Virus record (IMG/VR): IMGVR_UViG_2541047712_000002 | From: a virus | Taxonomy: Duplodnaviria > Heunggongvirae > Uroviricota > Caudoviricetes | Direction: 5' to 3' (one strand) | Length of the DNA stretch: 64,000 bases | Part shown: positions 1 to 64,000 of the stretch, one piece after another | Position numbering within the stretch: the stretch's first letter is position 1 | Layout of the letters: the number at the start of each line of letters is the position of its first letter | The notes under the pieces: model-generated | The model's database searches: none | What the model was told of the DNA's origin: nothing | Seen by the model: only the letters and a program-made list of their open reading frames with translations | Made by a program: the position numbers and the translations under genes

Positions 1-14
1 TCAAGGATGAAACA

Positions 15-713
15 ATGGGAATTAAAGCTGATATTCAGAGCTTATCTCCCTCTGCACTCATTGAGTTGTTCGTACTGGATATGTCGAACACAACTTCAGG
101 GGGGAAGCTATTCTTCCACGCCGGAACAAACGAACTGATGCAACCGGTCGTCTGGCAAGGAGTGACATACGAGCCGTGGCCAATCAAAGCATCAGGCTTT
201 GACAAAACTGGCCAGGGAACGTTGCCACGTCCAAAAATTCAGGTATCGAACTTTGCCGGAACTGTCTCTGCGGAAGTTCAGGCAAACGACGATCTTGTTG
301 GCTGCCGCATTATTCGCAAGATGACGCTGGCTCGCTTCCTCGATGCCGTTAATTTTAAAGACGGCAACCCAACAGCAGATCCAAACCAACATTTCCCGGA
401 TGAAATGTGGTTTATCGAACAGAAAACTCTCGAAACTCATCAGGTTGTCGAGTTTGAATTGTCCAGTGTGTTCGATTTGATGGGGGTGCAACTGCCGTAT
501 CGTCAGATCATTAAAAACACCTGCCCGTGGAAATACCGAGGGCCAGAATGCGGCTATACCGGCCCATATTTCGACAAAAATAACCAGCAGACGTCTATGT
601 CTGGTGCTGATTACTGCACAAAACGTTATGACGCCTGTAATGCGCGTCGGAATTATTTTGCCGACGGTGTGATCCATTTTGGCGGATTTATTGGAGCTAC
701 GCGGTATGGGTAA
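15..713 (+). CDS. minor tail protein L (lambda gpL-like tail tip assembly protein)
   Basis: 232-aa ORF with gpL-like pattern (VTYEPWPIKASGF, RFLDAVNFKDGNP, C-terminal Cys cluster CPWKYRGPECGY...CTKRYDAC); followed by K, I, J-like genes in lambda order. Confidence 0.7.
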   Translation: MGIKADIQSLSPSALIELFVLDMSNTTSGGKLFFHAGTNELMQPVVWQGVTYEPWPIKASGFDKTGQGTLPRPKIQVSNFAGTVSAEVQANDDLVGCRIIRKMTLARFLDAVNFKDGNPTADPNQHFPDEMWFIEQKTLETHQVVEFELSSVFDLMGVQLPYRQIIKNTCPWKYRGPECGYTGPYFDKNNQQTSMSGADYCTKRYDACNARRNYFADGVIHFGGFIGATRYG

Positions 714-1503
714 TAAAGCAATCCCTGAGCTTGGCTCTGACGTTATGCAGCAAATCTATCTCTGCGCCATAAATCGCTACCCTAATGAAGCGTGTGGCTT
801 TCTGGTTAGAACTAATGGCGACAAATATCGCTTTATGGAAGCGCGGAATGTTTCGGAGAACCCGCAGAACACTTTTGTAATGCACGTTGACGACATTATG
901 GCGGCAGAGGATGCGGGTGATGTTATCGCAATCTGGCATTCACATACTGATGAATCAGCAGAAGCATCTGATGCCGATCGTGCAGGCTGCGAAGCGACGG
1001 AAGTTCCGTGGATGATTCTGGCTATTCGCAAGAATGTTGAGGGAGATGCCCCTTTCCATTTTAGCGAGATGAATGTGATCACACCTGATGGTTTCGAAAT
1101 GCCATACCTGGGCAGACCGTATGTATTTGGCGTATTCGATTGCTGGATGTTGTGTCGGGACTATTTGAAGCGTGAGTTTAACGTCGAACTAAACCCGAAC
1201 GCACACCTGCATATTCCATCGTGGTACACCGGCGATAACGACATTCTCGACCAGAACTACCGAAACGAAGGATTGGTACGGCTTGCGCCCGGAACAGAGC
1301 CTCAACGTGGGGACATCTTCTTTATCCAATACGGGAAAATGCCTGACCACTGCGCGGTTTATATCGGCGATGGAATGATTCTTCATCACCAGATCGACCG
1401 CCTTAGTTGTCGTGCTTATTACGGCGGAATGTATCAGAAACATACGACGCATCACTTGCGTCACAGAGACTTGCTCAAGGGAGATGAGACGTGTCTGAGT
1501 TAG
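679..1503 (+). CDS. tail assembly protein K-like (JAMM/MPN plus NlpC/P60-type domains)
   Basis: 274-aa ORF overlapping the end of the L-like gene; HxH-type metal motif (IWHSHTDESAEASDAD) and downstream Cys/His-containing segment typical of lambda gpK family; exact start uncertain. Confidence 0.6.
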   Translation: MADLLELRGMGNKAIPELGSDVMQQIYLCAINRYPNEACGFLVRTNGDKYRFMEARNVSENPQNTFVMHVDDIMAAEDAGDVIAIWHSHTDESAEASDADRAGCEATEVPWMILAIRKNVEGDAPFHFSEMNVITPDGFEMPYLGRPYVFGVFDCWMLCRDYLKREFNVELNPNAHLHIPSWYTGDNDILDQNYRNEGLVRLAPGTEPQRGDIFFIQYGKMPDHCAVYIGDGMILHHQIDRLSCRAYYGGMYQKHTTHHLRHRDLLKGDETCLS

Positions 1504-2084
1504 TTCATGTGCAGCTTGGCGGCCCTATGGCCAAACATTTTGGCCGCCACTGGCATCTAAAGGTGCGTAATACAAAACAGGCTCTGGATTTAATTGAGGC
1601 TAACAAGCCTGGGTTTAAAGCATGGATGAAGCGCAACATCAAAACCTATGACAGATACCACATCCAGATCACCAATAAACAGGGTCACAAGTGGTCTGTG
1701 GACGAGAGTGAATATCAGATGATGGGGCAGTCTGACAACATTGCCAAAATACGCATTACCCCTGTTCCGCGAGGGAGCGGCGGATCTGCTTTTGGGTGGT
1801 TTCAGACGGTAGTAGGGGCCGCTTTGTTGGTTGTATCGGCGGTAATGATGCCTGCTTTAGCACCTCTCGGTTTGTCACTGATGATGGGCGGTATATCACA
1901 AATCATATCGCCGCAAGCCACTAACGAAAGTGTGAGACAGGCAGATAACTCGAACTCTTATTATTTCGACGGCCCTCAAAATACAGAAAACCAGGGCAAC
2001 CCAGTACAACTTATCTATGGCGAGGAAATTCTGGTTGGCTCACAGGTTGTGAGTTCTTCAATCACGATTGACCAGCTAATGTAA
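1491..2084 (+). CDS. tail assembly protein I-like
   Basis: 197-aa ORF; ubiquitin-like N-terminus and hydrophobic Gly/Ala-rich C-terminal half (GGSAFGWFQTVVGAALLVV...YYFDGPQN) as in lambda gpI; position between K-like and J-like genes. Confidence 0.6.
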   Translation: MSELVHVQLGGPMAKHFGRHWHLKVRNTKQALDLIEANKPGFKAWMKRNIKTYDRYHIQITNKQGHKWSVDESEYQMMGQSDNIAKIRITPVPRGSGGSAFGWFQTVVGAALLVVSAVMMPALAPLGLSLMMGGISQIISPQATNESVRQADNSNSYYFDGPQNTENQGNPVQLIYGEEILVGSQVVSSSITIDQLM

Positions 2085-2095
2085 ACAAGGATTTT

Positions 2096-5000
2096 TTGAA
2101 CATGGAACAGTTCAAGAAGAAAAAGCTACCGCTGTTTATTGCCGGTGCGGGTGGTAAAAAAAGCAGCAAAAGCTCCAGCCGTACACCGGTTGAAGCCGAC
2201 GATACCGTAAATTCTCGTGCAATGGCCGCTATCCTCGATCTTCTTGGGGAAGGGGTAATTGGCGGCTTAGTAAATGGCGCAAGATCTATTTTTATCGACG
2301 ATCTGCCGATTGTAAATGAAGACGGTTCCTCAAACTTCAGCGGAATCACATGGGATTTTCGCGACGGTTCGCAAGACCAGACTCCAATGTCTGGCTTTGA
2401 TTTCGTTGAAACGCCTAAATCCGTCAATATCCAGTTAAAAAAAACACATTATGTAACGGTTTCAATCGATAACGATGAAGCTGATCGGGTTCGTGTCATC
2501 ATGAAGTTTCCTTCTTTGCGAAGCATAGATAAAAAAACTGGTGACACGAACGGTACAACCGTTGAGTACAAGTTCCAGATAGCAAATGGCGACTCAACAT
2601 TTGTAGATGTGGTCGCAGAAGGTGAAAAAAGCGTTGGCATTAAGCTAACTGCAAAGAAGACAGGTGTTTATTACCGTAGCTATGAGCTGAAGCTGCCTAA
2701 GCCTGGACGCGCGTACAAGGTTCGTGTAGTCCGTATTACCGATGATAACAGCAGCCAGTATCTCTATAACGATACATGGGTGGACTCAATAGGTGAGATT
2801 GTAGATACACCGATGAACTACCCAAACTCTGTGCTGGTGGGTCTGAAGGTTAATTCTGAGCAATTTGGTAGCACCATGCCATCTCGTTCGTATTTGGTGC
2901 GTGGATTAAAAATTCGCGTGCCGTCAAACTACAACGAGGCCAGCAACACTTATGATGGTGTATGGGATGGCACTTTTAAGCTGTTGTCTTCATCCAATCC
3001 AGCCTGGATTCTTTTCGACCTGTTAACGAATGAACGATATGGGCTTGGCCAATTTGTATCAGAGTCCATGATTGACCTCGGCCAGCTGTACCAGATCGGT
3101 CGATATTGTGACGAAGAGGTTGATGATGGCTTTGGTGGCAAAGAGAAACGTTTTGCAATCAATACGCAGATTACCAGTCGACAGGACGCATACCGACTAA
3201 TTCAGGATATTGCTGGAGCATTCCGCGGCATGGTGTTTTGGGCTGGTGGGATGGTTAACATCATGCAGGATAGCCCATCAGATCCGGTAATGATGTTTAC
3301 CAACTCTAACGTCAAAGATGGATTGTTTACCTATAAAGGTTCTGCGCGTAAAGATCGCCCATCCGTTGCGCTCGTAACCTACAACAACAAGGAGGACGGT
3401 TATAAGCAAAACATCGAGTACGTTGAAGATCAGGACGCAATGCGCCGTTATGGTGAGCGTAAGACAGAAGTCGTAGCATTTGGCTGTACAAGCCGAGGGC
3501 AGGCTCACCGAGTTGGTTTGTGGCTTTTATATACCGCCAGAATGGAGTCGGATGTAATTACATTTACTGCCGGCTTAGATGCGTCATTCCTGATGCCTGG
3601 TGAAACCGTTCTGATTCAGAACAAATATCGCGCAGGAAAGCGCAACTCCGGTCGAATTGTGGAGTTTACCAAAAACAGCATCACACTCGATGCGCCTGTG
3701 TCATTAGCTAAAAGCGGCAGCTTTATTCGGATATTGAATCAGGAAGGCAAAATCGTTGAACGCGATGTTCTTGAAACTGGCGAAAACATAACAAAGGTTA
3801 CGTTTTCAAAAGCCCTGTCGTCAGCGGAAACGCCTGTTTTGAACGGTGTCTGGACAATTACAGAACCAGATCTCGAACCTATGCGCGTTCGCATCGTTAA
3901 CATCGCGCAGGGGGAAACGCCGGGTAGCTTTGACATCACCGCTGTTGAGAACAATCCGTCTAAATATGAGGCAATCGACAATGGTGCAACGCTGATCCCG
4001 CAGAATACGACGGTATTGGACCCAACTTACTCCAAGCCATCTAATCTGCAAATCACTGAAGGGACTTATCTCTCAAGCCCGGGCAACCTGTCAGTAAAAC
4101 TGACTGCAACATGGGAAGGGAAATCTCCAGAGTATTGGATCAGTTGGCGACGTTCTGATGAAAACAATGTATCGAACTGGCAATCGGCGCGTGTAACCGA
4201 AGAGCAATACGAAATCGTTAATGTCGCGGAGAATGGACGCTACGACTTCCAGCTGTATGCGGTTTCATTCAACGGTAAAAAAACAGAGATTATCAGTACC
4301 GTTTATCAGGTGTTGGGCACAATGACACCGCCGGATTCCCCAACGTCATTAACGGCCGTTGGAGACTATCGTAATGTGATACTGAATTGGGTTAATCCAG
4401 ATTCGGTAGACCTTGATCACATTAATGTTTACGCATCCCAGACCAACAATCTGGATACAGCGAAACTGATCGCAGAGTCTGCAAGCACCACCTTTACACA
4501 TGCTGGTCTTGGGGATAGCGAAACGTGGTATTACTGGGTTCGAGCGTCGAACAAGCGAGGTATGTTAAGTCCTCCGAACTCAAACTTGGGGACAGAGGCG
4601 ACAACTCGCGATGTACTGTCGTTCCTGACAGGCAAAATTACGTCTTCTGAACTTGGCCAAGGTTTACTTGAGGAAATCGACTCAAAAGTATCTCAGGAGG
4701 CGGTGGATTCCATCTATGAACAGATGGATGAAAGTCTGAAAAGCCTTGATGACAAGTTTACAGAGACAGATCGGCGGCTTGAAGAAGCTCAAAACGATCT
4801 TAAAACGGATGTTTCCAGTACTGTAAGCAAGGTGGAAGACGCTCTTAAGGAAGTTGAAAACTCTAACGCTGCTTTAATTCAGTTGCAGGAAACTGTATCA
4901 GAGCAGGGCAAAGCTGTAGCTGGAGCTGTTGAGGCGGCAAATGCAGCACTTGACAATTCATCGGCTTTAATCGCGGAGGAACGTGAAGCACGAGTTGAGG

Positions 5001-6262
5001 GTGACTTGGCAAACGCGAAAGAAATCGAGGCGATGAAGTCAACTGTAGATAGCAGTTTAGCCACCATTGAAGAAATGAAAAAAACCGTGGCTGAAGTTGA
5101 GCGTTCCAGTGCCGAAGTGACAACAAACATTGAAGCATTGGCTAAAACAAACATCGATCTTGCTTTGCGTCAGGATGAAGATCAGCACAAGCAGATGGTG
5201 AGTAATGCGAAGATCACCACAACTCAGAAGGCTTTTGCAGACGATATGTCTGCAATGGCTACGAAAATGGAAGAAATTCGCGCTGAAATAAATGAGGATA
5301 TCAGAGCTTCAATCACTGAAGAAACAACGGCTCGTGTAGATGCTGATAATGCTATTGCAAGCAGAATCACCAAACTTGAATCAAAGATTAACGATGATAT
5401 TTCTGCCGCAATTGTGAGTGAACAAGAGGCACGAGCTAGTGCCGATGAAGCACTTTCAAAAGAAATACTATCGTTACAAGCCAAAATTGAAGGCGATATT
5501 AGTGCAGCTATATCTGAAGAAAAAATTGCCCGAGCAACTGCTGATGAATCTTTAGCACAACAGATAACCACATTGAAGAGCCAGACGGGTAAAGATATTA
5601 AGGCGGCTGTAGCAGAAGAGACGAAAGCCAGAACTGACGCTGATTCGGCTTTGGCTTCTAGTATCACTAATCTACAGGCGCAAACGAGCAAAGATATTAA
5701 TGCCGCGATTACGTCTGAGGCGACTGTGCGCACAAACGCCGACAATGCTCTAAGTGGACGAATTGACACCTTAAAAGCATCAGTTGATGGAAATACAGCG
5801 ACAATTCAAGAGCAGGCAACTGCTATTGCTGATACTAACAAAAAGGTTTCAACCGCGTGGACGTTGAAGATGGAAACGTCAACAAGTGGTGGGCAAAAAT
5901 ATGTCGCAGGTATTGCGCTTGGAATTGACACCACGGGGCTTTCCCAGTTTTTGGTGCAAGCAGATCGATTTGGTCTAGTCAACTCAGTTAACGGAAAGAT
6001 CACCACACCATTTGTTATCGAAAACAGCGTTGCATACATGAATGGTGCGTATATTAAGGATGGTACTATCACAAATGCAAAGGTAGGTGACTTGCAATCA
6101 ACAAACTTCGTAAGCGGACGAGCCGGATGGCGATTTGGTAAAAATGGAACGCTTGAGATCAACGGCAATAGTGGCGGCAATGGGAGATTGGTTATAAATG
6201 GTCAGAGGATTGACGTTTATGATGACAATAATGTCCTTCGAGTGAGGATTGGTCAGCTTTGA
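2096..6262 (+). CDS. central tail fiber / host specificity protein J-like
   Basis: 1388-aa ORF immediately after L-K-I genes; N-terminal region typical of gpJ family; C-terminal third is fibrous with five tandem 33-aa repeats. Confidence 0.7.
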   Translation: MNMEQFKKKKLPLFIAGAGGKKSSKSSSRTPVEADDTVNSRAMAAILDLLGEGVIGGLVNGARSIFIDDLPIVNEDGSSNFSGITWDFRDGSQDQTPMSGFDFVETPKSVNIQLKKTHYVTVSIDNDEADRVRVIMKFPSLRSIDKKTGDTNGTTVEYKFQIANGDSTFVDVVAEGEKSVGIKLTAKKTGVYYRSYELKLPKPGRAYKVRVVRITDDNSSQYLYNDTWVDSIGEIVDTPMNYPNSVLVGLKVNSEQFGSTMPSRSYLVRGLKIRVPSNYNEASNTYDGVWDGTFKLLSSSNPAWILFDLLTNERYGLGQFVSESMIDLGQLYQIGRYCDEEVDDGFGGKEKRFAINTQITSRQDAYRLIQDIAGAFRGMVFWAGGMVNIMQDSPSDPVMMFTNSNVKDGLFTYKGSARKDRPSVALVTYNNKEDGYKQNIEYVEDQDAMRRYGERKTEVVAFGCTSRGQAHRVGLWLLYTARMESDVITFTAGLDASFLMPGETVLIQNKYRAGKRNSGRIVEFTKNSITLDAPVSLAKSGSFIRILNQEGKIVERDVLETGENITKVTFSKALSSAETPVLNGVWTITEPDLEPMRVRIVNIAQGETPGSFDITAVENNPSKYEAIDNGATLIPQNTTVLDPTYSKPSNLQITEGTYLSSPGNLSVKLTATWEGKSPEYWISWRRSDENNVSNWQSARVTEEQYEIVNVAENGRYDFQLYAVSFNGKKTEIISTVYQVLGTMTPPDSPTSLTAVGDYRNVILNWVNPDSVDLDHINVYASQTNNLDTAKLIAESASTTFTHAGLGDSETWYYWVRASNKRGMLSPPNSNLGTEATTRDVLSFLTGKITSSELGQGLLEEIDSKVSQEAVDSIYEQMDESLKSLDDKFTETDRRLEEAQNDLKTDVSSTVSKVEDALKEVENSNAALIQLQETVSEQGKAVAGAVEAANAALDNSSALIAEEREARVEGDLANAKEIEAMKSTVDSSLATIEEMKKTVAEVERSSAEVTTNIEALAKTNIDLALRQDEDQHKQMVSNAKITTTQKAFADDMSAMATKMEEIRAEINEDIRASITEETTARVDADNAIASRITKLESKINDDISAAIVSEQEARASADEALSKEILSLQAKIEGDISAAISEEKIARATADESLAQQITTLKSQTGKDIKAAVAEETKARTDADSALASSITNLQAQTSKDINAAITSEATVRTNADNALSGRIDTLKASVDGNTATIQEQATAIADTNKKVSTAWTLKMETSTSGGQKYVAGIALGIDTTGLSQFLVQADRFGLVNSVNGKITTPFVIENSVAYMNGAYIKDGTITNAKVGDLQSTNFVSGRAGWRFGKNGTLEINGNSGGNGRLVINGQRIDVYDDNNVLRVRIGQL
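5288..5782 (+). repeat. five tandem 99-nt (33-aa) coiled-coil repeats inside the J-like gene
   Basis: protein units INEDIRASITEETTARVDADNAIASRITKLESK / INDDISAAIVSEQEARASADEALSKEILSLQAK / IEGDISAAISEEKIARATADESLAQQITTLKSQ / TGKDIKAAVAEETKARTDADSALASSITNLQAQ / TSKDINAAITSEATVRTNADNALSGRIDTLKAS. Confidence 0.7.
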
Positions 6263-6355
6263 TTGTGGAAAAAAATAATCATTTCTGTAAAAATAGGTAG
6301 GTACTAACTTAATGGTGGGCATGGAACGCCCACCATATCTAGGAGCAAAGGATAA

Positions 6356-8743
6356 ATGTGGTACAGGGAAGGTACAATAAATCTCACTAAAGGAAATAAA
6401 ACTGTAGTGGGAACAGGCACAGCCTGGGGGGTGACGGCGAACGGCGTCCTTCCAGGTATGATATTGATTGGCCCCGATAATAAGTTATATGAAATAAAAT
6501 CAATCGAGAGTGACACTTCGTTAACTCTTGTTGAAGCCTACGGTGGTAGCACCCAAACAAATGTCCCGTGCAGAATAATTACGACCTATGAAGGTGATTT
6601 AACCCAATTTAGTGCTCGTTTTACTGCGCTTATGTCTCGCATGTCAGCCGATTCAAAAATGATGCGTAGTTGGTTGACTGCCGTGGATGAAATAACAATT
6701 GAGCGTGAAGATGGCACGGAATTAACCGTAAAATCCCTTACGCAGATCGTTAATGAGCACAATGAGAACCTAGAATGGTATAAAGAAAATACTCCCATAA
6801 TTAACACCGCTGCACAAAAAGCTAAAGAGGCGGCAGCGAGCGCAACAGCGGCCAAAAAATCAGAAACTAACTCAAAAGCGAGTGAGACAGCTTCAAAGAC
6901 TAGCGAAACTAATGCGAAAAATAGCGAGGTAGCTGCAAAATCGAGTCAGAGTGCTGCCGCAAACTCCGCTACCGCAGCAAAAAACAGCCAGGATGCAGCA
7001 GCCGAAAGCGAGAGTGCTGCAGCTGGTTCTGCGACTTCAGCAGCTGGATCAGCAACTGCTGCGGCTAACAGCCAGAAAGCCGCGAAGACGAGCGAAACTA
7101 ACGCAAAGTCCAGCCAGACGGCAGCGAAGACCAGCGAAACAAATGCCAAAGCCAGCGAAACTGCGGCGAAAAACAGTCAGGATGCAGCAGCCCAAAGCGA
7201 GAGTGCCGCAGCTGGTTCTGCAAGTGCGGCGGCTTCTTCTGCCTCTGCATCAGCCAACAGTCAAAAAGCTGCAAAAACCAGTGAAACCAACGCAAAGGCG
7301 AGCGAGACTGAGGCGGCTAACTCAGCGAAAGCATCGGCAGCAAGCCAGACGGCTGCAAAAGCAAGTGAAGACGCAGCCAGAGAGTATGCAAGCCAGGCTG
7401 CGGAGCCGTATAAACAAGTTTTGCAGCCGCTTCCCGATGTGTGGATACCGTTTAACGATTCACTGGATATGATTACGGGCTTTTCGCCGTCATATAAAAA
7501 GATTGTTATTGGTGATGATGAAATAACGATGCCTGGCGATAAGGTTGTAAAGTTTAAACGCGCATCAACTGCCACATATATCAATAAATCAGGCGTATTT
7601 AGTGTTGCTAAAATTGATGAGCCACGATTTGAAAAAGAAGGTTTATTGATTGAAGGACAGCGCACTAACTATTTTGTTAAATCCAATATCCCCGCTGAAT
7701 GGACGAGTACCAGCAATATCGATAAAACTAATAATGGTGTTGATGAATTTGGTTTTTCATATGCCAAAATGCGAACAAAAGATAATATGACAGGACAATC
7801 ATCTGCACTTAGTCTGCATACATGCAGTGCATCCCGGGGGATTGATGTTAGTGGCGATAATAAGTATTGCACTGTTTCATGCAGGGTTAAAGCTCCTGAT
7901 GGTCTTCGTTGTCGTTTGCGTTTTGAAAAATACGATGGGTCGGTTTATACATTTTTAGGAGATGCTTATTTAACTTTCGGAACTCTGATAATAGAAAAAA
8001 CTGGCGGAGCAGCCAATAGAATAGCAGCTACTGCAACTAAAGATCCGGTTACAGGGTGGATTTTCTATGAGGCAACTATAGAAGCTGTTGAAGGTGAAAC
8101 CTTAATTGGCGCAATGATTCAGTATGCGCCGAAAAAAGGTGGTGTAACTGAAGCGGGAGATTATATTTACCTTGCAACACCACAATTTGAAAACGGCGGA
8201 TGTGCTTCATCTTTTGTTATTACGACAACTGTACCCGCAACCCGCTCCAGTGATATGGTGACGATCCCAACTGAAAATAATATCTATAATAGACCGCTTA
8301 CGTGCCTGGTCGAGGTTAATAGAAATTGGGGCGATATTCCTCCTAATGTAGCACCGCGTATTTTTGATTTTTCTGGTGTGCCACCTATTGAGTCAATTAC
8401 ATACGCTTTTAACACAACTGAGAAATATTACGGTCAGCTTTATATGCAAACTTATAAAGCGTCGACAAGTACTTACGTTTCTAGTGTGTTTGCTGGTCGA
8501 ACTGATGTTCGAAAATTCATTGGTGGTTTTAATATTTATTCTGATGGTACTAAACGAGTAGTTTCTAACGGTGAGGCTACTAAAACCATGAAAACGGAGT
8601 GGACGGGCGTAAAAACACGGACCTTTATTCGAATTGGAGGTCAAGCCACATCGGGAACTCGTCATCTATTCGGCCATTTGAGAAATCTTCGTCTCTGGCA
8701 TAAAGAATTAACTGATGCGCAAATGGGGGAGAGTATTAAATGA
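6356..8743 (+). CDS. tail fiber protein with internal Ala/Ser/Thr-rich repeat region
   Basis: 795-aa ORF downstream of J-like gene; central low-complexity duplicated module (AAKNSQDAAAESESAAAGSA...ANSQKAAKTSETNAK...); globular C-terminal half. Confidence 0.5.
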   Translation: MWYREGTINLTKGNKTVVGTGTAWGVTANGVLPGMILIGPDNKLYEIKSIESDTSLTLVEAYGGSTQTNVPCRIITTYEGDLTQFSARFTALMSRMSADSKMMRSWLTAVDEITIEREDGTELTVKSLTQIVNEHNENLEWYKENTPIINTAAQKAKEAAASATAAKKSETNSKASETASKTSETNAKNSEVAAKSSQSAAANSATAAKNSQDAAAESESAAAGSATSAAGSATAAANSQKAAKTSETNAKSSQTAAKTSETNAKASETAAKNSQDAAAQSESAAAGSASAAASSASASANSQKAAKTSETNAKASETEAANSAKASAASQTAAKASEDAAREYASQAAEPYKQVLQPLPDVWIPFNDSLDMITGFSPSYKKIVIGDDEITMPGDKVVKFKRASTATYINKSGVFSVAKIDEPRFEKEGLLIEGQRTNYFVKSNIPAEWTSTSNIDKTNNGVDEFGFSYAKMRTKDNMTGQSSALSLHTCSASRGIDVSGDNKYCTVSCRVKAPDGLRCRLRFEKYDGSVYTFLGDAYLTFGTLIIEKTGGAANRIAATATKDPVTGWIFYEATIEAVEGETLIGAMIQYAPKKGGVTEAGDYIYLATPQFENGGCASSFVITTTVPATRSSDMVTIPTENNIYNRPLTCLVEVNRNWGDIPPNVAPRIFDFSGVPPIESITYAFNTTEKYYGQLYMQTYKASTSTYVSSVFAGRTDVRKFIGGFNIYSDGTKRVVSNGEATKTMKTEWTGVKTRTFIRIGGQATSGTRHLFGHLRNLRLWHKELTDAQMGESIK
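6814..7390 (+). repeat. duplicated ~180-nt Ala/Ser/Thr-rich module inside tail fiber gene
   Basis: two near-identical copies of ...AAKNSQDAAA(E/Q)SESAAAGSA...SANSQKAAKTSETNAK(S/A)S(Q/E)TAAK... in the translation; the out-of-frame Arg-rich ORF 6951..7472 is a by-product. Confidence 0.6.
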
Positions 8744-9021
8744 AAGATTTAACGCTCAAATTTGCAGACAGGGCCGACTTTTCGGCCTTTATGGAGAGTA
8801 TTGGCTATTATGATGACGAGTCGATGCAGGATGATATTCTTATCGACGTGATAGGTAACGTGTACAAAGAAACCGGAGAACTGACTGAAGATGGCGAACC
8901 GGTATGTGTTAAGGAGGACGGATATTTTGTAAACGTGCGCATCATTAATGATGCAAAAAAATCGTCAATATTCGATAAATACGCGATTGTTGTTGAGCAT
9001 CAACTTCGTGGCTGGATGTGA
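8740..9021 (+). CDS. hypothetical protein (possibly tail fiber-associated)
   Basis: 93-aa ORF, start overlaps stop of the upstream fiber gene (translational coupling); no recognisable motif. Confidence 0.3.
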   Translation: MKDLTLKFADRADFSAFMESIGYYDDESMQDDILIDVIGNVYKETGELTEDGEPVCVKEDGYFVNVRIINDAKKSSIFDKYAIVVEHQLRGWM

Positions 9022-9030
9022 GGGAGACAA

Positions 9031-9735
9031 ATGGCTACATCGACAGTAATTCCAGGAGACATCACCACGTTAAAGGGAGATGTCAGTAAAGCCAAGGAAG
9101 ATATTTCCTCAATTAACGGAAAAGTATCAACGCTTCAGACTGATATGACCAGTGCAAAGCAGGATATCAGCACCAGATACACAAAAACTGAAGTTGATAA
9201 TAAGCTGAAAAACAAAGTGGAAGTGAACGATCTGGAAAGTGGTCGTTATGGTGGAGATTTTTACCCGCTGACTGGTCGTGAAGCGTTTTATTTGTGGGGA
9301 TTGGGCACGACTACAGCGGCGGCAAACCTTTATCTTAATCCTGACCCCGCAATTTCGTCTGTACTGCGGTCCACATCGTCTATCCGCTATAAACATTCAG
9401 TAGAGACGATAGATTCGGAGCACGCCGATCTCATTTTCAAGATGCGCCCTGTGTGGTACAGGTCGCAATGCGAAAATGACAGGCGCGATTGGGGATTCTA
9501 TGGATTGATTGCCGAGGAAGTAGGAGAAATTGCCCCTCAGTTTGTTCACTGGCGAGCAGCTAACGAGAATGATGCTCCTGAAGCTATTTCCAGCAATGGC
9601 CTTGTTGCCGAAGGTGTAATGTACGAACGTCTGGTTGTTCCACTGATTCACCATATCCAGAAGCTGACTGAAAGAGTTGATGAACTTGAGTCAGAATTAA
9701 AGTTGTTATTAACTTCCCGAAGCGATATCGGATAA
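9031..9735 (+). CDS. putative tail fiber-associated protein
   Basis: 234-aa ORF with RBS (gagggagacaa ATG); coiled-coil-like N-terminus; C-terminal region loosely resembles intramolecular chaperone domains of phage fibers (not verified). Confidence 0.3.
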   Translation: MATSTVIPGDITTLKGDVSKAKEDISSINGKVSTLQTDMTSAKQDISTRYTKTEVDNKLKNKVEVNDLESGRYGGDFYPLTGREAFYLWGLGTTTAAANLYLNPDPAISSVLRSTSSIRYKHSVETIDSEHADLIFKMRPVWYRSQCENDRRDWGFYGLIAEEVGEIAPQFVHWRAANENDAPEAISSNGLVAEGVMYERLVVPLIHHIQKLTERVDELESELKLLLTSRSDIG

Positions 9736-9745
9736 AGGAGGAATA

Positions 9746-10030
9746 ATGGATATAACACCTTTCCTTCATGCACTTTGTGCTGTGGCTGCGCAGGTACTGG
9801 TTGGTCTTTTTACCGGAAACTGGGCTTACGGGGCGATAGCCGGTTGTACGTTCTTCATTGCTCGTGAACATACCCAGGCAGAATATCGCTGGATTGAAAT
9901 GTTCGGGCATGGCAAGCGAATGAATATGCCGTGGTGGGGCGGTTTTGATCCGCGCGCGTGGGATGTAGCAAGTCTGATGGATTTTGCGATTCCACTTTTA
10001 GCGTGCACATTATTATATATTTTTATTTAA
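9746..10030 (+). CDS. small membrane protein
   Basis: 94-aa ORF with RBS (aaggagg) and hydrophobic segments at both ends. Confidence 0.35.
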   Translation: MDITPFLHALCAVAAQVLVGLFTGNWAYGAIAGCTFFIAREHTQAEYRWIEMFGHGKRMNMPWWGGFDPRAWDVASLMDFAIPLLACTLLYIFI

Positions 10031-10199
10031 TATAAGATTAACTGAGATATAGCTTACGCAAAGAAGGTAATAAATATAAAGAGAGATGTTCTGAGGTAAT
10101 TTATTGTTGGTGTTTAAGGTTATTTACAGATAGGTAAGTGCATACCTATATAAAAAAGATAAAATGTGATATAAATCCGCCATCCCGATTTGACTTTTC

Positions 10200-10535
10200 A
10201 TGGAGGAAAATATGTCGAACGAGATGGCGGGCGTAACAACAGAGCAAGTTGAGCGCATTGCCGCGATCGTTGCTCGGGAGGTTGTCGGCAAATTAGGTAA
10301 AGAGCTACGTGAAGAAATTGGCCAGGAGGTCAACGATCAGCTGAAAACCTACTTTGGTGATATGACCCCGGCGCAACATAGTATTCAACACTCCAACCTG
10401 GACAAACTCCTTAACCGGTTAGATTCCATCTCCAGTGGGTTCTTTGGCGGCATTGTTTCTAAAATAACGTCGTTCATTATTACCGCACTGCTTTTGGGGT
10501 TAGCCGCGTATGGCGTGAAAAATGGACTGCAATAA
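10200..10535 (+). CDS. putative holin-like membrane protein
   Basis: 111-aa ORF with RBS (ggaggaaaat ATG); single C-terminal transmembrane segment (ITSFIITALLLGLAAYGV); directly upstream of lysis-like genes. Confidence 0.3.
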   Translation: MEENMSNEMAGVTTEQVERIAAIVAREVVGKLGKELREEIGQEVNDQLKTYFGDMTPAQHSIQHSNLDKLLNRLDSISSGFFGGIVSKITSFIITALLLGLAAYGVKNGLQ

Positions 10536-11241
10536 CAGGAGATCAAGGATGAAGACTCCGAGAGGCATTCGTAACAATAACCCCGGTAATCTTGATAAAG
10601 GATCGCCGTGGCAAGGTCTGGTTGCTAATCCAGACGAACCCCGCTTTTGCACGTTTAAAGACCCTGTTTGGGGGATTCGTGCGCTGGCGGTGACTCTAAT
10701 TACCTACCACGACAAACGTCGCGCAAAAGACGGCTCAAGTATCGATACCATTCGTGAAGTTATTGAACGCTGGGCACCGCCGAACGAAAATAACACTGAC
10801 GCCTATATTAATGAGGTGTCCAAAGCAGTTGGTGTAACCGCAGACATGATTATCGATCTGCATGATTACGACATCCTTCGACCTTTAGTTGAGGCAATCA
10901 TTCGCCACGAGAATGGCCGAGGCCCGCTAAAAACGCTGAACACCTGGTATGCGGCAGAAGTTATTGAGGAAGGTCTGCGTCGAGCTGGCGTCGTTAAGCC
11001 GGTGAAAACGGTGAAGGCTGTTCCTGTAACGAAAGAAACCGCAGGCGCAACTGTTACAGCAGGTATTGGTCTGGCGCAGCTTGCCGATGTTATGCCGCAG
11101 ATTTCCGCTGCTATGGATAAAGCACAAGGTCATATCTCTAGCGGGGATACAGTACGCATCATCTTCGGTATTGCCACTATTGTTGTGGCAGGATTCATTG
11201 CCTGGTCGCAGGTAAGAAAACACCAGAAAGGGATGGTCTAA
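10522..11241 (+). CDS. putative cell-wall hydrolase / lysis protein with C-terminal membrane anchor
   Basis: 239-aa ORF with RNNNPGNL motif and C-terminal hydrophobic segment (IIFGIATIVVAGFIAWSQV); enzymatic class not determinable by eye. Confidence 0.3.
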   Translation: MDCNNRRSRMKTPRGIRNNNPGNLDKGSPWQGLVANPDEPRFCTFKDPVWGIRALAVTLITYHDKRRAKDGSSIDTIREVIERWAPPNENNTDAYINEVSKAVGVTADMIIDLHDYDILRPLVEAIIRHENGRGPLKTLNTWYAAEVIEEGLRRAGVVKPVKTVKAVPVTKETAGATVTAGIGLAQLADVMPQISAAMDKAQGHISSGDTVRIIFGIATIVVAGFIAWSQVRKHQKGMV

Positions 11242-11242
11242 T

Positions 11243-11494
11243 ATGCTAGGCAGCCTGATGACAAAGCTAAAAGTTGCTTTGATTATGCTGGCTGCCGTTC
11301 TTTTCGTTCTTGTCGGCGCTTACACGATGGGCGGAAATGCGGCGCGACGAGCAATGGAAGAGAAGGCAAAACAGGAAGACAGAAAACGACTTCAAAACAC
11401 AGTGAAAGTGGTGAATGAGACGAGCAGTAAAATACGTCAGAAAGATGCTTCTGCCGTTCATCGTGAGTTGTATGATAAGTGGGTGCGTCATTAA
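11243..11494 (+). CDS. i-spanin (Rz-like)
   Basis: 83-aa ORF: N-terminal TM helix (LIMLAAVLFVLVGAY) followed by charged coiled-coil region; an overlapping lipoprotein ORF lies in another frame. Confidence 0.45.
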   Translation: MLGSLMTKLKVALIMLAAVLFVLVGAYTMGGNAARRAMEEKAKQEDRKRLQNTVKVVNETSSKIRQKDASAVHRELYDKWVRH

Positions 11495-11630
11495 ACCACA
11501 AACAGCCAGCGTGTTGTTCTGCGATGGGGCTGAGCCTATCTATATCAGCAATAATGATGTAATGACTGAAGAAACCGAACGCCAAATCCTTTTTCACAAT
11601 ACGATGGGAGAGAGGGTTTGTGGTTGGTGA
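11415..11630 (+). CDS. o-spanin (Rz1-like lipoprotein), overlapping the Rz-like gene
   Basis: 71-aa ORF with signal peptide and lipobox (LLPFIVSCMISGC), starts inside the Rz-like gene in a different frame and extends beyond it. Confidence 0.4.
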   Translation: MRRAVKYVRKMLLPFIVSCMISGCVIKPQTASVLFCDGAEPIYISNNDVMTEETERQILFHNTMGERVCGW

Positions 11631-11662
11631 TGTCGAAGTTCCCCTCAAATGAGGGGAACACA

Positions 11663-12184
11663 TTATTCTTCGAACAATTTTTCGATAGATTTTGTAGGAT
11701 AGAACAAAGAACGCTCGTTGTTACCAACCAGCTGGATAAAGCCTAAACTTTTATAAAACGCCTTGGCTTTGTCATTTAACGCCTCAACGAAAAGTCCATG
11801 AATGCCTACAGCAAGAGATGCATTGTACACAACGCGCATTGCATGTGTTACAAGCATTGAGCCAAATCCTTGACCTTGAAGGGACTTGTCCAAAGCCAGC
11901 CTACCCAAAGTAACACTTGGAACATTCCGATAAGGAACCTTCTTTTGTTTGCTTCTTGAAGGTAAGGACTCCTTTTCAAAACAACTACCTGACAAAGTGT
12001 AATATCCTAACACTTTTGGCCTTTCTTCTTGAGTGCAAAGCACATAAGCACGAAGAATTTTTCCCTCATGCTGCCTTTTTAAGTGGTTGGCTAAAAAGGC
12101 GTTTAGTGACTCTTCGCCGCAATCAAAACCGTTTAGATCATAATCTTTCTCTCCAGAGAAAATCTCTATCGTTGTATTGCTCAC
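11663..12184 (-). CDS. GNAT-family acetyltransferase toxin (TacT/AtaT-like)
   Basis: 173-aa minus-strand ORF with acetyl-CoA binding motif (QGQGFGSMLV) directly downstream of a DUF1778-like small gene, the arrangement of tRNA-acetylating type II toxin-antitoxin pairs. Confidence 0.55.
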   Translation of the reverse strand: MSNTTIEIFSGEKDYDLNGFDCGEESLNAFLANHLKRQHEGKILRAYVLCTQEERPKVLGYYTLSGSCFEKESLPSRSKQKKVPYRNVPSVTLGRLALDKSLQGQGFGSMLVTHAMRVVYNASLAVGIHGLFVEALNDKAKAFYKSLGFIQLVGNNERSLFYPTKSIEKLFEE

Positions 12185-12191
12185 GAGTAAA

Positions 12192-12461
12192 CTACTCCAT
12201 GCTTTTCAGACGATCAGCAGCTCGTTTCAGCTTGTCGTTCGGTGCCGGAGGATTGCTTATAGCGTCCATAACCAGATTCCAGGATTCTTCATTCAGAACT
12301 AGTCTACGGTGTTGCTCTATAACTTTCACGGCACGTTCAGATGCACTGCTAACCATAAACTGAGTAATGCTCTGGTTAGACATTGCGGCAGCTTCCTCGA
12401 TGATGCTTTTATCGTCATCGGTTAATCTCAAATCGATGCGCTGCTTTTTTAGTGCTGACAT
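12192..12461 (-). CDS. DUF1778-type antitoxin (TacA-like), upstream partner of GNAT toxin
   Basis: minus-strand ORF; probable start at internal Met (MSALKKQRIDLRLTDDDK...) preceded by strong SD (caggaggaatac ATG); 8-bp gap to GNAT gene. Confidence 0.5.
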   Translation of the reverse strand: MSALKKQRIDLRLTDDDKSIIEEAAAMSNQSITQFMVSSASERAVKVIEQHRRLVLNEESWNLVMDAISNPPAPNDKLKRAADRLKSME

Positions 12462-12779
12462 GTATTCCTCCTGATGGCCGTGATGTAGGAAGGCCATCAA
12501 TCTCCTCTGTTCAAACTGAGTTTTCGACTCAAAAATTACTTTAAAAGGCTATAGCCCATTACGTGTGCATTATCAAATTGTGTACGGCATATCACCGTAC
12601 TTGTAATATAGAGGTCATTGTTACTTTTTTCAACAGACAAATACAAGCTATGATTGCCAATTGTTAACCACAACCTACCATTTAACCTTTACACCGCAGC
12701 CGTAGGCATTTAGGCTATATCACATATAAGAAAACAAGTTGTTTCAGACGATAATTATATACGCAAAGGGAACTCTCCA

Positions 12780-13448
12780 ATGACCAAGATCTTTGTGGTT
12801 GGCGGCACAAAGGGCGGGCCTGGCAAATCCACCGTTGCCCAGCAAATTGCCGTTTGCCTGAAAGTCAAAAAGAAGAAGAAGGTTTATATTACCGATATAG
12901 ATATTCAGCGCACGACAACGAGCTGGTGTGAAGACCGTCGACAGAACGAAGACCTTGAGCTGATTCCTTTTGCATACGTTCAGGATGACATCATTAAGCA
13001 CCTAAAATCGCTTCAGGGTAGAGCTGAGTTTGTAGTGGTAGATGCTGGTGGCTTCGACTCCGAAATTCAGCGACAAGCGATGCTGATGGCTGACGTTATC
13101 ATTATCCCGCTGCGTCCTAAGCGTCGTGATTTGAAATCTTTACGTGACATCGATCCTATTATCGACAATGTTCGCAATGTAAACGATAAAGTGAAGGTCC
13201 GCGCGGTCATGAACCAGTGCCCGGCTTTGCCATCACAAGTGTCTCGCATTCTGGCGGCTAAAGAGATTGTTGAGACGTTTGGAATCGAGTCTGCGCCAGT
13301 CAATCTATATAACCGCAACGTCTATGATGATGCGGAAGAGTCTGGTCGTTCTATCTTTGAAATGACCGGTAGCGAGCGCGACAAAAAGGCGGAAGCCGAG
13401 TTTGAAGAATTTGTAGATTATCTGTTGAGTCTGGAGGAAGAAGAATAA
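12780..13448 (+). CDS. parA: ParA-type partition ATPase
   Basis: 222-aa ORF with deviant Walker A (GGTKGGPGKST); followed by overlapping small gene. Confidence 0.6.
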   Translation: MTKIFVVGGTKGGPGKSTVAQQIAVCLKVKKKKKVYITDIDIQRTTTSWCEDRRQNEDLELIPFAYVQDDIIKHLKSLQGRAEFVVVDAGGFDSEIQRQAMLMADVIIIPLRPKRRDLKSLRDIDPIIDNVRNVNDKVKVRAVMNQCPALPSQVSRILAAKEIVETFGIESAPVNLYNRNVYDDAEESGRSIFEMTGSERDKKAEAEFEEFVDYLLSLEEEE

Positions 13449-13807
13449 TGTCCATGAAAATGGGTGACCTAGCAAAGCGCAAAGAGCCTGATGCACCGGC
13501 TAAGAACACAACTCCTTTGCGCCAACCAGTCAGACCACAAGGACGCCCGACTCGTGGCAAAGAGAAAATTAAAAGCCGCACTATGTCACTGGAAGACGAA
13601 TACTTCGAGCTTCTGGAAATGATGAAGTTTATCCCTCGTTTCGAGAAGTTCACCCGCTCTGATGTGATTCGTGCTGCTATTTTCCATCTGGCAGAGAAGT
13701 CACCGCAGGAAATCGAGGACATCGTAAAGCTGAACGAGGCGATCACAGCTGCCGATGTCACGATGCGTACCGATGAAATTAAACGCGAGTTGATGAAGAA
13801 AGGTTAA
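13448..13807 (+). CDS. small partition-associated DNA-binding protein (ParB/ParG-like, putative)
   Basis: 119-aa basic ORF whose start overlaps parA stop (ATAATG); identity as centromere-binding protein is by position only. Confidence 0.35.
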   Translation: MSMKMGDLAKRKEPDAPAKNTTPLRQPVRPQGRPTRGKEKIKSRTMSLEDEYFELLEMMKFIPRFEKFTRSDVIRAAIFHLAEKSPQEIEDIVKLNEAITAADVTMRTDEIKRELMKKG

Positions 13808-13849
13808 TAATGTGGGCTGTCTAGCCCACATTATTTTAATTAAAGTGGA

Positions 13850-14611
13850 GTGATAATTATGCATTCGTTAGTATTTGCATTTAAAAACATACTCAAGAAT
13901 GTTATAAACATACTAGGGATGTTAAATATTTTTTTGTCTGTGAGGGTGAGGAGAAAAGATATAAAAGATAAATTAAAGGAACTTAACAAAGAAAAAGAAC
14001 AATTAAAAAGCGAAGAAATTATTATTGATTTATACAAGAAAAAACTCGCATCTAGCAAGGGGAAAGCTAATGATAAAATCAAAGGAAAAATAATTCACTA
14101 TATTATTGCTAGAGAGTTGGGGAATGATCCTGATAATGAAGATTTGCGACATAATCTTTTTACAAAGATAAAAGAATCAGAAGAACAGGTTGAAGTTCTG
14201 GTTCATCAAAGAGAAGTAAGTGAGCAGGCGAACAAAAAAGAAACGGTTGTCAATTTGTTTTTATTGTATGAAAAAAATAAATTGTTTAAAGCTAAGGGGT
14301 TGGCTGTGTTTCTTATAGTTATAAACTTAATTATAGTTGCGACTCTCGATCTTCCAGCTTGGTCATTGATTATAAGTTTTTTTATTCTCTCTTTGATTAT
14401 GTTGAAAGATCAGATACTTACTATTCGTGTCTCTAAAGGATATTTTGGCACAAGTGCGTATGAAGCGGTTCAATTGCTTAAATTCATCAGAGAAAATTCA
14501 GACAAATTTGACTCAGATGATAATGACGGTAGCCCACGACGGATATTGAATCCGAAGGGAACAACAAAAAAATCAGACAACCTATTCGATAAAGGGTGGC
14601 AAAATGTTTGA
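13850..14611 (+). CDS. hypothetical membrane protein (AT-rich accessory gene)
   Basis: 253-aa Lys-rich ORF with two hydrophobic segments in a markedly AT-rich block. Confidence 0.3.
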   Translation: MIIMHSLVFAFKNILKNVINILGMLNIFLSVRVRRKDIKDKLKELNKEKEQLKSEEIIIDLYKKKLASSKGKANDKIKGKIIHYIIARELGNDPDNEDLRHNLFTKIKESEEQVEVLVHQREVSEQANKKETVVNLFLLYEKNKLFKAKGLAVFLIVINLIIVATLDLPAWSLIISFFILSLIMLKDQILTIRVSKGYFGTSAYEAVQLLKFIRENSDKFDSDDNDGSPRRILNPKGTTKKSDNLFDKGWQNV

Positions 14612-15026
14612 CCTTGACGCCATCACTAAGTTCTTAAATCAGTGTTTTGATCTACTTTTGCTCAAGCAGCCTTTAAGAACTGTTTTCGGAATACTGATTG
14701 GTTTCATTATTTTTGTTTTTGTTTACACGTTTAGGTTTGCGATAGCTCAAGATTTTTATGAAATAGATGGTGTGCATTACGCTGCATGTTTCGTCATCGG
14801 TGTTTTAGTTGTTCACACAAGAACATTTTTTGACGTTATCAAGGGCACCGCAGTTGATGAAGAAATAGATAGTATGATCAGAGTTATTACGAAGCAGCCA
14901 CACCTATCTAACCATCAAAAAAACATAATGATTGCTGAAATACTTCAAAAAGAAATTGCAGCCATAAGTCAAAAGAGATTGGATAAAGTTGCACAAGAAA
15001 TAACGGAGAAAAAGACAACTGATTAA
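14604..15026 (+). CDS. hypothetical membrane protein (AT-rich accessory gene)
   Basis: 140-aa ORF overlapping the previous gene stop; two transmembrane segments. Confidence 0.3.
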   Translation: MFDLDAITKFLNQCFDLLLLKQPLRTVFGILIGFIIFVFVYTFRFAIAQDFYEIDGVHYAACFVIGVLVVHTRTFFDVIKGTAVDEEIDSMIRVITKQPHLSNHQKNIMIAEILQKEIAAISQKRLDKVAQEITEKKTTD

Positions 15027-15197
15027 TTTAATTACCTGTTTCTGTATATAAATAATAAGTAACTTATTAAATATATATACGGAAGCAGGTCTTTTAAAAG
15101 ACACCCACCAGAACAACTCCCTTCCGTTTCCACTTCCAAAAACTGCCACCAGTCGCTATCATCCGCTCATTGTGATAAGTAAGTAACTACCTACCAG

Positions 15198-15947
15198 GTG
15201 AGCCACATGAGCCAAATCTTTTTCGATACCATCGACAACAACCAGTACGACTTCATGACAGAGTGGAATACCGCTGTTATGGACAAGTGGGTTGCTGAAA
15301 ACATTGGTTTGTCGCGCTGTAAAGACGAGGCTGAACTCTTCGAGACGAAGTGGTTTGATTATCGCGACATGCATCCTCTCATGGCCACCTGTCTTTTTAC
15401 GGAGGCATACAAACGTCAGTACTCAAATATCATGCTGACGCACGGTCGCGAACACTTTGAAACAGCTCCGTTCACCACCGGGTTAAAACGTCTGCCTTAT
15501 CAGGAGTTGTCGACTGCCAACAAAACGTCGCTATGGAAAGCACGCCAGTTTGCGGATCGCTATTGCTGCTCATACGACTACTTTATCTCCACCGTTCTTT
15601 CCGCAGCTGCACGACGGCTGTGGGACAAGCTGCCGCGCCCACAGCATTTGTGGCAGCCAGAACTGATTGAGATATTTGAAGAGAAATTAGCCAGACGCGC
15701 AACAACCCGTCTGGATGACTCTCTTGTTAGCTTTAAGCATATGGGAGACATGCAGTTCAACCCGATTCAGGAAAGCTATTTTGAGTGGATTCTGGAGCGT
15801 TTGCGCACCATCCCTCGCAGCAAGCGCATACGCGCAATTTTCTCCGCTATCTGGCTAATGGAAATCGTTCCAGAGCGCCTTATTTCCGCCCACTTTCCAG
15901 AAGAACTGGAAGAAGCACGGCGGTTTATTGATCCCCTATCTAATTAA
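15198..15947 (+). CDS. hypothetical protein
   Basis: 249-aa ORF with RBS (aggtgagcc ACATG), directly upstream of helicase gene. Confidence 0.4.
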   Translation: MSHMSQIFFDTIDNNQYDFMTEWNTAVMDKWVAENIGLSRCKDEAELFETKWFDYRDMHPLMATCLFTEAYKRQYSNIMLTHGREHFETAPFTTGLKRLPYQELSTANKTSLWKARQFADRYCCSYDYFISTVLSAAARRLWDKLPRPQHLWQPELIEIFEEKLARRATTRLDDSLVSFKHMGDMQFNPIQESYFEWILERLRTIPRSKRIRAIFSAIWLMEIVPERLISAHFPEELEEARRFIDPLSN

Positions 15948-15990
15948 CTAATACTAGAAAACAATTTGTTTAAAAAACAAAGGAAAGCAC

Positions 15991-17331
15991 ATGACCGAAC
16001 TTTGCCATACAGGACGCGGGCTGTCCGAAGAGTTTGATGAAGATTTCCAGAACAGACTGACGGCATATTTTTGTCGTGATCACGAGTTTCTTACTCGTGC
16101 GGGAGATCTGGTTGTGCCTAGCCAATTTGCCAATGCGGCCAATGCCATATTGGTTAATATGGTTTCGGGCTATTACCGTATGTACAAGAGCGCGCCCTCT
16201 TCATCTGCAATTCTGGATATGCTTAAGCGTGCGAAACGCGATAAGACTATCCGTGAGGAACTATTCGCAGATGTTGTTGCTGCGTTTAAGCGCATTCTTG
16301 CAGAAAAATTGTCCGATACCTCGTACATGGTTGACCAGGTATCAACCTTCGCAAAAAGTGTAGCGTTTGATGATGCTCTGATTAAGGCTGCTGAACTGAA
16401 AGAGAAAGGCGACTTTCAGGGGGCGATGGCAATCATGGCCAAGGTTCAGCAGATTGGATCGAACGAAGCGACCGGAATCTATGACTACTACACCTCCGCA
16501 AGTGAGCGATTGAAAGCGCGTGAATATGAGGCTTCAGAGGAGTATGTACCAAACAGTATTACAACTGGACTCCCTCTTCTCGATAGGTTGCTGTACCAAA
16601 AAGGCTGGGCAAAGCGCGAAATGGTGCTCTTCATGGGGTTCGCTAAATCCGGTAAATCGACCGCAATGGGTGAGTTTTCCATAAACGCAACACTTGCTGG
16701 CTACAATGTTCTGTATCTCTCGCTGGAGGTTCACACCACCATTTTATCCGACCGTTTTGATGCAAGATTGTCGGAGACGGAAATGTCCAAGTTGGTGGAA
16801 CGGCGCGATGAAGTTCATCGCAAGTTGGCAGAGTTGGGAGCTACGAAGGGTATTGGTAGTTTGTGGGTTGTTGAGCGTCCGTCAGGAAGTATGTCACCGG
16901 CAGATCTGGACCGTATGCTTAACAGCATGAAAGCCAACGGCATGGTGCCTGACATGGTTGTTGTCGACTACGCAGATTTGATGCGTGCCAGTTATGACCT
17001 TCGTGATGATCGCGCCAACATTCGTAGTATCTACACCGATTTACGTGCTCTTTATGACAAGCATAACGTTGCTGGGATCACGGCATCGCAGACAAACCGT
17101 GAAGGTGGCGCGTCAGAAGTTGCCACAATGATGCACGCTGCCGACAACATCGAAAAAGTACGTATTGCTGACCTGGTAATAACGATCAACAAAACCGAAG
17201 AAGAAGAAGCGAAAGGAGAGGCTCGTCTCTACTTTGCTGGTTCACGTAACCAGCAGGGAGGGATCAGCATTCGCGTTAAACAAAACCTCGAACAAATGCG
17301 CTTCATTGAGCGAATCTTAGACGTTACCTAA
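15991..17331 (+). CDS. DnaB-like replicative DNA helicase
   Basis: 446-aa ORF; Walker A (GFAKSGKST) in C-terminal RecA-like domain, N-terminal helical domain. Confidence 0.55.
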   Translation: MTELCHTGRGLSEEFDEDFQNRLTAYFCRDHEFLTRAGDLVVPSQFANAANAILVNMVSGYYRMYKSAPSSSAILDMLKRAKRDKTIREELFADVVAAFKRILAEKLSDTSYMVDQVSTFAKSVAFDDALIKAAELKEKGDFQGAMAIMAKVQQIGSNEATGIYDYYTSASERLKAREYEASEEYVPNSITTGLPLLDRLLYQKGWAKREMVLFMGFAKSGKSTAMGEFSINATLAGYNVLYLSLEVHTTILSDRFDARLSETEMSKLVERRDEVHRKLAELGATKGIGSLWVVERPSGSMSPADLDRMLNSMKANGMVPDMVVVDYADLMRASYDLRDDRANIRSIYTDLRALYDKHNVAGITASQTNREGGASEVATMMHAADNIEKVRIADLVITINKTEEEEAKGEARLYFAGSRNQQGGISIRVKQNLEQMRFIERILDVT

Positions 17332-17340
17332 AAAATAAGC

Positions 17341-18594
17341 GTGGAGAACACCTCCACGCTTGATTCATTGGTGAAACAACTTTTCTTTTGCCAAACCACA
17401 AAAGAAAAACACATGAGCCTTTATGTTATATCAACATTTAGGTTGGTCACAATATTGCCTGTTAAAAGTGGAATTATCGTGAGCGAGCTGAAAGAGCTAA
17501 TTACCGAATTAGATTTTGAACAATGGTTGGATACTGAAGGTATCGTTTATCGACGTGGAGGCGTGAGTACTCGCGGTCGTGAAGTGAATATCAAGGAGTG
17601 TCCGGTATGTGGCAGCTCCAACTGGAAGGTATATTTCAATCTGACCAGTGGCGTCGGTAAATGCTTCGCTGGTGATCATCCCGAAGAGATTCAGTTCAAT
17701 AAGCTGGTCTTCCTCAAGCACTACAGCGGCAAATCACGACGACAGTTCGAGGAATATGTGCAGAACGCCCTTCTTTCCCAGGGGTGGGCACCAAAGAAAG
17801 AAGAGCTAGTGCTTGCAAGCACAGTCGAGTTAGAGGGGCCAGTTGCACTCCCTCGTCATTACGAGCTTCCTATAGATGGTCGTCTTCCAGACTATCTGGT
17901 TGAACGAAACATATCGCCTGAAATGGCAAAGTATTTTGACCTACGATACTGCGTCGAAGGCAAGCACGCCTATGTAGATCCGTATACAGATCAGGTTAAA
18001 GGACAGATATTCGATATGCGAATACTGATACCGGTTTACGATCTGGATGGGGTAATGAAGACATTTCAGGGACGAGACATTACCGGTACAGCAGAACGCC
18101 GCTACCTCTTTCCTATGCAGCTTCCAGCTTCAGGTAAATTTCTCTACAACGGCCATAATGCAGTCGGCAAACAGACTGTAGTTGTCTGTGAGGGTGCGTT
18201 CGATGTTATGGGGGTCAAACGAGCTATTTTCGACGAAGAAACATTACGTGATTACGTGGAGCCAATAGGAACGTTCGGGATGCATCTATCTGGCAACACC
18301 ACTCAGGATGCAGAAGATCAGTTGGGCGCGTTCCTGACGCTCAAGGCGCGTGGATTACGTAATGTGATCATGATGTGGGATAGTGAAAAGCAAGCTATAC
18401 GCAACACGATGGCCGCAGCCAGGCGACTGACCAGTATTGGTCTTAATGTCAAAGTGGCGTGTTTGGGCGAGGAAGGACTCGACCCGGGCGATGCAACGCC
18501 AGAGCAAATCATCAAAGCCTATTATCGGGCAAAACCGTATACCAAGCAGTTGGAGTTGCAAAGCAAGGTTTTGGGCATTAAGGCTCTATCATAA
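17341..18594 (+). CDS. DNA primase (zinc-ribbon plus TOPRIM)
   Basis: zinc ribbon CPVCGSSNWKVYFNLTSGVGKCFAGDH and TOPRIM-like segment VVVCEGAFDVMG; true start may be internal. Confidence 0.5.
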   Translation: MENTSTLDSLVKQLFFCQTTKEKHMSLYVISTFRLVTILPVKSGIIVSELKELITELDFEQWLDTEGIVYRRGGVSTRGREVNIKECPVCGSSNWKVYFNLTSGVGKCFAGDHPEEIQFNKLVFLKHYSGKSRRQFEEYVQNALLSQGWAPKKEELVLASTVELEGPVALPRHYELPIDGRLPDYLVERNISPEMAKYFDLRYCVEGKHAYVDPYTDQVKGQIFDMRILIPVYDLDGVMKTFQGRDITGTAERRYLFPMQLPASGKFLYNGHNAVGKQTVVVCEGAFDVMGVKRAIFDEETLRDYVEPIGTFGMHLSGNTTQDAEDQLGAFLTLKARGLRNVIMMWDSEKQAIRNTMAAARRLTSIGLNVKVACLGEEGLDPGDATPEQIIKAYYRAKPYTKQLELQSKVLGIKALS

Positions 18595-18669
18595 CAATCA
18601 CCTTCAAAATAAGTAGATGATTACTTATCTTTCTGTGAGAATACTTTCATCTGTTAGCTAGGAGTTGGT

Positions 18670-19452
18670 ATGAAAGACGAAATTCAGAAATTAGCCTGCG
18701 ACATCATTGATAAAACTGGTTTAGAAATCAGCGAGAGCAATCGGCTAGACATCATTGAAAAAGCCGTAAAAACAGCAATGGATCATATCGCCACTCGTTT
18801 GGTCGAGATCCCGCTACCGGGGCTACCTTATCTGAAGGTTAAGTTACACGTATGGGGTGAACCTTCTTGTGCACGGCGTTCTGCATTAGTTGTTTTTATT
18901 AGCAAAGAAAACCCGATCAGTCTTAAAGTGCAGGTTGGGGCATGGATGGATGGCAAAGTGATCTACACAAATACCGTTTTTTGTGCGTCAAATGACAGTA
19001 TTATTGAAGAGGCTATTCAAGAATCACTTCTAACTATGCATAGCTTATTTTTGCTGGAAGACAAGCAAAACTACGAAGAGTACTTACGGTCGATAAAAGG
19101 TGAGAGAACATTGTCACTTAAAGCCGATTTCGTTACCCCGACAAACCTGTTGGAAGTCTTGCTTAATAAAGGGGCTAATGATGCCGTAAATGTAATCAGA
19201 GAGAGTGAGTATGCGTCTCTTTGCGACATGTGCAAAAGCCAGTTGGATCTGGTGCATATCGTTATTGATGCTGGGAAGGCATGTGATGGCGTAATGGCGG
19301 AGTTTGCTGGGAAGATGGTCAGGATTGCTAACGAATTACCGATGATAGAGCAAGAGGCTAAATCATACGCCACCAATCATGTCACAGAGCTTCTTGTCCC
19401 CTATCGCTTAGAAAGCGATCAGCGCAAGATGATTAGCTGGGGAAGTTGGTAA
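18670..19452 (+). CDS. hypothetical protein
   Basis: 260-aa ORF with RBS (ctaggagttggt ATG). Confidence 0.35.
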   Translation: MKDEIQKLACDIIDKTGLEISESNRLDIIEKAVKTAMDHIATRLVEIPLPGLPYLKVKLHVWGEPSCARRSALVVFISKENPISLKVQVGAWMDGKVIYTNTVFCASNDSIIEEAIQESLLTMHSLFLLEDKQNYEEYLRSIKGERTLSLKADFVTPTNLLEVLLNKGANDAVNVIRESEYASLCDMCKSQLDLVHIVIDAGKACDGVMAEFAGKMVRIANELPMIEQEAKSYATNHVTELLVPYRLESDQRKMISWGSW

Positions 19453-19507
19453 GCTCTCAGTGTGTCGTTTTTTACGCAAATAATGATAGGTAAGCACAAG
19501 ATTATTT

Positions 19508-19990
19508 TTGGCGGTAATTGTGAAAGCTGATTTGTCAAAAATCCCCTCTATTTCAGGAAATAATGGTTATTCACTTCGTTGTGAGGAAGTAAAGATAAAC
19601 GGTGAGTCGGCATATTGCAGCTACTCCGTTTGCCAGCACACCATTCTTGCCTTCAAAGAAAACCGTCTTCCTCGAACTTCATTCCAGTCGTGCGCAACCG
19701 CTATCAAAGCAGGCAAATGCAAGGCGTTAAAAATGATGGTTGAAGAGATTCGTAAAGGAGAATCTCTGTATTTCGAAGATATGACCGCGCTCATTAAGGA
19801 GGTTGAAGAACGGAATAAACAAGCCAGAACTTTAAAACGAAAACGTGACAGTGTAACGATTAATAGCATGGTTAAGAAGAGCACCACATCACAAACAGCG
19901 ATCACTGACGTGTATGCGGCGTTGCTTGAAGAAACAACAAAAGAAACACATGAGCAAATCGATCAACATATGGAGGTAAAACAACAATGA
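19508..19990 (+). CDS. hypothetical protein
   Basis: 160-aa ORF, stop overlaps ligase start. Confidence 0.3.
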   Translation: MAVIVKADLSKIPSISGNNGYSLRCEEVKINGESAYCSYSVCQHTILAFKENRLPRTSFQSCATAIKAGKCKALKMMVEEIRKGESLYFEDMTALIKEVEERNKQARTLKRKRDSVTINSMVKKSTTSQTAITDVYAALLEETTKETHEQIDQHMEVKQQ

Positions 19991-37221: not shown

Positions 37222-40200
37222 CTTCTCACTTGGGGAGTCGGCTCTAAAAGCAGAAAACGCGGTGAAGATTGCCAGAGAAGCTGGCTACACCGCTGTAATT
37301 TCAGCAGATAGCATGAATATTGCGAGTGTTATTCCACTACAACGTGCCGCTGGTGACGACATGGCGGTTATTTGTGGTGTGAAACTAAATATCGTTGATG
37401 ATCCCACATACGAGCACCGGGCTAAACTTGCTAAAGAATCTATGAGATGTATGGAATCATTAGAGCGGGGACGTAACTACTCGTTTACCGCTCTAATTAA
37501 AAATGAGCAAGGATATCGCGACATCTGCGAACTAATGACGGTGGCCAACACACGAGAACAGTTCTACTTTGTACCGCGTCTCTCGCTCGAACAGTTGGTT
37601 TCTACATATGCCAAAGGCAACATCATCCTGCTCACTTCCGACATCGGTAGCGTGTTCCAACGCAACGATTTTGCAAAAATCATAAGCTCACTGATTACAG
37701 CGGGCGGGAAAGACAACTTCTATAGCGTGGTTTATCCGCACCCTACCCCATTCTACGACCAGATTAACGTCCGAGCGATGAAAGTAGCCAGCGCACTGAA
37801 AATAGAGCCAGTAGCGTTCTATCCCGCTTATTACGAATCGATCGACGATGCAGACATTAAAGACATTGCGCACATGGTTACGAACAACATAAAAATCGAC
37901 CAGCCGCATCGTCTGCGTATCCCCCACCAGCGAGATAACGCCATCAATGGTCGTCGCCATCTCCTTGAGGCGCTTAAAGCCTTCTCCGTTCGCATGGATG
38001 TGCCGGTAACAGCTGCAATGGCCTCAACAACGCAGGACTCCATTATCGATGCCTGCACATGGCGCTGGCATGAATTGCCACCAGCACTGCCCAAGATGGC
38101 AGACGACGAACCTGCAACGCTGATGAAACTGGCTGTTGCAGGGCTGCGTAAACGTCTTACCACAAAAGAGTTTGGATACACACCACCTGCTTCTGAGAAC
38201 AGGGTTTATGTTGAGCGGCTAAAGTACGAAATGAACACGCTGACTCGCCTGGGATTTTGTGGTTACTTCCTGATGGTACGCGATCTGATGAATCACAGCC
38301 GTGAAACTGGCATTCCTGTCGGGCCTGGTCGTGGTTCCTCTGCCGGTTCTCTGGTGGCGTGGTGCATAGGCATAACCAACGTCGACCCAATCCGTCACGG
38401 TCTTCTGTTTGAGCGTTTCATCAACCCTGAGCGTCTCGACTTGCCGGATGCGGACTTGGACTTCAGCCAGGCACGTCGCCATGAGGTGATCGAGTATCTG
38501 AATGAACGCTACGGCGAAGATTACGTTGCAGGCATTCCGAACTTCACCTACCTGGGCGCAGCCTCTGCACTACGTGACACCGCTCGTATTTATGGTGTGG
38601 AGTCCGCAGATATGGCGGTATCAAAAGAACTGAAGAACGTCGAGGATGATAGCCTTCCATTGGAAGAGCTGCGCGAACAACTGGCAAGTCTCGACAAATA
38701 CGCAACAAAATATCCTGATGCATTCAATGCAGCCTGCAAGTTACAAAGCCTTATGCGTGGCTTTGGTAGACATGCGGCAGGGATGATTGTAGCAGGTGTT
38801 CCTCTGACAGAACGTACACCGGTTGAGCGCCGTGGTGACGCGCGTTGTATCGCATTTGACAAGCGTTACTGCGAGGCTATGGGCCTAATTAAGCTGGACG
38901 TGCTTGGCCTGGCAACTCTCGATTTGCTCGATAGTGCAAAACGCTACATAAAAGAGAACACAGGTGAAGATATCAATCTTGATGCCATTTCTCTTGAAGA
39001 TCGCAAGGTGCTGGATGGTTTTGCTGCAGGGTATACACAGGGCGTATTCCAGCTGGAGTCCGGCCCCATGCGCAAGCTGCTTAAAGATCTAGGCGGTGGC
39101 ATTGAGCCAATGAGCTTTAAAACCGTTGTCGCCACGACCGCACTCTTCCGACCTGGCCCGATCCAATCCGGCATGTTGGACGACTATGTTTCTGTCGCCA
39201 AAGGCTTTATGACGCCGGAATCATTACACCCCGTTCTTGATGAACTTACCGCGGAAACAAATGGCGTGATTCTCTATCAGGAACAGACGATGAACGCGAC
39301 TCGATTGCTTGCCGGCTTCACAATGGCTGAAGCTGACGGTGTGCGTTCCGCAATCGGTAAGAAGAACATGGAAAAAATGAAGAGCATGGGCGAGAAGTTC
39401 ATCGTTCAGGCTCAAGCTGGCTGGATAGACGTTGAGCTGGAAGATGGCACTACACAGCGCATTCACCGTGCGGAACATTTTAAATGCGAAGACGGAACTC
39501 TGAAAACTGTCGAAGAGGCACTTGAGCACGGCGCAAAACTACCTATAAACGCAGTACGCGTTACAGCGTCACATCCAGGGCTATCAGAGATGAAAGCGAA
39601 GGAGATCTGGACCGCATTCGAAAAAAATGGTGCCTACCAGTTCAATAAATCACACTCCGTTGCTTATTCTTTAATCAGTTATCAGTCTATGTGGCTAAAG
39701 ACGCACTACCCTGCTGAGTTCTTCGCAGCTGCGCTCACCATTCTGGGCGAGGATAAGCATCAGGGGCTGGTGAAGGATGCGCTGACCTATGGCATTCGCG
39801 TATTGCCACCAGACGTTAATGTGTCATCTAACCGAATTGAGATCCGCACACTCGAAGACGGCAGTCAGGCACTGTATGCGCCATTCTCTGCTGTGAAAGG
39901 CTGTTCTGAAAATGGTTGTCAGGCAATTATGCGTGCGCGTGAGAAAGTTGGTGGCAAATTCGAGTCAGTGGCACAATTCGATGAAGCGGTCGAGAAGCGT
40001 GCATGTAACAGTCGTGTACGCGAGTCGCTTCATAAAGTAGGGGCTTTTGCGTCAATTGAGCCAGGCAGTCTGCCAGCAACTGATCCTGAACGACTGCGCG
40101 ACCAGGCTGAGCTGATGGGCAATCTCATCATTGACGCTGTTAAAGCATCACGTCCGTTCGAAATGAATCCTAAGCGTTCTGCCGAAATCAACGTACTCAT

Positions 40201-40714
40201 GACACGTATGGCGGCTGAAATGGGCTTGGGTGAGGAGTTGATACGCCCGACTATTGGTATTAAACCCAAAATCATGATCATTCTGGACAATGCGAACGGC
40301 AATGACGCTCGTACCGGCTACTTCATGGAGAACGGATACGACGACTTTAAGGCAAAACTACTGACAGTTGGAGATCTGCGCATGGGCGATCTTTATGTCA
40401 CGGGTGTTTGTAAGAAGGTTAAGGACAAAGAGAAAGACTATACCAAAGACGAGATAGGCCAGTTCACAGACTTTATGCGGGAAGAAATTAATCTTGTACG
40501 ACCAACCTACATTTTGACGTGTGGTAGTCGTTCAACCGCACTATTTAACAATAAGAGTAAACCATCAGATCTGATTGGTCGTAAGGAGTACTTCCCAGAG
40601 CTTGATGCAACCGTCTTCTACGGATTTAACCCGAATATCCTGTACTTCCGACCGGAAGAAGGAGAGCGACTGGAGGCCATTCTGGCTGATATCGCGGAGA
40701 CAATAAATAAGTAA
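37196..40714 (+). CDS. dnaE: DNA polymerase III alpha subunit-like replicative polymerase (DnaE-type, PHP domain)
   Basis: 1172-aa ORF; PHP N-terminus, catalytic region LPDADLDFSQARRHEVIEY and GPGRGSSAGSLVAWCIGIT resembling DnaE palm motifs. Confidence 0.7.
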   Translation: MKALMVRTDFSLGESALKAENAVKIAREAGYTAVISADSMNIASVIPLQRAAGDDMAVICGVKLNIVDDPTYEHRAKLAKESMRCMESLERGRNYSFTALIKNEQGYRDICELMTVANTREQFYFVPRLSLEQLVSTYAKGNIILLTSDIGSVFQRNDFAKIISSLITAGGKDNFYSVVYPHPTPFYDQINVRAMKVASALKIEPVAFYPAYYESIDDADIKDIAHMVTNNIKIDQPHRLRIPHQRDNAINGRRHLLEALKAFSVRMDVPVTAAMASTTQDSIIDACTWRWHELPPALPKMADDEPATLMKLAVAGLRKRLTTKEFGYTPPASENRVYVERLKYEMNTLTRLGFCGYFLMVRDLMNHSRETGIPVGPGRGSSAGSLVAWCIGITNVDPIRHGLLFERFINPERLDLPDADLDFSQARRHEVIEYLNERYGEDYVAGIPNFTYLGAASALRDTARIYGVESADMAVSKELKNVEDDSLPLEELREQLASLDKYATKYPDAFNAACKLQSLMRGFGRHAAGMIVAGVPLTERTPVERRGDARCIAFDKRYCEAMGLIKLDVLGLATLDLLDSAKRYIKENTGEDINLDAISLEDRKVLDGFAAGYTQGVFQLESGPMRKLLKDLGGGIEPMSFKTVVATTALFRPGPIQSGMLDDYVSVAKGFMTPESLHPVLDELTAETNGVILYQEQTMNATRLLAGFTMAEADGVRSAIGKKNMEKMKSMGEKFIVQAQAGWIDVELEDGTTQRIHRAEHFKCEDGTLKTVEEALEHGAKLPINAVRVTASHPGLSEMKAKEIWTAFEKNGAYQFNKSHSVAYSLISYQSMWLKTHYPAEFFAAALTILGEDKHQGLVKDALTYGIRVLPPDVNVSSNRIEIRTLEDGSQALYAPFSAVKGCSENGCQAIMRAREKVGGKFESVAQFDEAVEKRACNSRVRESLHKVGAFASIEPGSLPATDPERLRDQAELMGNLIIDAVKASRPFEMNPKRSAEINVLMTRMAAEMGLGEELIRPTIGIKPKIMIILDNANGNDARTGYFMENGYDDFKAKLLTVGDLRMGDLYVTGVCKKVKDKEKDYTKDEIGQFTDFMREEINLVRPTYILTCGSRSTALFNNKSKPSDLIGRKEYFPELDATVFYGFNPNILYFRPEEGERLEAILADIAETINK

Positions 40715-40720
40715 TAAAGA

Positions 40721-40743
40721 AAACCCGCCTGTTGGCGGGTTTA
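40721..40743 (+). terminator. rho-independent terminator after polymerase gene
   Basis: AAACCCGCC-TGTT-GGCGGGTTT followed by T-rich tract. Confidence 0.6.
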
Positions 40744-41017
40744 TAAAGAATTATGGCGCTTGTTGAGGAAGTCACTCCTCTTACGCACTTTGTTTTGCCA
40801 TGCCGGCAGTTAGCTTCTGCCTTTGACTATTCATGCGGCAACCCCGCATTTCGCCACAATGGGCAATTCACTTTTATGGAATAAACTGGCCGTTGTGTCG
40901 ATTTAATTAGCATGGCCTTACCATGCTAATTTATTCAACTTGTACAATCCTACAAATCTATCCACTCAGGCTTACACCGTCTTCGTTATTGTAGAAATGA
41001 GGATCATCAGCGTTGAA

Positions 41018-41233
41018 TCAGCTTAGAGCAACGACATTTGCTGCTGCTGGGCCTTTAGCACCATTCTCGATAGAGAATTCGACCTGCTGGCCTTCTTCCA
41101 AAGTGCGGAAATTATTACTCTGAATTGCCGAAAAATGTACAAAAACATCTTTACTGCCATCAGCAGGAGAAATAAAGCCAAAGCCTTTATCAGAGTTAAA
41201 CCATTTTACTAAACCAGTCATTTTATTAGACAT
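41018..41233 (-). CDS. cold-shock protein (CspA family)
   Basis: minus-strand ORF starting [21 protein letters not shown] (RNP1 KGFGFI) with RNP2-like VFVHFSAI; ~71 aa. Confidence 0.7.
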
Positions 41234-41562
41234 AGATATTACCTTCTTAATTTTGTGAGCCACATAGTGCGGCGAGAATTTGATCTGTATAGATTGGGAC
41301 TTACTTAGGCACTTAAGGAGGAGACTCACGAAGAAGGGAAATCAGAAGATAACACTGAACTGAGACTGCTTTACTAAAACTGCTTACATAAGGTCTGTCT
41401 TGCAAACCAACGATGCTATTAACGCATACCCCTTCTTTTCATGCAACCTTTATTTTTCAAAGATAACTAATTTTTGTCACCATTGGTTTAGTAAACGTTA
41501 ACGAACCAGACGATGCCAGACACCTTTACAGAGAACAGATGCCCGCCAATTGGCGGGCATCA

Positions 41563-42126
41563 TTATGCGCATTTCGCAATATCTTTGCGGCGTTTAATCA
41601 GTTTCTCCGCAATTTGCTCTATTTCGTTGAAATCTTTCGAGACGCTGTTTCGAAGCGCCAGATTCCATTTACTCAAAGTTCGGGCATTTTGGACAATTTG
41701 ATCGCCCTCTTTAAGTCGTCCGTTATTCATGAGCCATTCAGCCACATCAGCCCAATCCCAGAGAGGAGACTGGCCTTTTATGCGTTGTACAGGGCAAGGG
41801 AAGTCGCCGCTTCCGCGCTTACCGTCTTTGAGCAACGCCACTGCCTGGCGAGACAGGTCTGTCAGTTCCGCGATATCGCTTAAGCCCACAAGAGCCGAGT
41901 CGACGGATTCAACAATTGCACCGATACCGGCTGATTCAATATTATCGACCGCAGATGCGATAGCTGCATCAAGTGATTGTGCTTCGCGGTCAAATTCTAC
42001 ATAGACGGAGTTTCCATATGCGCAAATTAGCGCATCGTCACAGCCGTTTTGGTACAGCGCGTCTTCCAGTCCTTCCGTCTCATACGATACGCCTGAGAGC
42101 GTCAGAGTGAAGTTATAAAGCGCCAT
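41563..42126 (-). CDS. hypothetical protein, possibly DNA-binding
   Basis: minus-strand ORF, probable start MALYNFTLTLSG; C-terminal region resembles an HTH-like segment (SPLWDWADVAEWL). Confidence 0.3.
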   Translation of the reverse strand: MALYNFTLTLSGVSYETEGLEDALYQNGCDDALICAYGNSVYVEFDREAQSLDAAIASAVDNIESAGIGAIVESVDSALVGLSDIAELTDLSRQAVALLKDGKRGSGDFPCPVQRIKGQSPLWDWADVAEWLMNNGRLKEGDQIVQNARTLSKWNLALRNSVSKDFNEIEQIAEKLIKRRKDIAKCA

Positions 42127-42186
42127 AGTTTTCCTTTGAAGATAGTTGGACAGTTTCTGCAAAAGGCGGCTAATGCCGCCTTGAAA

Positions 42187-42411
42187 TCATTTACAACGAT
42201 CAACCATTCGTTTGATCTGTTTGGCATGGTTTTCGGGATTACCCGGAGTCGACCATACGCTCATTTGGTGAGTTTTGTGTTCACCTTCTGGATTACCGCA
42301 TCGCAGTCTGCAAAAACAATGTGCAGCACCACCAGCAGCTACCCAGATCCAGCCTTTACTTAATGCATAGTCAATGGCTGCTTGAATATGCTTATTCGGA
42401 TGTTGCTTCAT
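42187..42411 (-). CDS. small Cys/His-rich hypothetical protein
   Basis: 74-aa minus-strand ORF directly upstream of the previous gene; HCFCRLRCGNPEGEHKTHQ cluster. Confidence 0.3.
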   Translation of the reverse strand: MKQHPNKHIQAAIDYALSKGWIWVAAGGAAHCFCRLRCGNPEGEHKTHQMSVWSTPGNPENHAKQIKRMVDRCK

Positions 42412-42665
42412 TCGCCTCCGATAATAGTATTCTATTCACAGTGTTGACATCTGTCAACGGCGACTGAATTTCATCCGTTCATGCCACACCCCCATCCATC
42501 TCATGTATGTGACCTAAAGATGGTCAGCACAGCTTACCAAAATAAGACAACTAATTATCTTCGGTGATCTCAATATCTTCCCCTGAACAAAGTTGACATG
42601 ACGCCATAAACCCGTTCTCTGTTTGATATAATTGATACAGATTTTATAAGTAGGAACCTATTAGA

Positions 42666-43097
42666 GTGAACACTGATATTTTTTCTAAAATCATGGCCGA
42701 TCTGGAGTTCGACCGCGACAACCTTGAGGAAGTATGGCGTAAACAGCCACGGCTTTTAATGGAGTATGGGTCAAAACTAGCGCAGGCAGATCGAGATGTC
42801 GCAGAGGCAAAACTTAACCTTGAAGCTGTTGAAGCAAAGCTATACGACACAGAGCGTAAGAACTTGAGTATGAACGGCATTAAGTTCAACGAGTCTGTAC
42901 TGGACGCTAAGGTTAAAACAAACCCACAGTATCTGTCTAAACGGCAGAAGTTGGATGAAGCACGGCACATCGCAGACATATACAAACATGCTGTCGCCGC
43001 CTTTTCGCATCGCCGAGACATGATCGTTCAGGCGTCAAAGATGGCCATCGTTGAATTAGAGCGATTAGGCTCTGAACGCTTTATTACTCCCCGTTGA
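42666..43097 (+). CDS. hypothetical protein (possible recombination mediator by position)
   Basis: 143-aa helical ORF immediately upstream of SSB, flap endonuclease and RecA genes; function by context only. Confidence 0.3.
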   Translation: MNTDIFSKIMADLEFDRDNLEEVWRKQPRLLMEYGSKLAQADRDVAEAKLNLEAVEAKLYDTERKNLSMNGIKFNESVLDAKVKTNPQYLSKRQKLDEARHIADIYKHAVAAFSHRRDMIVQASKMAIVELERLGSERFITPR

Positions 43098-43214
43098 TTT
43101 TTGATAGATAATAAGTAAGTACTGATCTATCATTTAACAGCTCGAAAGAGCCACGAATGAACGAAAGCCCAACGCGCATAGCGCCATCGGCCAAATCACA
43201 ACAAGGAGAAACAC

Positions 43215-44243
43215 ATGTCTAAGACATTACTTGATTTGCTTAACAAAACTCGTGAAGACATTGCCGCCAAACGTGGTAACAACGTTGATCTGACTCGCTT
43301 AAAAGACGGCGTCAACTATATCCGCATCTTCCCGAATAAAGACGACCCAAACGGTAAGTTCTTCCAGACTTTCGGTATGCACTACGTTAAGTATCAGAAC
43401 GAGGAAGGTAAAGAAGCAACCAACGCTTATATTTGTGAGCAACATACTCACGGTCGCGCTTGTCAGCTATGCGAAATGGTGATGGAAGGTCGCGCTCGTC
43501 ACAAGGGTAACAAAGCAATGGAAGAACGCATCGGTCAAATGCGTGCCACTCCTCGCTACCTGGTCAACGGCATTCTTTCTGCTCGTGAGGATTTCGCAGA
43601 TGCTGAGAAATGCCAGTTAATCGAGCTGCCGTCTACTGTATTCGATGATATCTGCAAAGCAATCACCGAAGACATCGCTGATGATATCGGCAATCCACTG
43701 AGCAAAGAGGAAGGCTACGCATTCCTGATTAAACGTACTGGCTCTGGTCGCGATACCAAATATGACGTCTCGCCTAAGCGTAAAGTCTACAAAGGCGATA
43801 TCGAAGATAAATTCTGGAACACCCAGCATGATCTGATCGCATACGCAAATCAGGCTGATGAAACTCGTCTTCTGTCGACAGTTCGCACTATGGGTCGTCT
43901 GATTGGCATCGCTGCACCAACTGCCGCAGCATCTGCACCAGCAATTTCCTCAACCGCGAAAACATCGGCTGCGGCACTACCTGGATTTGGCTCTGTCACT
44001 GGTCATACAGAAGGAGCGACGGCTGTAGCAACCGCGCACACACCGGCTTCTGAACCAACCAGTCTGGTTGATGAAGAAATCCTCCGTGCCGTTGAAACTG
44101 AATTTAAACCAGAGGCAAGTTCCGCTGCCGTTGCCGTATCAGTCAAAGAGTCTGAAGCAGTCGCAGCGACATCTGTAGCAACCGCATCTGCGACGGAAGA
44201 TGAAGGTCTGGATGACCTACTGAGAGAGCTGGACTCTCTGTAA
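43215..44243 (+). CDS. single-stranded DNA-binding protein (T4 gp32-like)
   Basis: 342-aa ORF; putative Zn-binding cluster YICEQHTHGRACQLCEM; acidic C-terminal tail (EDEGLDDLLRELDSL); Ala/Ser-rich linker. Confidence 0.55.
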   Translation: MSKTLLDLLNKTREDIAAKRGNNVDLTRLKDGVNYIRIFPNKDDPNGKFFQTFGMHYVKYQNEEGKEATNAYICEQHTHGRACQLCEMVMEGRARHKGNKAMEERIGQMRATPRYLVNGILSAREDFADAEKCQLIELPSTVFDDICKAITEDIADDIGNPLSKEEGYAFLIKRTGSGRDTKYDVSPKRKVYKGDIEDKFWNTQHDLIAYANQADETRLLSTVRTMGRLIGIAAPTAAASAPAISSTAKTSAAALPGFGSVTGHTEGATAVATAHTPASEPTSLVDEEILRAVETEFKPEASSAAVAVSVKESEAVAATSVATASATEDEGLDDLLRELDSL

Positions 44244-44252
44244 TCCCATTAC

Positions 44253-45248
44253 GTGACCAGTAAGGCGTCTACGGACGCCTTACTTTTTGGAAGGAATGTA
44301 CCGGTGAATTATCTCTTCGTAGATGGCAATAGCCTGGGTTATTACCACCAACAATCTGACAAATTGCACAACGGCGAAATGGAAGTACAGGCTGCTTTCG
44401 GCTTTGTTAAGAACGTCCGTCGTTATGCCTCCATCCTCCATGTCCGACCTATGATTCTTTGGGATGGATTTAGTGACAAGCGTCGCGACTTTTACCCGGA
44501 CTACAAAGCAAATCGCGACGACGATCCTGATATGAAAAAGATGAAGGAAGGCTTTGCTATCCAGAAGCCATACATCCTCAAAATGATGACCGCGCTTGGA
44601 GTTACCCAACTCATTGCAAAAGATGCAGAAGCGGATGATCTGGCCGGGCTGCTGGTATCCCGCATGGCACCGCAGCCAACCGTTGAACACATCTATCTGT
44701 TAACAGGCGATAGCGACTGGCTTCAGTTAGTTCGTGAAAACGTAAGCTGGGTAAGCCTGCGTGAAGACGCCAAAAACAAGCAGGTTAATTTTGAGCAATT
44801 TGCGGAGCTGACAGGATTCGCCACGCCTCGCTCATTTTTGGAAGCAAAAGCATTACAAGGCGATAAATCGGACAACATTAGCGGTGTTGGTGGCATTGGT
44901 GCTGGCGGTGCGAAAGAGCTGCTGCATGAATGGGGAAGTGTCGCAACGATGGTACGCGGCATCAACGACGGCTCAATCGTGGTTGACAAAGGACGCCATA
45001 AGACCGCCTTCAACAAACTAGCGAAGAATGCCTTCAACGAGAAAACAGGCTGTCGAATGCTCGAAGCGTTCAAGAGAAACATCACGCTAATGAACCTGAT
45101 TGAGACGAAGTTTCCGCCTACCGAAATCGAAACAATCAAAGGCAATCGTGACGTGAAAGCATTCGAGCAACTGTGCTACGAGCTGAATTTCCGTTCGTTC
45201 CTTGAAGACCTTGAAGTGTTTGTTCTTCCATTCGAAAGGTATTGCTAA
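44253..45248 (+). CDS. 5'-3' exonuclease / flap endonuclease (RNase H-like)
   Basis: N-terminal LFVDGNSLGYY and helix-3-turn-helix motif GDKSDNISGVGGIGAGGAKELL; start may be internal GTG. Confidence 0.55.
   Translation: MTSKASTDALLFGRNVPVNYLFVDGNSLGYYHQQSDKLHNGEMEVQAAFGFVKNVRRYASILHVRPMILWDGFSDKRRDFYPDYKANRDDDPDMKKMKEGFAIQKPYILKMMTALGVTQLIAKDAEADDLAGLLVSRMAPQPTVEHIYLLTGDSDWLQLVRENVSWVSLREDAKNKQVNFEQFAELTGFATPRSFLEAKALQGDKSDNISGVGGIGAGGAKELLHEWGSVATMVRGINDGSIVVDKGRHKTAFNKLAKNAFNEKTGCRMLEAFKRNITLMNLIETKFPPTEIETIKGNRDVKAFEQLCYELNFRSFLEDLEVFVLPFERYC
44260..44289 (+). terminator. hairpin after SSB gene
   Basis: TAAGGCGTCT-ACG-GACGCCTTA followed by CTTTTT. Confidence 0.5.
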
Positions 45249-45514
45249 TGCTTAAATCGATTATTAATGGCGCTACAACCACCCCTACCCAACTGGCAAA
45301 AGAGATTGTCTTTTATCACGGTGAGTACGCTGTCATCGCACTGCCGTCAATTCTAGGCGCTGCCGGAATGAAAGCGACAGATCGCGAGTTTGGATTAGTC
45401 AGCGAGCAGGTCGTAAAAATCCTCGCTCGTGTATCCAGACTCCTTAACCACGATGCGATTGTATTCGACGAATCCGCCGCTTTAAAACGAATCAACGAAA
45501 CAAAAGGAGCCTGA
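45242..45514 (+). CDS. hypothetical protein
   Basis: 90-aa ORF between flap endonuclease and recA. Confidence 0.3.
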   Translation: MLMLKSIINGATTTPTQLAKEIVFYHGEYAVIALPSILGAAGMKATDREFGLVSEQVVKILARVSRLLNHDAIVFDESAALKRINETKGA

Positions 45515-45516
45515 TC

Positions 45517-54867: not shown

Positions 54868-55096
54868 AGCAAAGTCGTTATGGGAGCTTTCGAGACTTTG
54901 CCATCACGATGAAAAGACTTGAACGAGGCCAGACGGTGATGTTTCACAAGCCCTACCCGCCACAAGGAAATCCCGTAGCGTTTTATCTTGGAAGGTTAAC
55001 AAGAAAAGGCGTATTGAGGCGCAGATCCTTCCCGGCGCATACGGAGTTCAGATTGAAAGAAGGCCAAAAGCTAACACGCGGTATCAGAGGTGTTAT

Positions 55097-57013
55097 ATGA
55101 AGTTTTTAAAGCTCCAGGTTGAGAATTTTATGGCTATCGCCAGCGCGGAGGTCGAGTTAGATCAGCGTGGTTTAGTGCTTATTCAGGGTGTTAATAGTGA
55201 TGATAGTTCCGCATCAAGTAATGGCTCTGGAAAGTCAACTCTAATGAATAGCCTGATGTGGTGTCTTTATGGCGAAACAGCTCATGGTGTGAAGGGTGAC
55301 GATGTGTTGTCTACCGACCATGAAAAGAACTGTCGTGTTGCAGTAACCATCGAGGATGAAGGCAAGAGATACGCAATCATTCGTCACCGTAAACACAAAG
55401 AGTTCAAAAATCGTCTTATCGTTCGTGGTGAAGATGGCGATATGACGAAAGGCAAAGATGCGCTGACGCAGGAGTTCGTCGAGCGTCTGATCGGTGCATC
55501 TAAAGAGGTTTTCATGGCTTCCATCTATGCGAGCCAAGAAGCTATGCCAGATTTACCTGGAATGTCCGACAAAAACCTCAAAACCATCGTAGAAGAAGCC
55601 GCTGGCGTTGACAGACTGACACGCGCCTACGCTATTGCTCGTGAGCGAGCTAATGCAGCTGCCGCACGTATGGATGTGGTTAAAACCAAATTGGAGTCGA
55701 CAATCTCGACCATTGAGGCAACACAGTCAGAAATTGAGTCAGCGAAAGCCTCCTCTGAATCATGGGAGCAAGAGCGTTCTAAACGTTATGACGATGCCCT
55801 GGCTGGGCTGGCCAGTGCCGAAGTTGAGTTAACGGAAGTTGAACTTGAGATCCGCACTCTTCCCGAACAGATACGTGATACCGAGAAGGCAATCGAAAGT
55901 GAGCGCAAAAAGTTAGCCTCAAAAGAAGAACATGACGCCAAGTTGCTCAAAGTTCGTGGTGCGATAACTGATATTCGGGCAAGCATCAAAGCTACAGAAA
56001 ATAGTCAGGCTGATGCAATGAACCGCGCGCGTAATTTTAAGACCAAAGCAGAAGAGGTTGGTACTAAAGTGGGATCACCATGCCCTACTTGTGGCAAAGC
56101 CTACTGCGAAGAAGATCTATCAACGGTGAAGGAGAGTTTCATTGAACAAGCACGTCAGGAAATTGGTCAGGCGAAGACACTTGCAGAGGCAATGGCTAAA
56201 CACAAAACGAATCTTGAGAAAGCGTTAAGCATTGAGTCTGCCCTTGTTAAAACGACACCTGATGTAACGGCTATCATTGCCCGGATTGAAGAGCTTACGA
56301 AACAACTCTCATCTTTGCGTCATCGTGAGAAGGAGGTTGTTGCTATTGAGTCTCTTGTGACTCGTGCTCGTACTGAGGTCGATCGTATATCAAAAGAGAT
56401 TAATCCGTTTATTGCTCTTATCGCCAGACACGAAGATAACTTGGTATCCAGTAAGTCTACCTTCAAGTCCTTAAAAGATGAGTTGAAGGCTATTCAGGAA
56501 CAAACGTTGCTATTGGAAAAAGCTCGTCAGGTCTACTCTCCTGCCGGGGTGCGTTCTCATATTTTGACGTCTGTTACGCCTTTCCTGAATACACGCACTG
56601 CCGAGTATCTCAATACGTTGTCTGACGGGAATATTACTGCTGAGTGGTCGACGATGGATGTCACTAAAAAAGGTGAGTATCGCGACAAATTCAACATTAG
56701 TGTGCAGAAGAAAGGTTCAAGTAAGTCGTTCCAGACCCTCTCTGGTGGTGAGAAGCGGAAGGTTCGCATTGCGTGTTCTTTGGCATTGCAGGATCTGGTT
56801 AGTAACCGGGCGAGTAAAAACATCGATTTGTTTATCGGCGACGAAATTGACGATGCACTCGATACAGCCGGTCTTGAACGCCTCATGGGTATTCTGGAGT
56901 CCAAAGCTCGCGAGCGAGGTACTGTGCTGATTATCTCCCATAAAGAGATGAAGTCATGGTTCCGGGAAACTATTACGCTGGAAGTTAAAGAGGGGCGCAG
57001 CTATGTCGTTTAA
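55097..57013 (+). CDS. SbcC/Rad50-like ATPase
   Basis: N-terminal Walker A (NGSGKSTL), central coiled coil with zinc hook CPTCG, C-terminal signature LSGGEKRKV and Walker B LFIGDEIDDALD. Confidence 0.7.
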   Translation: MKFLKLQVENFMAIASAEVELDQRGLVLIQGVNSDDSSASSNGSGKSTLMNSLMWCLYGETAHGVKGDDVLSTDHEKNCRVAVTIEDEGKRYAIIRHRKHKEFKNRLIVRGEDGDMTKGKDALTQEFVERLIGASKEVFMASIYASQEAMPDLPGMSDKNLKTIVEEAAGVDRLTRAYAIARERANAAAARMDVVKTKLESTISTIEATQSEIESAKASSESWEQERSKRYDDALAGLASAEVELTEVELEIRTLPEQIRDTEKAIESERKKLASKEEHDAKLLKVRGAITDIRASIKATENSQADAMNRARNFKTKAEEVGTKVGSPCPTCGKAYCEEDLSTVKESFIEQARQEIGQAKTLAEAMAKHKTNLEKALSIESALVKTTPDVTAIIARIEELTKQLSSLRHREKEVVAIESLVTRARTEVDRISKEINPFIALIARHEDNLVSSKSTFKSLKDELKAIQEQTLLLEKARQVYSPAGVRSHILTSVTPFLNTRTAEYLNTLSDGNITAEWSTMDVTKKGEYRDKFNISVQKKGSSKSFQTLSGGEKRKVRIACSLALQDLVSNRASKNIDLFIGDEIDDALDTAGLERLMGILESKARERGTVLIISHKEMKSWFRETITLEVKEGRSYVV

Positions 57014-57746
57014 ATTAAGCCGCTCGCAGTTTTTGCAGGTATTTGCAGTGATGCAGTCGATAAAACTGATCAATGGGCATACTTCCAATGGTGCGGCTCC
57101 ACGTATTCTGTGGGGCAGCAACAATATTGACGGAGTACAATTCGCCGCGTTGCTTGGTCTAATATCCGAGACGCCATTGATGCAAAGTTTGAAATCACTA
57201 CCACCTGGATGTATTGCGCCGATCCTGATTAATCCTTTTGTTGAGGGGGGATATCTTCCCAACGTCGGGCCTGGGTTTATTGCATCCCATGAAACTGAAG
57301 ATCTTAACATTAATAGCGAAGGGTTCTTTGGGGGAATGGGTGCGCATCACTGTATGGCTTTCACGAACCTTATTCGACTTGCCAATAAGCGGGTGGATAG
57401 TTTGGCATCGCCAGGTGATGCTTTTACTGGTTTCCTTATCCAAAGGAGGGATAAAAAGTACAGTGCGGACAAACTACAGTTTGTTGGTAAGTATGGAGAA
57501 ATGGTAGAAATCGAACTTCAGCTCCCTCATGTTTTAGCAAACGATAGTGCAGACAGTCGGAGGCTATTGGGCATCATGCGTCATTTCATAGCAAGTGGTG
57601 TTAAACATGCCGCAGATAAACGTGTCACGCAGGAAAATGAGTATTCAGACTTTGCAAACTATCCCCAACCAACGTTGCAAACGGCAATAGTAGCCAATTC
57701 GTTGGAGGCGAGATTATTGGAAAACCCTATATGGGGAACATGGTAA
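57003..57746 (+). CDS. hypothetical protein
   Basis: 247-aa ORF overlapping the end of the Rad50-like gene. Confidence 0.35.
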   Translation: MSFKLSRSQFLQVFAVMQSIKLINGHTSNGAAPRILWGSNNIDGVQFAALLGLISETPLMQSLKSLPPGCIAPILINPFVEGGYLPNVGPGFIASHETEDLNINSEGFFGGMGAHHCMAFTNLIRLANKRVDSLASPGDAFTGFLIQRRDKKYSADKLQFVGKYGEMVEIELQLPHVLANDSADSRRLLGIMRHFIASGVKHAADKRVTQENEYSDFANYPQPTLQTAIVANSLEARLLENPIWGTW

Positions 57747-57755
57747 GGAGACTAT

Positions 57756-58325
57756 ATGAGTAAAAAAATCAGCGTAGTTGGTGTTGATCCCTCAATGAGC
57801 AACTTTGGGCTTGCTGTGGGCACTTTAGACCTTGAGACGGACGAACTTGAGATTCACGGCCTTACTCTTGTTGAGACTAAAGCGGGGAGTAACAAAAAGA
57901 CCGTTCGTGTGAACAGTGACGATCTGCGCCGCGCCAGTGAAATATGGCGTGTTGCGAAGCCAATCATTGATAAGGCAAATATGGTTTTTTGTGAGCTACC
58001 GGTTGGGAGCCAAAACTCTCGTTCGCAGACGTCTTACGGTATTTGTATCGGTGTACTTGCGTGTGTGGATAAGCCATTGATCCAGGTTACTCCAAACGAA
58101 ATCAAGCATTTTGTCGGCAATAAACTTACTACATCGAAAGAAGAGATTATCCAGTGGGCTACGAAAAAACACCCTAAAGCACCGTGGCTGCGTCGTAAGC
58201 AATCTGGACAGGATGTTCTCGTGAACAAAAACGAACATTTGGCTGATGCGGTGGCTGCCATCCATACCGGTATGCAAACAGATCAGTTCCGCCAGGTGCG
58301 CGATGTTCTTAAGTCTCTCATTTGA
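57756..58325 (+). CDS. RuvC-like Holliday junction resolvase (putative)
   Basis: 189-aa ORF; N-terminal ISVVGVDPSMSNFGLAV resembles the first catalytic Asp motif of RuvC-fold nucleases. Confidence 0.4.
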   Translation: MSKKISVVGVDPSMSNFGLAVGTLDLETDELEIHGLTLVETKAGSNKKTVRVNSDDLRRASEIWRVAKPIIDKANMVFCELPVGSQNSRSQTSYGICIGVLACVDKPLIQVTPNEIKHFVGNKLTTSKEEIIQWATKKHPKAPWLRRKQSGQDVLVNKNEHLADAVAAIHTGMQTDQFRQVRDVLKSLI

Positions 58326-58398
58326 TTTCATTGATAGGTAAGTGCTTATCTATTAACATGGGCCACTATATTTAGTGGCCCTCTTTATTTGGTGATAC

Positions 58399-60714
58399 AT
58401 GATAAGCATCGTAAAACGTAACGGCCAAACAGAGCCGTTATCCGAAGAAAAATACAACCGCGTCGTAATGTATGGCGTAGAAGGCATTCGTGGTGTAAGC
58501 GCATCCGCTGTAGCAATGGGAGCTGCGGCCAGCATTTTTGATGGGATTACCACCAGCCAGTTGCATGAGGCTTTGGTTAAATCTGCCGCTGATTTGATCT
58601 CACCAGAAGCACCAAATTACTCACAGGTGGCTGCCCGCCTGAACATTTTTAAAATCCGCAAAGATGCCTTCGGTCGTTACGACTATCCGAACTTCTACCA
58701 ACACATTGTCAAGAACGTTAACAAGGGCGTTTATGACAAGGATTTGCTGACACATTATTCGTTTGAAGAGATCGAAGAACTCGGCAATTACATTAAGCCG
58801 AAACGTGACGATCTTTTTGGCTATGCAGCTACGGTGCAGTTGCAAAGCAAATACCTCGTTCAAAACCGTGTTACTGGTGAGATTCATGAGGGGCCGCAAC
58901 ATATCTATATGCTGGTAGGCATGTGTCTGTTCCAGAATTGGGAAGACGACTGCGCTGGCAAAACACGTATGGAGATGGTCAAAGGTTTCTATGACGTTAC
59001 AAGTACGTTCAAACTGTCTCTGCCCACACCAATCATGGCCGGCGTCCGTACTCCAACCCGTCAGTTCTCCAGTTGTGTGCTGATTGAGTCTGGCGATAGT
59101 CTGAAAGGGATTAGTGCAGCTTCAGCCGCAATTATCGACTACGTTTCACGTCGTGCTGGAATTGGTATTGGTTTTGGCCGTATCCGTGCGCTGGGCAGCG
59201 AGATCCGCAATGGTGAAGCCACCCATACTGGAGTTATTCCATTCCTGAAGCATTTCCAGACGGCTGTTAAATCTTGTTCGCAAGGTGGTGTTCGTGGTGG
59301 CGCAGCAACAGCGTTTTACCCGATCTGGCATCTTGAAGTTGAAAGTCTGCTGGTGGTGAAAAATAACCGTGGTATTGATGAAAACCGCGTTCGCCATCTT
59401 GATTACGGCGTCATGAGTAACCGTCTAATGTACCGTCGACTCGTCAGAAGCGAGAACATCACTCTGTTCAGCCCGCATGATGTGCCTGATATGTACGAAG
59501 CCTTCTTCACAGACCAGGATCTGTTTGAAAAGCTGTACCATAAATACGAAGCCGATGATTCAATTCGCAAGAAGTCAGTACCTGCCATTGAGCTGTTCTC
59601 ATCTCTGATGCAGGAACGAGCGTCCACGGGCCGAATTTATATTGCGAACGTCGATCATATTAACGAGCATGGCGCTTTCATTCCTGCTCTTGCACCTGTT
59701 CGCCAGTCAAACCTGTGCATGGAGATCACTCTACCCACCCGTCCACTGGCATTTACCGACGACCCGAACGGTGAGATCGCGCTATGCACTTTATCCGCTT
59801 TTAACCTCGGAGCCATCCGTTCACTGGAGTCTCTTAAAGAGGTGGCGTTCTATGCCGTTGCTGCACTGGATTCGTTACTGGATTATCAAGACTATCCGAT
59901 GGAGGCAGCCGAAGTGCCTGCCAAAGCTCGTCGTAGCCTGGGAATTGGTGTAACCAACTTTGCTTATTACCTGGCAAAGAATGGCGTTCGTTATTCTGAT
60001 ACCGCTGGCAATAAACTGGTGCATGAAACGTTCGAAGCTATCCAGTATTACCTTCTTGACGCCAGCTGCCGACTTGCTGAAGCAAAAGGTGAGTGTGACT
60101 GGTTTGAGCAGACCAAATACGCAATTGGTCAGTTGCCGATCGACCATTACCGTTCTTCATTAGACGAAAGCGGCGAAACCAACTTTGAGTTAAAGATGCC
60201 GTGGGAAGAACTGCGTGAACGTATTGCAAAATACGGCCTTCGCAACTCCACTCTGACGGCACAAATGCCATGCGAGACTTCCAGCCAGATCACTAATTCC
60301 ACCAACGGCATCGAACCGCCTCGTGGCCCGGTGTCGGTGAAATCTTCTAAGGACGGCATCGTTAAGATGGTCGTGCCTGAGTTTGAAAAACTGAAGGAAC
60401 AGTATGAATACCTGTGGGATATGCCGGACAACCGCGGCTATCTGACAAAGGTGGCGATCATCCAGAAGTTCTTTGACCAGGCTATTTCAGCTAATACCAA
60501 CTATGACCCTTCTCGCTTTGAAGGCGATAAAGTCCCAATGATGACGCTACTGTCAGATTTGCTTCTCGCCTACAAGATGGGAGTTAAAACGCTTTACTAC
60601 CACAACACCAGAGATGGTGCAGGAAAGCGTGATGACGACGAAGCGCAGAATCCACTTACGCAAGCTGTAGCCGTCGAGCCAGAAGATGAGTGCGACGGAG
60701 CCTGCAAAATCTGA
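58399..60714 (+). CDS. nrdA: ribonucleoside-diphosphate reductase alpha subunit (class Ia)
   Basis: 771-aa ORF; N-terminal ATP-cone, active-site SNLCMEI, C-terminal Cys pair (CDGACKI). Confidence 0.8.
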   Translation: MISIVKRNGQTEPLSEEKYNRVVMYGVEGIRGVSASAVAMGAAASIFDGITTSQLHEALVKSAADLISPEAPNYSQVAARLNIFKIRKDAFGRYDYPNFYQHIVKNVNKGVYDKDLLTHYSFEEIEELGNYIKPKRDDLFGYAATVQLQSKYLVQNRVTGEIHEGPQHIYMLVGMCLFQNWEDDCAGKTRMEMVKGFYDVTSTFKLSLPTPIMAGVRTPTRQFSSCVLIESGDSLKGISAASAAIIDYVSRRAGIGIGFGRIRALGSEIRNGEATHTGVIPFLKHFQTAVKSCSQGGVRGGAATAFYPIWHLEVESLLVVKNNRGIDENRVRHLDYGVMSNRLMYRRLVRSENITLFSPHDVPDMYEAFFTDQDLFEKLYHKYEADDSIRKKSVPAIELFSSLMQERASTGRIYIANVDHINEHGAFIPALAPVRQSNLCMEITLPTRPLAFTDDPNGEIALCTLSAFNLGAIRSLESLKEVAFYAVAALDSLLDYQDYPMEAAEVPAKARRSLGIGVTNFAYYLAKNGVRYSDTAGNKLVHETFEAIQYYLLDASCRLAEAKGECDWFEQTKYAIGQLPIDHYRSSLDESGETNFELKMPWEELRERIAKYGLRNSTLTAQMPCETSSQITNSTNGIEPPRGPVSVKSSKDGIVKMVVPEFEKLKEQYEYLWDMPDNRGYLTKVAIIQKFFDQAISANTNYDPSRFEGDKVPMMTLLSDLLLAYKMGVKTLYYHNTRDGAGKRDDDEAQNPLTQAVAVEPEDECDGACKI

Positions 60715-60814
60715 CATATGGTGGGGTATATCCCCACCTTATCTTTGATTTGTAAGCCTTGTTTAAACACATAAGATAACAACTTGTTTAAACACATCAA
60801 AAAAGGAAAAACAC

Positions 60815-61957
60815 ATGTCATATTCAACGTTCCGTTTGGGTGCTAATGATGCAACCAAAGAGCCTATGTTCCTCGGACAATCTGTCAACGTGGCTCGTTA
60901 CGATCAACAAAAATACCGTGATTTTGAAAAGTTGATTGAACGTCAATTGTCTTTCTTCTGGCGGCCGGAAGAAGTTGATATTTCGAGCGATCGCATCGAC
61001 TTCAATACGAAGCTGCGGGACCACGAACGCCACATTTTCCTGAGTAATCTCCGTTATCAAACGTTGCTCGATTCAGTTCAGGGACGTAGCCCAAACGCAA
61101 CTCTGCTGCCGCTTATCTCTATTCCTGAACTGGAAACGTGGGTTGAAACGTGGTCTTTCTCTGAGACTATCCATAGCCGCAGCTACACCCACATTATTCG
61201 TGGCATGGTGGACGATCCGAGTATTGTTTTTGACGGTATTGTTACGGATGAAGAAATCATCAACCGAGCCATCAGTATCTCTGCTGAATATGACAGGCTT
61301 TATGGGATGACCTGCGATCGCCAGTCGTTAGGCGAGAAGGAATTTGAGCGTCTGTACGTAAATGAATATGGCTGGGAGCCATATCCTTTGCACCGTCAGC
61401 TTTTCCGCACGTTAGTGTCCATTAATGCGCTTGAGGCGATCCGTTTCTATGTAAGTTTTGCATGTACGTTTGCCTTTGGCGAACGGAAGTTGCTTGAGGG
61501 TAACACCAAAATTATGCGCTTTATTGCCCGTGATGAAGCTCTGCATTGCGAAGGAACTGAACGCATGATCCGCTTCATGCGTACCGGTCGCGAAGGTTTA
61601 TTGTGGAAAGAGATTGCTGCTGATGAAGAAAACGTCATTTACGACACCATGAAATCAGTCGCCGAACAAGAAATGAACTGGGCAGACTATCTCTTCAAAG
61701 ACGGTTCGATGATTGGTTTAAACGCGGATACTCTGAAGACCTATGTAAAATACCGAACCAATCTGGCTATGAATCGTCTTGGCCTGAAGGCTTTATTTCC
61801 AGAAGTTACCACTGATCCGCTGGTCTGGATGAACAAGTGGTTGTTAACCGACACACTGCAAATTGCACCACAAGAGGCAGAGCAAAGCACATATCTGGTA
61901 GGTCAGATCGATTCTACCGTGGACAAGGCTTCTCTAAGCCAGTTTGCAGACCTGTAA
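60815..61957 (+). CDS. nrdB: ribonucleoside-diphosphate reductase beta subunit (class Ia)
   Basis: 380-aa ORF with di-iron ligand motifs ([23 protein letters not shown]). Confidence 0.8.
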
Positions 61958-62034
61958 ACCGATACAAAGCATTATGTGGCCTGGCAACGCTGGGCCACAA
62001 TGGATCACAAGAATTAAGAAGGAACAAAACTAGC

Positions 62035-62904
62035 ATGAACTTTACCAAACTGACTGACCACCTGAAACTTGCCACCGATCGACTCATTGGATTTAAGCCA
62101 GAACCATATGAGTTGCATGAAGGCCATGGTGTAGCCACTGAAAGTATTTACAAGATGGTCGATCAGTTTCATGAACTCTTCCAGCATCCGAGACGCGTTA
62201 TGCCGACACCAGAGCTGCTTCGTCTCCGTGCAAGCCTGATTCATGAAGAAGCTGTAGTGGAAGGTATTCCAGCCGCAATGAATGGGGATATTGAGCAACT
62301 GCTGGATGCAATGGCCGACTTTTTATACGTTGGTGTTGGTACGATGGTCTCCATCAAAGGTGGTATTTCTACCGGCATGACCTATTACACGCAGGAGCAG
62401 AGCATTGATCGCTTTATGCAGACAATTTTTGTGCCCGGTAACACTGTTTTCGATGATATGGCAATGCCATTTCAGGAAGCTCGTGAGGCGTCATGTATGC
62501 TCGAAGAGCTGGCAGATAAACTTGAGAAGAAGACTGTTAAGGATTCTGAGCTGATTCAGGAACTGCGCCGTGTAATGAACAAAATCTATGTGGCGTGCAT
62601 GATGACTTATCGACTGGCTGATTTCCTCGGTATCAATGTCGTCGAGCTGGTTGGCGAAATTCATCGGTCTAACATGACAAAATTATGGCCTGCTGATGTT
62701 GAGGAACGTCGCCAGGCTGTGGCCAACTGCAAATACGACTCTTCAGATCTGGGATTCCGCCATGCTGATGGCACCGATAAGATGATCGGTTTTCGAATTT
62801 CCGATGGAAAGATTCTGAAGTCTCCAACCTATAGTGATGTCGATTTATCCTCCTTTGTTGAGCAAGCTAAAGCCTCAGCAATGTACGGAATGATCAAAAA
62901 ATAA
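62035..62904 (+). CDS. hypothetical protein (nucleotide-metabolism context)
   Basis: probable start MNFTKLTDH with RBS (aaggaac); the track ORF 61837..62904 overlaps nrdB and is an upstream extension. Confidence 0.4.
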   Translation: MNFTKLTDHLKLATDRLIGFKPEPYELHEGHGVATESIYKMVDQFHELFQHPRRVMPTPELLRLRASLIHEEAVVEGIPAAMNGDIEQLLDAMADFLYVGVGTMVSIKGGISTGMTYYTQEQSIDRFMQTIFVPGNTVFDDMAMPFQEAREASCMLEELADKLEKKTVKDSELIQELRRVMNKIYVACMMTYRLADFLGINVVELVGEIHRSNMTKLWPADVEERRQAVANCKYDSSDLGFRHADGTDKMIGFRISDGKILKSPTYSDVDLSSFVEQAKASAMYGMIKK

Positions 62905-62962
62905 TTGTAGGTAGTTATCTATCTGTGTATATTTAACATGCGTAATAAAACTCTGGAATGAC

Positions 62963-62987
62963 TATTCGTTTTGGTGGCCTATGGCCA
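62963..62987 (+). terminator. rho-independent terminator
   Basis: TGGTGGCC-TAT-GGCCACCA followed by TTTTTTT. Confidence 0.6.
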
Positions 62988-63074
62988 CCATTTTTTTATC
63001 TGTCTGGTCTTGTTCTCTCAATGAATGTAAACTCACACGATGAATAAGTAATTACTTATCTTTGTGAGGTTTTT

Positions 63075-64000
63075 GTGTCACTCCTTTTGAATCGAGAGCA
63101 TACGAACGGTCAGGTAACAAACGCATCGTATGCAAAAGTTATTGAGACGGTGCTTAAAAGCGGCGTGCAGGCTGATGATCGCACAGGCACTGGCACTTTA
63201 AGCACCTGCTACGTTCCCTCTTACTACATGCTTACTGGTGGGACTGTGCCGCTTATTTCTGGAAAGGCGGTAAATCTTAAGCCACTACTTGTCGAACTTG
63301 AGTGGTATCTGAAAGGCACGGGCAACATCCAATTTCTCAAGGATAACGGCGTTAAGATTTGGGATGCATGGGCCGATGAGAATGGCGATTTGGGGCCGGT
63401 TTACGGTAAGCAGTGGCGTCGATGGGAAGATACCCGCATCGTGAGCCATAGTGAATATCTGAGCAAGATCGCTACTTTCCGTGAACGCGGGTACAAAGTC
63501 GAGGGATACCTGGGTATCAGTGAAGATCGCGTAGTGCTGTCCCGTGAAATCGATCAGCTACAGCGTATTGTCGATACACTGCGCACGAACCCTACCGATC
63601 GTCGCATCATGCTTAACGCATGGAACGTAGGCGAGCTTGAGGATATGAAACTGCCACCTTGCCACTTTGTCTTCTCTTTGTGGAGTCGTGAGCTGGATTT
63701 TGAAACCCGTTTAACGATGGCAACTGACATTGGTCTTCAACACAGTCGCCTCGGTTACGAGTCTATCTACACCAAGATGCTATACGATCTGGAGATGGAC
63801 GGCAGTGTTACTGAAGCTGAACTGGATGAACTTGGAATCCCCAAACGCATCCTCAACTCCTGCCTCGTACAGCGTAGCGTAGACACTTTTGTTGGTATGC
63901 CATTCAATATTGCTGGCTATGGCATTCTCACTCATTTTCTCGCGAAGATTACGGGTCACATGGCCGGTGCATTTGTGCATTTTGGCTTTGACGTGCATTT
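63075..64000 (+). CDS. thyA: thymidylate synthase (ThyA), 3'-truncated by window end; GTG start
   Basis: GTG-initiated frame with motifs DRTGTGTLS, NGDLGPVYGKQWR, RRIMLNAWNVGELEDMKLPPCHF (catalytic Cys) and MPFNIAGY; ~50-aa insertion relative to the E. coli enzyme; continues past position 64000. Confidence 0.75.
   Translation, partial: MSLLLNREHTNGQVTNASYAKVIETVLKSGVQADDRTGTGTLSTCYVPSYYMLTGGTVPLISGKAVNLKPLLVELEWYLKGTGNIQFLKDNGVKIWDAWADENGDLGPVYGKQWRRWEDTRIVSHSEYLSKIATFRERGYKVEGYLGISEDRVVLSREIDQLQRIVDTLRTNPTDRRIMLNAWNVGELEDMKLPPCHFVFSLWSRELDFETRLTMATDIGLQHSRLGYESIYTKMLYDLEMDGSVTEAELDELGIPKRILNSCLVQRSVDTFVGMPFNIAGYGILTHFLAKITGHMAGAFVHFGFDVH

Follow-up and report, generated by a model that had tools for sequence, protein, structure and literature searches.

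A 64-kb Escherichia sequence very probably derived from an SSU5-supergroup phage-plasmid

The 64,000-nt stretch of viral DNA analysed here (the window) very probably covers about 60% of one phage-plasmid of Escherichia belonging to the SSU5 supergroup, described as the largest set of related phage-plasmids, most of them IncFIB and of siphovirus type (PMC7969092). What this analysis demonstrated is the gene content, the synteny and the near-identity to validated relatives; an extrachromosomal state and virion production by this particular copy are what we infer. Judged by sequence likeness, the nearest kin appear to be pLF82/Cyrano, pECOH89-like and pTHO-010-2-like elements. A sequence-only reading had called the DNA a phage-plasmid, a call that is supported by collinear closed plasmids and by the SSU5 and Cyrano phage records, and had likened its content to an SSU5/pHCM2/pMT1-type group. 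In the literature this group is the SSU5 supergroup, but the lineage is that of E. coli/Shigella and not pMT1 proper; we place it above the subgroup level (pSLy3 versus SSU5_pHCM2).

Results

Phage genes of the window

All eleven components listed by the sequence-only reading were recovered using Pfam, PHROG, NCBIfam and PDB searches, ARAGORN, Rfam and iteron counts (Table 1). Neither end of the element and no head, portal or terminase genes lie within the 64 kb.

Table 1. Features of the window, with coordinates, strand and supporting match
Feature	Coordinates	Strand	Basis or remark
Tail L	15–713	+	PF05100, E 1e-96
Tail K	706–1503	+	JAB + NlpC/P60
Tail I	1491–2084	+	phrog_32
Tail J	2102–6262	+	Phage-tail_3, FNIII-A_GpJ, Phage_Tail_Tip
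Side tail-fibre/host-range module	6356–10030	+	phrog_1419, Peptidase_S74
Side fibre	6356–8743	+	
Small ORF in fibre module	8740–9021	+	
Fibre-domain protein	9031–9735	+	endosialidase-chaperone domain
Last ORF of fibre module	9746–10030	+	
Holin-like gene	10200–10535	+	
Endolysin	10522–11241	+	phrog_873
Rz i-spanin	11243–11494	+	phrog_1026, E 7.5e-25
Rz1-type o-spanin ORF	11415–11630	+	overlaps Rz; lipobox-like ISGC read from translation
GNAT toxin, AtaT/KacT-type	11663–12184	-	PDB AtaT (6AJM, 6GTS), KacT (5XUN), E 3e-79 to 1.6e-74
TacA/DUF1778 antitoxin	12192–12461	-	PF08681, E 5.5e-26
ParA, small Walker-type	12780–13448	+	MipZ/AAA_31/CbiA; NF041546
ParA partner, 119 aa	13448–13807	+	probable ParG-like
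DnaB-like helicase	15991–17331	+	Pfam
Primase	17341–18594	+	Pfam
ATP-dependent DNA ligase	19987–21309	+	Pfam
tRNA cluster Asn(GTT), Tyr(GTA), Ser(TGA)	22898–23512	+	ARAGORN, Rfam
Low-GC cargo island with chaperone-usher fimbrial operon	25501–31397	+	Pfam
PapB-like regulator	26591–26887	+	Pfam
Fimbrial subunit	26999–27640	+	Pfam
Fimbrial chaperone	27693–28361	+	Pfam
Fimbrial usher	28306–30735	+	Pfam
Secreted protein, 171 aa, fimbrial island	30750–31265	+	
Tyrosine recombinase	31529–32632	+	Pfam
HTH repressor-like protein	32627–33013	-	Pfam
CobT-like vWA protein	33576–35684	+	Pfam
AAA_5 (dynein-related) family ATPase	35780–37015	+	Pfam
DnaE Pol III alpha	37196–40714	+	Pfam
UvsY-like protein	42666–43097	+	weak match
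gp32-type SSB	43215–44243	+	PF08804, E 1.7e-66
5'-3' exonuclease	44253–45248	+	
RecA	45517–47856	+	intein-bearing
LAGLIDADG intein in RecA, 422 aa	45709–46974	+	
Iteron replicon	50600–52800	-	repA + iteron arrays
Further array, about ten iteron-like sites	50650–51290		mixed orientation; mostly downstream of repA, one copy inside repA 3' end
RepA	51084–52139	-	Rep3 WH1 + WH2 domains
Upstream iteron array 1	52205–52301		upstream of repA; roughly five iterons, about 21 bp apart
DnaA box	52414–52422		between/around upstream arrays
AT-rich stretch, 70–80% AT	about 52500–52560		between/around upstream arrays
Upstream iteron array 2	52584–52682		upstream of repA; roughly five iterons, about 21 bp apart
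SbcD	53782–54867	+	
SbcC	55097–57013	+	
RuvC-like resolvase	57756–58325	+	
NrdA	58399–60714	+	
NrdB	60815–61957	+	
PRA-PH protein	62035–62904	+	
ThyA	63075 to 64000	+	cut off by window end

The genes at 15–6262 (+) are predicted from their domains to form a lambda-type tail tip (L/K/I/J), of which L, K and I are 99–100% identical in amino acids to Cyrano and 90–97% to SSU5. Forty of the 41 backbone proteins shared with Cyrano show 94–100% amino-acid identity; the exception is J, with its host-range part (85%, and 88% to SSU5). The adjoining side-fibre module is variable, being missing in pTHO-010-2, Cyrano and SSU5; lambdoid phages of Escherichia, among them PhiR49_1, Tritos and 2G7b, match it at 89–95% nucleotide identity. 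Holin, endolysin, Rz and Rz1 are annotated in the Cyrano and SSU5 records at positions matching the lysis cassette of the window.

The DNA metabolism had been described as T4-like. This holds for gp32, a weak UvsY-like match, SbcCD (presumably gp46/47-like), RNR, ThyA and Grx, but not for the bacterial-type RecA, the DnaE polymerase and the DnaB-like helicase. The PRA-PH protein is one that we take to have a MazG-type fold. The P-loop of RecA is interrupted by a homing-type intein.

Plasmid maintenance genes

Twenty of the 32 iteron-like 13-mers of the whole window fall inside 2.2 kb (50.6–52.8 kb), and with a stricter pattern there were 10 matches where 0.8 would be expected, bearing out the iteron replicon that had been read from the sequence. 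The iteron consensus is about CTCTATAGTGGAT. For comparison we used the P1 oriR-repA-incA layout as reference. As in P1 and RepFIB-type replicons, a Rep_3-family initiator gene has iterons immediately upstream, these adjoin a DnaA box, an AT-rich stretch and GATC-rich repeats (the last also between or around the upstream arrays), and a second array lies mostly downstream of the initiator gene. Unlike in P1 or RepFIB, the upstream array is doubled, and this doubling and the iteron consensus are peculiar to the group of the window. RepA is identical to that of Cyrano and 91% identical in amino acids to that of SSU5, and gave no significant match to solved initiator sequences in a PDB search. Relatives of the window are typed IncFIB, and its plasmid matches IncFIB or rep_cluster_488.

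The proposed ParA partition pair was also found. ParA, 100% identical in amino acids to Cyrano and 91% to SSU5, scores 115.7 bits with NF041546, below the cutoff of 180 bits. Its adjoining 119-aa partner, for which family and fold searches gave no detectable match, has relatives solely on SSU5-type elements about 110 kb in size. Its N-terminal tail is basic and disordered, its C-terminus is helical, and the protein is probably a ParG-like centromere-binding one. No centromere repeats were identified.

On the basis of their matches, the genes at 11663–12461 (-) are predicted to encode a type II toxin-antitoxin pair. Since the pair is missing from pTHO-010-2 and SSU5, we consider it accessory. 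Its counterpart in Cyrano is expressed above the prophage background, as a moron (PMC9928086).

Cargo

The fimbrial island has a GC content of 34%, compared with 45.5% in the remaining window, and sits between grx and int, where Cyrano has CYRAN_43. It occurs in six of 5,426 E. coli genomes, each time on SSU5-type plasmids only, and is 99.9–100% alike in pTHO-010-2 and five other plasmids. The window also carries a cspA-like gene with a thermosensor leader and a candidate defence pair, PDC-M06.

Comparison with closed plasmids

Whole-sequence comparison showed the window to be collinear with both plasmids and phages. On the plasmid side, hundreds of E. coli elements that are closed, circular and non-mobilizable and measure about 105–115 kb run collinear with it at 97–99% nucleotide identity, among them pTHO-010-2 (NZ_AP022542), pEcoFMU073332c (NZ_CP017847) and p108_MLI108-3 (NZ_CP117002), which match over most of its length. 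No record identical to the window was found among the database records compared (the best had 92% coverage and 98% identity), and its full combination of modules is in no single closed plasmid record compared. Collinearity with pTHO-010-2 runs straight through the arbitrary start of that record, with just a few cargo modules swapped; the two differ at the C-terminal end of J and in the fibres, in the toxin-antitoxin slot, and at 13811–15025 and 40681–42666. The remaining siphovirus genes (terminase, portal, major capsid and tape measure) are borne by pTHO-010-2.

When the gp32-to-SbcC block was compared with 5,426 complete E. coli genomes, the matches listed or counted at about 80% identity or more were all on plasmids, which supports the phage-plasmid reading. 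The chromosomal matches sampled consisted of just a 0.6–0.7-kb SPFH gene at about 76%.

The tyrosine recombinase and the HTH protein (31529–33013) probably constitute a lysogeny or multimer-resolution module. It is not in SSU5, and the Cyrano record labels the counterparts integrase and putative repressor. A phage-integrase family recombinase adjoining a repressor-like gene could also mark an integrated chromosomal prophage in which the plasmid genes are relics, and a UK survey describes a S. Agona chromosome carrying integrated plasmid DNA that matches the SSU5 repB/parA region, without phage structural genes. We regard this as very improbable: chromosomal sequence, flanking or otherwise, is found nowhere in the 64 kb, the whole window length is collinear with circular plasmids, its long matches in the complete E. 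coli genomes are all plasmid-borne, and Cyrano, an integrase-bearing relative, is a plasmid.

That an assembler merged a phage contig with a separate IncFIB plasmid is hardly credible, and no point in its favour was found. ParA lies between lysis and helicase genes and RepA between recombination and SbcCD genes, and both placements are found again in hundreds of plasmids that were closed independently, as well as among the phage genes of the SSU5 and Cyrano records, in the same order. GC content and GC skew are likewise continuous across the window, the fimbrial island excepted.

Comparison with phages

The Escherichia phage Cyrano is plasmid pLF82 of AIEC strain LF82 (OV696614), and its gene order is the same throughout the window. 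RepA, ParA and its partner, DnaB, gp32, the repressor, the TacA antitoxin, the cspA-like gene and a HicAB-like pair are all 100% identical in amino acids, the KacT-type toxin is 99% identical, and the RecA intein is shared (98.7% in nucleotides). The window differs in the side-fibre module, in two small genes at 13850–15026, in having tRNA-Tyr where Cyrano carries tRNA-Thr, in an additional 445-aa ORF at 23693–25030 (-), and in a 5.9-kb fimbrial island that stands where Cyrano has CYRAN_43. Experiments show that Cyrano/pLF82 is a plasmid at about 5.5 copies per cell and that ciprofloxacin induces it 39-fold; siphovirus particles seen by electron microscopy were attributed to it (PMC9928086).

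Salmonella phage SSU5 (NC_018843/JQ965645), which gives the supergroup its name, keeps the backbone order from tail L to SbcC. Homologues were found there for 35 of 52 assessable window genes, mostly at 57–97% amino-acid identity (three at 32–41%), and the first 25 kb of the window match at 80% nucleotide identity across 63% of the query. SSU5 has a single tRNA and other fibres, and has no Grx, cspA-like gene, RecA intein, fimbrial island or GNAT toxin-antitoxin pair.

An SSU5-type descendant might instead have retained replication and partition while losing infectious virions through lesions inside or outside the window. Such a defective 'phage-like plasmid' is compatible with the structural and packaging half falling outside the window and with the visible defects of some close relatives, such as pTHO-010-2, which has IS2 in its tape-measure gene and a frameshifted rnhA; a passage in a report on an SSU5-like Klebsiella plasmid, predicted to be an intact prophage, likewise contrasts the authors' own results with that prediction (PMC8969562). 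We nevertheless think it unlikely. In the tail-tip, fibre, lysis and replication modules no long ORF is interrupted or shortened relative to Cyrano and SSU5, domain and profile searches detected no IS or transposase in the 64 kb, and relatives at 95–98% identity, including Cyrano and PhiR41_1 (record host E. coli K-12 MG1655), have been deposited as phages.

Discussion

For the phage-plasmid that we favour, the following life cycle can be proposed. In the plasmid (lysogenic) state the DNA would be maintained as a low-copy circle, with the Rep_3-type RepA binding the iterons that flank repA and firing the DnaA-box/AT-rich origin, while the array mostly downstream of repA probably caps copy number through handcuffing of the P1 and RepFIB kind. 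The ParA ATPase and its 119-aa partner would segregate the copies, and the AtaT/KacT–TacA pair, possibly also the second, HicAB-like pair, would penalise plasmid loss. The HTH repressor may silence the lytic genes, and the tyrosine recombinase beside it probably resolves multimers. DNA damage would lead to lytic replication with the element's own DnaB, primase, DnaE, ligase, gp32, RecA, SbcCD and RNR/ThyA, followed by assembly of a siphovirus whose tail tip is lambda-type and whose side fibres are exchangeable. Holin, endolysin and Rz/Rz1 would then lyse the cell. Head and packaging genes would lie beyond the window, where they are found in collinear relatives. Phage-plasmids of this kind, the E. 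coli lineage of the SSU5 supergroup, are already well described, and the element is an ordinary one save for some rarer cargo.

The element as an SSU5-type phage-plasmid

The sequence-only reading had placed virion, lysis, T4-like DNA metabolism, replicon, partition and toxin-antitoxin genes together in the window, and family searches recovered every item that it named. To assess its phage-plasmid call we applied the operational criteria that Pfeifer et al. published in 2021 (PMC7969092). On the phage side, the window encodes the lambda-type tail-tip proteins L/K/I/J, fibres and holin/endolysin/Rz/Rz1; head, portal and terminase genes were seen only in collinear relatives. On the plasmid side, a Rep_3 RepA with iterons and a ParA are interleaved with the phage genes as in those relatives, and the whole arrangement is collinear with closed plasmids and phage genomes, which bears out the call. 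The coordinates of individual features are collected in the table.

Comparison of the whole sequence with phage and plasmid databases returned Escherichia plasmids and the phage records of Escherichia phage Cyrano (plasmid pLF82, OV696614) and Salmonella phage SSU5 (NC_018843). Several hundred Escherichia plasmids match at 97–99% identity (megablast); they are overwhelmingly non-mobilizable, circular, ~105–115 kb long and typed as IncFIB or rep_cluster_488 by MOB-suite. Within the phage, plasmid and E. coli collections, the closest record covers 92% of the window at 98% identity. By tyPPing, elements of these types range from 85 to 134 kb (PMC12977533); the 64-kb window covers only part of its element. 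The likeness to SSU5 suggested by the sequence-only reading also held, with homologues of 35 of the 52 assessable genes found in SSU5 in conserved order. Summed identity over gene count, from gene-by-gene tblastn, gave a rough and partial figure of ~0.54, and the published wGRR between communities of the SSU5 supergroup (SSU5_pHCM2, pKpn, pSLy3 and pMT1) is 0.23–0.59 (PMC7969092). A UK survey places Escherichia/Shigella members in clades J–K, part of clade J being the pSLy3 subgroup (bioRxiv 10.1101/2025.09.12.675607). In our search, SSU5-type elements were present in ~4–5% of complete E. coli genomes. These results support assignment of the element to an already well-described, experimentally validated phage-plasmid family.

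The dual lifestyle has been demonstrated for the near-identical Cyrano/pLF82, which is present at 5.5 copies per cell; ciprofloxacin raised its DNase-protected genomes 39-fold, and electron microscopy showed siphovirus particles, matching the expected size, that were attributed to it (PMC9928086). For the element in the window, extrachromosomal maintenance and virion production are predicted.

A chromosomally integrated prophage had been named beforehand as the outcome that would count against a phage-plasmid. The window contains no chromosomal DNA. A search for the gp32-to-SbcC block in 5,426 complete E. coli genomes located it 431 times on plasmids and 101 times on chromosomes. The chromosomal figure is within one of the number of records (102) whose best identity is only 60–80%, and the three chromosomal places listed are 0.6–0.7-kb matches to an SPFH gene at ~76%. 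Long E. coli matches lay on plasmids in every case, and the six records that cover 80% or more of the 20–44-kb segment are all plasmids. Integration is therefore disfavoured. Co-assembly of a phage with a separate element carrying the replicon and partition genes is disfavoured as well: hundreds of closed records, and the phage records of SSU5 and Cyrano too, have ParA flanked by the lysis genes and the helicase, and RepA flanked by the recombination genes and sbcD.

Relatives and variable slots

Cyrano matches 66% of the first 25 kb of the window at 98% identity, and SSU5 matches at 80%; the phage records CMS-2020a and PhiR41_1 match as well. At the protein level (gene-by-gene tblastn), the Cyrano backbone is 94–100% identical, with RepA, ParA, the gene product following ParA, DnaB, gp32 and the repressor each at 100%, whereas tail protein J is at 85%. 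SSU5 proteins are mostly 57–97% identical and in the same order. Direct BLAST showed that the closed E. coli plasmid pTHO-010-2 (NZ_AP022542) is collinear with the whole window, straight across the arbitrary start of that record, with few segments replaced. Siphovirus genes make up the remainder of pTHO-010-2, among them those for terminase, portal, major capsid and tape measure. Since an IS2 copy lies inside the tape-measure gene of pTHO-010-2, a defective derivative of a phage-plasmid is the main rival reading.

Differences from pTHO-010-2, Cyrano and SSU5 are concentrated at a few slots (table). A tyrosine recombinase and HTH repressor module (31398–33477) is shared with Cyrano but missing from SSU5, and a genome announcement calls SSU5 virulent (PMC5427195), which would fit the missing module. 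In pTHO-010-2, dfrA51, a trimethoprim-resistant DHFR gene recently described in phage-plasmids (PMC12217456), occupies positions 435–911, with a single small gene between it and the preceding thyA; the matching position lies beyond the end of the window's ThyA.

Coordinates of the features discussed in the text (window positions)
Feature	Position	Strand	Details
Variable slot: J C-terminus and side fibres	4708–10127		
Lysis cassette	10200–11630	+	endolysin phrog_873; Rz-like i-spanin phrog_1026
Variable slot: toxin-antitoxin	11623–12672		
parA, small Walker-type	12780–13448		MipZ, AAA_31 and CbiA matches
Variable slot: two small genes	13811–15025		
Variable slot: tRNA region and 445-aa ORF	22898–25030		
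445-aa ORF, function not recognised	23693–25030	-	phrog_18168; absent from Cyrano and SSU5
Variable slot: grx–int	25501–31397		
Chaperone-usher fimbrial island, 5.9 kb	25501–31397		GC 34% vs 45.5%
Variable slot, against pTHO-010-2 only	40681–42666		
Complete cspA thermoregulator leader and cold-shock-domain gene	40993–41411	-	RF01766, 187.6 bits
HicB/HicA-like pair (Cyrano annotation)	41563–42411	-	PDC-M06B E 1e-32, PDC-M06A E 2e-19 (PADLOC)
Predicted 422-aa LAGLIDADG intein in recA (45517–47856)	45709–46974		Pfam Intein_splicing, LAGLIDADG_3
Iteron-like sites (~10), mixed orientation	50650–51290		mostly downstream of repA; one in its 3' end
repA, Rep_3 initiator	51084–52139	-	PF01051, PF21205
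Upstream iteron arrays, ~5 copies each, ~21 bp spacing	52205–52301 and 52584–52682		core CTCTATAGTGGAT
Perfect DnaA box	52414–52422		between upstream iteron arrays
AT stretch, 70–80%	~52500–52560		between upstream iteron arrays

Layout and DNA metabolism

A mechanical ORF list placed nearly all long ORFs on the + strand, and the composition profile showed a GC content of ~44–48% along the window with a trough of 33–37% at ~26–32 kb. Family searches detected a gp32-family SSB (PF08804, E 1.7e-66), a FEN-type 5'-3' exonuclease, RecA, SbcD/SbcC-like proteins, NrdA, NrdB and a PRA-PH (MazG-type) protein, together with glutaredoxin, a DnaB-like helicase, primase, ATP-dependent ligase and DnaE; ThyA is cut off by the window end. 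ARAGORN found three tRNAs, for Asn, Tyr and Ser, where Cyrano has Asn-Thr-Ser, SSU5 only Asn and pTHO-010-2 an extra 'tRNA-OTHER'. Neither ARAGORN nor Rfam found a fourth tRNA corresponding to the latter between Tyr and Ser.

Tail, fibres and lysis

J carries the lambda-J domains Phage-tail_3, FNIII-A_GpJ and Phage_Tail_Tip, and K carries JAB and NlpC/P60 domains. In the lysis cassette, an overlapping 71-aa ORF with a lipobox-like ISGC motif shows the arrangement expected of Rz1, and the curated Cyrano and SSU5 records have holin, endolysin, Rz and Rz1 at the same places. Cyrano, SSU5 and pTHO-010-2 all lack the side-fibre module (6841–9987), which is a host-range cassette swapped between unrelated phage types. 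It is 89–95% identical at the nucleotide level to ~46-kb lambdoid Escherichia phages (PhiR49_1, Tritos, 2G7b and HannyBb).

Replicon and partition genes

The replicon combines a WH1+WH2 initiator of the Rep_3 type with clustered iterons, a DnaA box and an AT-rich stretch. A strict iteron pattern matched 10 times in the window against 0.8 expected from shuffling, nine of the 10 lying in the replicon region; with up to three mismatches, 20 of 32 window-wide matches fell within 50.6–52.8 kb. P1 and RepFIB have an oriR–repA–incA layout, and the P1 oriR carries GATC heptamers. The layout found here resembles theirs, and we infer that the downstream iteron array controls copy number. Clusters of GATC-containing repeats also occur between the two upstream iteron arrays. 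Near-duplicate blocks of GATC repeats (GGATCT/GGGTCT) at 52329–52384 and 52710–52795 flank the DnaA box and AT stretch. By analogy with the P1 heptamers, GATC repeats at the origin may act as Dam/SeqA-sensitive sites.

ParA has the small form characteristic of type Ib systems, being 222 aa long with a P-loop from residue ~3 and without an N-terminal DNA-binding domain. The centromere-binding partner in such systems is a small ribbon-helix-helix protein, encoded downstream, whose N-terminal tail is flexible. It matched NF041546 (ParA_partition) at E 1.9e-33 with 115.7 bits, under the curated cutoff of 180. Relatives of the 119-aa product of the gene that follows (13448–13807) were seen solely on contigs of the kind expected for SSU5-type elements, including ones from S. 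Typhi (presumably pHCM2), Klebsiella and Citrobacter. Two parts of the alignment are invariant: a basic N-terminal tail rich in proline and, after it, an SRTMS-x-EDE...FTRSDVIRAAI segment that, read by eye, looks strand-helix-helix-like. An AlphaFold2 monomer from an 11-sequence alignment was of low confidence (pLDDT 63), with a disordered N-terminus and an all-helical C-terminus; no Pfam, PHROG or PDB sequence or profile match was obtained, and Foldseek found no fold match in the PDB. Its sequence pattern and context make this protein a likely ParG-like centromere-binding partner of ParA. The Cyrano record labels it a 'RelE/ParE putative toxin', a label that finds no support because the partner is predicted to be all-helical. 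No centromere array was found around parA, the only candidates being two weak AGGCTATAGCC-like palindromic copies upstream.

Toxin-antitoxin and other small-gene modules

A GNAT toxin gene is immediately preceded by a gene for a TacA/DUF1778 antitoxin (PF08681, E 5.5e-26), both on the - strand and 7 nt apart. Searches against solved structures matched the toxin to AtaT and KacT, which are aminoacyl-tRNA acetyltransferase toxins, with E values from 3e-79 to 1.6e-74, and the two genes are predicted to form a pair of the AtaT-AtaR/KacT-KacA/TacT-TacA type. A PADLOC scan of the ORFs without recognised function matched the HicAB-like pair alone, as candidate defence system PDC-M06A/B, and PHROGs describe the pair as 'excisionase and transcriptional regulator'. 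Neither of its proteins matched NCBIfam, and the larger, HicB-like one had no match in Pfam. The pair adjoins the cold-shock gene locus, whose cspA-type leader and gene are present, unannotated, in Cyrano but absent from pTHO-010-2 and SSU5.

An intein in RecA

The recA gene is interrupted at the Walker A motif (GPPSAGK/CVTAD...IISHN/TFLAT). The insertion has Cys1, a C-terminal His-Asn, a +1 Thr and an embedded LAGLIDADG domain, and its removal leaves an intact host protein whose exteins are identical at 357 of 357 residues to the intein-less RecA of plasmid NZ_CP104844.1. It is thus predicted to be an intein with a homing endonuclease domain; RefSeq mislabels the whole recA gene as only a 'LAGLIDADG family homing endonuclease'. 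Of the 5,426 complete E. coli genomes, 120 carry the intein, in every case on a plasmid, which amounts to about half of the related elements found with the gp32-to-SbcC search. SSU5 lacks it. In Klebsiella phage vB_KpnS_p4727 the intein is 97.7% identical, whereas the backbone is only ~77% identical to that of the window. This is the pattern expected for recent horizontal homing, and the comparison suggests such homing across lineages; phage-plasmids of E. coli and Klebsiella appear to be exchanging this P-loop intein. A literature search of limited coverage gave no description of a RecA intein in SSU5/pHCM2 elements.

A fimbrial island between grx and int

The predicted products of the low-GC island are a regulator resembling PapB, a fimbrial subunit, a chaperone of the PapD type and an usher, together with a 171-aa protein whose N-terminus looks like a signal peptide. 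It was found in six of the 5,426 complete E. coli genomes, in SSU5-type phage-plasmids only. Beyond these six, the next usher relatives, from tblastn against plasmids, are 43–47% identical in amino acids, and a scan of one genome per species gave no close relative of the usher. The chaperone is only distantly related to the solved CupB2, Caf1M and SfaE (E 1e-5 to 1e-8). PapC/PapD pilus-assembly genes have been listed among the variable genes of the SSU5 supergroup (PMC7969092). The island may represent a hitherto uncharacterised fimbrial type circulating only on this phage-plasmid lineage. Direct kinship with the caf1 operon of pMT1 was also considered; since the usher and chaperone relatives are all distant, it is not supported.

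The pap phase-variation switch has two Dam/Lrp GATC sites. Two TGCAGATC sites lie ~116 bp apart in an AT-rich region (26322–26445) upstream of the papB-like gene, and the pair recalls those of the pap switch. No papI-like ORF was seen.

In Cyrano, the slot between grx and int holds the highly expressed gene CYRAN_43, transcribed ~700-fold above the prophage background. Since the Cyrano gene in this slot is so highly transcribed, the island could be expressed in the plasmid state, and phage infection could then convert the adhesion of a new host. The combined reading, of a new fimbrial type confined to the lineage that converts adhesion, plus an intein moving between E. coli and Klebsiella phage-plasmids, strikes us as rather unlikely to hold in full. 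Neither part alters the classification of the element.

Significance

Clinical E. coli, Shigella and Salmonella commonly harbour SSU5-type phage-plasmids; in a UK survey, the four screened Enterobacteriaceae phage-plasmid groups together occurred in 9% of E. coli/Shigella genomes. Since resistance genes such as blaCTX-M-15 and dfrA51 can ride on these elements, annotation, plasmid typing and surveillance all benefit when contigs of this kind are recognised. As the literature already describes the family, its genes and its dual lifestyle, the finding confirms what was known. What it adds is modest and concerns the cargo: the fimbrial operon is rare, the RecA intein is mobile, and modules for host range, toxin-antitoxin and defence have been swapped, which shows SSU5-type elements diversifying at a few hotspots.

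Follow-up and report, generated by a model that had tools for sequence, protein, structure and literature searches.

Central fibres of non-contractile tails

The source of the energy with which non-contractile tails breach the cell envelope is a long-standing question. A very recent answer comes from the F-type pyocins, whose central fibre has a trimeric coiled-coil shaft resolved by cryo-EM (PMC13455828; PMC12874032) that refolds its coiled coil into a beta-prism and so drives envelope puncture (He et al. 2026, PMC12874032), a switch that is predicted to extend to siphophages (PMC12874032). The spring is metastable, i.e., upon contact with the receptor it turns into a triangular beta-prism, the tail tip opens, and the tape-measure protein is released (PMC12874032). 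In the F7 CFP, He et al. place the switch segment at residues 921-1083, count five to six switching strands, and describe the switch pattern as SxSxxMxxLxS, with Glu or Asp occupying M positions and partnered by Arg at i+/-4; Gln at pyocin positions A987, A995, V1010, and A1017 abolished killing and left assembly unblocked (PMC12874032). Alpha-helical shafts have also been described for F2 PyoF10 (PDB 25vf; Gu et al. 2026, PMC13455828) and PA0641, with the pyocin shaft being mostly heptad per Yang et al. (2026, bioRxiv 2026.02.24.707460). Repeats in the pyocin shaft are mentioned in none of these three works (PMC12874032, PMC13455828, bioRxiv 2026.02.24.707460), and the main text of He et al. 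makes no mention of SSU5.

Among phages with related tail tips, lambda opens via a bending beta fibre, without a coil-to-prism switch (PMC12874032). TLS is one of the predicted fold-switchers of He et al., who also report inserted 33-40-residue segments in phages TLS and Shlf1, some of which are predicted to remain helical (PMC12874032). The C-terminus of T1 gp33 (residues 821-1172) is unresolved in its structure (PMC11945409).

The J gene and its neighbours

The window analysed here is a 64,000-nt stretch of viral DNA (IMG/VR record IMGVR_UViG_2541047712_000002). SSU5-like phage-plasmids are common in Escherichia, Klebsiella, Yersinia (pMT1-type plasmids), Salmonella, and Enterobacter, and resistance genes are also spread by them; the J gene of the window matches 487 plasmid records (PLSDB). 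The tail-tip genes stand in the order L-K-I-J, as in lambda, followed by a side fibre gene:

15-713, plus strand: upstream tail-tip gene L (Phage_tail_L)
679-1503, plus strand: upstream tail-tip gene K (JAB and NlpC/P60)
1491-2084, plus strand: upstream tail-tip gene I (PHROG 32, tail assembly protein)
2096-6262, plus strand: J homologue, central tail fibre/tip attachment protein (1388 aa from TTG 2096)
6356-8743, plus strand: side tail fibre gene directly 3' of J (795 aa; PHROG tail fibre families)

Translation of J likely starts at ATG 2102 rather than at TTG 2096. Pfam searches with J retrieved FNIII-A_GpJ (aa 104-238, E = 1.3e-29), Phage-tail_3 (aa 360-523, E = 1.4e-35), fn3 (aa 647-730, E = 3.2e-5, at 24.5 bits just below the Pfam 25-bit cut-off), and Phage_Tail_Tip (DUF1983; aa 1236-1370, E = 7.2e-42), and the protein is assigned to PHROG 31, "central tail fiber J". 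Its sequence matches in the PDB include the F2-pyocin fibre, lambda J (E = 1e-124), and T1 gp33. Judged by its domains and gene order, the product of ORF 2096-6262 is a lambda-gpJ-like central fibre protein, as the first-pass annotation of this DNA had proposed from the letters and which the Pfam domain matches bear out.

J shares with lambda gpJ (PDB 8iyk, 8xcj) the hub, the FN3 domains, the C-terminal straight-fibre (Phage_Tail_Tip) domain, and the L-K-I-J order. In contrast to J, lambda J has no helical shaft: it aligns to aa 21-862 of the window's J and then only to aa 1231-1353, so that aa 863-1230 are without a lambda equivalent and J carries an insert of about 370-375 residues which is proline-free, acidic, and helical. 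The parts of J other than the repeat array that are discussed below are as follows:

4628-5287, plus strand: proximal helical shaft, aa 845-1064, non-repetitive and without proline, net charge -24, no lambda J counterpart
4961-5041, plus strand: lone degenerate unit SALIAEEREARVEGDLANAKEIEAMKS, aa 956-982 (unit HMM match, E = 1.7e-4)
5783-6259, plus strand: C-terminal beta tip domain, aa 1230-1388 (Pfam Phage_Tail_Tip, AF2 strands, Foldseek)

The lone degenerate unit lies 109 aa upstream of the array; relatives, as well as P0096 and P0108, carry the same element at this distance.

Similar in architecture are T1 gp33 (PDB 9l9p; Viruses 2025, PMC11945409) and the T1-like phage TLS, where a long helical extension at the C-terminus likewise comes after a lambda-like tip. 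The T1 gp33 extension contains 33-residue units of the J type, including an exact 33-aa duplication. Unlike those of J, however, the T1 units lack the E-R-D triad described below in the duplicated copies, and fewer of them are recognisable.

A five-unit array of 33 residues

Positions 5288-5782 (495 nt) are in frame with ORF 2096-6262 and encode five 33-residue units without indels:

5288-5386, plus strand: repeat unit 1, INEDIRASITEETTARVDADNAIASRITKLESK, aa 1065-1097; terminal type, kept as the first unit in relatives
5387-5485, plus strand: repeat unit 2, INDDISAAIVSEQEARASADEALSKEILSLQAK, aa 1098-1130; interior type, amplified in 9-10-unit arrays
5486-5584, plus strand: repeat unit 3, IEGDISAAISEEKIARATADESLAQQITTLKSQ, aa 1131-1163; contains A1154 and S1162 (pyocin A987 and A995)
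5585-5683, plus strand: repeat unit 4, TGKDIKAAVAEETKARTDADSALASSITNLQAQ, aa 1164-1196; interior type, doubled in 6-unit arrays; contains A1178 and A1185 (pyocin V1010 and A1017)
5684-5782, plus strand: repeat unit 5, TSKDINAAITSEATVRTNADNALSGRIDTLKAS, aa 1197-1229; E1208 and R1212 (pyocin E1039 and R1043)

Unit 5 is the most widely conserved of all, and its second half adjoins the beta domain. The five tandem repeats in phased 99-nt units were read correctly at first pass, as was their place in the distal part of J (aa 1065-1229 of 1388). The lag-33 BLOSUM62 self-score is 2.27, or z = 22.8 against a null that takes the maximum over all lags in each of 2000 shuffles (mean 0.12, SD 0.095, top 0.85). 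Self-similarity at lags 66 and 99 is as high as at lag 33, and no sub-period in sequence identity was found across the array at lags 7, 11, or 22. Since the rise in lag-33 identity is confined to aa ~1043 to ~1175, the array boundaries drawn earlier are right.

Pairwise identity among the five units is 42-52% for protein and 42-59% for DNA. TRF and a gap-free DNA repeat finder run over the region yielded no 99-nt family, just short chance-like matches. Lag-99 DNA identity is 53% overall, with 70% at codon position 2 against 36% at position 3, and the repeats are therefore old and under protein-level selection; the array is a protein-level repeat and not a DNA-level feature. No Pfam-A family was found above threshold over aa 1065-1229 (best E = 0.12, far under the gathering score). 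The unit is an uncurated repeat type; 93 related loci and more than 2000 protein clusters carry it in the same register.

The conserved positions had been given as I-x-x-D-I and A-D-x-A-L. D4-I5 and A19-D20 do occur in all five units; I1 occurs in three and A22 and L23 in four each, and E12 and R16 had been overlooked. Together with D20 these two are invariant in 34 aligned units, and E12 and R16 recur in 100% and D20 in 97% of 111 distinct units taken from relatives. In the same 111 units, positions 15, 22, 24, and 32 hold small residues in 99-100% of cases.

One could suppose that nothing meaningful is present here, i.e., that the periodicity arises by chance from the composition of an Ala/Asp/Glu-rich helix, or that the minus-strand ORF at 5224-5769 (181 aa) is the real gene. 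The presence of that ORF and the failure of TRF to report a DNA repeat would agree with this. The minus-strand ORF, however, yields no Pfam match above threshold and was therefore rejected as a gene, the homology of the plus strand being overwhelming. The self-similarity (z = 22.8), the in-register units in the related loci, and the protein clusters already refute the notion of chance, to which we assign a negligible probability.

Copy number among relatives

Units were counted at loci from IMG/VR, GTDB, and INPHARED, with the last unit and E...R...D as anchors of each array; these loci were used because the homologous proteins are mostly truncated or partial and hence poor for counting units. 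SSU5-like relatives carry 3, 4, 5, 6, 7, 9, or 10 units (10 in the Cyrano homologue), with the first and last unit types kept, and a more distant J-like protein has 21. A single clean 99-nt indel, in register and located on an 11-nt microhomology, separates the J genes of two E. coli phages; the two genes otherwise differ at 17 of 4611 nt. Copy number among relatives, which the first-pass annotation had set as the test of its proposal, is accordingly not invariant, with 3-10 units in SSU5-like relatives and the clean 99-nt indel. As for the change by recombination that it had envisaged, the units of the window share at most 11 in-register identical bases, and ongoing homologous recombination inside this array should be rare. 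Units of 32 aa occur in some arrays of relatives.

Correspondence with the pyocin switch segment

J and the F-type pyocin fibre belong to one protein family, matching with E = 3.9e-156 over the hub (F2-pyocin fibre) and 1.9e-27 over shaft and tip, the latter in an alignment of 25vf to J aa ~1137-1360. In both, the shaft sits between FN3 domains and a Phage_Tail_Tip beta domain, and the segments are of similar length, with 165 residues in the five J units and 163 in the pyocin.

The eight residues named by He et al. have identical letters and numbers in 25vf, and in the alignment their places within the unit are positions 24, 32, 2, 15, 16, 22, 12, and 16. The four Gln-sensitive pyocin positions A987, A995, V1010, and A1017 correspond to A1154, S1162, A1178, and A1185 in J, all of them small residues, and the pyocin pair E1039-R1043 corresponds to E1208/R1212 in unit 5. 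The small residues at the prism corners of the fold-switch class and its Glu/Asp-Arg pairing at i+/-4 both have their counterparts in J.

The pattern SxSxxMxxLxS matches 13 times in the 165 aa of the array, or 7.9 per 100 aa, compared with 0.6-0.9 elsewhere in J, a count that was reached by 0 of 5000 shuffles. Its orientation alternates, as it does in the fold-switch class: the reverse motif lies at unit positions 7-17 in 5/5 units and the forward motif at 22-32 in 5/5, with a further forward match at 15-25 in 3/5.

J differs from the pyocin in being a clean tandem 33-residue array with an invariant E12-R16-D20. Upstream pyocin units resemble J units poorly; only the last pyocin unit scores well and is recognisable. 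The carriers also differ, in that J belongs to a replicating phage-plasmid and the pyocin is a tailocin, with the switch demonstrated for F7 only.

Predicted structure and periodicity

The AF2 alignment consisted of homologues of the C-terminal 529 aa, mostly truncated or partial proteins of less than 930 aa. In the first AF2 monomer model, aa 1002-1220 form one unbroken helix, with pLDDT of 90-96 over the units, and the beta tip comes after it; the modelled stretch of the proximal shaft (aa 1002-1064) is part of this helix. The second monomer model agrees except at aa 1220-1230 (unit 5, positions 24-33), which form a strand paired to the tip. Units 1-4 are thus helical in both models and only the last half-unit switched state; as AF2 monomers give the helical state alone for units 1-4, the beta conformer is not predicted here. 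The monomer models place a helical segment directly N-terminal to the tip strands (from aa ~1220-1233), as in the fold-switch class. In a Foldseek search of the PDB, with a library free of pyocin entries, only the tip domain of J was matched (SU10 7z4b and lambda gpJ 8xcj). This domain opens with long beta strands, which are presumed to be the prism seed and the receptor-proximal end. The extended shaft proposed earlier agrees with the long predicted helix and with the cryo-EM trimeric coiled coil of the pyocin homologue.

The strongest harmonic of unit hydropathy is k = 16, with a beta-like period of 2.06; k = 9 (3.67) is seen as well, and there is none at 3.50. The first two together were equalled by 0.2% of within-unit shuffles; k = 9 alone is not significant, being reached by 20% of them. 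Over aa 1065-1229, hydropathy power is 0.3 at 3.50 compared with 61.6 at 3.67, so the canonical heptad is missing from the array, and a 33-residue period makes a heptad register impossible to hold. The array thus differs in register (3.67) from the heptad of the pyocin. In the proximal shaft, hydropathy periodicity peaks at ~3.55.

A modular spring or a static rod

Given the repeats, the helix prediction, the homology to the pyocin shaft, the correspondence of motif and residues, and the variation in copy number, we think that each unit is probably a module of a metastable coiled-coil spring, with copy number setting the length of the shaft and probably its stroke. The three J copies in the virion would most likely pack their units into a three-stranded coiled coil. 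One unit would make nine helical turns over ~4.9 nm, with 33/9 = 3.67 residues per turn (hendecad-like), core positions at 1, 5, 9, 12, 16, 20, 23, 27, and 30, and E12-R16-D20 as a buried charge ladder mid-unit; five units would form a shaft of ~24 nm.

The S/L/M pattern occurs twice per unit in mirrored form (positions 7-17 and 22-32), and the turn-prone segments xADx and Q-T-G-x-D lie between the two copies, from which we infer that one unit could become one beta-hairpin. On switching in this phage, the array would then collapse from ~24 nm to ~5 nm. Two strands per unit make ten for five units, compared with the five to six of He et al., which means that details of the strand assignment could be mistaken. 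Given the segments of TLS and Shlf1 that are predicted to stay helical, switching by every unit need not be assumed. The model has a parallel in HA, where a trimeric coiled coil also stores conformational energy and a receptor or environmental trigger leads to membrane breach without ATP. Unlike J, HA has no tandem repeats; the two are not homologous, and the direction is opposite, from loop to helix in HA and, as proposed, from helix to beta in J.

Alternatively, the array could be a stable coiled-coil rod that holds the receptor-binding tip at a set distance without refolding, its copy number adjusting reach, e.g., through O-antigen or capsule. The very confident AF2 helix and the changes by whole units between constant flanks fit such a rod, as do lambda and T5, which work without a large fold switch (He et al., PMC12874032), and arrays of 10-21 units, which far exceed the 163-residue pyocin segment. 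Nevertheless, a static rod leaves unexplained the invariant buried E12-R16-D20, the 99-100% small residues exactly at the pyocin prism-corner packing positions, the strong period-2 amphipathy, and the 9-fold enrichment of the switch motif, and we regard it as unlikely. The first-pass interpretation, which is in essence this rod, is partly supported as a whole: a long distal shaft is predicted, but a passive spacer is the less likely reading, the closest characterised homologue being a metastable fold-switcher whose pattern the units share.

Interior units are gained or lost in register, which changes copy number and, with it, shaft length and, if the array is a spring, probably stroke and stored energy. 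More tentatively, the 33-residue unit might be the quantum of a viral fold-switch spring, with nine turns before firing and one hairpin after, whose natural copy number (3-21 in J proteins that are otherwise conserved) tunes stroke and stored energy to how thick the surface layer of the host is; we consider this possible but doubtful. The SSU5-like J appears to carry a switch segment that is exceptionally regular and modular and comes in natural copy-number variants. Were this the case, J would be a convenient genetic system for asking whether a real phage uses the switch and in what way function depends on the length of the segment, and, were the unit a spring quantum, the variants would form a natural allelic series for the refolding energy and travel that a non-contractile tail needs at the envelope. 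The Cyrano paper (PMC9928086) gives no central fibre dimensions.

The side tail fibre

The acidic repeated surface could also act as a rack of iterated sites to which side tail fibres bind by their N-termini, with copy number setting how many are bound or where. In the pyocins F2 and F7, the helical shaft binds three trimeric side fibres, whose basic residues face an acidic surface (PMC13455828; PMC12874032; bioRxiv 2026.02.24.707460), and in the window the array has a net charge of -10, the upstream shaft one of -24, and the side fibre gene directly follows J. Docking in the pyocins, however, takes place at one kinked/insertion site and not along a repeat, and the side fibre encoded in the window starts with 40 residues that are no more than weakly basic (+2). 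Relatives differ greatly in their side fibre genes without any apparent connection to the number of units, and in the few annotated ones the length of this gene showed no pattern with copy number. We consider such a rack very unlikely, although it is compatible with the spring proposed above, the two not being mutually exclusive.

The 33-residue repeat array

The ORF at 2096-6262 (plus strand, 1388 aa; true start likely the ATG at 2102) holds window 5288-5782 in frame, and aa 1065-1229 of its product consist of five 33-residue units with zero indels between them, which confirms the repeats described in the first-pass annotation. When the protein was scored against itself with BLOSUM62, a lag of 33 gave 2.27 (z=22.8 against 2000 shuffles, taking the maximum over all lags; mean 0.12, SD 0.095); lags 66 and 99 scored equally, and lags 7, 11 and 22 gave no signal. 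Identity at lag 33 is ~0 N-terminal of aa ~1010 and C-terminal of aa ~1190, and therefore the array boundaries are those of the first-pass annotation. Chance periodicity is excluded by the lag-33 z-score, by the units in related loci and by the profile matches reported below.

The units share 42-52% identity as protein and 42-59% as DNA. The repeat is old and kept by selection on the protein, with no recent DNA duplication, because Tandem Repeats Finder detected no repeat at 5288-5782, lag-99 DNA identity falls from 70% at codon position 2 to 36% at position 3, and the longest in-register identical run in any unit pair is 11 nt. Within the unit, E12, R16 and D20 are invariant in 34/34 aligned units, with A7 and L30 almost invariant; in a set of 111 distinct units taken from relatives, conservation is 100% at E12 and R16 and 97% at D20, and positions 15, 22, 24 and 32 hold a small residue in 99-100%. 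The motifs named earlier, I-x-x-D-I and A-D-x-A-L, are partly exact (I1 occurs in 3/5 units, L23 in 4/5), and E12 and R16 had been overlooked. A minus-strand gene at 5224-5769 (a 181-aa ORF inside the repeat region) was also considered and rejected, as it has no family match; it is probably a by-product of repetitive codon usage.

The host gene and its mosaic origin

The product is a lambda-gpJ-like central tail fibre protein (J). It matches PHROG 31 ('central tail fiber J'), homologues of L, K and I precede its gene and a side fibre gene comes after it, and it carries these Pfam domains:

In J, plus strand: FNIII-A_GpJ, Phage-tail_3 and fn3
J aa 1236-1370, plus strand: Phage_Tail_Tip

Over its whole length, the J gene has 77.5% DNA identity to that of Salmonella phage SSU5; over the first 2.6 kb, it is 95-97% identical to the E. 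coli phage-plasmids Cyrano and CMS-2020a. It matches 487 plasmids in PLSDB (Escherichia, Klebsiella, Yersinia, Enterobacter, Salmonella). For most E. coli records (SSU5-like phages and plasmids), the DNA match ends abruptly at query nt ~2586, i.e., window ~4681 (aa ~862). These matches and this break show that the source of the window is an SSU5-like phage-plasmid, and identify window ~4681 as a mosaic junction, with the shaft-plus-tip part of J as an exchanged module. The break coincides with the start of the helical shaft; the N-terminal side is 91-97% identical, and shaft and tip are SSU5-like at 77%.

Shaft anatomy and predicted structure

The alignment of lambda J covers aa 21-862 and then 1231-1353 of the window's J; the ~370 residues between them (863-1230) are therefore an insert absent from lambda. 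The insert is proline-free and acidic (net charge -24 over aa 845-1064 and -10 over the repeats), and no Pfam families were found over it. An AlphaFold2 monomer model (86-sequence alignment) gave a single unbroken helix at aa 1002-1220, with pLDDT 90-96 over the units; a beta domain comes after it. A second monomer model, limited to units 3-5 and the tip, showed the same, except that aa 1220-1230 (unit 5 positions 24-33) became a strand and paired with the tip's first strand; units 1-4 are helical in both models. In fold, the tip domain matches both the tail tip fibre of SU10 and gpJ, the central fibre of lambda.

Across the array, the hydropathy signal has a power of 61.6 at period 3.67 versus 0.3 at 3.50, and the core positions are likely 1, 5, 9, 12, 16, 20, 23, 27 and 30, i.e., nine per 33 residues in a hendecad-like register, onto which the invariant E12, R16 and D20 map. 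The earlier structural reading, an extended coiled shaft, is supported. We conclude that the central fibre has a trimeric coiled-coil shaft of which these five units are modules, the trimeric state being assigned because J is threefold in all solved lambda-like tips. As helix, each unit would measure ~4.9 nm, and five ~24 nm.

The strongest harmonic of the unit hydropathy profile is beta-like (period 2.06); it is equalled or exceeded in only 2% of shuffles within the unit, and 2.06 and 3.67 jointly in 0.2%. Across positions 5-27, even positions are charged and odd ones hydrophobic or small. That the units are a purely static spacer seems unlikely to us, since it would leave the conserved small residues, the E12-R16-D20 charge ladder and the beta-type periodicity unexplained.

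A lone degenerate unit (ALIAEEREARVEGDLANAKEIEAMKS) lies at window 4961-5041 (J aa 956-982), 109 residues N-terminal of the array, a distance kept in relatives and in the distant J proteins P0096 and P0108. The conserved stretch between it and the array (…TNIDLALRQDEDQH…) may correspond to the pyocin shaft insertion/kink region.

Copy number among relatives

Units were counted in J from 93 related loci (INPHARED, GTDB, IMG/VR) with an HMM and anchoring on the last unit.

Table. Units per J protein (L numbers are related loci)
3 units: L050
4 units: L030
5 units: window, SSU5, Kluyvera
6 units: L092, Yersinia pestis L009, Photorhabdus
7 units: L010
9 units: PhiR41_1, L083
10 units: Cyrano, CMS-2020a

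The claim that copy number differs among relatives, set against an invariant count, stands: 3-10 units occur, with at least one clean unit-sized indel. The segment upstream of the array is constant in length in all relatives and a 159-residue downstream tail is common to most, L030 and Y. pestis L009 having ~271-277 residues instead; occasionally one unit has 32 residues. In the Klebsiella lineage, J has a different, far longer C-terminal part without 33-residue units. J of the Klebsiella-type loci (L006, L062-L081, L088) shares the N-terminal ~1000 residues and continues for >2000-3000 aa without units.

When each unit was assigned to the nearest window unit, the strings were 1-2-5; 1-3-4-5; 1-2-3-4-5; 1-2-3-4-4-5; and 1-3-2-2-(2)-4-x-4-4-5, i.e., the first and last types are fixed and gain or loss is confined to interior units. 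PhiR41_1 and CMS-2020a (strain SCU-175) differ at 17/4611 aligned bases and by a single clean, in-register 99-nt gap flanked by the 11-nt GCTGCTATTAA. In L083, four adjacent units are ~72% identical in DNA.

A search of 1.84 billion representative proteins with a profile built from the window's five units retrieved 2038 at E<=1e-3, with up to ~26-30 matches per protein. One of these, the metagenomic, J-like P0096 (2138 aa), carries at aa 1160-1848 a tandem run of 21 such units, each 33 or 32 residues long; as a helix, its shaft would be ~100 nm long. The P0096 units sit between the hub and the Phage_Tail_Tip domain. Among the top matches (P0097-P0240), the unit core is constant and the spacing variable (32 commonest, then 36, 33 and 39). 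This core, AAI..E..AR..AD.AL...I..L.A, is widespread in these long fibre-like proteins, and no Pfam model covers it.

Correspondence with the pyocin fold switch

J has sequence matches to the central fibre of the F2 pyocin (PDB 25vf), over the hub (E 3.9e-156) and over shaft plus tip (E 1.9e-27; J aa ~1137-1360). The F-type pyocin shaft was resolved in three papers of 2026 as a trimeric coiled coil with side fibres docked on it (PMC13455828; bioRxiv 2026.02.24.707460; PMC12874032). By that analogy, it is plausible that the units form a side fibre docking surface, a role compatible with others, though we consider it improbable. The pyocin shaft is described as mostly heptad (bioRxiv 2026.02.24.707460), whereas the window's array is not, and only the last pyocin unit closely resembles the window units.

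In the post-ejection state of the F7 pyocin, a 163-residue coiled coil (residues 921-1083) becomes a triangular beta-prism (He et al. 2026, PMC12874032). Every prism strand carries SxSxxMxxLxS, in which S are small residues at prism corners and M positions, which commonly hold an Asp or Glu with an Arg partner at i+/-4, are buried in the coil only. Changing A987, A995, V1010 or A1017 to Gln abolished killing and kept assembly. Switching was predicted for 21/24 siphophage homologues, and some inserted helical segments were predicted to stay unswitched (PMC12874032).

The eight residues that He et al. name all agree in letter and number with the 25vf sequence, and were mapped to J by pairwise alignment.

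Table. Pyocin residues and their counterparts in the window's J
A987: A1154, unit 3 position 24
A995: S1162, unit 3 position 32
V1010: A1178, unit 4 position 15
A1017: A1185, unit 4 position 22
E1039: E1208, unit 5 position 12
R1043: R1212, unit 5 position 16
A998 (control): G1165, unit 4 position 2
A1011 (control): R1179, unit 4 position 16

A scan of J with the residue classes of PMC12874032 found the reverse motif at unit positions 7-17 in 5/5 units and the forward motif at 22-32 in 5/5 and at 15-25 in 3/5, giving 13 matches per 165 residues versus 0.6-0.9 per 100 residues in the rest of J; 0/5000 shuffles reached 13.

We infer that the units are the phage counterpart of the pyocin fold-switching segment and that each would become one beta-hairpin (strand 7-17, turn 18-21 (xADx), strand 22-32), with positions 33-6, often Q-T-G-x-D, as the hairpin-to-hairpin turn. 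Five units would then make ten strands, two per unit, versus the five to six switching strands counted by He et al., and would collapse to ~5 nm, pulling the tip toward the envelope and opening it. Copy number would set both shaft length and stroke. The earlier emphasis on recombination and host range is partly supported, and the first-pass annotation likely missed the main function of the array.

The array is an unusually regular case of the kind described in 2026; what is added here is a shaft segment built from 33-residue modules whose natural copy number ranges from 3 to 21. The word 'repeat' is absent from He et al., and SSU5 is unnamed in its main text. Phage T1 gp33 (PDB 9l9p_S) has an exact 33-residue duplication at residues 922-987 (REVIATETEALSREIDQLKAQIGDDIQASLTDI twice); it belongs to the C-terminal region of the central fibre that is unresolved in the structure, and its unit length equals the window's.

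Downstream genes

6356-8743: side tail fibre gene
9031-9735, plus strand: 234-aa ORF with a Peptidase_S74 intramolecular chaperone domain
10522-11241, plus strand: 239-aa ORF with endolysin and transglycosylase PHROG matches

Two repeats lie in the side tail fibre gene, a 42-nt tandem repeat at window 7069-7170 (2.4 copies with 80% matches) and another of 21 nt at window 7202-7242, both in an Ala/Ser/Thr/Lys-rich stretch at aa ~161-240. Downstream of it, the 234-aa ORF matches only the last ~235 residues of phrog_3299, a 1385-position fibre family, and resembles a fibre-tip cassette, either orphan or alternative; in PhiR41_1, too, there is a second short CDS labelled 'side tail fiber'. The 239-aa ORF comes a few genes after the fibre genes.

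Follow-up and report, generated by a model that had tools for sequence, protein, structure and literature searches.

A conserved 20-bp palindrome at the gene junctions of an SSU5-like phage-plasmid, a candidate multi-copy operator of an XRE-family repressor

P1, a plasmid prophage of enterobacteria, places many scattered operons, including those for replication and recombination functions, under the control of its repressor C1, which acts at over a dozen operators. The operator sequence of P1 is 17 bp long and asymmetric, C1 does not belong to the XRE type, and control of the late genes is indirect, via Lpa. In the Streptomyces phage phiC31, the c repressor recognizes a palindromic 17-bp site present in about 18 copies, mostly intergenic, which are associated with early promoters and terminators and accompany a dedicated promoter class that is not of the sigma-70 type. 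The IncP plasmid RK2 carries a dozen dispersed palindromic operators of KorB and KorA, lying at varied distances from promoters and coordinating genes for replication, maintenance and transfer; KorB belongs to the ParB family. The SOS boxes bound by LexA are 20-bp palindromes, CTGT-N8-ACAG. In L5 and the Cluster A phages, which are temperate, a short repressor site occurs in 20-30 copies among the lytic genes; a few copies lie in promoters, the majority in narrow gaps between genes, and one small repressor silences the whole genome (PMC6550527). These sites are 13 bp long, asymmetric and oriented with transcription, and they are bound by a monomer without cooperativity (PMC6550527).

The window analysed here, the whole stretch of 64,000 nucleotides, is an SSU5-like phage-plasmid that is about 98% identical to Escherichia phage Cyrano. 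A single 20-bp palindrome, ATAAGTAAGTACTTACTTAT, with TA every 4 bp and a 14-bp core (GGTAAGYACTTACC), is repeated at gene junctions, about 18 of them in the window and about 30 over the element as a whole. It extends weakly to 28 bp, and motif and flanks are symmetric (AATGATA...TATCATT). We regard it as moderately probable that this motif is the multi-copy operator of an XRE-family repressor, like the C1 operators of P1 and the stoperators of L5. The element resembles L5 and Cluster A in that the sites are dispersed over lytic genes, few in promoters and most intergenic, and in that motif and repressor co-vary between lineages; it differs in its 20-28 bp palindrome, host and protein family, and roadblocking is here a proposal. 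With P1 it shares the setting of an enterobacterial plasmid prophage in which one repressor, here a candidate, serves scattered operons, whereas the operator is unrelated in sequence and the motif lies directly in structural and lysis junctions. Repeated, mostly intergenic palindromes recall phiC31, from which host, sequence and repressor family are unrelated and whose dedicated promoter class is not seen here. Palindromic operators dispersed over a plasmid at variable promoter distance recall KorB/KorA of RK2, although here the plasmid state leaves the ParB-like genes silent and an XRE-type binder is favoured. Finally, conserved outer arms, a variable centre, variable position relative to sigma-70 elements and inclusion of the repressor's own promoter are shared with LexA, but the sequence differs, and the XRE protein has no S24 self-cleavage domain.

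The search pattern was ATARGTA-N6-TACYTAT (ATARGTANNNNNNTACYTAT) with at most two mismatches. It gave 20 matches in the window, where dinucleotide shuffles averaged 0.57 and never exceeded 4. Of the 20, 16 fell in intergenic DNA, which makes up 13% of the window. When the 8.3 kb of intergenic DNA was shuffled separately as a control for AT-richness, the 16 matches compared with 0.26 expected (shuffle maximum 2), and four intergenic matches were exact, compared with none in the shuffles. The motif words are also the top over-represented 8-mers in both Cyrano and SSU5. A density above chance and a mostly intergenic placement, as claimed in an earlier note on this DNA, are thereby confirmed. The motif was found at all 14 sites which that note had listed, in place or a few bases away, and the 3' flank TACTTATCTTT(N)TGTG described there as common to sites 18609, 22130 and 63042 is correct. 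In place of the loose 16-25 bp unit proposed there, however, we find the single 20-bp palindrome, with half-site spacings of only 2, 6 or 10 in the window. Two of the listed sites are weak or atypical, namely 62908 (14.9 bits) and 15054 (in the loop of a long terminator-like hairpin), and four sites were absent from the list: 19486-19505, 25065-25084, the weak 49523 and the 14-bp core at 33045-33058. The sites and the candidate repressor locus are as follows, with site strength in bits given as the PWM score.

6293..6312, ATAGGTAGGTACTAACTTAA, 23.6 bits: between tail J and a tail-fibre gene; a GC hairpin follows (6314-6335); orthologous sites at Cyrano 22448 and SSU5 21937
10130..10149, ATAGGTAAGTGCATACCTAT, exact pattern match, 26.9 bits: ahead of the holin/lysis cassette, with the conserved extended -10 TGATATAAA 20 bp further on
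15048..15074, two overlapping weak frames, 17.8 and 20.3 bits: past the par region, in the loop of a long hairpin resembling a terminator (15037-15105); kept in Cyrano, SSU5 and Klebsiella
15175..15194, ATAAGTAAGTAACTACCTAC, 20.2 bits: 9 nt before the CYRAN_31-helicase-primase genes
18609..18628, ATAAGTAGATGATTACTTAT, exact match, 25.6 bits: extended -10-like TGTGAGAAT begins 6 bp past the motif and its hexamer 8 bp past it; motif and -10 both conserved in Cyrano and SSU5
19486..19505, ATAGGTAAGCACAAGATTAT, 21.3 bits: ahead of CYRAN_35 and the ligase gene; orthologous sites in Cyrano, SSU5 and Klebsiella
22131..22150, ATAAGTATTTACTTACTTAT, 30.4 bits, the strongest site: TATAAG(AT) after 8 bp, then a conserved 30-nt segment; conserved in Cyrano, SSU5, Klebsiella and pMT1
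25065..25084, ATAGGTAATGACTCACTTAT, 21.6 bits: before the glutaredoxin operon, overlapping sigma-70-like ATGACT-17-TATAGT; Klebsiella orthologue
32627..33013, minus strand: XRE-family helix-turn-helix repressor gene, 128 aa, candidate binder
33045..33058, 14-bp core GGTAAGTGCTTACC: proposed autoregulatory operator
33087-33060, minus strand: predicted promoter of the XRE repressor, TTTACA-16-TAATAT, with the 33045 core directly downstream of its -10
35702..35721, ATAAGTAACTACTTACCATA, 16.1 bits: between CobT-like and CobS-like genes, TATATT 8 bp downstream; motif and TATATTTATATAAG conserved in SSU5 and pMT1
43111..43130, ATAAGTAAGTACTGATCTAT, 25.1 bits: before the gp32-like SSB gene, within the spacer of TAGATA-17-TATCAT; conserved in SSU5 and Klebsiella
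47897..47916, ATATATAGGTACTTACTTAT, 25.0 bits: just after terminator 47861-47881, filling the spacer and -10 of TTGAAA-17-TATTAT (10/12 promoter match); block conserved entire in SSU5 and pMT1
49523..49542, ATAAGTAAACACTAACCACA, weak, 12.9 bits: directly before the CYRAN_59 ribosome-binding site; orthologues score 20.4 bits in SSU5, 16.2 in pMT1 and 14.9 in Klebsiella
49850..49869, ATAAGTTAGTATCTACCTAT, 24.5 bits: CYRAN_60 ATG 1 nt after the motif, whose centre TAGTAT is the -10 of TTTACA-17-TAGTAT; -35 and motif conserved, spacer variable
53650..53669, ATAGGTATATACTTACTTAT, exact match, 28.7 bits: before SbcD; TGTATATT begins 6 bp past the motif and its hexamer TATATT 8 bp past it; orthologous sites in Cyrano and SSU5
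58334..58353, ATAGGTAAGTGCTTATCTAT, 27.4 bits: between RuvC and NrdA, inside TTGATA-17-TAACAT, then intrinsic terminator 58360-58381; conserved in SSU5
62907..62926, GTAGGTAGTTATCTATCTGT, weak, 14.9 bits: just after MazG, before terminator 62972-62990; weak SSU5 orthologue at 72357
63040..63059, ATGAATAAGTAATTACTTAT, 22.8 bits: 16-bp core 63044-63059, 15 nt before ThyX; conserved in SSU5 with flank CTT(G)TGTGAGGTT

The next start codon lies 1-112 nt from the motif rather than the usual 30-80 bp first proposed, the exception being 22131, which is about 750 nt away and precedes tRNA genes. Nor is the motif confined to replication and nucleotide-metabolism genes, as had been suggested: it is present at junctions throughout the rightward lytic block, structural and lysis genes included. 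Within the window these take in tail-fibre and lysis genes, and the complete genomes add terminase, portal, capsid and tail junctions. Sites occupy orthologous positions in the E. coli, Salmonella, Klebsiella and Yersinia elements. Invariant columns number 125 of 140 within the motif and 364 of 570 elsewhere in intergenic DNA (Fisher p = 5e-10), which indicates that the motif columns are under purifying selection. The Acinetobacter relative keeps the junction of capsid gene, motif and terminator, in that order, and has a variant motif, ATTAGTAAGCGCTTACTAAT (22 matches, 0.07 expected); the Aeromonas relative has another, ATCAGTAAAYRTTTACTGAT (16 matches, 0.07 expected). Both variants keep AGTAA/TTACT and differ symmetrically at position 3/18, the change that a co-evolving homodimer would produce. 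Of the two possibilities raised in the earlier note, one DNA-binding regulator or a dedicated promoter class, the former, as a single dimeric protein with a regulon, would be expected to yield just such a conserved palindrome found at junctions far above chance.

The XRE-family protein, already put forward as a candidate in that note, gains support in two ways: a motif core lies at its own predicted start site and is kept in three lineages, and the identical Cyrano protein is expressed in lysogens. Its Pfam match to HTH_19 (E=7.8e-4) is below the curated cut-off, and a PDB profile search matches XRE-type HTH domains. Among enterics, conservation within the protein is highest in the HTH with its recognition-helix region, and this region differs in Acinetobacter, where the motif differs too. 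Across the window, RGTAAGNNCTTACY has a single exact match, the 33045 core. At this promoter the -35, TGTAATAT and the palindrome are conserved in the window, pMT1 and a Klebsiella plasmid, and the core is kept across the E. coli, Klebsiella and Yersinia elements though protein identity is no more than 56-65%; the XRE homologues of Acinetobacter and Aeromonas likewise have motif-like sites upstream. Since the 33045 site has the inner 14 bp only and scores 8.2 bits with the full matrix, a score equalled or exceeded at 35 window positions, it is the exact core and its conservation that would link the XRE protein to the motif. Two points count against this protein as the binder. A site of 20-28 bp with nested half-sites exceeds a simple XRE dimer operator, and SSU5 lacks the XRE, CYRAN_46 and integrase genes, yet keeps about 25 well-conserved sites, a finding that binding by some other protein still present in SSU5 would account for more readily. 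SSU5 is described as virulent (PMC5427195); as it grows lytically without this module, a binder from the module cannot be an essential activator.

We infer that a phage-encoded dimeric helix-turn-helix repressor, most likely the 128-aa XRE-family protein, binds the palindrome at its many places in the window and across the element. Many sites overlap predicted sigma-70-type lytic promoters, covering the -35 region, the spacer and -10, or the -10 and start site, and a repressor bound there would exclude RNA polymerase. Where a site is wedged between genes that lie too close together to fit a promoter, the bound protein may act as a stoperator-like elongation roadblock, and the weaker core at the repressor's own promoter start would give negative autoregulation. 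On induction, loss of the repressor would free all lytic units together. RNA-seq of the LF82/Cyrano lysogen is consistent with this scheme: CYRAN_45, identical to the XRE protein, stands at 96 in lysogens against a median of 9.8 (PMC9928086, S1 Table), and lytic genes preceded by the motif are at background (PMC9928086). Expression is 9-fold lower from CYRAN_30 to CYRAN_31, across the spacer holding site 15175 (PMC9928086). Under partial derepression, expression steps up precisely at the sites that precede CYRAN_12, 34, 56 and 60, among them CYRAN_33 to CYRAN_34 at site 18609 and 12-fold rises from CYRAN_55 to CYRAN_56 at site 47897 and from CYRAN_59 to CYRAN_60 at site 49850 (PMC9928086).

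Terminator hairpins lie directly after several sites (58334; Cyrano 5443 and 15529; Acinetobacter 72829 and 76789). The operator model does not require this motif-then-terminator arrangement, which our explanation could not fully explain.

It is possible, though rather unlikely, that another conserved phage protein, retained in SSU5, binds the motif and acts as an activator or defines a phage-specific class of lytic promoters; the copy at the XRE promoter start would then stop repressor synthesis in lytic growth. The persistence of sites in SSU5 agrees with this, as do a subset of sites where a -10-like element follows the motif at an unchanging 8 bp, with no -35 (18609, 22131, 35702, 53650 and Cyrano 84620), the constant 20-bp spacing from site 10130 to TATAAA of the lysis promoter in the window, Cyrano and SSU5, between which the spacer sequence differs, and the TATAAT that ends many Acinetobacter and Aeromonas sites. 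The step-ups at four sites show that promoters are present (PMC9928086), and the Acinetobacter relative has a protein annotated as a sigma-70 family factor. However, the Pfam match of that protein is below threshold, and the window, Cyrano and SSU5 yielded no sigma homologue. Nor is the geometry uniform: sigma-70-like promoters, several conserved across lineages, overlap the motif in at least four different registers, with its centre at about -42, -30, -19 or -7 relative to predicted start sites, and it keeps no fixed distance to a -10 or start codon. Predicted centres near -19 or -7 are incompatible with activation, and such variable register, typical of repressors, agrees more closely with a repressor than with an activator or a promoter class of its own. 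In total, however, sigma-70-like matches are no more numerous than in shuffled sequence, so that individual promoter calls are weak, which counts against the operator reading as well. With just 0-13 nt between motif and start codon, the conserved sites 15175, 49850, Cyrano 2020 and Cyrano 77436 offer no space for transcription to begin downstream; the best promoters match 10/12 of the sigma-70 consensus and should need repression, not activation; and the symmetry of motif and flanks is unlike promoters.

We think it improbable that the copies are parS-like or KorB-like targets of CYRAN_119/120, two conserved ParB-N-domain proteins encoded outside the window, serving partition, DNA organisation or long-range silencing. 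Dispersed palindromes are indeed used by KorB of RK2, the E. coli, SSU5, Acinetobacter and Aeromonas elements all keep the ParB-like genes, and the motif lies just upstream of the first of them (Cyrano 105107, Acinetobacter 87797). These genes, however, head a virion-assembly operon, suggesting a lytic-phase role, and the motif is absent upstream of the ParA partition operon (12498-12779). In the plasmid state they are at background (5.0 and 9.5, median 9.8), in contrast to the XRE gene (PMC9928086).

A hairpin in intergenic mRNA, acting as a processing, stability or translational-control signal, seems very improbable, even though the sites are transcribed within long co-directional operons, many adjoin ribosome-binding sites or terminators, and a perfect palindrome is able to fold. 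The primary sequence is conserved beyond mere pairing ability, the central 6 bases are often without self-complementarity, and an Rfam search gave no family match. Non-complementary arm positions were G-T and A-C in ratios of 17:15, 15:20, 12:11 and 30:37, A-C thus being as frequent as G-T in 4/4 lineages, and this lack of strand bias points to selection on duplex DNA. The R/Y choices are also uncorrelated between arms (window position 4/17: 4 Watson-Crick, 4 G-T, 4 A-C).

We give equally little credence to selfish or recombinogenic REP- or PeSL-like repeats marking module boundaries, for although one window/Cyrano mosaic junction (10128) falls 2 bp before a motif and another (15031) lies at the hairpin element with the motif-like loop, the remaining mosaic junctions are away from motifs, placement is orthologous from E. 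coli to Yersinia elements with the Acinetobacter capsid junction kept, the sites are under purifying selection, and neither flanking duplications nor variable copy placement accompany them.

If the reading as a multi-copy operator of the XRE repressor is true, one small phage repressor would silence all lytic genes during plasmid life.

By megablast, the window is identified as an SSU5-like phage-plasmid. It shows 98.5% identity to Escherichia phage Cyrano (pLF82) across a 12-kb probe and ~81% identity to Salmonella phage SSU5, the two complete related genomes used here. Window 1-64000 has its counterpart in Cyrano 15589-73555, and three window segments are replaced with respect to Cyrano (4678-10128, 13810-15031 and 22974-31398). 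A gene map drawn up from ORFs and the Cyrano annotation shows tail genes, then lysis genes and a par region, ahead of genes for replication, recombination and nucleotide metabolism; almost every gene is on the + strand, and the intergenic share of the window is ~13%.

The palindromic motif described in an earlier note was present at 14 of its 14 sites. Its density had been called far above chance, and this holds: with up to two mismatches, ATARGTANNNNNNTACYTAT has 20 matches in the window against 0.57 expected from dinucleotide shuffles (maximum 4), 16 of which lie in intergenic DNA, in agreement with the preference reported. Because intergenic DNA is AT-rich, it was shuffled separately at its own composition, giving 0.26 expected matches against 16 found, and no exact match against four. 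An iterated weight matrix (consensus ATAAGTAAGTACTTACTTAT) yielded 23 peaks in the window, 18 of them intergenic, and added three overlooked sites, 19486, 25065 and 49523 (sites are named by their start coordinate). When all spacings from 0 to 12 were scanned at no more than one mismatch, half-sites were found only 2, 6 or 10 bases apart. Therefore, the motif is a nested palindrome with TA at every fourth base, and its symmetry is weakly extended by the flanks to 28 bp (AATGATA...TATCATT).

An unbiased 8-mer enrichment test put the motif words TTACTTAT/ATAAGTAA at the top of the list for Cyrano and again for SSU5. These genomes hold 22-23 pattern matches, where 0.3-0.6 are expected, and 27-30 matrix matches each. 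In both, orthologous junctions with the motif span the whole rightward lytic block, including terminase/portal, capsid/next gene, tail genes, J/fibre, holin, and replication and nucleotide genes. The last ~15-20 kb of the complete genomes contain no strong match except one before the ParB-like genes of Cyrano. The same sites are present in a Klebsiella plasmid and in the Y. pestis plasmid pMT. In aligned orthologous spacers, 125 of 140 motif columns are invariant, compared with 364 of 570 other intergenic columns (Fisher p = 5e-10). In addition, homologous palindromes occur in distant relatives, namely ATTAGTAAGCGCTTACTAAT in an Acinetobacter plasmid whose terminase is 59% identical (22 matches, 0.07 expected) and ATCAGTAAAYRTTTACTGAT in an Aeromonas plasmid (terminase 53% identical; 16 matches against 0.07 expected). 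AGTAA/TTACT is unchanged in the three lineages, and position 3 varies jointly with its mirror position 18, the pair being A/T in enterics, T/A in Acinetobacter and C/G in Aeromonas.

Published RNA-seq of LF82, the E. coli lysogen host of Cyrano, gives values for every Cyrano gene (S1 Table, PMC9928086). In LB lysogens, lytic genes after motif sites are at background (median 9.8), with CYRAN_34 and CYRAN_81 as partial exceptions among the motif-preceded genes, and the value drops from 54.6 for CYRAN_30 to 6.2 for CYRAN_31 across the spacer that carries a hairpin and the 15175 site (PMC9928086). In bacteria within macrophages at 6 h, expression in log2 units rises at 47897 from 4.06 (CYRAN_55) to 7.65 (CYRAN_56), at 49850 from 4.95 (CYRAN_59) to 8.6 (CYRAN_60), at 18609 from 4.9 (CYRAN_33) to 7.3 (CYRAN_34), and at the motif site between CYRAN_11 (5.9) and CYRAN_12 (8.4) (PMC9928086). 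Since these sharp step-ups fall exactly at motif sites, at least these four sites coincide with real promoters, which are nearly off in the lysogen. Meanwhile, the weight-matrix scan of the window found no strong motif before ParA, the toxin-antitoxin genes, RepA or HicAB, and the sites fit placement at lytic genes and absence from lysogeny-expressed genes.

The position of the motif relative to promoter elements differs between sites. At 18609, 22131, 35702, 53650 and Cyrano 84620, a -10-like element, often with TG and with no -35, lies 8 bp past the motif, and at the lysis promoter a constant 20-bp gap separates the motif from TGATATAAA in three genomes. Other sites overlap the promoter elements themselves:

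47897: motif occupies the spacer and -10 of TTGAAA-17-TATTAT (10/12 consensus match), just 3' of a terminator
43111: motif fills TAGATA-17-TATCAT
49850: motif centre is the -10 of TTTACA-17-TAGTAT, with ATG directly after
58334: motif lies inside TTGATA-17-TAACAT

These promoter elements are kept in SSU5, pMT or Klebsiella, and the neighbouring bases vary. The totals of sigma-70-like matches are not above shuffle expectation; therefore, only matches backed by conservation or expression (RNA-seq) are relied on. The -10-like element stands 8 or 20 bp past the motif, at the motif's 3' end or in its middle, and some conserved sites nearly reach a start codon, at a distance of 0-13 nt (15175, Cyrano 77436, and Cyrano 2020 at the terminase/portal junction). 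A single fixed geometry was rejected, since the -10 lies 8 bp downstream at only about a third of sites and the others differ in register. The dedicated promoter class proposed earlier did not hold up either, given the lack of a fixed distance from motif to -10 or start, the symmetric flanks and the sites next to start codons. At 58334, Cyrano 5443 and 15529, and Acinetobacter 76789 and 72829, the motif immediately precedes a terminator hairpin; a start site inside the hairpin was considered for such sites and set aside, since it would be credible at 58334 (TTGATA-17-TAACAT) and implausible at both 6293 and Cyrano 5443. A variable register that includes the -10 and the start site is the look of repressor operators, whereas an activator or dedicated promoter would not readily give such a pattern.

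The candidate binder is a 128-aa putative XRE-family repressor encoded at 32627-33013 on the minus strand. The 14-bp inner core of the motif, GGTAAGTGCTTACC, has one exact match to RGTAAGNNCTTACY in the window, at 33045-33058, where it abuts the -10 of the predicted XRE promoter (TTTACA-16-TAATAT, minus strand). The repressor's predicted promoter carries a copy, as autoregulation would call for, but as the inner core only; its low score (8.2 bits with the full matrix) is a weakness of the model. The block CTTTACAA-N16-TGTAATAT-C(G/A)GTAAG(C/T)ACTTACC is kept in the window, Y. pestis pMT and the Klebsiella plasmid, although the proteins are just 65% (Y. pestis pMT) and 56% (Klebsiella) identical. 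The best-conserved part of the protein is the HTH with the recognition-helix segment, where E. coli and Yersinia share KNANNLSLIKSGK without a change. In the homologues from Acinetobacter and Aeromonas the helices differ, as do the motifs, and motif-like sites lie in the upstream regions of these genes. The protein matches Pfam HTH_19 at E=7.8e-4 with 19.7 bits, below the cut-off of 30.2 bits; a profile search retrieved the XRE-type HTH structures 2kpj (E=0.003) and C.AhdI (0.14), and homologues are annotated as XRE family in public records. It has no S24 cleavage domain. Its Cyrano counterpart, CYRAN_45, is 100% identical and is expressed in the lysogen at 95.8 normalised counts against the median of 9.8 (PMC9928086).

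SSU5, described as virulent (PMC5427195), has neither the repressor nor the integrase, and the small divergent gene is missing too. A binder encoded in that module therefore cannot be an essential activator, and the loss is what a virulent derivative with its operators still in place would show. On balance, we lean towards a multi-copy palindromic operator bound by the candidate XRE repressor and serving promoter occlusion, read-through block and autoregulation. Repressor dimers would bind the palindromes, occlude the promoters of many lytic units, probably block read-through at promoter-less junctions and throttle the repressor's own promoter, and induction would free all lytic units together. 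Cyrano is inducible by ciprofloxacin (PMC9928086).

It is rather unlikely that a different regulator, an activator or a promoter class accounts for the sites; the ~25 sites retained by SSU5 would fit a retained non-XRE protein, but the variable register speaks against the last two. A phage sigma factor was also considered and rejected. A gene annotated as sigma-70 family lies between CobS-like and DnaE genes in the Acinetobacter relative (30780-31445), but its Pfam match (Sigma70_r2) is sub-threshold; tblastn with its protein found no homologue in the window, Cyrano or SSU5, and the gene has no counterpart in the enteric elements. As a lead only, we know of no match between the motif and the consensus sequences of Fur, LexA, CRP, DnaA, IHF and other host proteins. 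ParB/KorB-like sites are improbable: the ParB-like genes CYRAN_119/120, outside the window, whose products are the other obvious candidate binders, are conserved but silent, being at background in the lysogen (PMC9928086), and the region upstream of ParA has no motif.

An RNA element, such as a structured hairpin or a processing site, is highly improbable. In sense-strand RNA, G-T mismatches between the arms still pair and A-C mismatches do not, yet G-T and A-C occur at non-complementary arm positions in ratios of 17:15, 15:20, 12:11 and 30:37 in four lineages, with no G-T excess. This equality speaks against an RNA hairpin whose pairing is kept by compensatory or wobble changes. In addition, the A/G and T/C choices are uncorrelated between the two arms, the motif centre is often not self-complementary, and Rfam holds no family matching the motif. 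Therefore, selection acts on the duplex-DNA sequence, as expected for a symmetric dimeric protein. Recombinogenic repeats are an equally remote explanation of the motif; two of the mosaic breakpoints between the window and Cyrano do lie at motif site 10130 (10128) and at the hairpin element 15037 (15031), and the conserved repeats there may have an extra role as recombination junctions in module exchange.

A wider reading of the operator and its candidate XRE repressor is possible, albeit tentative. SSU5-like phage-plasmids could share an ancient genome-wide silencing code, with ~30 TA-every-4-bp palindromes at nearly every lytic-block junction, those within the virion-assembly operon among them. 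A single small XRE repressor would employ these palindromes as promoter operators and also as elongation roadblocks, and it would be mainly the symmetric base pair at position 3/18 that determines how immunity differs between lineages. Such a code may cover Y. pestis pMT1-type, S. Typhi pHCM2-type, and resistance-carrying Klebsiella and E. coli elements.

Several neighbouring elements were recorded as well. RepA iteron arrays (CTCTATAGTGGWT, many in 21-bp phase) lie on both sides of repA (51084-52139, minus), at 50599-51080 and 52177-52700, and explain why the words CACTATAG and CACTATGG are over-represented. Window 15037-15105 (Cyrano ~78085-78150) holds a long hairpin, CCTGTTTCTGTATATA...TATATACGGAAGCAGG, with TCTTTT behind it and an AT-rich, motif-like palindrome in the loop. 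Cyrano and SSU5 have two copies each and the examined 37-kb Klebsiella stretch has one; the hairpin may be a strong terminator insulating the par operon from the replication genes. Directly after the promoter-like 22131 site and ~700 bp upstream of tRNA genes, the 30-nt segment GACTTTGTTTTCGTTGAGACGCGACTGTTTGA (22165-22196) is kept in E. coli, SSU5, Klebsiella and pMT elements and may be a small RNA or leader. The Chi octamer GCTGGTGG occurs 25 times in Cyrano with both strands taken together, against ~7 expected under a third-order Markov model; in the window it is found on the + strand at 2833, 3242, 13044, 20811, 20996 and 59349, and five times on the minus strand.

The product of the RecA-like gene at 45517-47856 reaches 779 aa because it includes an intein that carries a LAGLIDADG homing endonuclease (aa 73-486, Pfam); the homologues in SSU5, pMT and Klebsiella have 358 aa. 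In the window, one 1172-aa ORF (37196-40714) encodes the whole of DNA polymerase III alpha. In the Klebsiella, Acinetobacter and Aeromonas relatives, a NUMOD4/HNH endonuclease gene splits the equivalent region, leaving a ~785-aa gene and another gene with a uracil-DNA glycosylase family annotation. A chaperone-usher fimbrial operon at 26591-31265, missing from Cyrano, encodes a PapB-like regulator, a fimbrial subunit, a PapD chaperone and an 809-aa usher. It sits between the tRNA genes and the integrase, a slot that on Y. pestis pMT is taken by the caf1 F1-capsule chaperone-usher operon. At 40993-41411 (minus), the Rfam cspA thermoregulator (187.6 bits) covers a cold-shock protein gene and its leader, which is a host-like cold-shock module on a phage-plasmid. 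Outside the window, Cyrano 100780-101301, annotated 'transcriptional regulator', is a full-length match to FljA (Pfam E=1e-80), the repressor of phase-1 flagellin and an unexpected cargo of a phage-plasmid.

The motif set has the same design as the operators/stoperators of mycobacteriophage L5, whose 20-30 sites lie mostly outside promoters (PMC6550527). With 20 matches in the window against 0.57 expected, it shows the many copies of a P1 C1-type/L5-type master-repressor regulon. The design also matches that of P1 C1 operators, phiC31 conserved inverted repeats, RK2 KorB sites and LexA boxes. However, L5 and P1 sites are asymmetric, whereas the motif and its flanks are palindromic, which sets it apart from L5-type stoperators, and both sequence and protein are unrelated. 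The motif is thus not a member of the L5, P1, phiC31, RK2 or LexA systems; by analogy, it may act in a stoperator-like way at promoter-less junctions without belonging to the stoperator family. A full-text literature search found none of four 12-15-nt sub-strings of the motif or core, and a keyword search on SSU5/pHCM2, repressor and promoter returned no title or abstract describing such a regulon.

In clinical Enterobacterales and Acinetobacter, phage-plasmids of the SSU5-like group are widespread. The terminase is shared by >1000 plasmid records, and the Y. pestis pMT plasmid and carriers of resistance genes belong to the group. If the motif is their master operator, it would give a direct handle on induction and superinfection immunity groups, hetero-immune elements would become predictable, and lytic transcription units in the SSU5-like family could be annotated by a simple sequence signature. 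The many-operators-one-repressor design of P1 and L5 would then reach a third, unrelated phage-plasmid lineage, with a palindromic site.

What the first reader, a model, noticed from the sequence alone, without database searches (positions are those of the whole stretch)
11663..12461. GNAT toxin with DUF1778-type antitoxin (TacAT/AtaRT-like type II TA) adjacent to the partition locus
On the minus strand, a 90-aa ribbon-helix-helix-like antitoxin with a strong SD is followed 8 bp later by a 173-aa GNAT acetyltransferase (QGQGFGSMLV). This pairing is characteristic of aminoacyl-tRNA-acetylating toxins. Its position beside parA suggests a post-segregational killing role; such modules can also act in phage defence.
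Basis: partly seen in the sequence, partly recalled or inferred. Interest (0 to 1): 0.45.

Follow-up and report, generated by a model that had tools for sequence, protein, structure and literature searches.

The report
Known AtaRT-type toxin-antitoxin on phage-plasmid
This is an intact two-gene poison-and-antidote module of the well-studied AtaRT/KacAT family, sitting between the lysis genes and the partition genes of an SSU5-like E. coli phage-plasmid; it is real but already annotated and published, so it is ordinary.

Summary
On the minus strand, an 89-aa TacA/DUF1778 ribbon-helix-helix antitoxin (12461..12192) is followed 7 nt later by a 173-aa GNAT acetyltransferase (12184..11663, GTG start).

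The toxin is about 70% identical, without gaps, to E. coli AtaT. The antitoxin is 76% identical to AtaR and 80% to KacA. All of these have solved structures. The catalytic Tyr144, the acetyl-CoA Gly108, most tRNA-contact residues and the DNA-reading residues R8/D10/R12 are conserved.

A promoter (TTGAAA-17-TATATT) is followed 4 nt later by the palindrome GTACGG-N7-CCGTAC. This palindrome occurs once in the window. The same half-sites precede chromosomal ataRT and three other plasmid alleles.

The window is a mosaic relative of phage-plasmid Cyrano/pLF82. There, this locus is already annotated "KacT acetyltransferase-type toxin / putative antitoxin" and was reported as transcribed in the lysogen (Misson 2023).

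The module occupies a swap slot (about 11623-12672) that holds other cargo in other SSU5-like elements. The aminoacyl-tRNA-acetylating mechanism is well supported by homology. Post-segregational killing is a plausible but untested inference. I found no evidence for phage defence.

Novelty: already known. Interest: low.

The parts
11638..11659 (.). Perfect 10+10 nt GC-rich hairpin (GTTCCCCTCA aa TGAGGGGAAC) between the Rz1 stop (11630, + strand) and the toxin stop (11663, - strand). It is a likely shared terminator for the two convergent units. It lies just inside the left edge of the swapped module.
   Evidence: terminator-like on the + strand; 100% complementary arms. A role as terminator on the - strand is inferred only; there is no T-run on that side.
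11663..12184 (-). GNAT toxin gene, 173 aa, GTG start. AtaT/KacT-type aminoacyl-tRNA N-acetyltransferase.
   Evidence: Pfam Acetyltransf_1/7/10 above cut-off. PDB AtaT chains E~1e-79, KacT E~4e-75, other GNAT toxins no better than 1e-21. 69.8% ungapped identity to AtaT, with Y144, G108, Y85, R95, K79/K81/K82, K165, H34, R37, F30, L27 and L136 conserved. dN/dS 0.065 against a 90%-nt allele.
12185..12191 (-). 7-nt intercistronic spacer (TTTACTC). A weak GGAG lies 10 nt upstream of the GTG, inside the end of the antitoxin gene. This fits translational coupling and a low toxin:antitoxin translation ratio.
   Evidence: Read directly from the sequence. The GTG start is conserved in alleles L009 and L004. 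Coupling itself is inferred.
12192..12461 (-). Antitoxin gene, 89 aa. N-terminal ribbon-helix-helix DNA-binding part and C-terminal toxin-binding part (TacA1/DUF1778).
   Evidence: PF08681 E=5.7e-26. PDB KacA E=6.6e-42, AtaR E=1.3e-40. 80.5% identity to KacA and 76.1% to AtaR, with R8/D10/R12 conserved; of four KacA residues (M65, I68, Q70, R77) whose substitution abolished neutralisation, two are identical (M65, I68) and two are changed to N70 and K77, the same residues as in AtaR. dN/dS 0.039.
12467..12472 (-). Shine-Dalgarno AGGAGG, 5 nt upstream of the antitoxin ATG.
   Evidence: Read directly from the sequence.
12462..12581 (-). About 120-nt transcribed leader between the operator and the antitoxin start. 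It contains small hairpins (12472-12499, and one around 12508-12528). No special fold was detected.
   Evidence: RNA fold z-score 0.0 against shuffles. The leader is 26 nt in chromosomal ataRT, 112-121 nt in two other plasmid alleles and 180 nt in the Enterobacter allele.
12582..12600 (.). Predicted operator: palindrome GTACGG-N7-CCGTAC, starting 4 nt after the -10 hexamer and covering the expected transcription start.
   Evidence: Single match in the 64-kb window, 0.03 expected by chance. Identical half-sites sit at the same place relative to the promoter in chromosomal ataRT of O157:H7 and in three other plasmid alleles. The KacAT/AtaRT operators are described as palindromes spanning the transcription start (PMC6698736). 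Binding was not tested.
12605..12633 (-). Sigma-70-type promoter: -35 TTGAAA (12633-12628), 17-nt spacer, -10 TATATT (12610-12605).
   Evidence: 10 of 12 consensus match. The TTGAAA-N17-TATAnT-N4-palindrome layout is conserved in four plasmid-borne alleles. The near-identical Cyrano genes are transcribed 35- and 60-fold above local prophage background (PMC9928086).
11623..12672 (.). Extent of the exchangeable cargo module. It is a self-contained unit (terminator, toxin, antitoxin, leader, operator, promoter) between the conserved lysis cassette and the conserved parA upstream region of SSU5-like phage-plasmids.
   Evidence: In blastn against SSU5, pHCM2, and E. coli and Klebsiella relatives, homology breaks at 11612-11627 on the left and resumes at 12669-12679 on the right. 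Other elements carry different cargo in the slot.

Best explanation
This is a type II toxin-antitoxin operon of the AtaRT/KacAT group of GNAT/DUF1778 modules ('clade A' in PMC9177977), carried as accessory cargo by an SSU5-like phage-plasmid of E. coli.

Inferred from close homologues: the toxin dimer uses acetyl-CoA to acetylate the alpha-amino group of charged tRNAs. The likely targets are the relaxed set seen for AtaT and KacT: Gly-, Trp-, Tyr-, Phe- and initiator Met-tRNA. Acetylation makes these tRNAs unusable and stops translation. The antitoxin's C-terminal part wraps the toxin, blocks the acetyl-CoA site and prevents toxin dimerisation. Its N-terminal ribbon-helix-helix dimers read the GTACGG-N7-CCGTAC palindrome over the transcription start, so a toxin2:antitoxin4 complex represses the operon and excess toxin relieves repression (conditional cooperativity).

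Shown here: the genes, motifs, promoter, operator and operon layout are intact, under purifying selection, and conserved with the characterised systems. Published RNA-seq shows that the near-identical Cyrano copy is transcribed in the lysogen.

Inferred role: if the antitoxin is the less stable partner, as in other type II systems, cells that lose the plasmid-state prophage would be arrested. The module would then act as an addiction (post-segregational killing) device alongside the adjacent partition genes.
For: - Domain models.
- Solved-structure matches: the toxin matches the 6GTS/6AJM chains at E~1e-79, and their sequence equals the RefSeq-annotated AtaT of L007. It matches KacT (5ZGN/5XUN) at E~1e-75. 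The antitoxin matches KacA at E=6.6e-42 and AtaR at E=1.3e-40.
- Residue map: Y144, G108, Y85, R95, K79/81/82, K165, H34, R37, F30, L27 and L136 are conserved; R8/D10/R12 are conserved (using the functional data quoted).
- Promoter and operator.
- Purifying selection: dN/dS 0.04-0.07.
- Expression in the lysogen: PMC9928086 Table 1.
- Target range of clade A toxins and rescue by peptidyl-tRNA hydrolase: PMC9177977 and PMC7595197.
- Plasmid habit: 152 of 5426 complete E. coli genomes carry this allele, always on plasmids. 583 PLSDB plasmids carry a relative.
- Family precedent for plasmid maintenance: GmvAT on pINV (PMC6519299).
Against: - Nothing contradicts the identification as a toxin-antitoxin module.
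- Five AtaT residues implicated in tRNA or substrate contact differ (A26S, R40E, N41G, R71K, K77R), so the exact tRNA target set may differ from AtaT.
- The maintenance role is weakened by redundancy. The element also has ParA plus a partner, a HicAB module in the close relative, and about 5 copies per cell in LF82 (PMC9928086).
- Many SSU5-like elements, including SSU5 and pHCM2, lack the module altogether.
- One third of host genomes also carry chromosomal ataRT with the same operator half-sites and a 76%-identical antitoxin. If the chromosomal antitoxin cross-neutralises the plasmid toxin, it could blunt addiction.
Confidence: 0.85

Rival explanations
1. The module's main role is anti-phage defence. 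Infection by another phage would free the toxin, shut down translation and abort the infection, protecting the lysogen population and the resident phage-plasmid.
For: It is an autonomously transcribed accessory gene pair of a prophage. It sits in a slot where cargo is swapped between related elements, as defence genes often do. Other translation-targeting toxin-antitoxin systems do act in defence (general knowledge; see the reviews listed).
Against: Neither protein matches any of the 5027 PADLOC defence models. A full-text search for GNAT toxins together with phage defence or abortive infection returned no report of such a function. The alternative cargos in the slot also match no defence model.
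Confidence: 0.08
2. The module mainly alters host physiology rather than maintaining the element. It might produce stress-triggered growth arrest and antibiotic tolerance, as reported for KacT, or acetylate a host or virulence protein, as claimed for AtaT and EspB.
For: KacT overproduction halts growth and induces antibiotic tolerance (PMC6698736 and PMC9431474). AtaT was reported to acetylate EspB Lys206 (PMC7957018, abstract). The closest described element comes from LF82, a strain known for survival in macrophages.
Against: No data link this copy to tolerance or virulence. The LF82 papers I read report only its transcription. This allele is found only on plasmids (152 of 152 places), which fits element-level selection better than host-level selection.
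Confidence: 0.06
3. It is an ordinary, non-toxic acetyltransferase with a small transcription factor, and not a toxin-antitoxin pair at all.
For: GNAT is a very large superfamily. NCBIfam gives only sub-threshold hits to RimI-like and other acetyltransferases, and RefSeq labels the gene simply 'GNAT family N-acetyltransferase'.
Against: The toxin has about 70% ungapped identity to AtaT, whose expression arrests E. coli growth, and every residue whose mutation abolishes AtaT toxicity is present. It is paired with a TacA1/DUF1778 protein 76-80% identical to proven antitoxins. The operator is shared with ataRT.
Confidence: 0.01

Closest known systems
AtaR-AtaT of E. coli O157:H7 (chromosomal, between panM and livJ; solved structures include 6GTS and 6AJM)
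   Same: Same two-gene order and spacing (6-7 nt). The toxin is 69.8% identical and alignable without gaps, with the same residue numbering. The catalytic Y144, acetyl-CoA G108 and most tRNA-contact residues are identical. The antitoxin is 76% identical with the same R8/D10/R12. The operator half-sites GTACGG/CCGTAC and the 7-nt spacer length are identical.
   Different: This copy is carried on a phage-plasmid, not the chromosome. It has a GTG start and a 120-nt leader in place of 26 nt. Five contact residues differ (A26S, R40E, N41G, R71K, K77R). About 24% of the antitoxin and 30% of the toxin differ, so cross-neutralisation cannot be assumed.
KacA-KacT of Klebsiella pneumoniae (5ZGN complex with operator DNA; 5XUN)
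   Same: The antitoxin is 80.5% identical and the toxin match is 255 bits. Conserved features are DNA-reading R8/D10/R12, toxin-contact M65 and I68, and the catalytic Tyr (KacT Y145 = Y144 here). The palindromic operator spans the transcription start.
   Different: KacAT is chromosomal. KacA Q70 and R77 are N70 and K77 here, as in AtaR. The name 'KacT' given to this gene in the Cyrano record is by similarity only; by score the toxin is slightly closer to AtaT.
TacAT (Salmonella), GmvAT (Shigella pINV) and other 'clade D' GNAT/DUF1778 modules
   Same: Same domain pair and general mechanism. GmvAT gives the family precedent for plasmid maintenance.
   Different: These are only distantly related: PDB matches to GNAT toxins outside the AtaT/KacT group are E=1e-21 or weaker, against about 1e-79 for AtaT. 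Clade D toxins are almost Gly-tRNA-specific, whereas clade A toxins have a relaxed target set (PMC9177977).
Phd-Doc of phage-plasmid P1 (functional analogue)
   Same: It is a type II toxin-antitoxin module carried by a prophage that lives as a plasmid. It is the classic addiction system of such an element and is also regulated by conditional cooperativity (PMC7969092 and PMC6698736).
   Different: The proteins and toxin chemistry are unrelated. Phd-Doc is a persistent gene of P1-like elements, whereas this module is optional cargo in SSU5-like elements.

Membership tests
GNAT/DUF1778 (TacA) type II toxin-antitoxin, AtaRT/KacAT group | Toxin has a GNAT fold with the acetyl-CoA-binding motif (Q/R-x-x-G-x-G/A) | tested here: met
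   Pfam Acetyltransf_1, _7 and _10 above their cut-offs. QGQGFG at residues 103-108, and G108 (whose G108D change detoxifies AtaT) is present.
GNAT/DUF1778 (TacA) type II toxin-antitoxin, AtaRT/KacAT group | Catalytic tyrosine (AtaT Y144 / KacT Y145) | tested here: met
   Y144 sits in ...KAFYKSLGF..., aligned without gaps to AtaT Y144.
GNAT/DUF1778 (TacA) type II toxin-antitoxin, AtaRT/KacAT group | Basic surface that binds the tRNA acceptor stem (AtaT H34, R37, R40, R71, S76-K79, K81, K82, Y85, R95, K165) | tested here: met
   Most of these residues are identical. K77R and R71K are conservative changes. R40E is not conservative, nor is N41G at another contact residue (residue roles from PMC7595197). 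The target range may therefore differ in detail.
GNAT/DUF1778 (TacA) type II toxin-antitoxin, AtaRT/KacAT group | Antitoxin of the TacA1/DUF1778 family with an N-terminal ribbon-helix-helix and a C-terminal toxin-binding segment | tested here: met
   PF08681 E=5.7e-26 over residues 8-86. Full-length matches to KacA and AtaR. R8/D10/R12 and M65/I68 conserved.
GNAT/DUF1778 (TacA) type II toxin-antitoxin, AtaRT/KacAT group | Operon layout: antitoxin first, toxin immediately downstream on the same strand | tested here: met
   7-nt gap, same strand, single upstream promoter.
GNAT/DUF1778 (TacA) type II toxin-antitoxin, AtaRT/KacAT group | Palindromic operator overlapping the promoter or transcription start | tested here: met
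   GTACGG-N7-CCGTAC lies 4 nt after the -10 hexamer and is unique in the window. The same half-sites occur in ataRT and three other alleles. This is sequence evidence only; binding was not tested.
GNAT/DUF1778 (TacA) type II toxin-antitoxin, AtaRT/KacAT group | Close sequence relationship to characterised members rather than to other GNAT toxin clades | tested here: met
   AtaT 269 bits and KacT 255 bits, against 81 bits or less for all other solved GNAT toxins.
GNAT/DUF1778 (TacA) type II toxin-antitoxin, AtaRT/KacAT group | Toxin expression arrests growth, and the cognate antitoxin neutralises it | not testable with these tools
   This needs an induction and rescue experiment. Only homology supports it.
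GNAT/DUF1778 (TacA) type II toxin-antitoxin, AtaRT/KacAT group | N-acetylation of aminoacyl-tRNAs | not testable with these tools
   This needs LC-MS of aminoacyl-adenosine after induction, as in PMC7595197 and PMC9177977.
GNAT/DUF1778 (TacA) type II toxin-antitoxin, AtaRT/KacAT group | Toxin2:antitoxin4 heterohexamer | not tested
   No multimer modelling tool was available. It is expected from 70-80% identity to complexes 5ZGN and 6AJM.
Plasmid addiction (post-segregational killing) module | Carried on an extrachromosomal replicon | tested here: met
   The window is 96-99% identical in long blocks to phage-plasmid Cyrano/pLF82. All 152 occurrences in complete E. coli genomes are on plasmids.
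Plasmid addiction (post-segregational killing) module | Antitoxin turns over faster than toxin, and loss of the replicon arrests or kills the cell | not testable with these tools
   This needs stability and plasmid-loss assays.
Catalogued anti-phage defence systems (PADLOC-DB 2.0) | Match to a model of a known or candidate defence protein | tested here: not met
   Neither toxin nor antitoxin matches any family at E<=0.01.

The most novel reading that the evidence does not exclude
The most novel reading has two parts.

First, the module is one interchangeable allele at a recombination slot between the lysis cassette and parA of SSU5-like phage-plasmids. If so, the uncharacterised alternative cargos in that slot would be unrecognised addiction or defence systems. 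These are the phrog_2594 + phrog_3307 overlapping gene pair and the phrog_28020 single gene.

Second, the phage-plasmid copy has the same operator half-sites and DNA-reading residues as chromosomal ataRT, and it co-resides with ataRT in a third of its hosts. The two modules may therefore be wired together, through cross-repression or cross-neutralisation. That would give a natural system of addiction versus anti-addiction between a prophage and its host.
Probability: 0.2. Interest if true: 0.4.

Novelty: already known. Interest (0 to 1): 0.13.

Why it matters
It matters little as a discovery. The family is among the best-characterised toxin-antitoxin groups, and this locus is already labelled in the Cyrano record and in a 2023 paper.

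Its modest value lies in three points:
- It documents a clade A GNAT module as optional cargo of a widespread group of E. coli phage-plasmids (152 of 5426 complete genomes).
- It defines the exact swap slot and its alternative, still-unknown cargos.
- It shows that the module shares operator half-sites with the chromosomal ataRT found in about 30% of E. coli, and coexists with it without avoidance. This makes cross-talk between a prophage-borne and a host-borne module directly testable.

Tried and rejected
- Longer antitoxin from the ATG at 12497 or the TTG at 12500 (101-102 aa, as in the Cyrano record): rejected. Homologues start at the 12461 position, and the upstream ATG is out of frame in allele L009.
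- Structured regulatory leader RNA: rejected. The fold of 12598..12440 has z=0.0 against shuffles. Rfam gives only sub-threshold chance hits in 10500-14000.
- Known defence system: PADLOC gave no hits.
- NCBIfam gave no family-level call for the toxin, only sub-threshold RimI-like hits, so the naming rests on Pfam and PDB.
- Avoidance of hosts with chromosomal ataRT, as reported for same-clade modules in Klebsiella (PMC9431474): not seen. Co-occurrence is 50 of 152 genomes, against 29.9% elsewhere; odds ratio 1.15, p=0.42, not corrected for phylogeny.
- Tandem repeats or iterons in the toxin-antitoxin/parA intergenic region of the window: none found, although the Enterobacter allele has an array.
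- RelE/ParE identity of the gene after parA: no support.
- I did not run the large protein-database searches or a structure prediction for the toxin. About 70% identity to crystal structures made them unnecessary.

Full report
**1. The observation**

The minus strand of 11663-12461 holds two adjacent ORFs, as described.
- The downstream ORF (12184..11663) starts with GTG, encodes 173 aa and contains QGQGFGSMLV at residues 103-112.
- The upstream ORF, read from the ATG at 12461 to the TAG at 12194-12192, encodes 89 aa.
- AGGAGG lies 5 nt before that ATG.
- The gap between the two ORFs is 7 nt (TTTACTC), not 8.
- A weak GGAG lies 10 nt before the toxin's GTG.

The mechanical ORF list extends the antitoxin to a TTG at 12500, and the Cyrano record uses an ATG at 12497. 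Neither is the likely start. The solved homologues AtaR and KacA begin exactly at the 12461 position. In a 90%-identical allele (L009), the upstream ATG is out of frame.

**2. What the two proteins are**

The antitoxin matches Pfam PF08681 (TacA1, formerly DUF1778) at E=5.7e-26. The toxin passes the cut-offs of three GNAT models.

Against solved structures, the toxin matches chains 6GTS/6AJM/6AJN/7CHD at E~1e-79 and KacT (5ZGN, 5XUN) at E~1e-75. The next best GNAT toxins reach only 1e-21. The 6GTS sequence printed equals the RefSeq-annotated AtaT of E. coli O157:H7 that I fetched as L007.

The alignment to AtaT is ungapped over residues 1-172 with 69.8% identity, so AtaT numbering applies directly. 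The antitoxin is 80.5% identical to KacA and 76.1% to AtaR.

I mapped residues with published functional data (PMC7595197; PMC6698736):
- Conserved in the toxin: catalytic Y144, acetyl-CoA G108, Y85, R95, F30, L27, L136, H34, R37, S76, S78, K79, K81, K82, P84, K165.
- Changed in the toxin: A26S, R40E, N41G, R71K, K77R.
- In the antitoxin: the DNA-reading residues R8, D10 and R12 are identical. Of four KacA residues whose substitution abolished neutralisation (M65, I68, Q70, R77), M65 and I68 are kept, while Q70 and R77 are N70 and K77, as in AtaR.

Both genes are under strong purifying selection. dN/dS against the 90%-nt allele is 0.065 for the toxin and 0.039 for the antitoxin.

**3. Regulatory anatomy**

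The best promoter-like site in the region is on the correct strand and upstream of the operon: TTGAAA (12633-12628), a 17-nt spacer, then TATATT (12610-12605), a 10 of 12 match to consensus.

Four nucleotides downstream lies the palindrome GTACGGTGATATGCCGTAC (12600-12582). The pattern GTACGG-N7-CCGTAC occurs once in the 64-kb window, against 0.03 expected by chance.

The same half-sites, with the same 7-nt spacing and the same position relative to a promoter, precede four other loci:
- chromosomal ataRT of O157:H7;
- a 90% allele (L009);
- a divergent Enterobacter phage-plasmid allele (L004);
- an allele on a RepB-type plasmid (L008).

This matches the published description of the KacAT and AtaRT operators as palindromes spanning the transcription start and bound by a toxin2:antitoxin4 complex under conditional cooperativity (PMC6698736).

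The phage-plasmid copy has a 120-nt leader where ataRT has 26 nt. The leader shows no exceptional fold and no Rfam family. A perfect 10+10 hairpin at 11638-11659 separates the toxin stop from the convergent Rz1 stop.

**4. Where it sits**

The window is an SSU5-like phage-plasmid. The 1.35 kb around the finding is 99.9% identical to Escherichia phage Cyrano (pLF82 of E. coli LF82) and 100% identical to plasmid NZ_CP080149.1. Over the first 50 kb of the window, the sequence is a mosaic of 96-99% blocks with Cyrano.

The gene order is: tail fibre, holin, endolysin, Rz, Rz1 (ending at 11630), then the toxin-antitoxin module on the opposite strand, then parA (12780-13448) and a 119-aa partner.

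**5. It is already described**

[quoted passage not shown] Misson et al. 2023 (PMC9928086) list them among autonomously expressed prophage genes. They are transcribed 35- and 60-fold above the local prophage background in LB, and the paper names the pair 'KacT-CYRAN27'. RefSeq annotates the same genes on many plasmids as 'GNAT family N-acetyltransferase' and 'DUF1778 domain-containing protein' or 'TacA family antitoxin'. I found no paper that tests this copy for toxicity, neutralisation, plasmid stability or defence.

**6. The module is swappable cargo**

I compared the window with SSU5, pHCM2, and E. coli, Klebsiella and Enterobacter relatives. Homology runs through the lysis cassette to 11612-11627. 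It resumes at 12669-12679, just upstream of the module's promoter. The slot in between holds different cargo in different elements:
- this module, in about 139 PLSDB plasmids;
- a divergent GNAT/DUF1778 pair, 63-64% (toxin) and 87% (antitoxin) identical, in Enterobacter and Citrobacter elements;
- an overlapping two-gene cassette of unknown function (phrog_2594 + phrog_3307) in SSU5, Klebsiella and some E. coli elements;
- a single unknown 183-aa gene (phrog_28020) in pHCM2.

None of the alternatives matches Pfam or PADLOC.

**7. Distribution and co-residence**

By tblastn, 583 PLSDB plasmids encode a relative of the toxin at E<=1e-30. Of these, 144 are at 90% identity or more (the phage-plasmid allele) and 423 are at 60-80%; about half of all 583 records are typed as conjugative. 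In catalogued phage genomes the toxin is rare: three SSU5-like records plus a few distant hits.

Among 5426 complete E. coli genomes:
- this allele is in 152 genomes, always on plasmids;
- chromosomal ataRT is in 1625, always on the chromosome;
- a concatenated query gives a union of 1727, so 50 genomes carry both.

That is 32.9% of allele-bearing genomes, against 29.9% of the rest: odds ratio 1.15, Fisher p=0.42, not corrected for phylogeny. So I see neither avoidance nor enrichment. This contrasts with the same-clade exclusion reported for Klebsiella GNAT modules (PMC9431474).

**8. How it most likely works**

[quoted passage not shown] They act mainly on elongation, and peptidyl-tRNA hydrolase counteracts them (PMC9177977; PMC7595197).

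The antitoxin blocks acetyl-CoA binding and toxin dimerisation, and the complex represses its own promoter (PMC6698736).

These steps are inferred, not shown. What is shown is that every sequence element they need is present, conserved and transcribed.

The addiction role is a further inference. It rests on the plasmid lifestyle, on the family precedent of GmvAT on pINV (PMC6519299), and on the analogy with Phd-Doc of P1. Phage defence has no support.

**9. Verdict**

The locus is a member of a well-known family and is already annotated and published. The only mildly new points are the precise swap slot, the shared operator with chromosomal ataRT, and the free co-residence of the two modules.

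Noticed in passing
window 13448-13807 (+): The 119-aa gene directly after parA is annotated 'RelE/ParE putative toxin' in phage Cyrano and is counted as a toxin in Misson 2023. I found no RelE/ParE signal in Pfam, PADLOC or PDB sequence searches. The only hit is a weak ribbon-helix-helix-like one (aCcr1, residues 54-79). A single-sequence AlphaFold model (pLDDT 67) shows a disordered basic N-terminus and three helices, with no beta-sheet core. Its position and pattern fit a small ParG-like centromere-binding partner of ParA rather than a toxin.
   Followed up: partly
L004 2306-2405 (Enterobacter hormaechei plasmid NZ_CP124123): The divergent GNAT/DUF1778 allele in the same slot has a tandem array (15-nt unit TTTTTCGATTTTCAG, 6.7 copies) inside its 180-nt leader, between the operator palindrome and the antitoxin start. 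The window has no such array. Its role is unknown; it could be a centromere for the adjacent parA or a leader control element.
   Followed up: partly
L003 1645-2765; L002 2797-3953; L006 2301-3427; L005 1484-2035: In other SSU5-like elements the slot holds alternative cargo: an overlapping two-gene cassette (phrog_2594 of about 127-140 aa, plus phrog_3307 of about 233-250 aa) or a single 183-aa gene (phrog_28020). None has a Pfam or PADLOC match. These are candidates for unrecognised addiction or defence functions.
   Followed up: partly
window 22898-23512: The tRNA cluster differs from Cyrano's. The window has tRNA-Asn(GTT), tRNA-Tyr(GTA) and tRNA-Ser(TGA), whereas Cyrano has Asn-Thr-Ser. AtaT, the toxin's closest solved homologue, acetylates Tyr-tRNA efficiently and Asn-tRNA weakly. 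[quoted passage not shown] Any link between the two is speculative.
   Followed up: partly
window about 23069-23199 (+): The 5' and 3' parts of Cyrano's tRNA-Thr are both present but are separated by about 50 extra nucleotides in the anticodon region. Neither ARAGORN nor Rfam calls a tRNA here. It is either an intron-bearing or a disrupted tRNA gene.
   Followed up: partly
window 4678-10128, 13810-15031 and 22974-31398: These stretches do not match Cyrano at megablast level, while the rest of the first 50 kb is 96-99% identical. They cover the tail-fibre region, the genes just after the par locus, and an 8.4-kb block after the tRNAs. These are further mosaic or swap regions of the phage-plasmid.
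   Followed up: no
L010 34585-35433 (Cyrano CYRAN_50/51). The window equivalent was not mapped; it lies beyond Cyrano-homologous blocks whose offset shifts along the window.: A second toxin-antitoxin pair (HicA/HicB) is annotated in the close relative and is also transcribed in the lysogen. The element therefore probably carries at least two such modules.
   Followed up: no
window 12627-12681 (+) against 12605-12633 (-): Promoter-like sites on the + strand, facing parA, overlap or abut the toxin-antitoxin promoter on the - strand, at the right edge of the swapped module. Exchanging the cargo may therefore alter the sequence just upstream of parA.
   Followed up: no

Follow-up and report, generated by a model that had tools for sequence, protein, structure and literature searches.

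The window analysed here, a stretch of 64,000 nucleotides, is part of an SSU5-like phage-plasmid with about 98% identity to Escherichia phage Cyrano, and it raises the question of why the start codons of several genes scattered along it are preceded by almost the same leader. Is this simply the local Shine-Dalgarno (SD) preference, a leader tuned for efficient initiation, or an operator shared by a set of genes? In clinical Escherichia, Klebsiella, Salmonella, Enterobacter and Yersinia, phage-plasmids of the SSU5 type occur very often, and their genes are carried by more than 800 PLSDB plasmids. We found no account of their gene regulation; the literature that we found consists of genomic surveys and of a published transcriptome of Cyrano lysogens, in which translation is not addressed. 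A discrete conserved leader on replication genes would offer a short, concrete RNA element for study. The element also encodes a number of T4-like proteins (a gp32-like single-strand binding protein or SSB, UvsX/Y/W-like proteins, gp46/47-like SbcCD, and NrdAB), and repeated DNA signals (AAACAAnTTGTTT and TAAGTA-NN-TACTTA palindromes) are abundant near its gene starts. The reading that best fits the results presented below is that the leader motif is a translation-initiation module specific to one gene class.

A discrete class of start sites

An earlier note had pointed to about eight genes sharing nearly the same 16-mer before the start codon. The context is indeed present at all eight starts (15991, 35780, 37196, 43215, 47949, 49556, 53782 and 60815), although one base is missing from the copies at 15991 and 47949; a primase start at 17413 was missing from the list and brings the total to nine. 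With no more than 2 mismatches AAAGGWAAARCACATG yields 7 matches, against 0.23 expected, and none of 100 shuffles reaches 7. When a weight matrix of 16 positions, built from the sites, was scanned over every position on both strands of the window, the nine sites (15.5-22.2 bits) ranked above all 128,000 other positions; their leave-one-out scores are 10.4-21.2 bits, and the best score after them is 12.7 bits, at a place away from any start codon. All nine are on the + strand, each immediately 5' of an ATG that opens a real gene. The scores are bimodal, not graded, and the sites stand apart as a class of their own, not as the upper end of a continuous distribution. The similarity reaches about 8 nt upstream of the SD, giving an extended motif AAyCAyAAAGGAAAAACAC-ATG, a leader of about 22 nt that consists almost exclusively of A and C and ends at the AUG. 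The bare 16-mer is not diagnostic, because its exact form turns up in single copy more than 120 times in IMG/VR, in viral contigs that are unrelated; only multiplicity and start-codon register are. Every motif gene is preceded by an intergenic gap of at least 43 nt.

The first copy in the window (aaaaaacAAAGGAAAGCAC-ATG, 15972..15993, 17.9 bits, one of the shorter variants) opens the gene of a DnaB-like helicase; relatives keep the motif at this leader, with ACAC-ATG retained also in those cases in which the spacer has 4 nt more. The primase gene follows (aaaccacAAAAGAAAAACAC-ATG, 17394..17415, 20.6 bits). In Cyrano a GTG is annotated as the start of this gene; the motif-linked start at 17413 is 66 nt further upstream, and the additional N-terminal residues are conserved in 54 related loci; the motif probably marks the true primase start, by which the Cyrano and SSU5 records would be corrected. 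An apparent further copy at 19939-19952, upstream of the ligase gene, was rejected, because it is read in frame as part of the ORF before it (conserved K-E-T-H-E) and because the short ORF that would begin there is not conserved. The gene of a CobS/MoxR-type AAA ATPase has gagaacAAAGGAAAAGCGC-ATG (35761..35782, 18.3 bits), while its orthologue in SSU5 is nearer to the consensus (AAGGAAAAAACAC-ATG). The copy at the DNA polymerase III alpha gene (aaaaccatAAAGGTAAAAACAC-ATG, 37177..37198, 15.5 bits) falls inside a small upstream ORF (37012-37221), and its core is identical in SSU5. In the leader of the gp32-like SSB gene (aaatcacaaCAAGGAGAAACAC-ATG, 43196..43217, 19.6 bits) positions -14..-5 are invariant across 8 distinct orthologue variants.

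The remaining copies lie further downstream. The gene of a 66-aa membrane protein (aacaaccacATAGGAAAACAC-ATG, 47930..47951, 16.2 bits) has positions -4..-1 kept at 100% in 20 variants; since a terminator (47861-47881) and then a TTGAAA-17-TATTAT promoter-like site (47891-47919) stand just upstream, this copy may possibly be the entire 5' UTR. That site is the only good promoter match upstream of a motif copy, and scans for sigma-70 promoters and terminators gave no enrichment over shuffles. The exact 16-mer is found at a 91-aa gene of unknown function (taaccacAAAAGGAAAAACAC-ATG, 49537..49558, 21.2 bits), at the SbcD-like nuclease gene (ataaccacAAAGGAAAAACAC-ATG, 53763..53784, 21.8 bits) and at nrdB (catcaaaAAAGGAAAAACAC-ATG, 60796..60817, 22.2 bits). 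The near-identity reported for the first two of these leaders holds, as 49537-49558 and 53763-53784 are identical save for one extra A, and CAC-ATG is present in nearly all of 32 distinct variants of the SbcD leader (80 related loci). Upstream of the nrdB copy there is a hairpin (60720-60738) followed by a palindrome (TAACAACTTGTTT, 60777-60789). In the whole element, as represented by the Cyrano genome, there are 12-13 motif genes: four lie outside the window, namely those of TciA, Ead and Eae and, as a weaker case, hyp87. The products of the motif genes are helicase, primase, CobS-type ATPase, Pol III alpha, SSB, SbcD, NrdB and a few small proteins.

Local preference and selection on the leader

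If the motif were only the local SD preference, the same context would be expected to be equally frequent at genes of the host. None of 82 E. coli K-12 genes, including ribosomal protein operons and EF-Tu, reaches 8 bits or has CAC at -3..-1, and the same is true of all 25 late genes of the element, that of the major capsid protein included; by the same test 12 of the other 98 genes of the element (in Cyrano) fall in the motif class. Local SD preference is ruled out by these counts. Complementarity to the 3' end of 16S rRNA is limited to AAGGA (5 nt, at 7 nt from the ATG in most copies), which accounts for only about 5 of the approximately 20 conserved positions. The motif leaders are 80% A+C and are predicted to be less paired than other starts; most copies have no U/T between -19 and -1.

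Among diverged relatives, identity at -4..-1 (ACAC) is 94% in the motif genes and 70% in control genes, while further upstream the flanks of motif genes and controls drift equally, at about 40%. The conservation beyond the SD that the earlier note had described is therefore real, and it is limited to one gene class. As judged from these alignments, the A-run and the CAC adjoining the AUG are shown to be under stronger purifying selection than the same positions elsewhere.

Readings of the motif

We suggest that the motif is a shared translational operator read by a trans-acting factor, a proposal to which we would give not quite an even chance. According to this model, AAGGA at 7 nt from the AUG would recruit the 30S subunit in an open context, while the additional conserved bases would form one operator, shared by these genes, at which an RNA-binding repressor supplied in trans would compete with the ribosome; a regulon of replication, recombination and nucleotide-supply genes with differing promoter types would in this way come under one post-transcriptional control. 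The best candidate for this repressor is the element's FljA-family protein (CYRAN_114 in Cyrano). Such a regulon could govern whether the element is quietly maintained as a plasmid or replicates lytically; if the motif were only an enhancer, it would still be a short, transferable leader whose sequence is unusually tightly constrained.

CYRAN_114, whose gene sits outside the window, is a full-length match to PF03614 (E = 1.7e-79, 266 bits, profile positions 1-170 of 170). Orthologues are found in 12 of 12 SSU5-like phage records, and every SSU5-like element of enterobacteria encodes a protein of this family, those from non-flagellated Klebsiella among them. FljA itself has been reported to bind the fliC mRNA leader and to block its translation. 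A model of the FljA-like protein has tandem Hfq-like domains: in the predicted structure a bent five-stranded sheet comes after an N-terminal helix, and the fold resembles structures of Hfq. The family profile has no match among PDB sequences, so that only the fold comparison is informative. The neighbours of the gene encode hypothetical proteins, a lipoprotein, UvsW and ParB, and no phase-2 flagellin gene or invertible promoter operon is found around it. Identity to true FljA is only 35-40%; the leader of fliC in E. coli bears no resemblance to the motif, scoring -10.8 bits when anchored at the AUG and 3.2 bits at best elsewhere, and the start of the FljA-like gene itself is without the motif. 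Both the motif and the FljA-like protein are absent from a syntenic Acinetobacter relative, a comparison whose weight is limited by Acinetobacter being a different host with different ribosome-binding habits; the co-occurrence of motif and gene amounts to one phylogenetic event. In flagellated hosts the FljA-like protein could instead be a moron repressing host flagellin. On this evidence we regard it as a tentative candidate for the reader of the putative operator. The fuller proposal, that it is a tandem-Hfq-like global translational repressor whose operator is the AUG-anchored, A/C-rich leader of about 12 genes, draws on the predicted structure and seems to us possible but doubtful; it would give a function to a 'flagellin repressor' homologue that is kept even in non-flagellated hosts. 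Two other proteins of the window were considered as readers and set aside: an ASCH-annotated protein (52883-53527), in a region that has no Pfam match, and a cold-shock protein (41018-41329, minus strand), neither of which has a link to the motif.

The main rival explanation, akin to the selection for a specific initiation efficiency that the earlier note gave as its alternative, is one that we consider possible while holding it somewhat unlikely: the motif would be a purely cis-acting, optimised ribosome-binding module with no dedicated regulator, selected for fast and reliable translation of replication proteins. It would combine a moderate SD and ideal spacing with a leader that cannot self-fold, because it is made only of A and C, and that may bind ribosomal protein S1; recombination of leader cassettes would spread it. 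Initiation in E. coli works well with AAGGA and an A-rich spacer of 7 nt, and A/C-rich and CA-rich leaders are known to enhance translation there with no dedicated factor. The composition and low predicted pairing of the leaders agree with this explanation, as do the intergenic gaps, which leave the leader free to be optimised. In Cyrano lysogens, moreover, the mRNA of the motif genes is already at background level, so that transcriptional control alone may suffice and a second lock would not strictly be needed. However, if CAC and the A-run were optimal for the ribosome, the most highly expressed genes would be expected to use them, and none of the host or late genes sampled does. The bimodality of the scores also argues against graded optimisation, base identity is conserved at -4..-1 beyond mere A/C composition, and several motif genes encode small proteins for which a high output is not obviously needed.

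The motif could also be an operator with a reader other than the FljA-like protein, such as the element's own gp32-like SSB, or Hfq or CsrA of the host, which we judge improbable. In the case of the SSB, cooperative binding to the unstructured A/C leaders when the protein is free of ssDNA would extend the autoregulation of T4 gene 32 to a regulon; the SSB gene is itself one of the motif genes, no pairing is predicted in the leaders, and the targets are replication proteins, the demand for which tracks ssDNA. For the host regulators, it can be seen that the motif contains 2-3 consecutive A-R-N triplets (AGG-AAA-AAC) and an ACA-N-GGA element. Yet the strict CAC before the AUG is explained by none of the three proteins: gp32 binds without sequence specificity and in T4 needs a long unstructured tract and a pseudoknot, and each leader has a single GGA as opposed to the two usually found in CsrA targets.

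It is very improbable that the motif is a signal at the DNA level, whether as an operator or as part of a promoter, or that it is a neutral remnant of cassette duplication. The abundance of repeated DNA signals by the gene starts of this element would favour the former, but the motif lacks symmetry, occurs on the coding strand in every case and keeps exactly the same register with the ATG regardless of what stands upstream, and its distance from palindromes and -10-like hexamers is variable. Neutrality is excluded by the peak of conservation at the bases touching the start codon while the flanks drift. Least credible of all is a trans-encoded antisense small RNA that would pair from SD to AUG and co-repress the genes, in the way that the c4 RNA of P1 acts on ant: other phage-plasmids do use antisense RNAs such as c4, and a shared 20-nt sequence would suit a common sRNA target, but in a duplex scan of the whole Cyrano genome, both strands and motif loci aside, no complementary RNA exceeded the shuffled-motif null (best site -19.7 kcal/mol, versus -15.6 to -21.5 for shuffled motifs), and the Rfam matches in the window are limited to tRNAs and a cspA leader.

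Comparison with known systems

The operator proposed here has a close precedent in phage T4, where RegA acts on many early replication and nucleotide genes; as there, many such genes would share a protein-recognised site that overlaps the AUG by an A-rich SD. The earlier note had suggested a translational operator of the RegA type, and the part of this suggestion that stands is the context itself, which is limited to one class of genes and under selection, with an operator-like site abutting the AUG on several genes (9 in the window, 12-13 in the element). Taken literally, the RegA reading is not supported. RegA operators are AU-rich and poorly conserved, with the SELEX consensus AAAAUUGUUAUGUAA, whereas the motif is without U, is far more uniform, at 23 bits, and reaches beyond the SD in the upstream direction. 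No homologue of RegA was recognised either: Pfam detects PF01818 neither in 69 Cyrano proteins, which were joined into chunks for the scan, nor in 10 window-specific ORFs (79 sequences in all), and tblastn of the 1REG sequence against six frames of Cyrano and the window, which also covers the few structural proteins left out of the Pfam scan, gave nothing better than E = 1.5.

The leader of T4 gene 32 (AAAAAGGAAAUAAAAAUG) is unstructured and A-rich, and is bound by the single-strand binding protein. The resemblance lies in a similar SD within an unstructured A-rich leader, and in the SSB gene having the motif; in T4, however, a single mRNA with a 5' pseudoknot and a long tract is controlled with no sequence specificity, while here there are 12 genes, short leaders and a specific CAC. 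The TMV omega leader in E. coli and CA multimers are examples of unpaired leaders made only of A and C that boost initiation; these enhancers act by composition, whereas in our case the exact base order by the AUG is conserved, and in one gene class. Hfq and CsrA bind single-stranded A-rich (A-R-N) or GGA sequences at the SD and repress translation, and the candidate reader is predicted to have Hfq-like domains; they are nonetheless host global regulators with loose motifs and no link to the element, and the FljA-like protein, with its predicted tandem domains, is distinct from both.

With Salmonella FljA (PF03614), which represses phase-1 flagellin and belongs to the phase-variation system, the relationship is one of family, the candidate reader being a full-length member. 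The phage-plasmid gene differs in being unlinked to a flagellin gene or an invertase, and about 12 element genes are proposed as targets, instead of one host gene whose leader is unlike the motif. If the FljA-like protein does read the motif, the result would be a regulon resembling that of RegA but based on a protein of unrelated fold, and Salmonella FljA and the phage-plasmid regulator would have a common origin, one having been recruited from the other.

Gene content of the element and copies of the leader motif

The window comprises most of one SSU5-like phage-plasmid. Identity to Escherichia phage Cyrano (OV696614; the E. coli LF82 plasmid) is ~97-99% along the greater part of the window, and SbcD is 100% identical in the window and in 'Escherichia phage CMS-2020a'. 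Tail genes are followed by lysis and partition genes and then by a long + strand block, which encodes a helicase, primase, ligase, CobT/CobS-type proteins, Pol III alpha, UvsY, a gp32-like SSB, an exonuclease, a RecA/UvsX-like protein, SbcCD, RuvC, NrdAB, MazG and ThyX. A chaperone-usher operon (fimbrial subunit, PapD-type chaperone, usher) forms a low-GC (33-37%) island at 26591-31265, which is not in Cyrano and is cargo of this particular element. Also missing from Cyrano, and with no Pfam match, are a 445-aa minus strand ORF (23693-25030) and two ORFs that follow the partition genes (253 and 140 aa; 13850-15026). The tRNA cluster at 22898-23512 consists of Asn(gtt), Tyr(gta) and Ser(tga); the matching place in Cyrano is annotated as Asn, Thr, Ser, so the middle tRNA is either different or differently called. 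Between Pol III alpha and HicB, on the minus strand, lies a cspA thermoregulator leader, matched at full length (Rfam RF01766, 187.6 bits; 40993-41411), and after it a cold-shock-domain protein gene (ORF 41018-41329; PF00313, E=4e-33); neither has an annotation in the Cyrano record.

All eight starts for which the earlier note had claimed a near-invariant initiation context (15991, 35780, 37196, 43215, 47949, 49556, 53782 and 60815) do have it, those of the helicase (15991) and of a 66-aa membrane protein (47949) as variants shorter by one base. The degenerate 16-mer, with at most 2 mismatches allowed, has 7 matches in the window vs 0.23 expected. When a weight matrix of 16 positions and 23 bits was scanned at every position of both strands, the nine top sites (15.5-22.2 bits) each stood immediately 5' of the ATG that opens a genuine gene on the + strand; the rest of the window scored at most 12.7 bits, never at a start codon. 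The ninth site belongs to the primase gene, at 17413, 66 nt 5' of the GTG that is annotated in Cyrano and SSU5 and corresponds to window position 17479. Since the 22-residue N-terminal extension is conserved in 54 related loci, where the alignments begin at residue 1-6, the ATG carrying the motif, and not the GTG, is probably the true primase start. The likeness among the leaders reaches upstream of the Shine-Dalgarno (SD) sequence, giving AAyCAyAAAGGAAAAACAC-ATG, with 7 nt from AAGGA to ATG. A small TTG-initiated ORF of 69 aa (37012-37221), with no Pfam hit, extends over the start of Pol III alpha and includes its motif copy; its counterpart in SSU5 is a similar annotated small CDS (46442-46645), and translational coupling between this ORF and Pol III alpha is possible.

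Conservation of the motif as the mark of a gene class

Conservation was assessed in 160 IMG/VR loci related to the SbcD and helicase regions, with 77-100% protein identity to the window, in which orthologous starts were placed by N-terminal tblastn. Among distinct variants, identity at positions -4 to -1 was 94% in the seven motif genes covered vs 70% in 20 control genes (p=0.004), while at -30 to -15 it was equivalent (60% vs 63%), which bears out the proposal that conservation extends beyond the SD sequence. CAC is retained in 130 of 145 motif-gene variants vs 39 of 440 controls, and YAC in 139 of the 145. ACAC-ATG persists where the SD sequence has changed (AAGGAG, AAGGGT, AGGAC) or the spacer has gained 4 bases (helicase), and some other lineages have it on NrdA and SbcC as well; SSU5 retains the motif on primase, CobS, Pol III alpha, SSB, SbcD and the orthologue of the 91-aa protein gene at 49556. 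Judged by these sequence comparisons, the bases adjoining the start codon are under selection in motif genes.

In the whole genome of Cyrano 12 genes score at least 12.3 bits, namely the nine window orthologues and TciA, Ead and Eae; the next-ranked gene has 5.9 bits and all remaining genes less than 4. None of 25 head, tail and lysis genes of Cyrano, including the major capsid protein, comes near the motif score, and of 82 E. coli K-12 genes, a set covering the ribosomal operons S10, spc, alpha and str as well as tufA, fusA and the fliC region, none reaches 8 bits and none has CAC at -3 to -1. The motif is thus the mark of a discrete gene class, and the reading of the context as a mere local SD preference, which equal frequency at unrelated host genes would have indicated, does not hold.

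Leader structure and transcription signals

The motif leaders contain 80% A+C vs 49% at other starts of the element, and their predicted mean unpaired probability from -20 to +3 is 0.64 vs 0.48 (p=1.6e-4). These values agree with the main rival explanation, a leader optimised to be unstructured and served by no regulator, which we regard as serious though rather unlikely: ribosome efficiency alone would hardly explain class-specific conservation. Because the exact AUG-adjoining bases are conserved by class, and are absent from the most highly expressed host and phage genes, the sequences point tentatively, at a little under even chances, to a class-specific reader.

Upstream of the motif at 47949 lie a terminator and TTGAAA-17-TATTAT (47891-47919), the sole strong sigma-70-like promoter in the scan, from which we infer a 5' UTR of ~23 nt that would be essentially just the motif. 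Two kinds of palindrome also precede many genes. There are ~20 copies of AAACAAnTTGTTT in Cyrano, mostly ~13 nt 3' of a GATAAT-like hexamer and 12-30 nt 5' of ATG, dense at 93-98.5 kb among small genes; in the window it stands 12-35 nt upstream of the start codons of ParA (12732-12744), helicase (15959-15971), CobT (33544-33556), the gene at 49075 (49046-49058) and nrdB (60777-60789), and is probably the operator for a dimeric DNA-binding regulator at early promoters. Palindromes of TAAGTA-NN-TACTTA type (longer form GATAAGTA..TACTTATC) have 23 matches in the window vs 2.2 expected, all reported on the + strand and before many genes (for example 15176-15193, 22132-22149, 35703-35716, 43112-43125, 47898-47915, 53651-53668 and 63045-63058); Acinetobacter relatives, which also encode a sigma-70-family factor, have an analogous TAAGCGCTTA at the same places, and this type may constitute a second class of promoters or operators. 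GC-rich hairpins with T runs downstream of them (17337-17361, 47861-47881, 49000-49019, 58360-58381, 60720-60738, 62972-62990) separate several replication-block genes, which suggests many short transcription units and not one long operon.

The leader motif is separable from these transcription signals and cuts across them: it lies behind AAACAAnTTGTTT at helicase and nrdB, behind the TAAGTA type at 47949 and 49556, and behind neither at Pol III alpha and SSB, and many genes bearing either palindrome are without it. Its separability, asymmetry and exact register with ATG put its function at the level of RNA or translation, and DNA-level and neutral explanations are, even jointly, very improbable.

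Candidate readers of the motif

When the hypothetical proteins of Cyrano were scanned, CYRAN_114 surfaced, a 173-aa protein encoded outside the window on the minus strand (OV696614 100780-101301). It belongs, at full length, to the FljA family PF03614 ('repressor of phase-1 flagellin'; E=1.7e-79), and two tandem Hfq/Sm-like domains are predicted in it. PMC2652032, with citation of Bonifield & Hughes 2003 and Yamamoto & Kutsukake 2006, describes Salmonella FljA as blocking fliC mRNA translation. The predicted fold may also account for binding of fliC mRNA by Salmonella FljA; no paper tying FljA to an Sm/Hfq-like fold was found in the literature searched. Among 50,697 phage records, the complete genomes with an FljA-like gene are exactly the 12 SSU5-like ones, the two remaining matches being partial and in short fragment records. 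The gene is present in 835 plasmids, with taxon counts that parallel SbcD (Klebsiella 345 vs 352, Yersinia 62 vs 63, Enterobacter 92 vs 93) except in Acinetobacter (0 vs 138). True FljA and the phage-plasmid protein are only 35-40% identical, and retention of the gene in hundreds of plasmids of Klebsiella pneumoniae, a host without flagella, argues against host flagellin as its target. In a divergent K. pneumoniae element, with an FljA-like copy only 43% identical, synteny is kept and at least eight genes have the leader motif; an Acinetobacter relative with the same CobST-dnaE-SSB-RecA-SbcCD-NrdAB order has neither the FljA-like gene nor a shared leader.

In LF82 lysogens the mRNA of motif genes is at background (log2 ~3-5; PMC9928086 supplement). 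For CYRAN_114 the value is 4.2 in LB, rising to 7-8 in samples B1/B6/MB1/MB6, which we take as cell-culture and macrophage conditions; its expression resembles that of the putative repressor CYRAN_45 and of partition and toxin-antitoxin genes. CYRAN_114 is thus made in the prophage state, when its putative targets are already silent at transcription; this fits a second lock, and equally an unrelated role.

The FljA-like protein is the best candidate reader on circumstantial evidence, although on balance an unlikely one: its co-distribution with the motif amounts to a single evolutionary event, there is no motif match in the fliC leader, and the start of its own gene lacks the motif. Another protein in this role, such as the gp32-like SSB, Hfq or CsrA, is clearly improbable. 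An antisense RNA is barely credible, as no complementary site in the element pairs beyond what shuffled motifs give, and an Rfam scan of the window returned only tRNAs and a cspA leader.

The case for the leader motif is drawn from sequence and prediction; it is open to direct testing, for which short RNAs and a single small protein are needed, and concerns a multi-gene leader of this uniformity in a very common, poorly studied phage-plasmid family. RegA itself, whose type of repressor the earlier note had named as a parallel for a shared operator, is absent from the element by Pfam and six-frame tblastn. The uniform leader of many genes resembles the T4 RegA regulon in logic but differs from it in sequence and, if the FljA-like candidate holds, also in the protein fold of the reader.
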